Positions 1-35,987 of a stretch of DNA of 35,987 nucleotides are shown here, piece after piece; position 1 is the first letter of the stretch; each line of letters opens with the position of its first letter. Under the pieces are notes generated by a model. That model saw only the letters and a program-made list of their open reading frames with translations, did no database searches and was not told where the DNA came from. Source of the stretch: an uncultured Pirellulales bacterium. Its GTDB lineage: Bacteria; Planctomycetota; Phycisphaerae; Sedimentisphaerales; SM23-30. Where the stretch lies: the NCBI GenBank assembly GCA_964401265.1, contig CAYNXW010000002.1, forward strand, positions 1-35,987, written 5' to 3'. The translations under genes and the position numbers were made by a program.

Positions 1-999
1 CAAGGCACTTCTGGTTTCCATTTTGCCTTCCCGGTAATCTGACACGAGCAGGGGGGCTACCATAGCTATTGGAAAGACGGATGACAAGCCGGCACTTAGT
101 GTGCCAATCAGGAAAATCGCGACGCAGAATCTTCCGGCGATCGGCTTTAAGGTATACACCATATCCAGCACCGTATTGATACTCTTGCCCTCTTTGAATA
201 GAGCACCGGTGGCGCAGATCATAATTGAACTGCTAATGATGAACATAAGAAAGGCGGAGAGGAAAGCGTCTCTGCTCTGTTCTTTTTTGTGGCCAACTTG
301 CCAGCCCTTACTTTTGAGCAGCAGGGGTCTGACGACAAAAGTCGGTGCGGCCATCGTGGTGCCTACAAAGGCTGCGATCATCAACTTGGCACCCGGCACT
401 TGAGGGATTCGCGGCCAGAGCCCCGCTGCGATTTCCCGGGGTGGGGGCAACACGATAAACATGGAGATTATGAAGCAGAGCCCCATGATTGTAACAAATA
501 CAATCAGCACTTTTTCAAAGAAGGAGTACTTGCCTATTAGAATAAACAGATACATGACGCATATTATAGCGATGGCAATTCCAAGCACCGCCCAGTAGTT
601 CTCGGGGTGGATATGTGGCATGAACAGCCGTAAGGTTTCATAGATTGCATGAGAACTTAATCCGACGATTCCAGACAAGCAACACCATTGCCCTAGAATA
701 ATCCCCATTGTTACTATGATCGCAACAAGCTTTCCACACATGACGTGTGACTTGAGACTATGGATAGTCGTCTGGCCCGTCACAATGGCGTATCGGCCCG
801 CGGCCTCCATCATGACCCAGGAAAAGAGGCAACTGAGTGCCAATACCCATAACAATCGCATGCCATATTGGGAGCCTGACTTGGCCATAGTGGTGACACT
901 GCCGGTCCCGATGGTATAGCCGATGCAGAAGATGCCAGGCCCCACAGCCAACAGTATTAGCCAAAACCTTCGTAAAACCGATATGCCGTAATTGAACAC
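1..999 (-). CDS. NRAMP-family divalent metal (Mn2+/Fe2+) transporter; 3' end lies beyond the window
   Basis: Absent from the ORF track because its stop lies left of position 1. I translated the minus strand by hand in the frame whose codons begin at coordinates divisible by 3; it is open for all 333 codons from 999 to 1. Translation: VFNYGISVLRRFWLILLAVGPGIFCIGYTIGTGSVTTMAKSGSQYGMRLLWVLALSCLFSWVMMEAAGRYAIVTGQTTIHSL...AIFLIGTLSAGLSSVFPIAMVAPLLVSDYREGKMETRSAL. The GPG..IGY..GTGSVTT and AGLSS segments and the serial hydrophobic helices are typical of NRAMP/MntH-like carriers. An in-frame TAG at 1011-1009 bounds the ORF. GTG at 999-997 follows AGAGGTGG (1010-1003, minus strand). Confidence 0.8.
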   Translation of the reverse strand, partial: MFNYGISVLRRFWLILLAVGPGIFCIGYTIGTGSVTTMAKSGSQYGMRLLWVLALSCLFSWVMMEAAGRYAIVTGQTTIHSLKSHVMCGKLVAIIVTMGIILGQWCCLSGIVGLSSHAIYETLRLFMPHIHPENYWAVLGIAIAIICVMYLFILIGKYSFFEKVLIVFVTIMGLCFIISMFIVLPPPREIAAGLWPRIPQVPGAKLMIAAFVGTTMAAPTFVVRPLLLKSKGWQVGHKKEQSRDAFLSAFLMFIISSSIMICATGALFKEGKSINTVLDMVYTLKPIAGRFCVAIFLIGTLSAGLSSVFPIAMVAPLLVSDYREGKMETRSAL

Positions 1000-1010
1000 G
1001 TGCCACCTCT

Positions 1011-1026
1011 AGTGCACTTTTGCACT
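1011..1026 (-). promoter_or_regulatory. Perfect palindrome AGTGCA-CTTT-TGCACT abutting the NRAMP ribosome-binding site (possible operator or leader hairpin)
   Basis: AGTGCACTTTTGCACT is read directly at 1011-1026, immediately 5' (in gene orientation) of the Shine-Dalgarno-like block and the GTG start. Any function is inferred from position only. Confidence 0.3.
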
Positions 1027-1437
1027 CTTGATAAAGGATTAAGCGGCTGGGGCTAATGTTTCGAGCAGGAACTCGCATTGTTTGTCATAGACGGTAGAAG
1101 CTCCGAAGCTACATTCTATTCTTTCCCGGCAAAGGTCGCGGTGCAGGCAGGCGAGGGGGTCGGCAAGGCCTGGCCGGGATTTGAGGGGATTCCACGGTTG
1201 CACGATGAAATAACGGTTGTGGTTGGCCCGGGGCGGCTGCCACAGCCATACCGTTGATTAGAGCCCCGGGGGCATGCCGGCCACCCGTTCGGGGCGTGTG
1301 TCCTTGGAAGTCTGCGGCTGCCGGCCGCCGAGCAGTTTTCTGGTATTTTTGTGTTCGCAAGATATCGAAATCACCGGCCTGTAAAGGGCGAAAGTTCACT
1401 TTTCGTAAAGAGAAGGTGTCTGCTGCTGAGAATCATG

Positions 1438-3543
1438 TCACTTCGTTGCTGAGTCGTCAGCCGCTCGGCGCTCCAGCATTGCACGAATACCTGCCAAGGG
1501 GAGCGATGGGCTGGCCAGGTAATTTTGAATATGATGATATTGTGGTCCGAAGATCCACTCGTAGGCTCCGCCTTTGGCGAAATCGGCTACCATGTCAAGT
1601 ACAGTCTGGTCTGCGAGTTCAGGGTCTACGAGATCAAGGGTGTAGACAAACCAGCCTGTTGGTACAGGCCAGTAGGCTCCGTCTTGATACATGTCACGGG
1701 GATAGGGTTTGCCTTTTCCGCCGGTCGCTCTTTCCCAATAGACACCGCCGGGCAGGTGTCGAATGTGGCCGTTGAGCACGATCTCGGAGTAGTGTTTCTT
1801 AAAGTAGGTGGCGACAGCCTTGGATTGTGCCGCGTCGGCAACGCCGAGGTAGACGGCAAAGGCGGATCCCCAGATATCATGTTCGCGGCAGACGACGGTG
1901 GCGGCGCGGAATAAGCCGACCTGGGCGTCCCAGAACACCTTGCGGATGCTCGCGGCGACGCGCTGGGCTTCTGCTTTCCAGTGCGAGGCATCGTCCACGC
2001 GGCCCAGTTCTTCGAGTAGATCGGCCAGCTGACGCGACGCCTGCACATACAGGAGTGAGCAGAATAGAAGGTCGCCCTGTTTGCGGATGGTGTCGGTGAA
2101 GCCATAGGGGCATCGGTTCCACGCGTCGCCCGGCTCGATGTGAACGAGGCGTGTCTCGCAATTGCGCGGCGCGGCGTTCATGGTCTTTATGAGCGGCTCG
2201 ATGATCTCGCCGAGCAACTGCTTGTCCTTCGTCTTGCGGTAGGTGTGCCAGGCGACGGAGACGGTGAACTGCGAGCCATCGGCTACGGGGTGTTTGCCCA
2301 TCTCACCGTGGCCGGGTTGGTAGATGGGCGTGCCGTCAAAGTCTACCTTGTCTACGCCGGCGCCGTCGTCGCGTATACCGCGGATAAACACGCGGCAGGC
2401 GGCGGTCAACTCCTCGTTGGAATAGGTGTCAATGGCGCCTTCGAGAGTATATTCATAGTCCCGGAGCCAGAACCCCTCATAACCAAGGCCCACCTGTGGC
2501 GGAAAGGCAGCGGTGCCATCGTTCATGGTCCGTTTCGAGGCACGAATGATGCGGTGCGATTCTTTTTCGAGCCATCTGACGGCGTCGGCCATTGCTCTTG
2601 TCGCGCCGGGCGGCGTCGGTTTGGGGGCGGCTGGAGGTGTGCTCTTTGGCGTGAGGCAGGTGGGGGGGGACGGCGGCGAAGCGGTGTCCCGCACCAACCG
2701 GAAACCTATGCTTCCGTAGCGACCGGATGCGACGAATAGTTCGCGGTAGGTCACTTGGCAGTGACGCGCATACTTGCTGTACCAGTGGCCGCCACGGACA
2801 AAGCGAGTGTCGCCCGGATAAACGGAGCTGGTCCATTCATAGAGATTACCGCTCATGTCATAGCAGCCGTAATAGCTCTTATGAGCATTGTAACTGCCCA
2901 CCTCTGTTGGGCTGCCGACACAGTTGTTATAATTGCAGTTCGAGCAGTCAATCGTATCGCTCTGGAAGGCGTAGGCATAGAACTTGTGTTGGACGGGGTC
3001 CCATCCGGCGGCTTTTTCCCACTCCTGCTCGGTGGGTAGACGGTAATTCAGGTTGGTCTGGCTGGCCTTCCAGTCGGCGTAGGCTCGCGCGTCATAATAG
3101 CTGACATGGCGTATAGGGAAGTTCTCCCGGTTGGAATTGACAGTATAGCTATAACTGCCTGCTCTTCCGTGGCGTGATATTTCCTGCCTGCTATCCCAAT
3201 GCGTACTGTCTGTGTCAGCGGCATTTAGAAACTCGCAATATCGCTGGACGGTCACCCCGTATTTGCCAATCAAGAAGCCTTTGACCGCGACCCATTTGCC
3301 TTTTGGGGCCTTTTGGTAAGGAAATGGTCCTGCTTTGACCATGGCCATGGGGGCGACGTTCTGGTCGGCCGGGGCATGGGTCAGCTTGTGGTAGATGTTG
3401 GCCAGTTTGGCGTCGTTGGTTGGGGGCGCTGCGTCGACATTGGCTGTCACCGGGGCTGAATTGGCCTGGAGAAAAGCCTGGGCAAGTGTAAAGATCAAGG
3501 CAAGCGTGGAGGGCCCATTGGTATTTCGATGCAAAGAAGACAT
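1438..3543 (-). CDS. Secreted two-domain protein: N-terminal FGE-sulfatase (SUMF1/formylglycine-generating-enzyme-like) domain, Pro-rich linker, C-terminal ~400-aa glycoside-hydrolase-like (possibly alpha/alpha-6 barrel) domain
   Basis: 701-aa ORF. The N-terminus MSSLHRNTNGPSTLALIFTLAQAFLQANSAP looks like a signal peptide. FGE-sulfatase hallmarks are present: YRLPTEQEWEKAAGWD, GNLYEWTSS, VRGGHWYS, GFRLVRD. The linker is ASPPSPPTCLTPKSTPPAAPKPTPPG. The C-terminal half has EGFWLRDYEY and a helix-rich pattern reminiscent of alpha/alpha-barrel hydrolases; this half is the weaker call. Confidence 0.8.
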   Translation of the reverse strand: MSSLHRNTNGPSTLALIFTLAQAFLQANSAPVTANVDAAPPTNDAKLANIYHKLTHAPADQNVAPMAMVKAGPFPYQKAPKGKWVAVKGFLIGKYGVTVQRYCEFLNAADTDSTHWDSRQEISRHGRAGSYSYTVNSNRENFPIRHVSYYDARAYADWKASQTNLNYRLPTEQEWEKAAGWDPVQHKFYAYAFQSDTIDCSNCNYNNCVGSPTEVGSYNAHKSYYGCYDMSGNLYEWTSSVYPGDTRFVRGGHWYSKYARHCQVTYRELFVASGRYGSIGFRLVRDTASPPSPPTCLTPKSTPPAAPKPTPPGATRAMADAVRWLEKESHRIIRASKRTMNDGTAAFPPQVGLGYEGFWLRDYEYTLEGAIDTYSNEELTAACRVFIRGIRDDGAGVDKVDFDGTPIYQPGHGEMGKHPVADGSQFTVSVAWHTYRKTKDKQLLGEIIEPLIKTMNAAPRNCETRLVHIEPGDAWNRCPYGFTDTIRKQGDLLFCSLLYVQASRQLADLLEELGRVDDASHWKAEAQRVAASIRKVFWDAQVGLFRAATVVCREHDIWGSAFAVYLGVADAAQSKAVATYFKKHYSEIVLNGHIRHLPGGVYWERATGGKGKPYPRDMYQDGAYWPVPTGWFVYTLDLVDPELADQTVLDMVADFAKGGAYEWIFGPQYHHIQNYLASPSLPLAGIRAMLERRAADDSATK

Positions 3544-3686
3544 GGTAAAGTCCTTTTATTGCTGATGATTTTGTGGGAAATCAGCCAGGGCTTTTGCAGG
3601 CGTTAGTATCTACAATGGGCAGCGCGGAGGGGCACGGCTGAAATTCCACGCGTGTGTTATGGCTGGGAGTAGGAGGCGTCGCGTGT

Positions 3687-4529
3687 TTAGAGGCCATTCT
3701 TTTTGAGGTACTTGACGCTCTTTTTGAGGATGTCCTCCGAGCCGATGATTTCGAGGGTGGAGCCGGCGGCGGGGGCGTCTTTGAGGACGTCGCAGACGCC
3801 TTTGATGTCGATGACGCCGTCGCCGAGGGCGATGGTGGAGAAGCCGCAGCCGAAGACGGAGCCTCGTTTGGTTTCCCATTCGCTGTCGAGGTCTTTCCAG
3901 TGTACGTGGTGGATTTTGTCTTTGAAGACTTTTGCCATTTCGACGGGGTCGGCTCCTCCGAGCCAGGAGTTGCCGGTATCGAGGTTGAGGCCGAGGGCGT
4001 CGGGGTTGCCGAGTCTGTCGAAGACATGCTGGAGGCCTTTGATGGAGTCGGTGATGGGGCCGTGGGGTTCGAGTAGGATTCGGACGCCGTAGTCGGCGGC
4101 CATTTTGACGGGCGTGTAGAGTTTTTCGGCGATGATGAAGATGCTTTCCTGGTAGGAGAGGCTGTGGGCCCATTGTGAGCAGGGTTCGGTTTCGGTGGTG
4201 ACGACGTCTTTGATTCCGATGGCGGCAGCGAATTTGACGGCCTTCATGATTTCGTCGGTGGCAAAGACAGCGGGGTTGGAGGGTTCGAGGAGTCCGGCGT
4301 GGGCGCAGACGGAGGAGGGGGCGATGCCGTACTTTTCGAAGAGTCGTTTTACTTCGAAGGGGTTGTCGTCGAGGCTGACGGTGGGGGAGAATCCGGCGGT
4401 GCCGAGCATACTGCCGCCGGCGTTGGTGTCGGTGATGTCGGCGTTTTTGAATCCCATGTTTTTGGCGTGCTTTAGCTGTTGTTCAACGGAGGCGAAGGGT
4501 TCGATGAGCAGGAATACTCCAACGTACAT
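3687..4529 (-). CDS. Sugar phosphate isomerase/epimerase (xylose-isomerase-like TIM barrel family)
   Basis: The ORF in the track is 3687..4586. I prefer the internal ATG at 4529-4527 (MYVGVFLLIEPF...) because AGGAGA lies 5 nt upstream at 4540-4535 (minus strand). Family motifs: LLEPH, LGLNLDTGNSWLGG, HHVHWKDLD. Confidence 0.8.
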   Translation of the reverse strand: MYVGVFLLIEPFASVEQQLKHAKNMGFKNADITDTNAGGSMLGTAGFSPTVSLDDNPFEVKRLFEKYGIAPSSVCAHAGLLEPSNPAVFATDEIMKAVKFAAAIGIKDVVTTETEPCSQWAHSLSYQESIFIIAEKLYTPVKMAADYGVRILLEPHGPITDSIKGLQHVFDRLGNPDALGLNLDTGNSWLGGADPVEMAKVFKDKIHHVHWKDLDSEWETKRGSVFGCGFSTIALGDGVIDIKGVCDVLKDAPAAGSTLEIIGSEDILKKSVKYLKKNGL

Positions 4530-4674
4530 AACGGTCTCCTGAAGAGTAATGGGTTTCCGTAGGCTTTTTCGGGCGCGAGAAGACATGTGGTATGATAGTG
4601 TGTGAGGGCCTTTTTGGCAAGTGTGGAGGCTGGAGCGGGGTGTGGAGGGGGCCGGTGGTGAGTGGTGAGGGGGG

Positions 4675-4702
4675 TTGAGAGGAGGATGGCGTCGGGTATA
4701 AT
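4675..4702 (+). promoter_or_regulatory. Candidate sigma-70-type promoter TTGAGA-16 nt-TATAAT for the Cys-rich small gene
   Basis: TTGAGA at 4675-4680, a 16-nt spacer, and a perfect TATAAT at 4697-4702. This lies ~45 nt upstream of the ATG at 4748. Sequence match only. Confidence 0.4.
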
Positions 4703-4747
4703 GGGGCTAGTTGGGGGTTGAGGCATTTGTTTTGAGGAGTGGTTGGT

Positions 4748-4945
4748 ATGGAATGTAAGAAGGCAGAGAATTTGAAGACGGTTTGCACGTGTTCGTATCC
4801 GGGGTGTTCGCGGAAGGGGATGTGTTGTGAGTGTCTGAGTTACCATTTGAAGAGTCGTCAGTTGCCGGGTTGTTGTTTTCCGTCGGATGTGGAGCGTAGC
4901 TATGACCGGAGTTTTGAGGCGTTTGCGCGGGCGTGGGGGTTGTGA
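4748..4945 (+). CDS. Small Cys-rich protein (65 aa) resembling the uncharacterised family annotated as DUF6485
   Basis: MECKKAENLKTVCTCSYPGCSRKGMCCECLSYHLKSRQLPGCCFPSDVERSYDRSFEAFARAWGL has 9 Cys in a C-x-C...C..KG.CCEC..YH...LP.C pattern that I recall from DUF6485-type proteins. ATG 4748 is preceded by GAGGAG (4734-4739). The track ORF starts at an upstream GTG (4739). Confidence 0.55.
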   Translation: MECKKAENLKTVCTCSYPGCSRKGMCCECLSYHLKSRQLPGCCFPSDVERSYDRSFEAFARAWGL

Positions 4946-5064
4946 TCGAGGCTGAAGAGCTGTAGTTCGTAGCGGTGAGGGGGTGGGGTTGGTCGGGGGT
5001 GTGGCTGGTTCTGGGGCGGGTATTTTTTCGTAAGTTCTTTTTTGGCAGGAGTTTAAGTTTTTCT

Positions 5065-5092
5065 TTGCAGTGACGTGTCGCCTTGTTATACT
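5065..5092 (+). promoter_or_regulatory. Candidate sigma-70-type promoter TTGCAG-16 nt-TATACT upstream of rpsO
   Basis: TTGCAG at 5065-5070 and TATACT at 5087-5092. This would give a ~120-nt rpsO leader. Sequence match only. Confidence 0.35.
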
Positions 5093-5219
5093 GTTAGCAG
5101 TAGTGCCGAAGTGTCGGAATGGCCGATAGGGGTACTAAGGAGTATAGTACAGTCAACAAGGAACACGATTTGTGCTGGGCGGTGCCGTCGTTCGGGCCGG
5201 CTGGGCAAAGGGAACAGAA

Positions 5220-5486
5220 ATGATTACAGCAGAACAGAAGCAGCAGGTGATTGAGGAATATGCGGTTCATGAGGGCGACACGGGTTCGCCTGAGGTTCAG
5301 GTGGCGATTCTGACGAAGCGGATCGTGGATTTGACCGAGCACATGAAGTCGCACAAGAAGGATTTCAGCTCGCGTCGTGGTTTGTTGAAGATGGTGGGCA
5401 AGCGATCGGGTCTGTTGAAATATTTGTCGCAGACGGATCACAGTCGTTATGTGACGCTGATTGGTCGTTTGGGTCTGCGTAAGTAG
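5220..5486 (+). CDS. rpsO: 30S ribosomal protein S15
   Basis: The 88-aa product from ATG 5220 is [88 protein letters not shown]. This is the canonical S15 pattern (GDTGS.EVQVA.LT.RI..L..H...H.KD..SRRGL). The gene sits in the conserved position upstream of pnp. The track ORF starts at GTG 5172, which would add 16 non-conserved residues. Confidence 0.95.
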
Positions 5487-5852
5487 AGTGTCGGTAGGCA
5501 GGTGCGGTAAATTGTCGGGCAGGTTGTAGAGGTGATTTTTGCATCAAGTTGAAGCGGGGTTGTCAGGGGCCGGTCGATGTGGCCGTGCTCGGCGGCATCG
5601 TGGAATAGCGGTGGGGTGTGGTGGGGCACACCAGGGGGGCGGAGTGGTGTTGCGCATCGTCAGGGCGGGTTATCTTTGTGAGTATTCCGGAGAGACAAGG
5701 CCTTTTGGGGCTGCAGTGGCGGGGTTTGGGGGGCGAGCGGGTTCCGGAGGTGTTTGTGTGGGGTAAGGTGATTCTGTTACGTTAACGAAGAGAAGTTAGT
5801 TATAGAGAGTAAGTTCAGGTAAGCAAGGTAAGAAAAGGTAAGGTAAAAGAAG

Positions 5853-7970
5853 ATGTCGATGGTAAAGAAGGTAGAGCGTCAGATAGCGGGCAGGATGTTG
5901 TCGATTGAGACGGGTAAGCTGGCGAAGCTGGCGGCAGGGGCGGCGATGGTTCGCTATGGCGAGACGGTGGTGTTTGCGACGGCGGTGTCGTCGGATCCTC
6001 GTGAGGGGATAGACTTTTTCCCGCTGACGGTGGATTACCGTGAGAAGCTGGCGGCGGCGGGCAAGTTCCCGGGTGGTTTCATCAAGCGGGAAGGGCGTCC
6101 GACGTTGAAAGAGATTTTGACGATGCGGATGATAGACAGGCCTTTGCGTCCGTTGTTTCCGGATGGATTCATGAACGAGGTACAGATCCAGACGATGGTG
6201 TGGTCGGCGGATCAGCAGAATGATTCGGATATTTTGGCGTTGATTGGGGCGTCGGCGGCATTGACGATATCGGACATACCGTTTGATGGTCCGGTGGGCG
6301 CGGTGCGGGTGGGTCGCGTTGACGGGGAGTTGATGATCAATCCGACGATGGATGATCGGGCCAAGAGCGATATGGATATGGTGCTGGTGGGGTTGAAGGA
6401 CGGGGTGAACATGATCGAGGTGGGGGCGAAGGAGCTTCCGGAGGACGAGGTGGCCGACGCGATCGAGTTTGGTCACAAGACGATCGCGGAGGTGTGCGAG
6501 CTGATCGAGGAGTTGCGTGCGGACTGTGGCAAGGAGAAGTACAGTTTTGAGCCGTTTGTGCCGACGGAGCTGGTGGATTTGCTTGAGGAGCGTATTGGGA
6601 CGGCGTTTCGTGAGGCGCGTTCGACGGGCAGCAAGCAGGAGCGAGCAGCTGCGGCGGATGCGGTGTTGGCGGGTTTTGTGACGGAGACGTGGCCTGAGGG
6701 TGAGGAGTGTCCTTATACGAAGGCGCAGTTGAACAAGGCGATAGACGCTTTTACGGAGCATGTGGTTCGAGCGGAGTTGATGGCGGGTCGTCGCGCGGAT
6801 GGTCGCGGTTTTGATGATGTGCGTGATTTGACCGGCGAGGTGGCGGTGTTGCCGCGGACGCATGGTTCGGCTATCTTCTCACGTGGGGAGACGCAGTCGA
6901 TGGTGACGTGCACGCTGGGGACGTCGGACGACGAGCAGATTGTCGACGGGTTGGTGGAGGAGTATCGCCAGAAGTTCATGCTTCACTATAATTTTCCGCC
7001 TTTCTGCGTGGGCGAGGCGCGTCGGATCGGGCCGCCGAGTCGTCGCGAGATCGGCCACGGGGCGTTGGCGGAGCGTAGTCTGAAGGAAGTGATTCCGACG
7101 ACGGAAGAGTTTCCGTATACGGTGAAGCTGGTGAGTGACATTCTGGAGTCGAACGGTTCGAGTTCGATGGCGACGGTGTGTGGCGGGACGCTGGCGTTGA
7201 TGGACGCGGGTGTGCCGATTCATCATCCGGTGGCGGGGATATCGGTCGGTCAGGTGAGTGAAGGGGATGAGTATCATCTGTTGACGGATATTTTGGGTGA
7301 GGAAGACCATTATGGGGACATGGATTTCAAGGTGGCGGGGACGCAGGCAGGCATCACCGGTATTCAGGTGGATTTGAAGGCGCGATCGCTGGGATTTGAC
7401 CGGATTCGGGAGATATTCGGCCGGGCGCGTGATGCGAGGATGAAGATTCTGCAGATGCTCCTGAGTGTGATCGATCGTCCGCGGCCGAATTTGTCGACGC
7501 ACGCACCGAAGCTGGTGGTGGTGCAGATTCCTCAGGAGTTGATCGGCAAGCTGATCGGTCCGGGTGGTTCGCAGGTGCGTAAGATCCAGGAGTCGACGGG
7601 TGCGAATATTGAGATTGAAGAAGACGGCACCGTGTTTATCTCTTGCGTGGGCGGCGAGGGTCACTTGAAGGCGAAAGCAATTGTTGAGGCGATGACCAAG
7701 CCGATCGACGTGGGTAGTCTGTATACGGGGCGGGTGGTGACGGTGAAGGACTTTGGTGCGTTTTTGGAGATCGCACCGGGTAAGGAGGGGCTCTGTCACA
7801 TCAGTGAGCTGTCGGACGAGTATGTCGGCTCGGTGACGGACGTGTGCAACGTGGGCGATGACCTGGAAGTGAAGGTGATCGCGATTGACGAGCAGGGGCG
7901 TGTGAAGTTGTCGCGTAAGGCTGCGTTGAAGGAGCAGAAGAAGGGGGAGGCTGCAGAGACGAAGGCATAG
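5853..7970 (+). CDS. pnp: Polyribonucleotide nucleotidyltransferase (PNPase)
   Basis: 705 aa. It has two RNase PH-like halves (FFPLTVDYREKLAAAGKFPGGFIKREGRP; HGSAIFSRGETQ; FPPFCVGE; GHGALAERSL), a KH motif (LIGPGGSQVRKIQ) and an S1 domain (YTGRVVTVKDFGAFLEIAPGKEGLCHISEL). It lies directly downstream of rpsO. Confidence 0.97.
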   Translation: MSMVKKVERQIAGRMLSIETGKLAKLAAGAAMVRYGETVVFATAVSSDPREGIDFFPLTVDYREKLAAAGKFPGGFIKREGRPTLKEILTMRMIDRPLRPLFPDGFMNEVQIQTMVWSADQQNDSDILALIGASAALTISDIPFDGPVGAVRVGRVDGELMINPTMDDRAKSDMDMVLVGLKDGVNMIEVGAKELPEDEVADAIEFGHKTIAEVCELIEELRADCGKEKYSFEPFVPTELVDLLEERIGTAFREARSTGSKQERAAAADAVLAGFVTETWPEGEECPYTKAQLNKAIDAFTEHVVRAELMAGRRADGRGFDDVRDLTGEVAVLPRTHGSAIFSRGETQSMVTCTLGTSDDEQIVDGLVEEYRQKFMLHYNFPPFCVGEARRIGPPSRREIGHGALAERSLKEVIPTTEEFPYTVKLVSDILESNGSSSMATVCGGTLALMDAGVPIHHPVAGISVGQVSEGDEYHLLTDILGEEDHYGDMDFKVAGTQAGITGIQVDLKARSLGFDRIREIFGRARDARMKILQMLLSVIDRPRPNLSTHAPKLVVVQIPQELIGKLIGPGGSQVRKIQESTGANIEIEEDGTVFISCVGGEGHLKAKAIVEAMTKPIDVGSLYTGRVVTVKDFGAFLEIAPGKEGLCHISELSDEYVGSVTDVCNVGDDLEVKVIAIDEQGRVKLSRKAALKEQKKGEAAETKA

Positions 7971-8073
7971 TGCGTTGTTAGGTAGCGATGGTGTTGCGGC
8001 TTCGTCTGGGGTGTGGCAGCGAAGCGGGCGCTAAAGAATGAGGCTGGCAGCTTTGTCGGCTGATGATAGAGAT

Positions 8074-8121
8074 GGGCCTTTGTCCGGGCGAGAGGAAAGC
8101 GTGGGCAAAGGCCCGTTTTTT
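8074..8121 (+). terminator. Candidate intrinsic terminator after pnp
   Basis: GGGCCTTTG (8074-8082) pairs perfectly with CAAAGGCCC (8106-8114), followed by GTTTTTT (8115-8121). The 23-nt loop is longer than in a textbook terminator. Confidence 0.55.
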
Positions 8122-8127
8122 ATAGTG

Positions 8128-8155
8128 ATGAGTTATGAATTATGAGTTATGAATG
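8128..8155 (+). repeat. Tandem direct repeat 2 x 14 nt (ATGAGTTATGAATT / ATGAGTTATGAATG) in an AT-rich island upstream of the kinase gene
   Basis: Read directly. Copy 1 is 8128-8141 and copy 2 is 8142-8155, with 13 of 14 positions identical. It lies between the pnp terminator and the kinase start at 8222. Confidence 0.8.
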
Positions 8156-8221
8156 AAGAGGAAGATATGGGGATGAGGCAGTGCGTGGGGGCGTTGGGCA
8201 GATTGACAAGGTAGTGGTTTG

Positions 8222-9076
8222 ATGTGGCAGGTAGTGCTGGGATTTTTGTTGGGGGTGGCGGTGGTGTTGGGCGGCGGTGCATTGTGGTGGCGTCGCTGGT
8301 CGCGTCGTCGTCGGGTGCGTCAGCGGGAGTTGTTGCGTCGGACGCGTCGGGCGGAGCGGCTGGCGGAGCTGGCAGGTATGACGGGGGGGTTGGCACATGA
8401 GATACGGAATCCATTGTCGGCGATCAAGATGAATTTGCAGTTGCTGCGGGAGGACATGGAGCGTAAGGCGAAGCAGGCCGCGGGGGGGGCAGCGGCGGAC
8501 CCGCTGGAGGGGTTGGCTGATACGTACCAGCGTTGGCAGCGGAAGATGGGGGTGATAGCGGGTGAGGCGGATCGGTTGGCGGACAAGCTGAACGATTTCT
8601 TGCGTTTGACGGGCAGGATGGAGCTGCAATGTGCGCGGTGCGACATCGGGGAGGTGTTGGATGATTTGATAGATTTTTATGAGCCTCAGGCGATCAGCAA
8701 GGGGGTTACGATTCGGCGGAAGTTGTGTGAGGAGCCGGTGTATTGTCGTGTGGATGTGAACCTGGTGAAGCAGGCGATGTTGAATTTGTTTATCAATGCG
8801 GTGCAGGTGATGGAGGCGGGGGGCGAGTTGATGATTATGTGTCGGCAGGTCAATGGCGAGGTGGCGGTGGAGGTGATCGACACGGGGCCAGGGATCGAGG
8901 CGGAGCGGCAGGAGCAGATATTTGAGCCTTACTATTCGACGCGGTCGGGGGGAACGGGGTTGGGGCTGTCGATATGTCGTCGGATCATCGAGGAGCATCA
9001 CGGGAGCATTCGGCTGCACAGCGAGGTGGGCAAGGGGTCGAAATTTACAGTTGTTCTGCCGGTGGTGAGCGAGTAA
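8222..9076 (+). CDS. Membrane-anchored minimal sensor histidine kinase (one N-terminal TM helix, HisKA + HATPase_c, no recognisable sensor domain)
   Basis: MWQVVLGFLLGVAVVLGGGALWW is a TM helix. H-box: GLAHEIRNPLSAIKMNLQLL. N-box: NLFINAVQVM. G1: IDTGPGI. G2: GGTGLGLSICRRIIEEHHGSIRLHSEVGKGSKFTVVLP. The track ORF starts at TTG 8219; the ATG is at 8222. Confidence 0.9.
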   Translation: MWQVVLGFLLGVAVVLGGGALWWRRWSRRRRVRQRELLRRTRRAERLAELAGMTGGLAHEIRNPLSAIKMNLQLLREDMERKAKQAAGGAAADPLEGLADTYQRWQRKMGVIAGEADRLADKLNDFLRLTGRMELQCARCDIGEVLDDLIDFYEPQAISKGVTIRRKLCEEPVYCRVDVNLVKQAMLNLFINAVQVMEAGGELMIMCRQVNGEVAVEVIDTGPGIEAERQEQIFEPYYSTRSGGTGLGLSICRRIIEEHHGSIRLHSEVGKGSKFTVVLPVVSE

Positions 9077-9325
9077 AAGAGCAGGCGAAAGCTGCAGAAG
9101 CGACCTTACCACGAAGAGCCTGGCGCGGCCTTTGGCCGCAACAAAAAGATCACCGCTTCGCGGTGGGTGTTTATCGCTTTGAGGCAGCCGGCAGGTAGAA
9201 GAAAAGGTCGCGTGGTAAGTGAAGACTCAAGAGGCGGCCTGTGAGCGTGGCGACTGGAAAAACGGAAGCTTGGGTGAGGACGCCGGCTGAACAGGGTCAT
9301 CGTGACGTGGTTGCGTATATCCTGG

Positions 9326-9345
9326 ATTCCCGCTTTTGCGGGAAT
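9326..9345. repeat. Perfect 8-bp hairpin ATTCCCGC-TTTT-GCGGGAAT (REP-like palindromic element)
   Basis: Read directly. Its minus-strand translation gives the VIPAKAGIQ peptide that I recall from spurious hypothetical proteins overlying a widespread palindromic repeat. Only one copy is present in this window, so its repeat status cannot be confirmed here. Confidence 0.45.
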
Positions 9346-9452
9346 GACATCGGTGTCGCCTTCGGCGACGCGTAGTATGAGCGCGGGCAACGTGTCCGGG
9401 AGAGGCTGAGCGTTTCGGGTTTGGAGTAGTTCTGAGTTTAACGGGTCAGGTG

Positions 9453-10820
9453 ATGGTGAATAAGGCGTTGGGTGAGATAGAAGTGTTGGTGGTGGAGGAT
9501 GAGCCGGCGCAGGCGGAGGCGGTGGGTGAGGCGTTGGCGGGGCTGGGTTATGCGCCTCTGGTGGCGGGGGATGGCCAGGCGGGGCTGGCGTTGTTTGAGC
9601 GTCATGATCCGTATGTGGTGGTGACGGATTTAAAGCTGGGCGGTGCAGTTGACGGGATGGGGGTGTTGGAGGGGGTGTCGAGCAGTATGCGGACGTGCGA
9701 GGTGGTGATGATTACGGCGCACGGTTCGATCGAGATCTGCAAGCAGGCGTTGCGGGAGGGGGCTTATGATTATATAGAGAAGCCTGTGGATCTGGATTTG
9801 CTGCGGACGGTGGTCAAGCGTGCGGTGGAGAAGGTGACGCTGGAGCGGGAGAACCAGCGTCTCGCGAGTCGGTTGGATGAGAAGTTCAGTTTTTCGGGGT
9901 TGGTGGGGGAGTCGCCGGCGATGCTGCGGGTGCTGGACAAGGTGCGACGGGCGGCGGCGTCGGATGTGACGGTGCTGTTGCGGGGCGAGAGCGGGGTGGG
10001 CAAGGAGTTGTTTGCGCGGGCGATTCATGAGAATTCGCCGCGGAAGAGCAGGTTGTTTGAGCCGGTGAATTGTGCGGGTTTGAGCGAGACGCTTTTGGAG
10101 AGCGAGCTGTTTGGGCATGTGAAGGGGGCGTTTACGGGGGCGACGTCGGATCGGAAGGGGTTTTTCGCGATGGCGGACGGGGGGACGTTGTTTCTGGATG
10201 AAATAGGGGACATGCCCCTGGCGATGCAGGCGAAGCTGTTGCGGATACTGGAGGACCAGGTGGTGACGCCGGTGGGGGCGACGCGTGGTTTTCAGGTGGA
10301 CGTGCGGATCATCAGTGCGACGAATCAGGACTTGGCGGCGGCGGTGGAGGCGGGGCGGTTTCGGAAGGATTTGTATTTCAGGATTCGTCAGGTGGAAATT
10401 GAGTTGCCTTCACTGCAGGAGCGTCGTGAGGACATCGGGCCTTTACTGACTCATTTTTTGCGGGAGTTTACGGCGACGGAGGGTGCGGAGGTTCGTGATT
10501 TTACGCCGGCGGCGATGCGGGCGTTGAAGAGTTACGACTGGCCTGGGAATGTGCGGGAGCTGCGTAATTGCGTCAAGGCGATGGTGGTGCTGGCGGATTC
10601 GGAGAAGATCGATGTGGCGGATCTGCCTTTTGAGATTCATCAGCACAGCAGTTCGACGGACGAGTTGAGCAATCTGGCGGGGGTGAATTTGAACGAGCTG
10701 GAGAAGACGGCGATCAGTCGGACGCTGGAGATGGTTAACGGTAATCGGGAGCAGGCGGCGAAGATGCTGGGGATCGGGGAGCGGACGTTGTATCGGAAGA
10801 TCAAGGAGTATGGGTTGTGA
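9453..10820 (+). CDS. Sigma-54-dependent response regulator (NtrC family: receiver + AAA+ sigma-54 activator + Fis-type HTH)
   Basis: Receiver: [25 protein letters not shown]+: Walker [16 protein letters not shown], the sigma-54 contact loop GAFTGA (HVKGAFTGA), Walker [12 protein letters not shown]-terminal HTH: [25 protein letters not shown]. The ATG is at 9453; the track ORF starts at GTG 9450. Confidence 0.95.
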
Positions 10821-10864
10821 GGCGGGGATAAGGGATAAGGGGAGGTGTCGCCTGCACGCGACGG

Positions 10865-12811
10865 ATGAATACTTGCGGGCAAGATGGACGCGAGACGCAA
10901 ATTACGGATGTGGGGGCGAGTGAGGGGGTGGCAGGGGGTTTTGAATGGGAGTCGTATTTGATGGGACGTGATAGTTTGCCGATGTTTACGCTGCAGTTTT
11001 CTCATAACCATGTGCATACGGGGGGCAAGGTGGTCAACACGACGGATGCGCTGGAGCAGATGGGTGCGGGGGAGGTGTTTTTGTCGGTGACGAACGGCGT
11101 GTTGGATGGGGCTGAGGCGTTGGGGACGTTGCGGGAGCGGTTGGCCAGTACGGCCAGTGCGATACGCACGTTGCGGCGCAAGGGGGTGAAGACGCATCTG
11201 GTCTTGCCGAGTTTGAGCATGCTGGTGGCGGCGGATGGGGGGCTGAAGCGGCGGTTGAAGCGGTTGTATGCGGAGGCGGCGGGGGCTGGGGCTGTGAGTA
11301 TTTGGGTGGACGATACGTATGAGATTGCAGGCGGTCGAGGGGGCCGATGGGGGCAGGCGGTGGGTCGGCGGGAGTATGTGGGGTGGTTTCGGGCGATTGG
11401 TCGGACGATTCGGGGGGTGTCGGAGCGGCTGGAGGTGGGGTTGATTGGGGCGGATGCGGGGTATTACGGGCGGATGGGGCTGAGTGGTGTGGAGCTGGCG
11501 GAGGTGCTGGCGAGGGGGGGCAGGGCGATCTTGGCGCAGTCGGAGCCTTTGACGAGTGATTACCGTCGGACGGATATTTTGCGGGTGGGGCAGGTATTGG
11601 GGACGGCGGCGGCCTTGGCGCGTGGTAGCGAGGTGTCGCTGGTGGGGCAGTTGAGTCAGGCATCGGCGTCGACGTTTGGCAAGAGCACGGAATCGGTGCA
11701 GATGCAGATGAATCTGAACGTGCTTTTTGGCATAGAGCGGATGGTGCTGGATTGTTTTGGGAGTGCGGGGACGGCGGCGGGCGATCAGAATCCGTATGTG
11801 CAGACGTGTTTGTCGACGCGGGGTTATTACCGGCGGCTGGAGGCGTTTGGTTCGGGCGAGTACGAGGGGGTGGGGATTTGTTGTGTGTTGCCGGAGCCGG
11901 GGCGGTTGAAGGGGGCGTCGGCGGATGCGGCGTTGCTGGAGTCGGGGGGGAATCCGTGGCCTGTGGTGTTGTGGCGGCTGGGGTTGCCGGTGACGTTTGC
12001 GACGACGGGGCAGGTGGAGGATTTTGCGGGGCCTTTCGTTCTGGCGGGGACGGCAGCGAGGCAGTTGAGTCGGGGGCAGTTGAAGCATGTTTTTGAGCAT
12101 GGGGTGCTGCTGGATGTGGAGGCGGCCAAGTCGTTGGAGGCAATGGGGCGGGGCGAGCTGACGGGGGTGAAGGTAGGGCAGAAGGTGCGGGGGGTGCGGA
12201 CGGAGATATTTACGGACCCGAGTTTTGCGTGGCCTTACTTTTCGAAGTGGAACGAGCTGGGGGGAGTGGATGGCGAGAGGTCTTTTGATGTGTGGGAGGT
12301 GGAGCCTGAGGCAGCGGGGGCGCGTTCGATAAGCATTTTGGGCAGGCACGATGGACCGCCGACGATGGGGGGAATGGCGGTTTATGATAGGGATGAGGGT
12401 CGCAGCCGGTGTGCGGTGTTACCTTACAGTATAGGGGGTGAGGAGGGGGAGTTTTTGTTGACGCACGGTCGGCAGCGGCATTTTCAGGAGGTGTTTCATT
12501 TTCTGTCGCGTCGTCGGCTGGGGTGCATGGTGGAGAGCACGGCGGATTTGGCGCCGTTTTTCTGTGTCGATAAGCGTAGGCGGCGTGGGGGTTTAGGTTT
12601 GTTGAACGTGGGGTTTGACTGGGCGTTGGACGGGCGGATTCGGCTGGGGCGTCTGCCGTTTGGGGTCAAGCGGATAAGGCGTTTGAATGAGCAGGGGCGA
12701 TGGGTCGAGGGGCCAGCTTTGGAGCGACGAGGGGGTTATGAGTATATTCAGCTCGATAGCGAGTCGGCGGTGCCGCCGATGCAGATGACGATGCTGCGGC
12801 TGGAGGGGTGA
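10865..12811 (+). CDS. Hypothetical protein, 648 aa, no domain recognised by eye
   Basis: The frame is long and open, with the same G-ending codon usage and G/A/V/L/E/R-rich composition as the neighbouring real + strand genes. The start is uncertain: ATG 10865 has no Shine-Dalgarno, ATG 10961 has GGGAG 9 nt upstream, and ATG 10982 is also possible. It has no TM helix or signal peptide and no motif I can name. Confidence 0.7.
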   Translation: MNTCGQDGRETQITDVGASEGVAGGFEWESYLMGRDSLPMFTLQFSHNHVHTGGKVVNTTDALEQMGAGEVFLSVTNGVLDGAEALGTLRERLASTASAIRTLRRKGVKTHLVLPSLSMLVAADGGLKRRLKRLYAEAAGAGAVSIWVDDTYEIAGGRGGRWGQAVGRREYVGWFRAIGRTIRGVSERLEVGLIGADAGYYGRMGLSGVELAEVLARGGRAILAQSEPLTSDYRRTDILRVGQVLGTAAALARGSEVSLVGQLSQASASTFGKSTESVQMQMNLNVLFGIERMVLDCFGSAGTAAGDQNPYVQTCLSTRGYYRRLEAFGSGEYEGVGICCVLPEPGRLKGASADAALLESGGNPWPVVLWRLGLPVTFATTGQVEDFAGPFVLAGTAARQLSRGQLKHVFEHGVLLDVEAAKSLEAMGRGELTGVKVGQKVRGVRTEIFTDPSFAWPYFSKWNELGGVDGERSFDVWEVEPEAAGARSISILGRHDGPPTMGGMAVYDRDEGRSRCAVLPYSIGGEEGEFLLTHGRQRHFQEVFHFLSRRRLGCMVESTADLAPFFCVDKRRRRGGLGLLNVGFDWALDGRIRLGRLPFGVKRIRRLNEQGRWVEGPALERRGGYEYIQLDSESAVPPMQMTMLRLEG

Positions 12812-12926
12812 TAAGGGAAGGGGGGAAAGGGGAGGGTGTGCGAGGTGAAATTAAGCAAATGGCCGGTAGCGGCCGATAAAGGGAAGGTGAGGGGGGAGGT
12901 GTGTATAGAGAGGTTGAGGGTGTGCT

Positions 12927-13178
12927 ATGAACGCATTGAGTGGGGTAACGCAGTCGCTGGTGCAGAGCGAGCTGACGAGTCTTCAGACGCGTCAGGCGAT
13001 CGATGTGGCGGTGGCGAAGAAGTCTCTGGATAGCAGCAGGCAAACGGGCGATGCGATCGTGGCGTTGCTGGAGGGTGCTGTGGCGGTGGCGGAGGCGAGC
13101 GGCTCGTCGGGCGGGGGCAGGGTTACGGTGGGGGCGTTGGTGTCGGGGCTGGGCCAGCACCTGGACGTGCGTGGGTGA
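12927..13178 (+). CDS. YjfB-like small protein (family annotated 'putative motility protein')
   Basis: The 83-aa product is MNALSGVTQSLVQSELTSLQTRQAIDVAVAKKSLDSSRQTGDAIVALLEGAV...GLGQHLDVRG. The N-terminal Q-rich helix, the V.V.KK.LD...Q.G.A...LLE core and the C-terminal G.G..LDV end match my recollection of the YjfB family layout. GAGGG (12916-12920) lies 6 nt upstream of the ATG. Confidence 0.6.
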   Translation: MNALSGVTQSLVQSELTSLQTRQAIDVAVAKKSLDSSRQTGDAIVALLEGAVAVAEASGSSGGGRVTVGALVSGLGQHLDVRG

Positions 13179-13640
13179 GAGGGGGCTGGGGGAATTATCG
13201 GACGGTAAATTTGGCGTGGTGGTTGTGTTGCGTGCTGATGGCAAGGGGGTGATGTTGTATGGCTCATGACCTTGGGGTGACAAGAGGTTGTCAGTGGGGT
13301 TGTTGTTGGGGGTTCTGTTGGTCCGGTTCTACAAAAGAAGCAGAAGATTTTTCTATCAGCATGTCTAGCAGTATCGAAAGGGGCGGTGGCGGGAGGTTGA
13401 GCTGGGTAGTGAGGGGACGGTCGATGGGGCTGGCAATACTGAAACGGGGGACAGGTGGGCACAAGTACGAGTCGTGAGGGGGTGGTTGTGATGAGGGGCC
13501 GGTCGGGGTGCAATTGGTCCTGGTGGTACTGATAAGGCTGATGGCAGGGTTTGGGGAGATTGTCGGGTTGAAAATGGCTTAAACATCTATGCGGTCTGGA
13601 ACGATAACAGTGGAGTGAAAATGGCGGGAGGTGTCTGTTC

Positions 13641-13655
13641 TGGCATCTCCGTTGG
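13641..13655 (+). promoter_or_regulatory. Weak candidate sigma-54 (-24/-12) promoter TGGCAT-N5-TTGG directly upstream of the preferred start of the giant gene
   Basis: TGGCATCTCCGTTGG compared with the consensus TGGCAC-N5-TTGC: the GG spacing is correct and the -12 GC is replaced by GG. The predicted transcription start (~13667) would sit just 5' of GAGGA (13675-13679) and ATG 13687. An NtrC-type activator is encoded 3 kb upstream. Confidence 0.25.
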
Positions 13656-13686
13656 TACTTCATGGCAAGCAAGCGAGGAACGCGTC

Positions 13687-16600
13687 ATGTCGCTGTTACG
13701 GAAACTTCGTCGGCAGGTTCGTCGGAACAATGGTCACGTTGAGCGGAAGCGGTTTGCACTTGAGCAATTGGAGCCGCGGTTGATGTTGAACGCGGATTTG
13801 CAGGTAGCGGACCTGTTCATCGACCCGATGAACGATCATCCGTATGCGTGGGGGGACAGTGCGGGGGTGGATATGAACGTGGTGGTGGAGAATACCGGGG
13901 ACAGTCTAGCTGCAGGTACGGCGACGTTGAGCTTTTACCTGAGCGACGACGCAACGCTGGACGTAGGGACTGATGCGTTGCTGACGGGTAGTTTAGAGAT
14001 ATCGGACCTTGCGGCGGGCGGGGCGTATCCGGCGGAGGCTGATTCGGCGGCGTTTGTGAGCGTGTCATTGCCGGGGCCTGGAGAGGCGGGTTTCAGTGCG
14101 GACGGGGACAAGTACCTGTTTGCGGTGGTGGACAGCGGGGACGCGATCGTCGAGAACGACGAGACGAACAATTCGGCGGCGGTTCAGTTGGCGGTGGGTA
14201 CGCCTTGGCCTGTGGTGGGCAGCGATCTGGTGGTGGACGATGCTGCGTTGCCGGAGGAGGGGACGCTCAAGTGGGGCAACACGTACACGATCTGGGCGGA
14301 CGTGTGGAACGCGGGCAACCGGGAGACGGAGACGTTTACGGTGGACGTGGTGCTCAGTGCGGACGGGGTGTACGGCAACGGTGACGATGTGTCGGTGTTG
14401 GCGGGTGGGCCTTTGGAGGTGACGGGCGGTCTGGCGGCGGGGGCGGAGAACGAGGATACGAGTGAGGTTCAGCTGGTGCTTCCGGCGTGGGACGGGGCAG
14501 CGTATGTGGATGGGGAGTACGCGTTGTTCATGGTGGCGGACAGCGGGCAGGCGGTGGCGGAGGTTTACGAGAGCAACAACGTCGCGTGCGGGTTTGTGAC
14601 GATCGAGCAATCGCCCGCGACGAGCGCCGGGGTGGATTTGGCGACGATGTTCTTTGAGGTGGAGGATCTGGACGAGGGGCCGGCGGAGCTGGTGTGGGGG
14701 CAGACGTATGAGGGGGAGTTTGCGTTGATGAACGGGGGGGACACGGGGATTCTGGAGGCGGATGCGGACTTTACGGTGTCAGTGGTGTTGAGTGAGAACA
14801 TGGTGTATGGGGACGGCAGTGATGTGGAGGTGGGCTCGCTGACGGTGACGGGGGCGTTGGACTCGTATGGTCTGTTGATGGAAGAGCTGGACGTGACGCT
14901 GCCGAGTTCGTTTGTGAATCCGAATTACCTGGTGCTGACGGCGGACAGGGATGGGATTTACGACGACGCGAACGAGGCGAACAACGTTTGGGTGGTTGAT
15001 CTGGCGGAGGCGACGTTTGTGGGGGCGGATGCGGATATTGCGGTGCAGGGGATGCCGGGCGAGTCTATGGATTTGGGGTGGGGGCAAACGTATCAGTTGC
15101 CGGTGATGTTGGAGAACCAGGGCAATACGATTATTGGCACGTCGTTTGATGTGAATCTGGTGTTGAGTCCGGACGGGACGTATGAGGCGTCGCCCAGCGA
15201 CGACCAGGTGGTGGGGACGGTGACGGTGACGTTTGGCGTTGATGAGGAGTTTGATCCCGGGCAGTGGTGGGATGAGACGGTGAGTGTGACGTTGCCTGCG
15301 GCGGGGGCAACGTACGGGTCGCATACGTATGGATCGCAGGAGGATTACTGGCTCTTTGCGGTTGTGGATACGAGCGGCATAGCGGGCGAGGATGCCAGCA
15401 ATAATGTGATGGGCAGCCAGGGGAAGGTTCTGTCGGCGAGTACACTGGCGGGGCCTCAGCTTTTTGTGAGCATGGTGGATATGGATAACGGCAGCCCTGA
15501 TTATATGCAGGGGCCTTTGAGTTATCTGTGGACGACGGGATCGCCTTATGTCGGCGGGTTTTCGGCGGAGGTGAGTAATGAGGGGACGGACGCGGTGGGG
15601 ACGTTTGATGTGACGGTGCGTCTGTCGGAGGATCCGTATTACGATGAGAGCGACGTGGTGGTGGCGTCGCGGACGGTGAATGGTCTGCCGGGGCTGGGCG
15701 TGGATAATACGCCGATGGACCTGACGATACCGGCGGAAACGGCGGCGGGGCCTTATTATCTGGTGACGATGGTGGATAGCGGCAATTCGGGGGCTGGGGT
15801 GATTGCGGAGGAGGAAGAGGGGGACAACGTGGCGCCGATGGCATTGAGTGTGCACGTAGGTGAGTTGTTGGCGGGTACGGAACTGCTGGGTGGTCGGTTC
15901 GACATGTTTGGGGCGGAGTCGGCGACGTGGGGCAGTGTGGTGAATGTGGATGGGGAGGTTCGCAATGCGGGCGATACGGCTTCGGGCGGGTTTACGGTGT
16001 CGTATTATTTGAGCGTGGATGACGTTGTCGATGGGGGCGATGAGTTGTTGGGCAGTGGGGAAGTTGACGGGGTGGGGGCTGGTGCGCAGTGGTTTGCGGG
16101 GAATACGGAGCTGACACTGCCGGGGCCAGGGACGCTGGCGGATGGGACGTATAACCTTATTATGGCTATCGACTCGGGCGGGGCGATTGCAGAGGCGGAT
16201 GAGACCAATAATACGTGGTCGATGCCTTTGGCGATTGGCGGCGGGGGTGGTGAGGAGCCGGACCTGGAAGTTCAGGCGGTGAATTGGCCTGTGGAGACGG
16301 TTTGGGATCCGGGTGCGGTGGTGACGCTGGATACGACGGTGGGCAATGTGGGGGCAGTGGGTGCGGGTCAGTTTGATGTGTCGGTGTATCTGTCGACGGA
16401 CGACGTGCCGGACGGTTCGGATATGCTGTTGGCGACGCGGACGGTGACGGAGCTGGCGGCAGGGACACCGAGCAACGCGCCGATGGAGATTACGATTCCG
16501 GCGGATACGGTGCCGGGCGATTACTTCCTGTATGTGGTGGCGGACAATACCGACGCGGTGGCTGAGGGTAATGAGACGAACAATATATGGTTGTCGCCTT

Positions 16601-19600
16601 TGGCGATTGGTGTTGCGCCGGAGCCGGATTTAGAGGTGCAAGATGTGACCTGGCCTGTGGAGACGGTGTGGGATCCGGGTGCGGTGGTGACGCTGGATAC
16701 GATGGTAAGTAATGTCGGGGCGGCGGCGGCGGGTCAGTTTGATGTGTCGGTGTACCTGTCGACGGACGACGTGCCGGACGGTTCGGACGTGCTGTTGGCG
16801 GCGCGGACGGTGACGGAGCTGGCGGCGGGGACGCCGAGCAATGCGCCGATGGAGATTACGATTCCGGCGGATACGGTGCCGGGCGATTACTTCCTGTATG
16901 TGGTGGCGGACGATGCGGGCGCGGTGGCTGAGGGTAACGAGACTAATAATATCTGGTTGTCGCCTTTGGCGATTGGCGGCGGTGGTGGTGAGCCGGACCT
17001 GCAGGTGGAGACAGTGAATTGGCCTGTGGAGACGGTGTGGGATCAGGACGTGAGCGTGACGCTGGAGACGGGGGTGCGGAACATTGGTACGGGTGCGGCG
17101 GGTGAGTTCGATGTGCGGGTGTACCTGTCGGCAGATGATGTGGCGGACGGTTCGGATGTGCTGTTGGCGACGCGTACGGTGACGGAGCTGGCGGCGGGGC
17201 TGGTAAGCGACGGCCAAATGGTGGTGACGATTCCGACGGAGACGGTGTCGGGCGAGTATTTCCTGTGCGTGGTGGCTGACGCGGGCGAGACGGTGGCGGA
17301 GAGCGATGAGCAGAACAACGCATGGACGGATGTGATAGCGATCGATCCGCAGGCGGATTTGGTGGCTGGTCAGTTGCAGCGTCAGGCGATGGGGCCTGAG
17401 GGGTCGTCGGCGGTGGGCTGGGGCGAGTCTTTGGATCTGATGGTGGAGGTGGCGAACGAGGGGATGTTGGCGACGGGTGTGGAAGCGACGGTGGCGTTTT
17501 ATCTGAGCGCGGACGGTACGTTGGATGTGGGGGCGGATGTGTTGTTGGCGGAGACGCTGACGGTGGTGGATCTGGGTCCTGAGGGTTACTTCAACGCGCC
17601 GGTGAGTCTGGCGTTGCCGGTGACGGGGGCGGATGGCGACTACTATGTGTTCATGGTGGTGGATTCGGATGAGGCGGTGGTGGAGGGTGACGAGAGTAAT
17701 AATGTGGGGTCACTGGCGGTGGGGATCGGGACGAGTGAGCCGGCGATTGGGGTGGATCTGCAGGCGCAGCATGTGAGTCTGCCGGGAATCCCGCTGCGGT
17801 GGGGCCAGAGCTATCCGGTGCACTTCGGTGTGAACAACGGCGGTAACCGGGGTGCGGGCTTGTTTGCGATCGATGTGGTGCTGAGCAGCGACAAGGTGTA
17901 CGGCAACGGGGACGAGGTGTCGATTCTGGCGGGCGGGGTGGTGACGGTGGCTGAGGGGTTGATGGCGGGCGAGTGGTACGACGGGACCGGGACGATCACG
18001 CTGCCGGGTATTGCTCCGGATGGTGACGGGTCTTATGGGATCTTCCTGGTGGTGGACAGCGGCGAGGCGGTGGTTGAGTCGTTCGAGAGCAATAACACGA
18101 GTATGATGGTCTCGGATATTGTGAGCGAGCTGGGGGTGACGCCGGGTGAAGTGGATTTGCAGGCGTTGGATTTGTTTGTGGATGCGTGGGAGGGGCTGGT
18201 GTGGGGTCAGACGTACGCGGGGCAGGCGTTGATTCAGAATATCGGGGAGACGGACATTGCCGAGGTGGATGCGGACTTTGCGGTGTCGGTGGTGCTGTCG
18301 GAGAATGAGGCGTATGAGGCGGGCAGTGATCTGGAGGTGGGGTCGCTGACGGTGAGCGGGGCGTTGGGCAGTGGCGGGGTGTTGCTGGCGGATGTGAGCA
18401 TGACGTTGCCGGCGTCGTTTACGAATGGGAATTTCCTGCTGCTGGTGGCGGATCGGGACGGGGTGTATGACGATCCGGAGGTCGAGGGGAACAACGTGGC
18501 GGTGCTGGACGTGGGGCCTTGGGGCGGGATTCAGGAGCCGATGGTGGATGTGACGCCCTTGGAGGCGGACATGCCGGAAGATGTGCCCATGCAGTGGGGC
18601 GGCAGTTACATTGCGTGTGCGGACGCGTTGAACGTGGGCAACACGGTTGTGAGTGCGGACTTTGATCTGGCGTTGTATCTGAGTCCGGACGAGGTTCTGG
18701 ACGGGGACGACTGGTTGTTGACGAGCGATCCGGGTGTGATTACGGTGACGGAGGATCTGGAGCCGGGCGACGAGGCGTGGAACGATGTTCTGATCACGCT
18801 GCCGACGACGAGTGACGCGACGACGGGTGGGCATACGTTTGGGGCGGAAGGTCAGGACCTGTACTGGCTGTTCGTGGTGGCGGACGAGGGCGGGGCCATT
18901 GCGGGCGAGGAAGTGATGAACAACGCGGTGGGCGAGCCGGTGTGGATTGTCGCAGGGACGGAGCTGGCGAGTCCGGATTTGCGGCTGATTGATTTTGAGC
19001 TGGAGATGGAGGGTGGCGATTACGGTCCGGAGGAGGATGGCCAGGACCTGGCGTTCTTGTGGACAAAGGGTGTGGCGTATACGGGGGCGCTGGATGCGAT
19101 TGTGTATAACGAGGGGACGGCGGCGGCGGAGTCGTTCGAGGTGACGGTGCGGTTGTCGTCTGATCCGTTTTATGACGAGACGGACGTGGTGGTGGGCAGT
19201 CGTACGGTGAACGGGCTGGGAAGTCTGGCGTTTGACGATGCGGAGATGGATCTGACGATCCCGGCGGACACGGCGGATGGGCCTTACTTTTTGGTGACGA
19301 AGGTGGACAGCGGGGCGGCGGTGACGGAGGCGGACGAGAGCAACAATGAATGTTGGGCGGTGCCGGTGCAGGTGGGCGAGCTGCTGAGCGGCGTGGACTT
19401 GCTGGGCAATGAGCTGGGCATTGAGGGGGGCAACGAGGTGACGTGGGGCGATACGAACGCGGTGCTTTTTGCGGACGTGCGAAACGCGGGGGATGAGGCG
19501 ATTGGGCCGTTTACGGTGCAGTTCTATCTGAGCGAAGACGGCGTGGCGGAGGCGGGCGAGGAGCTGGCAGGTACGGAAGTGCAGGTGGATCGTCTCGGAG

Positions 19601-22600
19601 CGGGCGAGGTGCTGGCGACGGACGTGATGAACTTCGTGCCGGCGGGTGGTACGCTGGCGAATGGGACGTACAACCTTATTATGGTGATCGACGCGGACGG
19701 GGCGATCGCGGAGCTGGACGAGGCGAACAATACGTTTTCGATGCCGTTGACGATTGGTGGTTCGGAGCCGGATTTGCAGGTGGAGACGGTGAATTGGCCT
19801 GTGGAGACGGTGTGGGATCAGGATGTCAGCGTGACGCTGGAGACGGGGGTGCGGAACTTCGGTGCAGGTGCGGCGGGTGAGTTCGATGTGCGGGTGTACC
19901 TGTCGGAAGATGATGTGGCGGACGGTTCGGATGTGCTTCTGGCGACGCGGACGGTGACGGAGCTGGCGGCGGGTCTGGTCAGCGACGGCCAAATGGTAGT
20001 GACGATTCCGACGGAGACGGCGTCGGGCGAGTACTTCCTGTGCGTGGTGGCGGACGCGGGCGAGACGGTGGCGGAGACCGACGAGCAGAACAATGTGTGG
20101 GCGGACAAGATCGCCATCGACCCCCAGCCTGATCTGGCGGTGATGGAGATGCACGTGCCGATGGACCATGTGATTGCAGGCGATATGATTCACGTGGAGG
20201 GGCGTGTGGCGAACATGTCGCCGGTGGGGGTGGAAGCGTACGAGTTTGCGGCGGTGCTTTCGACGGACGATGTATTTGACGCGAGCGACGTGGTGCTGGG
20301 TCGGCTGACGGACATGATCATGCCGGGCGAGGAGAAGATGCATTTCCTGGACGTGAACGTGCCGGGCGATGTGGCGGAAGGTGCGTATTATATTGGTTTT
20401 GTGGTGGATCCGGATAATCTGGTGGAGGAGTCGGACGAGGCGAACAACAGTCTGTTCAGTATGCCGGTACAGGTGGAGGCGGCGATTCCGGACCTGATGT
20501 TGGGGCACTTTGAAGTGTGGGGCATGCCTTTGAGCATGGGGGATATGTTTACGGTAGCGAACGAGATACGGAATGAATCGGACTTTGACGCGGGTCCGTT
20601 TACCGTGACGTTTGTGCTGTCGGCGGACGAGGTGATCGATGGTTCGGATATGGTGTTGGGTGAGCGGATTCTGGGCGGGTTGTGGCCTTGGGGTGGCGAC
20701 GAGCAGCATAATGATCTGGTGATACCGAACGACGGGAGCGTGGCGCCGGGTGAGTACTTCCTGGGTGTGATAGTTGATTCGCAGGGGGAGGTTGTTGAGC
20801 GTAACGAAGAGAATAATGTGGTGTCGATGCCGATTTCGATCATGCCGCCGGACATTGATTTGATCGTGGCGTGGTTCGACCCACATATGGGTGGACCTTT
20901 GGTGTGGGGCGACAGCTTTGGTGTGACGGCGGATGTGCGCAACGATGGTCCGCATGAAGCGCCGGCCACGGAGGCGACGATATATCTGAGCGGTGATGGG
21001 TTGCTGGATGGTGGGGACGTGGTTTTGACGACGCTGGCGATCGAGCCGTTGGGTGGTGGGGGTTTGTCGCCGCACGATTTGATGATCACGCTGCCGGGGG
21101 AGGCGGGAGCAGTGGTTGGTGAGGATTACCACCTGATAATGGAGGTGGACAGCGGGGCGGTGGCCGAGGAGACGTTCGAGGACAACAATGTGTGGGTGGT
21201 GCCGCTGGGGATCGAGACGCCGGTGGTTGATTTGGTGGTGCCGGGGCCGCCTCCGGGTGAAGAGCCGCCGATGTTTGAGATGCTTTGGGGGTTGGATTAC
21301 GAGTTGCCTTTGGACGCGTTCAACGAGGGTAACGGCACTGTGGGTCCATTCACGATCAGCATGTATCTGAGTGAGAACCCGACGTACGAGCCGGGGGATA
21401 TGGAGCTGGCGTCGGTGGTGGTGGATGGTTTGGGGCCGTGGCAGGACAGCTTTAACGAGGCGGCCGTTCAGTTGCCGGGGGCGGGTGTGCTTGCGGACGG
21501 CACGTATTATCTGGTGATGTTTGCGGACAGCGGCGAGGTCATTGAAGAGGGGTTCGAAGACAACAATATGATGAGTATGCCGGTCAACATCAGTGAGCCC
21601 AACTTTGTTGAGGGTGTTGATTTGCAGATCAAGGAATTCTTCTTTGAGATGGGCGAGAACGTGGGGTGGGGCCAGAGTTACGAGGTAGTGGCGGACGTAT
21701 TCAACAGCGGTGACACGACGGCAGGTGTGTTTGAGATTACTATTGCGTTGAGTAGTGACAACACGTTTGACGTGGCGAGCGATACGGTTATTGGGGTAGC
21801 GACTGTGGATGGTCTGGCATCAGGCGGGGTGTCGATTAATGATATCATGGTGACGCTGCCGGAGGAGGGGGTGCTGCCGGATGGTGCCTATCGTGTGTTC
21901 ATGGTGATCGACGGGGCGGACGTGGTTGAAGAGGTGGATGAGCTGAACAACTCGGTTGACTTTATCATTAACATAGGGCAATCGGGTGCGGACCTGGCGC
22001 TGATGGACATTTTCATGCCATTTGACGCGGCGTGGGGCAGTGAGATTGTGGTGGACGCGTGGGTGGAGAACTGGGGTTCGCTGACCGTGGGGTCGGTGGA
22101 TGTGGCGTTCTATCTGTCGGAGGACTGGGTGTGGGATGCGGAGGTGGATGAGCTTCTGGCGACGACGACGCTGGAGAGTCTGGGGGGAGGGGAAGGCGTG
22201 ATGACGTCGGCGACGATTACGTTGCCGGAGTCGGGCGAGCAGAACATGTTGCGGGTGATTGGGGTGGTGGATCCGGCGAACACGATTGAGGAATTCGATG
22301 AGCAGTTCAACAACATGCTGATTCGGGACGTGTCGCTAGGCGAGCGGGAGCTGTCGAACCTGATGGCGTGGCCGATGATTGTGTTTGAACCGGATGCGCC
22401 GAACGTTGACTGGGGCAGTACGCTGACGCTGGATACGATGGTGGACAACATGAGCCCGCTGGAGGTGGAGGCGTTTACGGTCAAGTATTATTTGTCTCAG
22501 GACGAGCAGGTGGGGACGGACGATGTGGTGTTGGGGCGGAGCGATGTCAGCGGGATGATGCCGTTTGAGCATCAGTCGCTGATGGGCGTGTCGTTGAAGC

Positions 22601-25600
22601 TGCCGAACGCGTCTCCGGCGGAGGGTGTGGATACGTGGCACGTCTTGGCGAAGGCGGATTCGGAGGATGTGATCGAGGAGATGGACGAGATGGACAACAC
22701 GGGTTGGGCGCCGTTGTTCATCGGGTCGATGCCTGCCGATTTGTGGGGGAGTATGTACATCGACTTTAGTGATGGTGGGCAGGTGTTCTGGGGCGACGAC
22801 GTGACGCTGGAGCTGCAGATTGAGAACAGCGGGGAGAGCGACGCGAGCGGCTTTGAGGTTGCGTATTATCTCTCGAATGATCCGGAGTTGAGCGATGACG
22901 ACGTGATGTTGGGTGAGCCGCAGTTGATTGAGCTGGTGGAGGGGATGGGCAACAGCGGTCTTTTGACGCACACGTTGACGCTGCCGGTGGAGCCTTTGGA
23001 TGCGGGGAACATGATGGCGTTTATCGTGGCGGCGATTGATTACACGGACACGGTGGACGAGGTGGATGAGTGGAACAACCAGATGGCGATGTGGTTTGCC
23101 GGTGACGTGTCGGCGAGCGATCTGGTGGCGTTCAAGGCGGAGCCGCTGTTTGAGCCTGGCGAGTTCATGGCGTGGTGGAGCGACAGCGTTACGACGAATG
23201 CGATCGATGTGGCGTATGAATTTGCGAATTTTGGGAACGAGGACGCGGCGGACTTCACGGTTGAGTTTTACCTGACGAATGCGACGTGGATGGACTTTGG
23301 GGAGCCAGTGGCGTGGGACGGGACGGCGGTGCAGACGTACCTGCTGGGTCAGGAGACTGTTGCGTTGTTGGTGGGTGAGACGTTTGACCCGGCAGAGCCT
23401 CCGGTGGGAGAGGAAGGGCCTTTTGAGCCGCCGATGGGCGAGAACGTGTATAGTGGTCAGATGACGCTGGTGCTGCCGCAGGCGTCGGACGTGCCGTTTG
23501 TGCAGGCGGGCAACGAGAGTGGCAGTTACTCGCTGATGATGAAGGTGGATGGGGCAGAGACGATTAGCGAGATATTCGAGGACAACAATGTGACGTTGTC
23601 GCCATTGCGTCTGGAGATGCAGCATGGTGAGATCGACGTGACGGACGGCATGAACGATCCGCACGACCGGATGATTGATTTTGGTCCGGTGCTGATGAAT
23701 GAGCCTTTGGTGTCGAGCTTTACGGTGACCAATTTTGGGATGGGGCAGTTGACGCTGCACGATGTGGCGAGCGAGTGGGTGAATCTGGATGTGTGGGCAA
23801 GTGACGGGCAGGCATTGCCGATCGTGCTGGGGCCCGAGGCGTCGGTGACGTTTGATGTGGCGTTCACAGCAAATATGCAGGGGCACAACGAAGGTTGGGT
23901 GACGATCTACAGCGACGATCCGTGGCGGGGACCGGTGGATGTGCAGGTGTGGGCGGATGCGGCCTCGGCGCCGATAGACCTGGCGGTGACGGGTTTGGAG
24001 GCGGCGGGTGTCGGTGGTGGTCTGGTAGAGGCCGGGTTGCACTGGGGCGAGCCGCTGGATGTGACGGTGGAGGTGAGCAATCTGGAGTCGGGGGACACGG
24101 AAGGGGACGTGTGGCTGGACCTGATGCTGTCGGAGAATGCGGAGGGGACGGGGATGGTATTCTGGCTGGACGGCATGGCCATGCCGGGTGTGCCGGGCGG
24201 AGGGGTGACTGAGCAGGCTGTGAATGTAATGCTGCCGGAGATGTCGCCTTTCGGTTATGGCGGGGATCTCTACGTGATGGCGATGGTGCACCCGACGGGC
24301 GGGGAGTTTGAGGTGGATCCGTTCAACAACGAGGGGGCGGCGTTGGTGAACATTACGAGCGAGGCGATCGGTAAGCCTGATCTCACGTTCAATTGGCTGG
24401 GCATGCCGCCTGAGGCAGCGTGGGGGCAGCCGATGGATGTTGCGTTGGGCCTGACGAATATTGGGCTGGCCGATGCGCCGGAGTTCAATGTGCGTTATTA
24501 TCTGAGCACGAACGACCGACTGGAGCCGGCGGCGGATCTGTTGCTGGGTGAGTTGGGTGTGGCGGGGTTGAGTGCGGAGGGGTGGATGGACAAGCACTTC
24601 TGGTTTGATCTTCCGGAAGCGGGTGCGGACGGGCTGCACTATCTGATCGCGCAGATTGACGCGGACAACACGGTGGAGGAGGAGTTTGAGCAGAATAATG
24701 TCGCTATTGGTCGGTTTGAGGTGACGTCGGGTCCGTCGGCGGATCTGGCGGCGCAGTCGCTGAATGTGCCGGGCGAGATTGTCATTGGCGAGCCCTTTAC
24801 GCTTGAGCTGGACGTAGCGAATTATGGTGACGAGGGTGTGGCGAATGTGCGTGTGGAGTTCTTCCTGGCGGATCAGAGTCTTCCGGATCTGGCTTTGGGC
24901 GATTCTGAGCCGGAGCAGTTTTTGGGGATGTATATTGGTTCGGTGATGGTGCCGTCACTTCCGGCGAGCGAGACGGGCGAGCCGGTGAGGGTGAGCTTCG
25001 ACGCGATGCTTCCTCCGGGTTCATTGGAGCCGGGCGACATGTCGTTCGTGCAGGCGGTGGTTGACGCCGACCAGATGGTTGTTGAGATGGATGAGTTCAA
25101 CAACTTGATTGCGAGCGGTAATTTTACAGTCTCGGCAGGCGAGACTGACCTGGCGGGTGAGATCAGCGAGACGGTGGGCGAGGCTGCGTGGGGCGAGAAC
25201 GTGCCTTTGGCGTTGACGGTGACGAACACGGGCCAGATCGGTGCGCCGCCCTTCTTTGTGGACGTGTTGCTGAGTACGGACGACGTGCTGGACGAGAGTG
25301 ATTTCTATCTGACGAGCCAGGCCATATACGGGCTGGGTAACACGGCGGATGGTAACAGTGCTGAGTTGTACTTTGATCTGCATCTGCCGGAGTATGTCAA
25401 CACAGGCGACGGCGATTATTACCTGATGGTGAAGGTGGACGGGGCGGATACGGTGGTGGAGACGGACGAGGCGAACAACGTTGTGGCCAGTCCGATAGTG
25501 CTCGCGGGGACGCCGGACTTGAGCGTGTATCTGGAGCAGGCGCCGTTTACGTCGAACTTTGGCCAGACGATATCGGTGATTGACCAGGTGGACAACTACA

Positions 25601-28600
25601 GCATGTCGGCGGTGGGGGGGGCGTTTGAGGTGAGTTATTATCTCTCGCCGAGCGACGTGTATGATCCGGCCAGCGCGGTGCTGGTGGGGTCGCGGACGGT
25701 CAGTTCGCTGGAGGGTAACGGTTCGAGTCGGGCGACGACGTCGCTGACGCTGGCGCAGGGAGCGGACTGGCCTGCGCAGGGGCAGTTCTTCCTGTTTGCG
25801 GTGGTGGACGAGGCCAACGAGATAGATGAGTCGTTCGAGAGCGGGCTGGGGGCCGGCGAGTTGCAGTGGAACAATGTGTGCTGGATGCCGATTGAAATTG
25901 TGGAGGAGGGGATGCCGGATGTGACGGCGCTGCCGATGACGAGCTTGAGCGACAGTGCGGAGTGGGGCGAGCCGGTGTGGGTGGAGTACACGATTGACAA
26001 TATCGGAACGGCCGATGCCGAAGGGTTTACGGGTACGTTCTATTTGAGCGATAATTTGTCGATTACGCCGCGTGATTTTGCGTTGGGGACCGTGACGTTG
26101 GAGGGTTTGGATTCGCAGAGCAGTTATCAGGACGCGATCGAGCTGATGCTGCCTGCGGAGAGTCCGTACGGCATTGACGGTGAGTTCTATGTCGGATTGC
26201 TCTTGGACAGCGACGGGCAGATTATTGAGATCAACGAGAAGAACAACGTGACGGTGACGGATGGGGCTTTGACTATCGGGACTGTCATTAACGTGGACTT
26301 GCTGGCGGCGTATCTGGATGGGCCGGTGTTTGTGACGCCGGGCGCGACGCTGGAGTTTTATAACGAGGTTTACAACGCGGGCAGCATTGTTTCGGGTGCG
26401 TTTGATGTGGACTTTTATATGACGCAAGGCGGGGTGCTTGACGGCGGTGAGGTGCTGTTGGGGTCGCGGACGATCGAGTCGCTGGGGTCGGGGGCGTTCG
26501 ATGCGGAGATGACGGCGTTGACGTTGCCGGAGTCGTTGAGTGACGCGTACGGGCAGATGTTCACGGTAGTGATGGCGGTGAACCCGGCGGCGCTGGCTGA
26601 TCCGGCGACGGCGGCGACGGTGGAGCAGTACTATGACAACAACTGTCTGGCGTCGATGAACAGCTTTGAGGTTGTCGAGCCGATCATGCTGGACGTGTCG
26701 GTGGCAGATGTCAGCACAGTAGCTGAAGCCTCGTGGGGCGAGGGTGTGACGGTTGAGTTTGGGTTAGATGTGTCTGATGACTTGATGGGGCCGGTTGACG
26801 TGGAGTTTTATCTGCGGGACGGCGGGGCGACGTGGCTTTTGGGAGGCAGCACGGTGGGCGCGGGGGCGGGAGGATCGGCTGAGACGGTTGCTTTGACGCT
26901 GCCAGCGAGCAGTCCGTTTGGGCGGGACGGCAGCTTCGAGATTGTGGCGGTGGCGGATCCGTATAACATGCTGGCGGAAGCGGACGAAGGCAACAACAGT
27001 GGGGCCGCGGCGTTGACGGTTGGTAGCGGCAAGGCTGATCTGTTGCCTCTGGGGGTTTCGACGGCACCGAAGGCGTCGGCGGGGGATGCGATTGATGTCT
27101 ATAACGATGTGAGGAACGTTGGCTCGCAGGATGCGGGTGGATTTGACGTTTACTTCTACCTGACGAGCGGCAACACGACGATTGACACGAGTACGGATCG
27201 TCTTCTGGGCATGCGGCAGGTGATGGAGTTAGGTGAAGACGGTGTGGCGTTGCCGAGCGGCGAGGTGAACTGGACGATTACGAGTCTGGCGATACCGAGC
27301 GGCCTGGCGGACGGCGATTATTATCTGGCGATGGTGGTCGACAAATTTGACGACGTGGACGAGGCCAACGAAGACAACAACGTTATCTTCTCGGAGAGTG
27401 CTATCAAGGTGAAGACGGTGACGGTGGAGCCGGACGCCTACGAGCCGAACAACAGTCAGAGCAGCGCCAAGGCGGTGACGCTTGACGAGCAGGGCCAAGC
27501 GGAGACGTTGAGTGCGACGTTGCATGACAGCAACGATTTGGACTATTACCGGTTCACGACGCCAGCCAACGCGGACGGTTTTGCTCGGGTGGAGTTGTTC
27601 GCGGACGAGATGCTTAACGGGGCGGTTCTGGTGTACAACAGCAGCGGGACTCTGATCGGCGGTGCGGACAATGACTCGGCGTACGGAGGGGACGAGACCT
27701 TTACGACGTTTGCACTGGGCGGCGGCAGGACGTACACGGTTCTGGTCAAGGCTCTTGGCGAGTCGTCGGGCAGTTATGAGTTGGCATTGGAAGTGGGGCT
27801 GGGCACGGCTGGGGATCCTTACGAGACTAACGAGACGGCATCTGACGCTTATTATCTGGGCAAGACCGGCCAGACGCTGTGGGATGCGAGCGTGCATACC
27901 GGTACGGACGTGGACTACTACCAGTTTGTGGTGCCGGCGACTTCGACGGGCCTGACGACGGTTTCGGTGGAAACGGACCCGACGCTTGACGCGGTATTAC
28001 AGCTTTACGACGCGGACAACGTGCTTGTCGCCAGTGCGGACAACACCGGAGTGGGCGCTTTGGAGTCGATCACCTTTGAAGGGACCATTGGTGCCGATTA
28101 CTATGCCTGCGTCAGTGCGTGGGCGGAGAGTGTTGGTGGGTATCGGTTCGGCCTGGCGTTCGAGCAGGCGTTGACAAGCGATGCCTACGAGCCTAACGAT
28201 GATCGGGACTCGGCACACCACGTTGGAGAGGGTGATCTGATTCTGACGGACCCGGTGATTCATAACAAGACGGATGTTGACTATTATCGTTTGACGGTGC
28301 CGGGCCAGACGTCGGCACTTGAAGCGGTGGTGTTCGGTGCCGGTGGGCTCGATGCGTCGCTGGCCCTTTACGATGCCGAGGGCGTCCTGTTGCGGAGCGT
28401 AGACCGTGCAGGGGGCAACGGTGAGGAGACGCTGCTCTTTGGGGACTTGAGGGCAGGTGAGGACGTGTACCTGGCGGTGAGCGGTGTGGATACGACGACG
28501 GGTCGCTACGGTTTGGAAGTGGCGTACGGGACGGAGGACGTGGGCGATGTGGCTGAGCCCAATAATCGAACGACGAGTGCTTACGAGCTTGGGGTGATTG

Positions 28601-31539
28601 ACGGGACGGTGACGGTGGAAGGGCTTTCGGTTCACAATGAGGCGGACCGGGATTACTTCAGCTTTGTCGTGCCCGACGATAGTGACGGGACCGCGTCGAT
28701 TCGTGTGAAGCCTGTGACGACCACAAGCGGCCTGAACGCGGCGATCAGTGTGTTGGACAGCGAGGGCACGTTGGTGTCTTCGACAGACGCAGCGACGGTG
28801 GGTGAGACGGAAACGCTTCGGGTCAGTAGCGGCTTGGCAGCAGGGCAAACGTACTTTATCGACGTGAACGGTTGGGGCACCACAGGGGAGTACACCTTGA
28901 CGGTTCAGACGCCGGTGATGGCGGCGGCGCACGAGGCGACGCCAAGTGTGTCAGGCATGACCGAAGCGGACAGTGCCTGGGGGCTCACCAGTTACGGGTA
29001 TCTGCCGAGCACGCTGCCGGCGGCGATCAACGTGGTAGAAGAGGTGGGCAACCCGAACGATGACGACCTGTCGTTTGGCATGGTGGCGAGCGGTTCGAGT
29101 AGCACCGGTCAGGTCGTGTTGTTGAATACGGGCGCTTCGGACCTGGTGATTACGGATATGGCGACGGACAACGAGGCGTTTGCACTGCCGAGCAGTCTAA
29201 CAGATGCATTGCCTTTGACGATTGAGGCGAGCGGTTCGTACGTGTTGGATGTGAGCTTTAATCCGACGACGCAGCAGTTATATAGCGGTGCGAGCCTGAC
29301 CATTTCGAGCAACGACGAGGACACGCCCGAATACACGCTGGCGTTGAGCGGGACCGGAACGGTCAGCAGCGACAAGCCTGACATTGTCCTTTCGGATACG
29401 CAGGGTGTCGAGTTGTCGTCGTTGAGTTTTGAGGACACGGTTGTTGACGGCTCGAGCACGATGACGATTCGGATAGGCAACACCGGGGCGGCGTCGCTGG
29501 ACGTGACGTCGGCGTCGCTTTCGGGTGCCGGTGCGGATGCCTTCCAGGTGGTTCAGACGAACCTGGCGAACAAGTCTTCGGACAACTACGGCGTAGCGGC
29601 GGATGGCCAGCGGGCGATTCAGGTGAAGTTCCTGCCGACCGATACGGGCGCCTACAATGCGACGCTGACCTTGACCAGTAACGACCCGGATGAGTCGAGC
29701 GTTGTGATTCCTCTGACGGGTTCGGGGGCGGCTCCGGAGTTGGTGGTGGACCTGAACCCGGCGGACGGGACGGTAGCGAACGCTCTGAACCCCTCGGTGG
29801 TGTTTGGCGAACAGGTGGCCGACGGTGCAGGTGGTCAGCGTGGTGAGTATCCGATCAGTATCGTCAATACCGGTACGACGGCGCTGACGATCAGCGGGAT
29901 TGCTTTTGGTGAAGAGGCGGGCGCGTTCAGTATCATCGGCGATGGTGTCGACCTGGCGGGCTTTACAGTGGAGCCGGGTGAGAGCATCGGGGCGACGCTT
30001 GTGTTCGATCCGCAAGCGTTGCCTGAAGGGGCGGGCGCGGCGTGGGCAGTTGATGCCGCTGCGTATGGCGACACCATGACGGTCTACAGTGACGACTTTG
30101 ACAGTCCGGTGATGCGGTTCAGTCTGTCGGGCCAGGCGATCGAGCCGGTGGTCGTCAGCGTTGAAAGCACGGGCGAGTTCTACTATACCGAGCCCGACGG
30201 CGACGAAGTCCTGGTTACCTACAACGGCTCGGGTGCGGCGACGTTTACCTTCGATAGCGATGGGCTGGACTCGGCGACGCTGACCAGCGTGACTTTGACG
30301 GGCTCGGACGATCGGGGTCAATTGACTATTGTCGCATCGGACGGGAACGGCGACGGTGCGGTAGATGTTGGGGCCATTATGATCGAGGGCGACTTCGGCA
30401 CGATCAAGGTTGAAGGCGACGTAGCATCGATCGACGGGGACGGGTCCATCAGTAAAATCCTGGTAGAGGGTTCGCTGGGCGGCCTGGACGTGGCCGACGA
30501 GGTGCGTTCGCTGAGCGTTGACTCTCTCAGTGGTGAGGTGACGGCCGCTTCGTTCAACAATGTGACGGTTGAGGGCGACATCAGCGGGGCGACGATTACA
30601 GCTGACGACATGGAGGACCCGACGATTAACGTCTTGAAGGTTGGCGGGGCCGTGAGTGATACCTCCATCAGTGGTGCGATTAACCGGCTGCAGGTGACTG
30701 GGGCGGTCAGTGATACGAGCATCGATGCCGGCACCGAGGCTATTCGTACGGTGTTGCTGCGGGCCGGGGCGGACAGTCTGGACATTGAAGCGGGCTCGGT
30801 CAGTTCGCTCAAGGTGACGGGTGACCTGTTGGGTAGCAGCCTGTCGATTCGGGGGGAAGACGCACAACTGGGCAGCGTCCAGGTCAGTGGCGACGCCGAG
30901 ATCAATCTGGACAGCGAAGCGACAATTCGCAGCCTGAAGGTGGGCGGCGATTTGAGCGGCAGTATTGACGCGACCACCGCGAACGGTGCGATCAATCGTA
31001 TTGCGGCTGGGGGCGATATCAGTGCCAACATCAGGGCAGTATCGGCCATTCGGAACATTTCGGCCAAGGGCGACATTCTCAGTTCGGCAATCGAGGTGAC
31101 GGACGGCGAGGGTGCTGGTGTGCTGGGCAGTCTCAAGGCCGGCGGTAACGTGAATGTCGCCAATCTGGACGTTGAAGGTGTTATCAATCGCTTGAGTGCC
31201 GGTTCGCGTCGCAGCGGGGGCAATCTGTCGGGTGCGGTCAATGCCGACGATACTGTCGGGACGGTCAAGGTCTTTGGTGACATCTTTGCGGACCTGACCG
31301 CGGGCAACAGGCTGCGGGCGGTTACGGCGGGCGGTTCTCTGATGGGCGATGCGGACGTCACGTGCAGTGCGGGTGACATCGATCGCGTGCTGATCGGCGA
31401 ACGGATTTACGGGACGATCAGTGCCAATGACGGGCAGGGCAGTATCGGTCGGCTACGTTACGACGAAAACACGTTCTACAATCCTGATACCGAGCAGGTT
31501 GATCTGCCGCGGACGCATATCAATGCCCAGTGGCTCTAG
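13687..31539 (+). CDS. Giant secreted/surface repeat protein (~5,950 aa): LEPR-type N-terminus, ~34 CARDB-like modules, 1 internal Ig-like domain, 4 PPC (pre-peptidase C-terminal) domains, 3 Ig-like (choice-of-anchor-D/ASH-like) domains, C-terminal solenoid-like repeats
   Basis: A single open frame runs 13615..31539 (5,974 aa from GTG 13615). I prefer ATG 13687, which has GAGGA 7 nt upstream and gives MSLLRKLRRQVRRNNGHVERKRFALEQLEPRLMLNA. ATG 13621, with GGAG 5 nt upstream, is an alternative. Modules of ~120-135 aa end in acidic-x-NN motifs (ETNN/ESNN/EANN/EDNN/EQNN) and show the CARDB-like pattern WG....V...V.N.G...F.V..YLS.D......D..L........L..G.......L..P.....G.Y.L...VD....V.E..E.NN. The PPC domains carry AYEPNN/PYETNE...DVDYYRF motifs. 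Confidence 0.93.
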   Translation: MSLLRKLRRQVRRNNGHVERKRFALEQLEPRLMLNADLQVADLFIDPMNDHPYAWGDSAGVDMNVVVENTGDSLAAGTATLSFYLSDDATLDVGTDALLTGSLEISDLAAGGAYPAEADSAAFVSVSLPGPGEAGFSADGDKYLFAVVDSGDAIVENDETNNSAAVQLAVGTPWPVVGSDLVVDDAALPEEGTLKWGNTYTIWADVWNAGNRETETFTVDVVLSADGVYGNGDDVSVLAGGPLEVTGGLAAGAENEDTSEVQLVLPAWDGAAYVDGEYALFMVADSGQAVAEVYESNNVACGFVTIEQSPATSAGVDLATMFFEVEDLDEGPAELVWGQTYEGEFALMNGGDTGILEADADFTVSVVLSENMVYGDGSDVEVGSLTVTGALDSYGLLMEELDVTLPSSFVNPNYLVLTADRDGIYDDANEANNVWVVDLAEATFVGADADIAVQGMPGESMDLGWGQTYQLPVMLENQGNTIIGTSFDVNLVLSPDGTYEASPSDDQVVGTVTVTFGVDEEFDPGQWWDETVSVTLPAAGATYGSHTYGSQEDYWLFAVVDTSGIAGEDASNNVMGSQGKVLSASTLAGPQLFVSMVDMDNGSPDYMQGPLSYLWTTGSPYVGGFSAEVSNEGTDAVGTFDVTVRLSEDPYYDESDVVVASRTVNGLPGLGVDNTPMDLTIPAETAAGPYYLVTMVDSGNSGAGVIAEEEEGDNVAPMALSVHVGELLAGTELLGGRFDMFGAESATWGSVVNVDGEVRNAGDTASGGFTVSYYLSVDDVVDGGDELLGSGEVDGVGAGAQWFAGNTELTLPGPGTLADGTYNLIMAIDSGGAIAEADETNNTWSMPLAIGGGGGEEPDLEVQAVNWPVETVWDPGAVVTLDTTVGNVGAVGAGQFDVSVYLSTDDVPDGSDMLLATRTVTELAAGTPSNAPMEITIPADTVPGDYFLYVVADNTDAVAEGNETNNIWLSPLAIGVAPEPDLEVQDVTWPVETVWDPGAVVTLDTMVSNVGAAAAGQFDVSVYLSTDDVPDGSDVLLAARTVTELAAGTPSNAPMEITIPADTVPGDYFLYVVADDAGAVAEGNETNNIWLSPLAIGGGGGEPDLQVETVNWPVETVWDQDVSVTLETGVRNIGTGAAGEFDVRVYLSADDVADGSDVLLATRTVTELAAGLVSDGQMVVTIPTETVSGEYFLCVVADAGETVAESDEQNNAWTDVIAIDPQADLVAGQLQRQAMGPEGSSAVGWGESLDLMVEVANEGMLATGVEATVAFYLSADGTLDVGADVLLAETLTVVDLGPEGYFNAPVSLALPVTGADGDYYVFMVVDSDEAVVEGDESNNVGSLAVGIGTSEPAIGVDLQAQHVSLPGIPLRWGQSYPVHFGVNNGGNRGAGLFAIDVVLSSDKVYGNGDEVSILAGGVVTVAEGLMAGEWYDGTGTITLPGIAPDGDGSYGIFLVVDSGEAVVESFESNNTSMMVSDIVSELGVTPGEVDLQALDLFVDAWEGLVWGQTYAGQALIQNIGETDIAEVDADFAVSVVLSENEAYEAGSDLEVGSLTVSGALGSGGVLLADVSMTLPASFTNGNFLLLVADRDGVYDDPEVEGNNVAVLDVGPWGGIQEPMVDVTPLEADMPEDVPMQWGGSYIACADALNVGNTVVSADFDLALYLSPDEVLDGDDWLLTSDPGVITVTEDLEPGDEAWNDVLITLPTTSDATTGGHTFGAEGQDLYWLFVVADEGGAIAGEEVMNNAVGEPVWIVAGTELASPDLRLIDFELEMEGGDYGPEEDGQDLAFLWTKGVAYTGALDAIVYNEGTAAAESFEVTVRLSSDPFYDETDVVVGSRTVNGLGSLAFDDAEMDLTIPADTADGPYFLVTKVDSGAAVTEADESNNECWAVPVQVGELLSGVDLLGNELGIEGGNEVTWGDTNAVLFADVRNAGDEAIGPFTVQFYLSEDGVAEAGEELAGTEVQVDRLGAGEVLATDVMNFVPAGGTLANGTYNLIMVIDADGAIAELDEANNTFSMPLTIGGSEPDLQVETVNWPVETVWDQDVSVTLETGVRNFGAGAAGEFDVRVYLSEDDVADGSDVLLATRTVTELAAGLVSDGQMVVTIPTETASGEYFLCVVADAGETVAETDEQNNVWADKIAIDPQPDLAVMEMHVPMDHVIAGDMIHVEGRVANMSPVGVEAYEFAAVLSTDDVFDASDVVLGRLTDMIMPGEEKMHFLDVNVPGDVAEGAYYIGFVVDPDNLVEESDEANNSLFSMPVQVEAAIPDLMLGHFEVWGMPLSMGDMFTVANEIRNESDFDAGPFTVTFVLSADEVIDGSDMVLGERILGGLWPWGGDEQHNDLVIPNDGSVAPGEYFLGVIVDSQGEVVERNEENNVVSMPISIMPPDIDLIVAWFDPHMGGPLVWGDSFGVTADVRNDGPHEAPATEATIYLSGDGLLDGGDVVLTTLAIEPLGGGGLSPHDLMITLPGEAGAVVGEDYHLIMEVDSGAVAEETFEDNNVWVVPLGIETPVVDLVVPGPPPGEEPPMFEMLWGLDYELPLDAFNEGNGTVGPFTISMYLSENPTYEPGDMELASVVVDGLGPWQDSFNEAAVQLPGAGVLADGTYYLVMFADSGEVIEEGFEDNNMMSMPVNISEPNFVEGVDLQIKEFFFEMGENVGWGQSYEVVADVFNSGDTTAGVFEITIALSSDNTFDVASDTVIGVATVDGLASGGVSINDIMVTLPEEGVLPDGAYRVFMVIDGADVVEEVDELNNSVDFIINIGQSGADLALMDIFMPFDAAWGSEIVVDAWVENWGSLTVGSVDVAFYLSEDWVWDAEVDELLATTTLESLGGGEGVMTSATITLPESGEQNMLRVIGVVDPANTIEEFDEQFNNMLIRDVSLGERELSNLMAWPMIVFEPDAPNVDWGSTLTLDTMVDNMSPLEVEAFTVKYYLSQDEQVGTDDVVLGRSDVSGMMPFEHQSLMGVSLKLPNASPAEGVDTWHVLAKADSEDVIEEMDEMDNTGWAPLFIGSMPADLWGSMYIDFSDGGQVFWGDDVTLELQIENSGESDASGFEVAYYLSNDPELSDDDVMLGEPQLIELVEGMGNSGLLTHTLTLPVEPLDAGNMMAFIVAAIDYTDTVDEVDEWNNQMAMWFAGDVSASDLVAFKAEPLFEPGEFMAWWSDSVTTNAIDVAYEFANFGNEDAADFTVEFYLTNATWMDFGEPVAWDGTAVQTYLLGQETVALLVGETFDPAEPPVGEEGPFEPPMGENVYSGQMTLVLPQASDVPFVQAGNESGSYSLMMKVDGAETISEIFEDNNVTLSPLRLEMQHGEIDVTDGMNDPHDRMIDFGPVLMNEPLVSSFTVTNFGMGQLTLHDVASEWVNLDVWASDGQALPIVLGPEASVTFDVAFTANMQGHNEGWVTIYSDDPWRGPVDVQVWADAASAPIDLAVTGLEAAGVGGGLVEAGLHWGEPLDVTVEVSNLESGDTEGDVWLDLMLSENAEGTGMVFWLDGMAMPGVPGGGVTEQAVNVMLPEMSPFGYGGDLYVMAMVHPTGGEFEVDPFNNEGAALVNITSEAIGKPDLTFNWLGMPPEAAWGQPMDVALGLTNIGLADAPEFNVRYYLSTNDRLEPAADLLLGELGVAGLSAEGWMDKHFWFDLPEAGADGLHYLIAQIDADNTVEEEFEQNNVAIGRFEVTSGPSADLAAQSLNVPGEIVIGEPFTLELDVANYGDEGVANVRVEFFLADQSLPDLALGDSEPEQFLGMYIGSVMVPSLPASETGEPVRVSFDAMLPPGSLEPGDMSFVQAVVDADQMVVEMDEFNNLIASGNFTVSAGETDLAGEISETVGEAAWGENVPLALTVTNTGQIGAPPFFVDVLLSTDDVLDESDFYLTSQAIYGLGNTADGNSAELYFDLHLPEYVNTGDGDYYLMVKVDGADTVVETDEANNVVASPIVLAGTPDLSVYLEQAPFTSNFGQTISVIDQVDNYSMSAVGGAFEVSYYLSPSDVYDPASAVLVGSRTVSSLEGNGSSRATTSLTLAQGADWPAQGQFFLFAVVDEANEIDESFESGLGAGELQWNNVCWMPIEIVEEGMPDVTALPMTSLSDSAEWGEPVWVEYTIDNIGTADAEGFTGTFYLSDNLSITPRDFALGTVTLEGLDSQSSYQDAIELMLPAESPYGIDGEFYVGLLLDSDGQIIEINEKNNVTVTDGALTIGTVINVDLLAAYLDGPVFVTPGATLEFYNEVYNAGSIVSGAFDVDFYMTQGGVLDGGEVLLGSRTIESLGSGAFDAEMTALTLPESLSDAYGQMFTVVMAVNPAALADPATAATVEQYYDNNCLASMNSFEVVEPIMLDVSVADVSTVAEASWGEGVTVEFGLDVSDDLMGPVDVEFYLRDGGATWLLGGSTVGAGAGGSAETVALTLPASSPFGRDGSFEIVAVADPYNMLAEADEGNNSGAAALTVGSGKADLLPLGVSTAPKASAGDAIDVYNDVRNVGSQDAGGFDVYFYLTSGNTTIDTSTDRLLGMRQVMELGEDGVALPSGEVNWTITSLAIPSGLADGDYYLAMVVDKFDDVDEANEDNNVIFSESAIKVKTVTVEPDAYEPNNSQSSAKAVTLDEQGQAETLSATLHDSNDLDYYRFTTPANADGFARVELFADEMLNGAVLVYNSSGTLIGGADNDSAYGGDETFTTFALGGGRTYTVLVKALGESSGSYELALEVGLGTAGDPYETNETASDAYYLGKTGQTLWDASVHTGTDVDYYQFVVPATSTGLTTVSVETDPTLDAVLQLYDADNVLVASADNTGVGALESITFEGTIGADYYACVSAWAESVGGYRFGLAFEQALTSDAYEPNDDRDSAHHVGEGDLILTDPVIHNKTDVDYYRLTVPGQTSALEAVVFGAGGLDASLALYDAEGVLLRSVDRAGGNGEETLLFGDLRAGEDVYLAVSGVDTTTGRYGLEVAYGTEDVGDVAEPNNRTTSAYELGVIDGTVTVEGLSVHNEADRDYFSFVVPDDSDGTASIRVKPVTTTSGLNAAISVLDSEGTLVSSTDAATVGETETLRVSSGLAAGQTYFIDVNGWGTTGEYTLTVQTPVMAAAHEATPSVSGMTEADSAWGLTSYGYLPSTLPAAINVVEEVGNPNDDDLSFGMVASGSSSTGQVVLLNTGASDLVITDMATDNEAFALPSSLTDALPLTIEASGSYVLDVSFNPTTQQLYSGASLTISSNDEDTPEYTLALSGTGTVSSDKPDIVLSDTQGVELSSLSFEDTVVDGSSTMTIRIGNTGAASLDVTSASLSGAGADAFQVVQTNLANKSSDNYGVAADGQRAIQVKFLPTDTGAYNATLTLTSNDPDESSVVIPLTGSGAAPELVVDLNPADGTVANALNPSVVFGEQVADGAGGQRGEYPISIVNTGTTALTISGIAFGEEAGAFSIIGDGVDLAGFTVEPGESIGATLVFDPQALPEGAGAAWAVDAAAYGDTMTVYSDDFDSPVMRFSLSGQAIEPVVVSVESTGEFYYTEPDGDEVLVTYNGSGAATFTFDSDGLDSATLTSVTLTGSDDRGQLTIVASDGNGDGAVDVGAIMIEGDFGTIKVEGDVASIDGDGSISKILVEGSLGGLDVADEVRSLSVDSLSGEVTAASFNNVTVEGDISGATITADDMEDPTINVLKVGGAVSDTSISGAINRLQVTGAVSDTSIDAGTEAIRTVLLRAGADSLDIEAGSVSSLKVTGDLLGSSLSIRGEDAQLGSVQVSGDAEINLDSEATIRSLKVGGDLSGSIDATTANGAINRIAAGGDISANIRAVSAIRNISAKGDILSSAIEVTDGEGAGVLGSLKAGGNVNVANLDVEGVINRLSAGSRRSGGNLSGAVNADDTVGTVKVFGDIFADLTAGNRLRAVTAGGSLMGDADVTCSAGDIDRVLIGERIYGTISANDGQGSIGRLRYDENTFYNPDTEQVDLPRTHINAQWL
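16255..17352 (+). repeat. Three tandem in-frame copies of a 363-369-nt unit (CARDB modules 7-9, each beginning EPDL(E/Q)V)
   Basis: Unit starts are 16255, 16621 and 16990. My hand alignment of copy 1 against copy 2 gives about 38 mismatches in the first 360 nt (~89% identity), including a >60-nt identical run (ggagattacg...tggtggcgga). Copy 3 is more diverged. Confidence 0.9.
19765..20127 (+). repeat. Dispersed fourth copy of the same unit (module 16), near-identical to copy 3 at 16990-17352
   Basis: My hand alignment of 16990-17352 against 19765-20127 has no gaps and about 32 mismatches in 363 nt (~91% identity). The two copies lie 2.8 kb apart within the same ORF. Confidence 0.9.
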
Positions 31540-31628
31540 CGTGGGTCAGGTCCCGGGCGTGGTTGCCCTTTAGTGATGCCATGAGCAGCGGTTTGGGCAG
31601 GCATCTTGCGGGGACAAGGTGATAGCCT

Positions 31629-32669
31629 ATGGAGTGCATTTACGAGAGCCTGTCAACGTGTCCAACGATGCTCTTTACCGAGCTTGAAGCCTGGGAGCAG
31701 GAGCAGTTAAAGGCGTTGTGTCCTCGAAAATGCACGGTTCTGACGTCTCCGGATCGTTTGGAGGCGACAGGGGATGATGTTGTCACAAACGACGTGACGA
31801 TCTTGAGCCCGTTTGTTCACAGTCAAGTTGATATGGAGCAGCTGGCACGTATGCCGCAGCTCAAGCTCATCGCGACGCGGTCTACGGGTTTCGACCATAT
31901 TGATCTGGAGGAATGTCGCCGGCGGGGTATTCTGGTGGCCAATGTGCCTCATTATGGCGAAGATACCGTGGCTGAACATGCGTTTGGTATGTTGCTGGCG
32001 TTGACGCGTAAGATACACCGCTGTTATGAGCGGACAAGCCGAGGCGACTTTAGTCTGGAGGGCTTGCGTGGTATCGACCTGGCGGGCAAGACATTTGGCT
32101 CTCTGGGGGTTGGCGCGATAGGTTCGCGGGCCATGCGTATTGCGGGCGGATTCGGCATGAACCGCATCGCGTATGATCTTAATCCGGACGTTCTGCTCAG
32201 TGGGGCATTGGGGTTTCGGTATGTGGATTTTGAGACGTTGCTGGCCGAGTCCGATGTGTTGAGCTTGCACCTTCCGCTGACAGACAAGACCCATCATATT
32301 ATCGGACGTGAGGTTCTGGCCAAGGTCAAACGGGGAATGATCCTGGTGAACACAGCGCGGGGTGGGTTGATCGATACGGCGGCACTGATAGAGTCATTAA
32401 GGAGCGGGCATCTGGCGGGGGCGGCCTTGGATGTGCTCGAAGCCGAGGCCGTAATCAGCGAGGAAGCCGAGATTCTCAGCAGTCATTACGATGTCGATAC
32501 ATTGCGCAAGGTGATTCAGTCCAACGCGCTGTTGCGGTTGCCTAATGTGATCATCACGCCGCACAATGCCTTCAACTCACAGGAAGCCTGTCAGCGGATC
32601 ATCAGGACCACATTTGACAACATTCACGCCTGGTTAACGGGCGAGCCAATGAACATTGTCAATATGTAA
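31629..32669 (+). CDS. D-isomer-specific 2-hydroxyacid dehydrogenase family protein (D-lactate/phosphoglycerate dehydrogenase-like, NAD-dependent)
   Basis: NAD-binding motif: GSLGVGAIGSRAMRIAGGFGM. Catalytic region: LVNTARGGLID and VIITPHNAFNS (Arg/Glu/His triad context). AAGGTGA lies 6 nt upstream of ATG 31629. Homologues usually begin at the position of the internal Met at 31668 (MLFTELEAWE), so the start is uncertain. Confidence 0.88.
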   Translation: MECIYESLSTCPTMLFTELEAWEQEQLKALCPRKCTVLTSPDRLEATGDDVVTNDVTILSPFVHSQVDMEQLARMPQLKLIATRSTGFDHIDLEECRRRGILVANVPHYGEDTVAEHAFGMLLALTRKIHRCYERTSRGDFSLEGLRGIDLAGKTFGSLGVGAIGSRAMRIAGGFGMNRIAYDLNPDVLLSGALGFRYVDFETLLAESDVLSLHLPLTDKTHHIIGREVLAKVKRGMILVNTARGGLIDTAALIESLRSGHLAGAALDVLEAEAVISEEAEILSSHYDVDTLRKVIQSNALLRLPNVIITPHNAFNSQEACQRIIRTTFDNIHAWLTGEPMNIVNM

Positions 32670-32734
32670 CAGGTCCATGCTTGACGCAGGCAAAACGCAG
32701 GCGTCTGAGACGAGGGGGCACGTTGCGGGGCGTT

Positions 32735-34273
32735 TTAGACTTGGCAGTCGTCGGAGATGGATTGGGAATCCACGACGATTTGGAAGGCTTCTTGGGGGGG
32801 CGTCTTCGTGCCCTGGCGGCCGAGCAGGTGGGTGCGGACCAAGACGGCCAAGCGAAGAATGGGCCTGAGTGACCGGTGGCAGACGCGGCGTAAGGCAATC
32901 GTACGGCAAAGGCTGGTCCATAGCGGTTGATCGGGAGCGATTTGGGCTGCCCGGAGGGCGTATTTCTGGGCTTGGTCGAAATAACCCAGTTTGAGGTGAA
33001 TATAGGCCAGGTTGTGCAGGGCAGGCAGGTGCTGGGGGTCACGTTCGAGGACTCTGACCGAGAGGTCGGCGCCTTGTTCGAGTAGCCCCGATTGGTAGTA
33101 GCAGAGGCTGAGATTGTGGTAAGGGCGGGGGTCGTCGGGATCGCTTTCGATGGCGCGCTCGAAGCAGGTCATGGCTTCGGCGGTTTGGCCGATCTGTTGG
33201 AGCAGGCAACCCAGATCCAGGAGGACCTCGGGGTGGTTGGTGGCACAGCGAAGTTCGAGAAGGAGATGTTCGCGGGCGTTGGCTTCCTGGCCAAGCAGGA
33301 GGTGGCATTCTCCGAGGCGATAGTGGACGCCGGCCAAGTGGGGATCGAGAGCGGCCGCCTGGTTGAAAGCCTCCAGGGCTTGGGGGAGATTGCTTTCGTG
33401 GAGATAGAACTCGCCAAGGTAGTGGTGGGCCTGTGCGTGTTTGGGGTTAAGTTCGAGGATGCGGTGGAATTTTTCGCGAGCGGCTTCGAGTTCGCTGATT
33501 TCGAGCAGTAGGATGCCTGTATCAAGGAGTGCTTCGACGTCGCCGGGATTGCGTCGCAGTTCCCTCAGAAAGAATTCCTTGGCCTTTTGTGGTTCTCCTT
33601 TGGCCCAATAGGCCTGGGCGATGCGGTAATCGATCGATGGGTGGGTGGGGTCGAGTTTTTTTGTCTGGCGCCAGCACCAGACGGCTCTATCGTACTGTTG
33701 GCGTGAGAAGAGCGAGTTGCCTATGTTGTAGTAGCAGAGAGGGCAGTTTTCTTTGATCTGTCGGGCGAGGTAGAACATTTCCTCGGCCTTGTCGTGTTGG
33801 CCCAGTTCAGCGTAGGTGATGATACGGTTGCAGTATGCCGGTTCGAAGTCGGGCTGGGACAGTTCGATCTGTTCGAAGGTCTCCAGGGCGAGATCGTACT
33901 GTCCGAGACGGGTGTAGTCGATCGCGAGACAGTTTAGAATCTCGCAGTCGTCACCGTCCAGTTCCTGGGCGAGTTTATAGGCTTGGAGAGCTTCCTGATA
34001 ACGTTCGAGCGAGTCGAGGGTGAGCCCTTTGTTGAAGAGCCAATTGGCGTTATGGGGATTGATGTCGATGGCGGCATCGAGTTCCTGCAGCGCCTCGGTG
34101 CAGTTGCCCTGATCGTAGAGTTCGTGGGCATGCTCGGCCCGCCCCTCGGCGTCAGCCCAGTCGCCCCGGTTATAGCTCTCGTAGGTCATGTCTTGCCCGC
34201 CTTTGACTGGGGCTAAAGGGTGTTTATTCCGCATTAGAGGTATCGGCCTGGACTCGGCGGGATTTGAGTCCAT
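32735..34273 (-). CDS. Tetratricopeptide-repeat (TPR) protein
   Basis: 512 aa with at least 10 consecutive 34-residue TPR-like units, e.g. AEHAHELYDQGNCTEALQELDAAIDINPHNANWLFNKGLTLDSLERYQEALQAYKLAQELD and HLPALHNLAYIHLKLGYFDQAQKYALRAAQIAP. Confidence 0.88.
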   Translation of the reverse strand: MDSNPAESRPIPLMRNKHPLAPVKGGQDMTYESYNRGDWADAEGRAEHAHELYDQGNCTEALQELDAAIDINPHNANWLFNKGLTLDSLERYQEALQAYKLAQELDGDDCEILNCLAIDYTRLGQYDLALETFEQIELSQPDFEPAYCNRIITYAELGQHDKAEEMFYLARQIKENCPLCYYNIGNSLFSRQQYDRAVWCWRQTKKLDPTHPSIDYRIAQAYWAKGEPQKAKEFFLRELRRNPGDVEALLDTGILLLEISELEAAREKFHRILELNPKHAQAHHYLGEFYLHESNLPQALEAFNQAAALDPHLAGVHYRLGECHLLLGQEANAREHLLLELRCATNHPEVLLDLGCLLQQIGQTAEAMTCFERAIESDPDDPRPYHNLSLCYYQSGLLEQGADLSVRVLERDPQHLPALHNLAYIHLKLGYFDQAQKYALRAAQIAPDQPLWTSLCRTIALRRVCHRSLRPILRLAVLVRTHLLGRQGTKTPPQEAFQIVVDSQSISDDCQV

Positions 34274-34406
34274 CCCGGACAGGTGCAGAGAAACCGGTTT
34301 GGCAACGGTAATTGGGGGGGTATCAAGGCCGGGGCGTTTTGGTTATCGGCTCTTGGGGAGCTTTGACGTGGTGGTGGAGAGAGGCAGCATGTGGAGGCGG
34401 CGTTGG

Positions 34407-34435
34407 TTGACGGCGGATGGTTGGGGTGCTAGAAT
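34407..34435 (+). promoter_or_regulatory. Candidate sigma-70-type promoter TTGACG-17 nt-(TGc)TAGAAT upstream of the cysteine-desulfurase-like gene
   Basis: TTGACG at 34407-34412, a 17-nt spacer, TAGAAT at 34430-34435, and an extended -10 TG at 34427-34428. This lies ~40 nt upstream of GTG 34475. Sequence match only. Confidence 0.45.
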
Positions 34436-34474
34436 GGCCTTTGGGGAAGGGGGCTGTTAACATAGGAGCATTAC

Positions 34475-35647
34475 GTGGTGGAGCGGTGTTATTTTGACAA
34501 TGCGGCGACGAGTTTTCCCAAGCCAGAGGCCGTGCACGAGGCGATGATGCATTATGCGCGTCAGGTGGGGGCTTCAGCAGGGCGTGGGGCGTATCGGGAA
34601 GCGATTGAGACGGGCCAGATCATTGAGGAGACGCGTCGGCGGATTGCAAGGCTGATAGGGGCAGAGCGGCCCAGTTCGATCATAATGACGTGCAATTGCA
34701 CCGACGGACTCAGTCTGGCGATAAAGGGCATCTTGACAGAGCAAGGCGGCCACGTCGTGACGACGCAGATGGAGCACAATTCCGTGCTGCGTCCCTTGGC
34801 GGCGCTGGCACAGCGTCAGGGGGTCGAGGCAACGTATGTGCGGGCCGATGGCGCCGGGCTGGTGGACCCCGATGAGATTGCACGGGCCGTTCGACCCGAT
34901 ACCAAGCTGATAGCTCTCGTTCACGGAAGCAACGTCTGTGGCAGTGTTCAGCAGGTGGAGGCCGTTGGTCGCCTGGCGCAAGAACGCGGGATTGTCTACC
35001 TGGTGGACGCGGCCCAGACGATAGGCCATCTGCCGGTGGACGTCGAGGCCATGCATGTCGATCTGCTGGCGTTTCCAGGCCACAAGGGGCTGTTGGGACC
35101 TCTGGGGACGGGGGCGCTCTACATCAGGGAGGGACTCGACGAGCGCCTTTGGACGTTGAAGGAAGGGGGGACCGGTAGCAAGAGCGAGGTGCCCCAGCAG
35201 CCCGATTTCATGCCGGACAAGTTTGAGGCGGGCAGTCATAATGCGATCGGGATTGCCGGATTGTGTGCCGGCGTGGGCCATGTGCTGGAACGTGGTGTCG
35301 AGTCCATTCGTGAGCACGAGCGGGCCTTGTGCGAGGCGTTTATGGCGGCGACAGGGTCCGTGGCGGGGCTTAAGGTCTTTGGGCCAACCGATCTCAACAA
35401 GCGGGTGGGGGTCTTCAGTGTCCGTGTAGACGGTTACGATCCTGCGGAGCTGGCGGCCGTCATGGAGGAGCGTTTTGGCGTCTTGACACGTCCGGGGCTT
35501 CATTGTGCGCCGTTCGCCCACCAGGCTTTGGGAACGTTGGATACTGGGGGCACGACGCGGCTGAGCATGGGGCCTTTCCTGACGGTGGAGCAGGTGCACT
35601 ATGCTGCCCAAGCCCTGGTCGAGATTGCTGCTGGGCAATCCGTCTAG
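34475..35647 (+). CDS. Class-V aminotransferase-fold PLP enzyme, cysteine desulfurase-like (SufS/CsdA-type)
   Basis: 390 aa. N-terminus YFDNAATSFPKP. PLP-lysine motif: AFPGHKGLLGPLGTG. C-terminal active-site-type Cys in TRPGLHCAPFAH. GTG 34475 has AGGAG 6 nt upstream (34464-34468). Confidence 0.88.
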   Translation: MVERCYFDNAATSFPKPEAVHEAMMHYARQVGASAGRGAYREAIETGQIIEETRRRIARLIGAERPSSIIMTCNCTDGLSLAIKGILTEQGGHVVTTQMEHNSVLRPLAALAQRQGVEATYVRADGAGLVDPDEIARAVRPDTKLIALVHGSNVCGSVQQVEAVGRLAQERGIVYLVDAAQTIGHLPVDVEAMHVDLLAFPGHKGLLGPLGTGALYIREGLDERLWTLKEGGTGSKSEVPQQPDFMPDKFEAGSHNAIGIAGLCAGVGHVLERGVESIREHERALCEAFMAATGSVAGLKVFGPTDLNKRVGVFSVRVDGYDPAELAAVMEERFGVLTRPGLHCAPFAHQALGTLDTGGTTRLSMGPFLTVEQVHYAAQALVEIAAGQSV

Positions 35648-35675
35648 TATTCTTACGGCGCAGGTGGAGGCAACG

Positions 35676-35969
35676 GTGGGGTTAAGGGCACCCAACTGTC
35701 TGGGCCAGGCTGGCCAGGGGGTGATCGCAGGGAAGGACCAGCCAGGGCTGAAGCCCTTTCTGGCGGTAGCTATGGGGTTGACGAAGCGTGCGGATGTCTT
35801 CGAGCCAGATGAGGGTGGCATAACGGGCTTGGCGGCGGCCACGCCAGAACTCCGGTGGGGCGCAGATCTGATCATTGTAACGGCGTTGGAGGTGCTCAAC
35901 GTCGGTCGGGCTGAGGTCTTCTTGCGAAAGGAGACGCCTTACACGGGCTGCTCCTCTTATCGGACCTGA
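35676..35969 (+). CDS. Possible small hypothetical protein (97 aa); strand assignment unresolved
   Basis: GTG 35676 lies 5 nt after GGTGGAGG (35663-35670) and 29 nt after the preceding stop. The G/A/V/L/E-rich product is typical of + strand genes here. The codon-aligned minus frame (35682..35987, running off the window) is also open, and I cannot exclude it by eye. Confidence 0.3.
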   Translation: MGLRAPNCLGQAGQGVIAGKDQPGLKPFLAVAMGLTKRADVFEPDEGGITGLAAATPELRWGADLIIVTALEVLNVGRAEVFLRKETPYTGCSSYRT

Positions 35970-35987
35970 AGATTGCTTAAGCAGAAT

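Follow-up and report, generated by a model that had tools for sequence, protein, structure and literature searches.

Planctomycetota are known to carry giant genes (PMC5177795, PMC12673574, PMC11573180), as are further phyla of the PVC group (Reva and Tummler 2008; PMC5177795; PMC11573180; bioRxiv 10.1101/2023.11.21.568195). In planctomycetes, giant proteins that carry an N-terminal LEPR motif have already been assigned a probable place in the cell envelope, and the RRLxxExLExRxLLA/LEPR motif (the planctomycete extracellular motif of Studholme 2004, as cited in PMC8567305) is regarded in the published view as a planctomycete-specific N-terminal export signal (PMC8567305). For example, 8 of the 10 longest proteins of Tuwongella immobilis bear the motif, and 20 of its 52 motif-bearing proteins were detected, 8 of these in the SDS-soluble fraction only; the authors judged surface exposure of the long ones likely (PMC8567305). 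RTX adhesins offer another point of comparison, as tandem beta-sandwiches are stiffened in these proteins by Ca2+ bound at the linkers (PMC7493085). Here we analyzed a 35,987-nucleotide stretch of DNA from an uncultured planctomycete (hereafter the window), which encodes one more LEPR-motif giant. Our analyses suggest, with a probability of about 0.7, that a Sedimentisphaerales-like planctomycete exports the product as a fibrillar protein that is either associated with the envelope or extracellular.

The giant gene, its orthologs and its surroundings

A single frame, free of internal stops, is open from 13615 to 31539 on the forward strand, as stated in the original prediction, and its 5' extension reaches upstream of an ATG at 13687 that is the likely start of the giant gene. 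This codon (MSLLRKL...) was chosen by gene callers on independent contigs, and the complete orthologs start with MS[LT]LRKLRR, matching the same ATG. Counted from there, the coding sequence (13687..31539, forward strand) specifies 5,950 aa plus a stop, a correction of the approximately 5,970 aa given originally, and the protein has a mass of 623 kDa and a pI of about 4.05. The 13615-13686 extension (VKMAGGVCSGISVGTSWQASEERV) was rejected as a hidden signal peptide because it is non-hydrophobic and the orthologs begin at the ATG. The overall layout comprises a leader, 25 CARDB modules, one Ig-like domain, 9 CARDB modules, four PPC-like repeats, three choice-of-anchor-D domains, and a 463-aa tail; the order and boundaries first read from the translation agreed nearly to the base with the results of a self-built HMM and of searches against Pfam and NCBIfam profiles. 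Scores above the curated cut-offs were obtained for CARDB, choice-of-anchor D, and LEPR-8K.

The ORF is no assembly artifact, given the 99.9%-identical versions in independent assemblies and the colinear orthologs. It is present at full length in at least two independent assemblies, and over 4,945 aa in a third, all 99.9% identical; an ENA contig of 44 kb encodes a 5,949-aa version (99.87% identical, one 1-aa gap), a JGI contig spans aa 1006-5950 at 99.94%, and the DNA of the window is 99.84 to 99.99% identical in other assemblies. A 35,987-nt NCBI contig has an entry for an identical protein. The giant protein also aligns colinearly with complete orthologs, which measure 5,203 aa (in three assemblies) and 5,457 aa; across the orthologs colinearity extends over 3,589-5,676 aa at 36-49% identity, with 28-31 modules where they are largely complete and with N- and C-termini common to all. 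An assembly chimera or a decaying pseudogene could be invoked on the grounds that every assembly compared appears short-read and that deletions at window 30732-30818 and 31455-31498 break the frame in the tail in one JGI assembly (L091), but this is extremely improbable in view of the independent copies of the ORF, the colinear complete orthologs, and internal repeats whose identity over 300 nt does not exceed 93%. By these comparisons, the giant gene is genuine and conserved.

An upstream gene encodes a PNPase that shares 62-67% identity with versions from Sedimentisphaerales/Phycisphaerae MAGs, and the host is by this measure a Sedimentisphaerales-like member of the Phycisphaerae. Neither the 36-kb window nor the flanks of the orthologs P0008, P0005, and P0009 contain a secretion or anchoring gene, which weighs against the favored reading of an exported fiber, and no gene is common to the window and these three flanks; DUF748/YhdP-like genes near two of the three orthologs are probably a coincidence. 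Because an NtrC-type regulator is encoded 2.9 kb ahead of the giant gene, a sigma-54 site (TGGCAC-N5-TTGCA, at most 2 mismatches) was searched for. There were 12 matches against 9.8 expected and none in 13179-13686; a regulatory link from the regulator to the giant gene is not claimed. Scans for sigma-70 promoters and terminators at both gene ends gave nothing above chance, and an Rfam scan of the whole window returned no match.

N-terminal leader and export

The 38-aa leader (13687..13800, forward strand) is composed of a basic stretch (residues 1-22, with 9 K/R and 1 E) followed by the LEPR-XLL or 'planctomycete extracellular' motif FALEQLEPRLMLNADL (13753-13800, forward strand, aa 23-38), which begins at residue 23 of 5,950, i.e. 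at the extreme N-terminus; a hydrophobic h-region is absent. The original assignment of a LEPR-type N-terminus on a basic stretch was confirmed by NF012209 (LEPR-8K), which scored 27.1 bits on the first 60 aa and 22.6 bits (aa 23-38) within a 3,000-aa fragment, against a cut-off of 17. The motif also sits where Pfam PF07595 (Planc_extracel) matches (aa 20-37, E = 0.076), yet the score of 13.2 bits is under the gathering cut-off of 25.5 and too low for formal PF07595 membership. A classical signal peptide had been judged absent, and this is borne out by hydropathy, the sole criterion applied here for a Sec/Tat h-region: the top 10-aa value in the first 60 aa is 1.22 (ADLQVADLFI), as against 2.3 to 3.5 in the Sec-type leaders on proteins sharing the tail domain. 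Across the whole protein nothing looks like a membrane span, since the top 19-aa Kyte-Doolittle window reaches 1.44.

The tail-domain relatives also bear on how the leader may work. Among the 113 representatives retrieved with the tail profile, 60 have LE.R.hh in their first 110 aa, and 6 others have a classical hydrophobic signal peptide in the LEPR position, which argues that the shared tail domain is located outside the cytoplasm. The occurrence of ordinary Sec leaders at the equivalent position in a few proteins, together with the T. immobilis fractionation data (PMC8567305), lends indirect support to an export role for the LEPR motif. As a first step in the mechanism we propose, the leader, with its basic stretch and LEQLEPRLML, would act as a LEPR-XLL export signal replacing a Sec-type signal peptide. 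The export of LEPR-type giants without a hydrophobic signal peptide is a class-wide question rather than one peculiar to the present locus, and LEPR is already viewed as an export signal (PMC8567305), so that the original statement that export, retention, and ligand were all unexplained is overstated in taking a trait of the class for one of this gene. With its uncultured host, the locus is no easier for testing LEPR export than other members of the class.

The absence, by hydropathy, of a classical signal peptide and of a membrane span is also consistent with an intracellular scaffold, residing in the cytoplasm or an enlarged periplasm and using the LEPR motif in a non-export role, and structural roles inside the cell have been proposed for certain planctomycete giant proteins (PMC5177795). 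We consider this very unlikely: domains of the CARDB, PPC, and choice-of-anchor-D types characteristically occur in secreted and surface proteins, tail-domain relatives carry Sec-type signal peptides, and motif-bearing proteins of T. immobilis were recovered in the SDS-soluble fraction, the long ones being likely surface-exposed (PMC8567305). An exported protein remains the preferred reading.

The CARDB array and the distal domains

The CARDB-like beta-sandwich modules form two arrays, modules 1-25 (13792..23601, aa 36-3305, forward strand) and modules 26-34 (23974..27393, aa 3430-4569, forward strand). Pfam CARDB (PF07705) matches them with E = 8e-174 and 8e-86 (565.7 and 283.3 bits against a cut-off of 22.7) in 17 and 7 significant stretches, respectively, and the self-built HMM finds exactly 34 modules as 25 + 9, in keeping with the prediction of about 25 and about 9; the second array is also supported by the module alignment. 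The modules are about 110-130 aa long in the first array, with 14-29 D/E and 0-4 K/R apiece, and D2, N30, L45, P81, D96, E103, N108, and N109 are nearly invariant in the module alignment. The AF2 model of module 9 has a pLDDT of 94.9, and its top PDB matches in Foldseek (3idu, 2kl6, and 2l0d) have E values of 1.5e-5 to 3.7e-4 at a TM of about 0.7, the CARDB domain 3idu being the best (TM 0.71-0.74); as modeled, module 9 has the seven-strand beta-sandwich fold of solved CARDB domains. Modules 7-9 are a recent tandem triplication of 3 x 366 nt (16201..17281, forward strand), and module 16 (19756-20137) is a further copy, 90-93% identical to module 9. This triplicated stretch is gap-free in two independent assemblies (L001 and L004, the latter reaching window position 17175).

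The first and second arrays are separated by a single non-CARDB domain (23602..23973, forward strand), the unrelated Ig-like domain already noticed between them, with weak matches to DUF1573 (22.1 bits, and E = 5e-10 on a long-fragment scan) and to a HYDIN/VesB-like Ig domain (18.7 bits), each below its cut-off. Downstream of the second array, four PPC-like repeats (27427..28920, forward strand) start near aa 4584, 4711, 4833, and 4955 and have in common the motif D-x-YEPN ... D-x-DYY. Repeats 1-3 align with one another (MAFFT) and carry both D-x-YEPN and D-x-DYY, and repeat 4 was picked out from its match to Pfam PPC and from the translated sequence (AEPNN, DRDYF). The count of four PPC-like repeats is as predicted; three of them fall just under the Pfam cut-off (PF04151, 24.6, 22.1, and 22.0 bits against 25.9, covering profile positions 1-53, 1-69, and 1-70 of 70) and the first has no match in the Pfam scan. 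The three Ig-like domains that follow (29059..30147, forward strand) are of the choice-of-anchor D/HYDIN-ASH type, as originally assigned, with NF012200 scoring 101.9 bits against a cut-off of 45 in 4 stretches and with further Pfam matches to Cep192_D4, HYDIN_VesB_CFA65, and ASH; the third domain was matched weakly.

The protein is as acidic as had been claimed, with 1004 D+E against 138 K+R (a net charge of about -866), and has 9 Cys in 5,950 residues. Every module contributes 14-29 acidic and 0-5 basic residues; for module 7, where about 19 D/E and 1 K/R had been counted, the recount gave 18 D/E and the same single K/R. The orthologs are equally acidic and Cys-poor, and the pI values of the neighboring gene products are unremarkable (5 to 9.9), on the basis of which a salt-in halophile proteome was rejected as the source of the acidity. 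Extreme acidity and Cys scarcity belong to the protein family and not to the proteome of the organism. Cultured Sedimentisphaera originate from hypersaline mats, and such a charge, carried by every module, common to the orthologs, and missing from the neighboring proteins, could point to a protein whose main role is that of a polyanionic matrix or cation buffer and not of a specific adhesin, i.e. a secreted, highly hydrated Ca2+/Mg2+-loaded polymer serving as capsule or biofilm matrix or keeping the surface soluble at high ionic strength. However, module-by-module orthology is position-specific over 5,000 aa among the orthologs, and the distinct terminal domains are conserved, which is more order than a bulk polyanion requires; the PPC and Ig domains moreover suggest specific binding, and we regard the polyanion as decidedly unlikely.

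In the fibrillar protein that we favor, the 34 CARDB modules and the one Ig-like domain, whose identities are established by the searches above, would build a long rod. At about 4 nm for each of the 42 beta-sandwich domains (the rod plus the seven distal ones), the fiber would measure roughly 150-200 nm. Divalent cations bound to D/N/E residues that are conserved at the ends of the modules probably stiffen this rod, by analogy with the extenders of RTX adhesins. This cation-binding idea draws on the conserved residues and on the title of the PDB entry for the CARDB domain of Pyrococcus furiosus PF1109, according to which the domain was crystallized with di-metal ions. The four PPC-like repeats and the three choice-of-anchor-D Ig domains at the distal end would likely be the ligand-binding part, and the negative charge and near absence of Cys would fit an extracytoplasmic, cation-coated protein.

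The C-terminal domain and comparison with known systems

The last 463 aa (30148..31536, forward strand) are predicted to fold into a beta-sandwich with the motif Y/F-T-[DE]-x-DGD-x-V, followed by a beta-solenoid in which the strand-turn unit 'h-x-h-x-G' recurs about 20 times and by a conserved end, ...NTFYNPDTEQVDLPRTHINAQWL. The AF2 model is all beta, with a pLDDT of 92 and a pTM of 0.87, so that the description of this region as a degenerate repeat tail of about 460 aa has to give way to that of a conserved folded domain. Searches of Pfam and NCBIfam with the tail gave no match at E <= 1, and its profile has none at E <= 1 among PDB sequences. A Foldseek search with the model gave nothing significant, and since only generic beta-helices were returned, all at E >= 0.1 (best E = 0.1), homology is not claimed; the S-layer protein RsaA and the MpIBP adhesin (3p4g, in its beta-helical region) are among these weak matches. 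The absence of a recognizable anchor, noted originally, holds in Pfam/NCBIfam, motif, and hydropathy scans: the tail matches no T9SS CTD, PEP-CTERM, LPXTG, or autotransporter barrel model (Pfam/NCBIfam, E <= 1), the motif search found neither an LPxTG nor a PEP string, and by hydropathy the C-terminus has no hydrophobic segment. Matches to Por_Secre_tail are spurious, being internal (E = 0.03-0.06, inside the fourth PPC repeat).

In the orthologous giants the full tail domain is C-terminal every time, ending within about 20 residues of the C-terminus with a conserved short motif, H-[IL]-x-A. Being conserved and always at the ortholog C-terminus, the domain is an obvious candidate for retention or binding. 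The tail may tie the fiber to the envelope or to itself or, alternatively, be its adhesive tip. In relatives P0036, P0039, and P0060, the solenoid directly follows the LEPR motif, away from the C-terminus, and relatives P0030, P0037, P0057, and P0063 (about 280-400 aa) are made of LEPR and solenoid alone. A tentative and rather unlikely extension of these data is that the LEPR motif and the 'TDxDGD' beta-sandwich/solenoid are two halves of a PVC-specific sorting system, in which LEPR would direct export without a hydrophobic signal peptide and the solenoid would dock to the envelope or polymerize; the LEPR-solenoid mini-proteins would then be the basic unit and the giants cargo-loaded versions of it. 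The presence of the motif on 60 of the 113 solenoid-domain proteins and the lack of a Pfam, NCBIfam, or PDB counterpart of the solenoid are compatible with such a system. What is gained from this locus is a confidently modeled new C-terminal beta-solenoid domain that co-travels with LEPR N-termini and is lacking from Pfam, NCBIfam, and the PDB, as well as a documented orthologous family of 5,000-aa CARDB fibers in which module conservation is position-specific.

RTX adhesins such as LapA, MpIBP, SiiE, and MhLap (PMC7493085) resemble the present protein in being giant, acidic, and Cys-poor, in lacking a Sec signal, and in having a tandem beta-sandwich extender, binding-type modules distal to it, and a beta-helical region at the C-terminus; by analogy, the linkers here may plausibly be stiffened by cations. 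These features could mean that the protein is itself a type-I-secretion-style adhesin of the LapA, MpIBP, or SiiE kind, exported C-terminus first by an ABC/MFP/TolC machinery with the signal in the C-terminal domain and the LEPR N-terminus as the retention end. The absent signal peptide, the pI of about 4, and the 9 Cys in 5,950 residues are as in RTX adhesins, as is the succession of beta-sandwiches, binding-type domains, and beta-helix; the placement of the full tail within about 20 residues of the C-terminus with its H-[IL]-x-A end, and the non-significant matches to MpIBP (3p4g) and RsaA, would fit as well. On the other hand, the RTX nonapeptide GG.G.D does not occur once in the entire protein, HemolysinCabind is unmatched, a T1SS signal is not recognizable, and ABC, MFP, and TolC genes are absent from the window and from the flanks of the three orthologs inspected. 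In addition, the solenoid lies right behind the LEPR motif or behind a Sec-type signal peptide in relatives, which argues for N-terminal targeting, and we therefore view C-terminal type I export as unlikely. The present protein further differs from RTX adhesins in having a LEPR motif in place of a folded N-terminal retention module and an extender of CARDB instead of BIg domains.

The modules themselves are closest in fold to the archaeal CARDB domains of P. furiosus PF1109 (3idu, 2kl6) and of the Methanosarcina surface protein MA_4588 (2l0d), with a TM of 0.68-0.74, an rmsd of 2.4-3.1 A, and 20-28% identity for module 9, in addition to the strong Pfam CARDB match; these are single domains, whereas the present protein has 34 copies in a 4,500-residue array with far more negative charge. 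The LEPR-XLL giants of Planctomycetota share with it the N-terminal basic stretch followed by LE-x-LE-x-R-x-LL without an h-region, and a very great length made up of tandem Ig-like or beta-sandwich domains. It differs from them in its combination of 34 CARDB, four PPC-like, and three choice-of-anchor D domains with an unannotated C-terminal beta-solenoid, in its below-threshold PF07595 score, and in its host, an uncultured member of the Phycisphaerae as opposed to the studied Planctomycetia. Compared with the giant genes known from Planctomycetota and further PVC phyla, which exceed 5 kb and encode repetitive, probable surface proteins, the present 17.9-kb gene shows no difference in kind and adds one further case, for which an orthologous family has been documented.

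The giant gene in independent assemblies

The original prediction placed one long ORF at 13615-31539 on the forward strand, and the frame is indeed uninterrupted in the window. The first codons of the open frame (VKMAGGVCSG...) are not conserved, and the supported start is the ATG at 13687, which follows a Shine-Dalgarno-like GAGGAA element, is also chosen by gene callers on independent contigs, and matches the MS[LT]LRKLRR opening of complete orthologues. The resulting 5,950-aa protein has a computed mass of 623 kDa and a computed pI of ~4.05, with 1004 Asp and Glu against 138 Lys and Arg and only 9 Cys, so the strong acidity read from the sequence is borne out. Ten of the 13 basic residues of aa 1-250 sit in residues 1-31, and no hydrophobic stretch is present, Kyte-Doolittle hydropathy being at most 1.44 in every 19-residue window.

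The identical protein is recorded for a 35,987-nt NCBI contig, the window itself. The giant gene is also recovered from independent assemblies, all of which seem to be short-read: a 44-kb ENA contig encodes a 5,949-aa version (99.87% identical, one gap of one residue), a JGI contig spans aa 1006-5950 (99.94% identity), and nine more loci, taken from eight further ENA and JGI assemblies, agree with the window DNA to 99.84-99.99%, tandem modules included. These assemblies, together with the orthologues described below, contradict an artefact and make an assembly chimera very unlikely, as does the fact that internal repeats of the gene reach only 93% identity over 300 nt. Besides the apparent short-read origin of the data, what speaks for an artefact is one JGI locus (L091, 3300028895) carrying two frame-breaking deletions in the region encoding the beta-solenoid of the tail (window 30732-30818, ~87 nt, and 31455-31498, ~44 nt), which split the gene into 2,742-aa and 184-aa products; the pair could represent either a population variant that arose by repeat-mediated deletion or an assembly error caused by repeats.

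Genes around the giant gene are ordinary. The reverse strand encodes a xylose-isomerase-like protein and a 701-aa fusion of an FGE-sulfatase (formylglycine-generating enzyme-like) domain with a six-hairpin glycosidase-like (Bac_rhamnosid6H/MGH1-like) domain (1438-3543), an unusual pairing. Upstream lie rpsO and pnp, whose product shares 62-67% identity with PNPases from MAGs assigned to Sedimentisphaerales (Planctomycetota, class Phycisphaerae). After pnp and before the giant gene, the forward strand encodes a small histidine kinase (8219-9076) and an NtrC-type sigma-54 activator (9450-10820); a sigma-54 promoter scan of the region ahead of the giant gene gave nothing beyond chance. Two ORFs follow on the same strand. 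One, of 616 aa (10961-12811), has no Pfam or NCBIfam match, keeps its synteny in independent assemblies of the same strain and is missing from the orthologue flanks; the other, of 83 aa (12927-13178), matches Pfam YjfB_motility at 27.5 bits (cut-off 27) and is predicted as a gene in four independent assemblies. The giant gene is followed by genes for a D-2-hydroxyacid dehydrogenase, a TPR protein and a class V aminotransferase. No secretion component was found among the neighbors in the window, and no gene is common to the window and the flanks of three orthologues. DUF748/YhdP-like (AsmA-family) genes occur within a few kb of two orthologous giants, P0005 and P0009 (4379-7924 in locus L092 and 17806-18294 in locus L093), and an OmpA-domain gene adjoins P0009; because the window contains nothing comparable, this is probably coincidence.

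The window also displays an extreme strand asymmetry at 3000-31000 (forward-strand GC skew 0.3-0.47), fading at the ends (1-1437 and 31600-35600). Third-codon-position skew is +0.56 to +0.76 in forward-strand genes and -0.36 to -0.76, on the coding strand, in the three reverse-strand genes, and intergenic sequences of more than 100 nt in the 3.5-34.5 kb region have skews of +0.25 to +0.75. Silent sites are thus G-rich on the forward strand in either gene orientation, suggesting a bias of mutation or of the replication strand and not a property of the giant gene. Elsewhere, strong skew occurs at some Sedimentisphaerales loci (L008, 0.29; L012, 0.23), and none at that of the orthologue P0008 (-0.04).

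Domain anatomy and orthologous giants

Pfam, NCBIfam and an HMM trained in iterative rounds on the modules of the giant protein itself agree with the originally predicted anatomy. At aa 23-38 (FALEQLEPRLMLNADL), the NCBIfam model LEPR-8K (NF012209, "LEPR-XLL domain-containing protein") scores 22.6 to 27.1 bits (cut-off 17), so that the giant protein is, by the NCBIfam definition, a LEPR-XLL domain protein; the older Pfam model of the motif (PF07595, "Planctomycete extracellular") scores 13.2 bits in this region, below its cut-off of 25.5. CARDB is matched with E = 8e-174 and 8e-86, and the module HMM finds exactly 34 modules, 25 at aa 36-3305 and 9 at aa 3430-4569, the same numbers as counted by eye. 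Identity to module 9 is 19-40% except in a recent expansion, comprising a 3 x 366-nt tandem array of modules 7-9 (16201-17281, forward strand) and a fourth copy (19756-20137, forward strand) 90-93% identical to module 9. Residues D2, N30, L45, P81, D96, E103, N108 and N109 of the module alignment are near-invariant. Modeled with the other 33 modules as alignment input, module 9 adopts the CARDB fold, a seven-strand beta-sandwich (pLDDT 94.9) whose best PDB match is 3idu (E = 1.5e-5, TM 0.71-0.74, rmsd 2.4-2.5 A, 28% identity), the CARDB domain of Pyrococcus furiosus PF1109 titled "in complex with di-metal ions"; another solved CARDB domain, MA_4588 (2l0d), is also among the best matches. The domain interrupting the array (23602-23973, forward strand) is matched only weakly, by DUF1573 and by Ig models of the HYDIN type. 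After the second array come four PPC-like repeats, of which 1-3 align with one another and 2-4 score 22.0-24.6 bits, slightly below Pfam's 25.9, and then three Ig-like domains of the choice-of-anchor D/HYDIN/ASH type (NF012200, 101.9 bits, cut-off 45).

A word-index search with the C-terminal 463 aa (the tail, 30148-31536) returned two fragments only, and profile searching, run exhaustively over 1.84 billion representatives, returned 113 proteins with E <= 1e-3, including 13 with E below 1e-30. The strong matches are orthologous giants, including the complete P0005 (5,203 aa, beginning MSTLRKLRRQ...LEPLENRVLLNADL) and P0008 (5,457 aa, beginning MSLLRKLRRN...LEQLEPRLLLNADL), the partial but nearly complete P0007 (5,034 aa) and the partial, N-terminally truncated P0003 (3,506 aa). 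All four share the order CARDB array, Ig, CARDB, four PPC, Ig domains and tail, with 28-31 modules in P0005, P0007 and P0008 and 16 in P0003, and are 36-49% identical to the giant protein in colinear alignments of 3,589-5,676 residues. For most modules, orthology is therefore position-specific, and homogenization is not taking place. This conservation clashes with the view of the giant protein as a bulk polyanionic matrix, which fits the charge only. A salt-in proteome was also considered as the source of the acidity and rejected: the orthologues match the giant protein in acidity and scarcity of Cys (D/E 14-17%, K/R ~2%, Cys 0-12), and the products of neighboring genes in the window are unremarkable in pI (5-9.9), so the charge belongs to the protein family.

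A tail domain paired with LEPR N-termini

The tail had been taken for a degenerate repeat, a misreading in view of its confident all-beta model (AlphaFold2, three-sequence alignment; pLDDT 92, pTM 0.87) and of its position, the full domain ending within ~20 residues of the C-terminus in every orthologous giant. A beta-sandwich with the motif Y/F-T-[DE]-x-DGD-x-V (YTEPDGDEV in the giant protein) precedes a beta-solenoid of ~20 "h-x-h-x-G" strand-turn units. The tail has no Pfam or NCBIfam match at E <= 1 and no PDB match by sequence, and its model retrieves from the PDB only generic beta-helices, non-significantly; no Pfam family covers the solenoid domain, which shows only sub-threshold similarities to FapA and bactofilin solenoids.

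LE.R followed by two hydrophobic residues occurs in the first 110 aa of 60 of the 113 tail-profile proteins, many of those lacking it being fragments, and in 55 of the 83 that start with Met; by a rough estimate, the chance of this seven-residue pattern within 110 residues is well below 1%. For example, four short relatives of ~280-400 aa (P0030, P0037, P0057 and P0063) consist of the LEPR motif and solenoid only, and in P0036, P0039 and P0060 the solenoid domain immediately follows the motif. Six others carry a classical hydrophobic signal peptide instead, with a top 10-aa hydropathy of 2.3-3.5, as against a median of 1.35 in LEPR N-termini and 1.22 in the giant protein, which, as predicted, has no recognizable signal peptide. 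Nor did Pfam, NCBIfam and motif scans reveal an RTX nonapeptide, LPxTG, PEP-CTERM, T9SS CTD or autotransporter barrel, in agreement with the earlier failure to recognize a sorting signal or anchor. A type-I-secretion-style adhesin would match the composition and overall plan of the giant protein, but such a reading fails on the missing RTX repeats and on the lack of transporter genes nearby, and it fits poorly with relatives whose solenoid comes after the LEPR motif or a Sec leader. The domain types, the relatives with Sec leaders and fractionation data from Tuwongella immobilis (PMC8567305) contradict an intracellular scaffold.

Probable export and fibre formation, and known giant proteins

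The basic-plus-LEPR leader probably serves as the export signal. The literature regards the RRLxxExLExRxLLA motif as an N-terminal signal for export that is specific to planctomycetes; in T. immobilis, 8 of the 10 longest proteins bear it, and of 52 motif-bearing proteins 20 were detected, 8 of these exclusively in the SDS-soluble fraction (PMC8567305). The Sec-type leaders at the corresponding position in proteins sharing the solenoid domain agree with this view. The original prediction was overstated in holding export, retention and ligand to be all unexplained. The 42 beta-sandwich domains probably make up a fibre some 150-200 nm long, based on our estimate of ~4 nm per domain. By analogy with the cation-stiffened extender regions of RTX adhesins (PMC7493085) and with the di-metal site of the reference CARDB crystal 3idu, the conserved acidic and amide side chains near the ends of each module probably bind divalent cations that stiffen the rod, and the PPC, Ig and solenoid end probably binds a ligand or anchors the fibre in the envelope.

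How proteins are exported with no hydrophobic signal is a genuine question, shared by the entire LEPR class and not sharpened by the giant-gene locus. The beta-sandwich/beta-solenoid tail domain and its pairing with LEPR N-termini are the sole element for which we found no description. Planctomycetota and other PVC phyla are known to possess giant genes (PMC5177795, PMC12673574, PMC11573180), and LEPR-type N-termini have already been reported on the longest proteins and are modeled by NCBIfam and Pfam; given its match to the NCBIfam definition, the giant protein therefore belongs to a known kind, as a further LEPR-type giant from an uncultured Phycisphaerae lineage.
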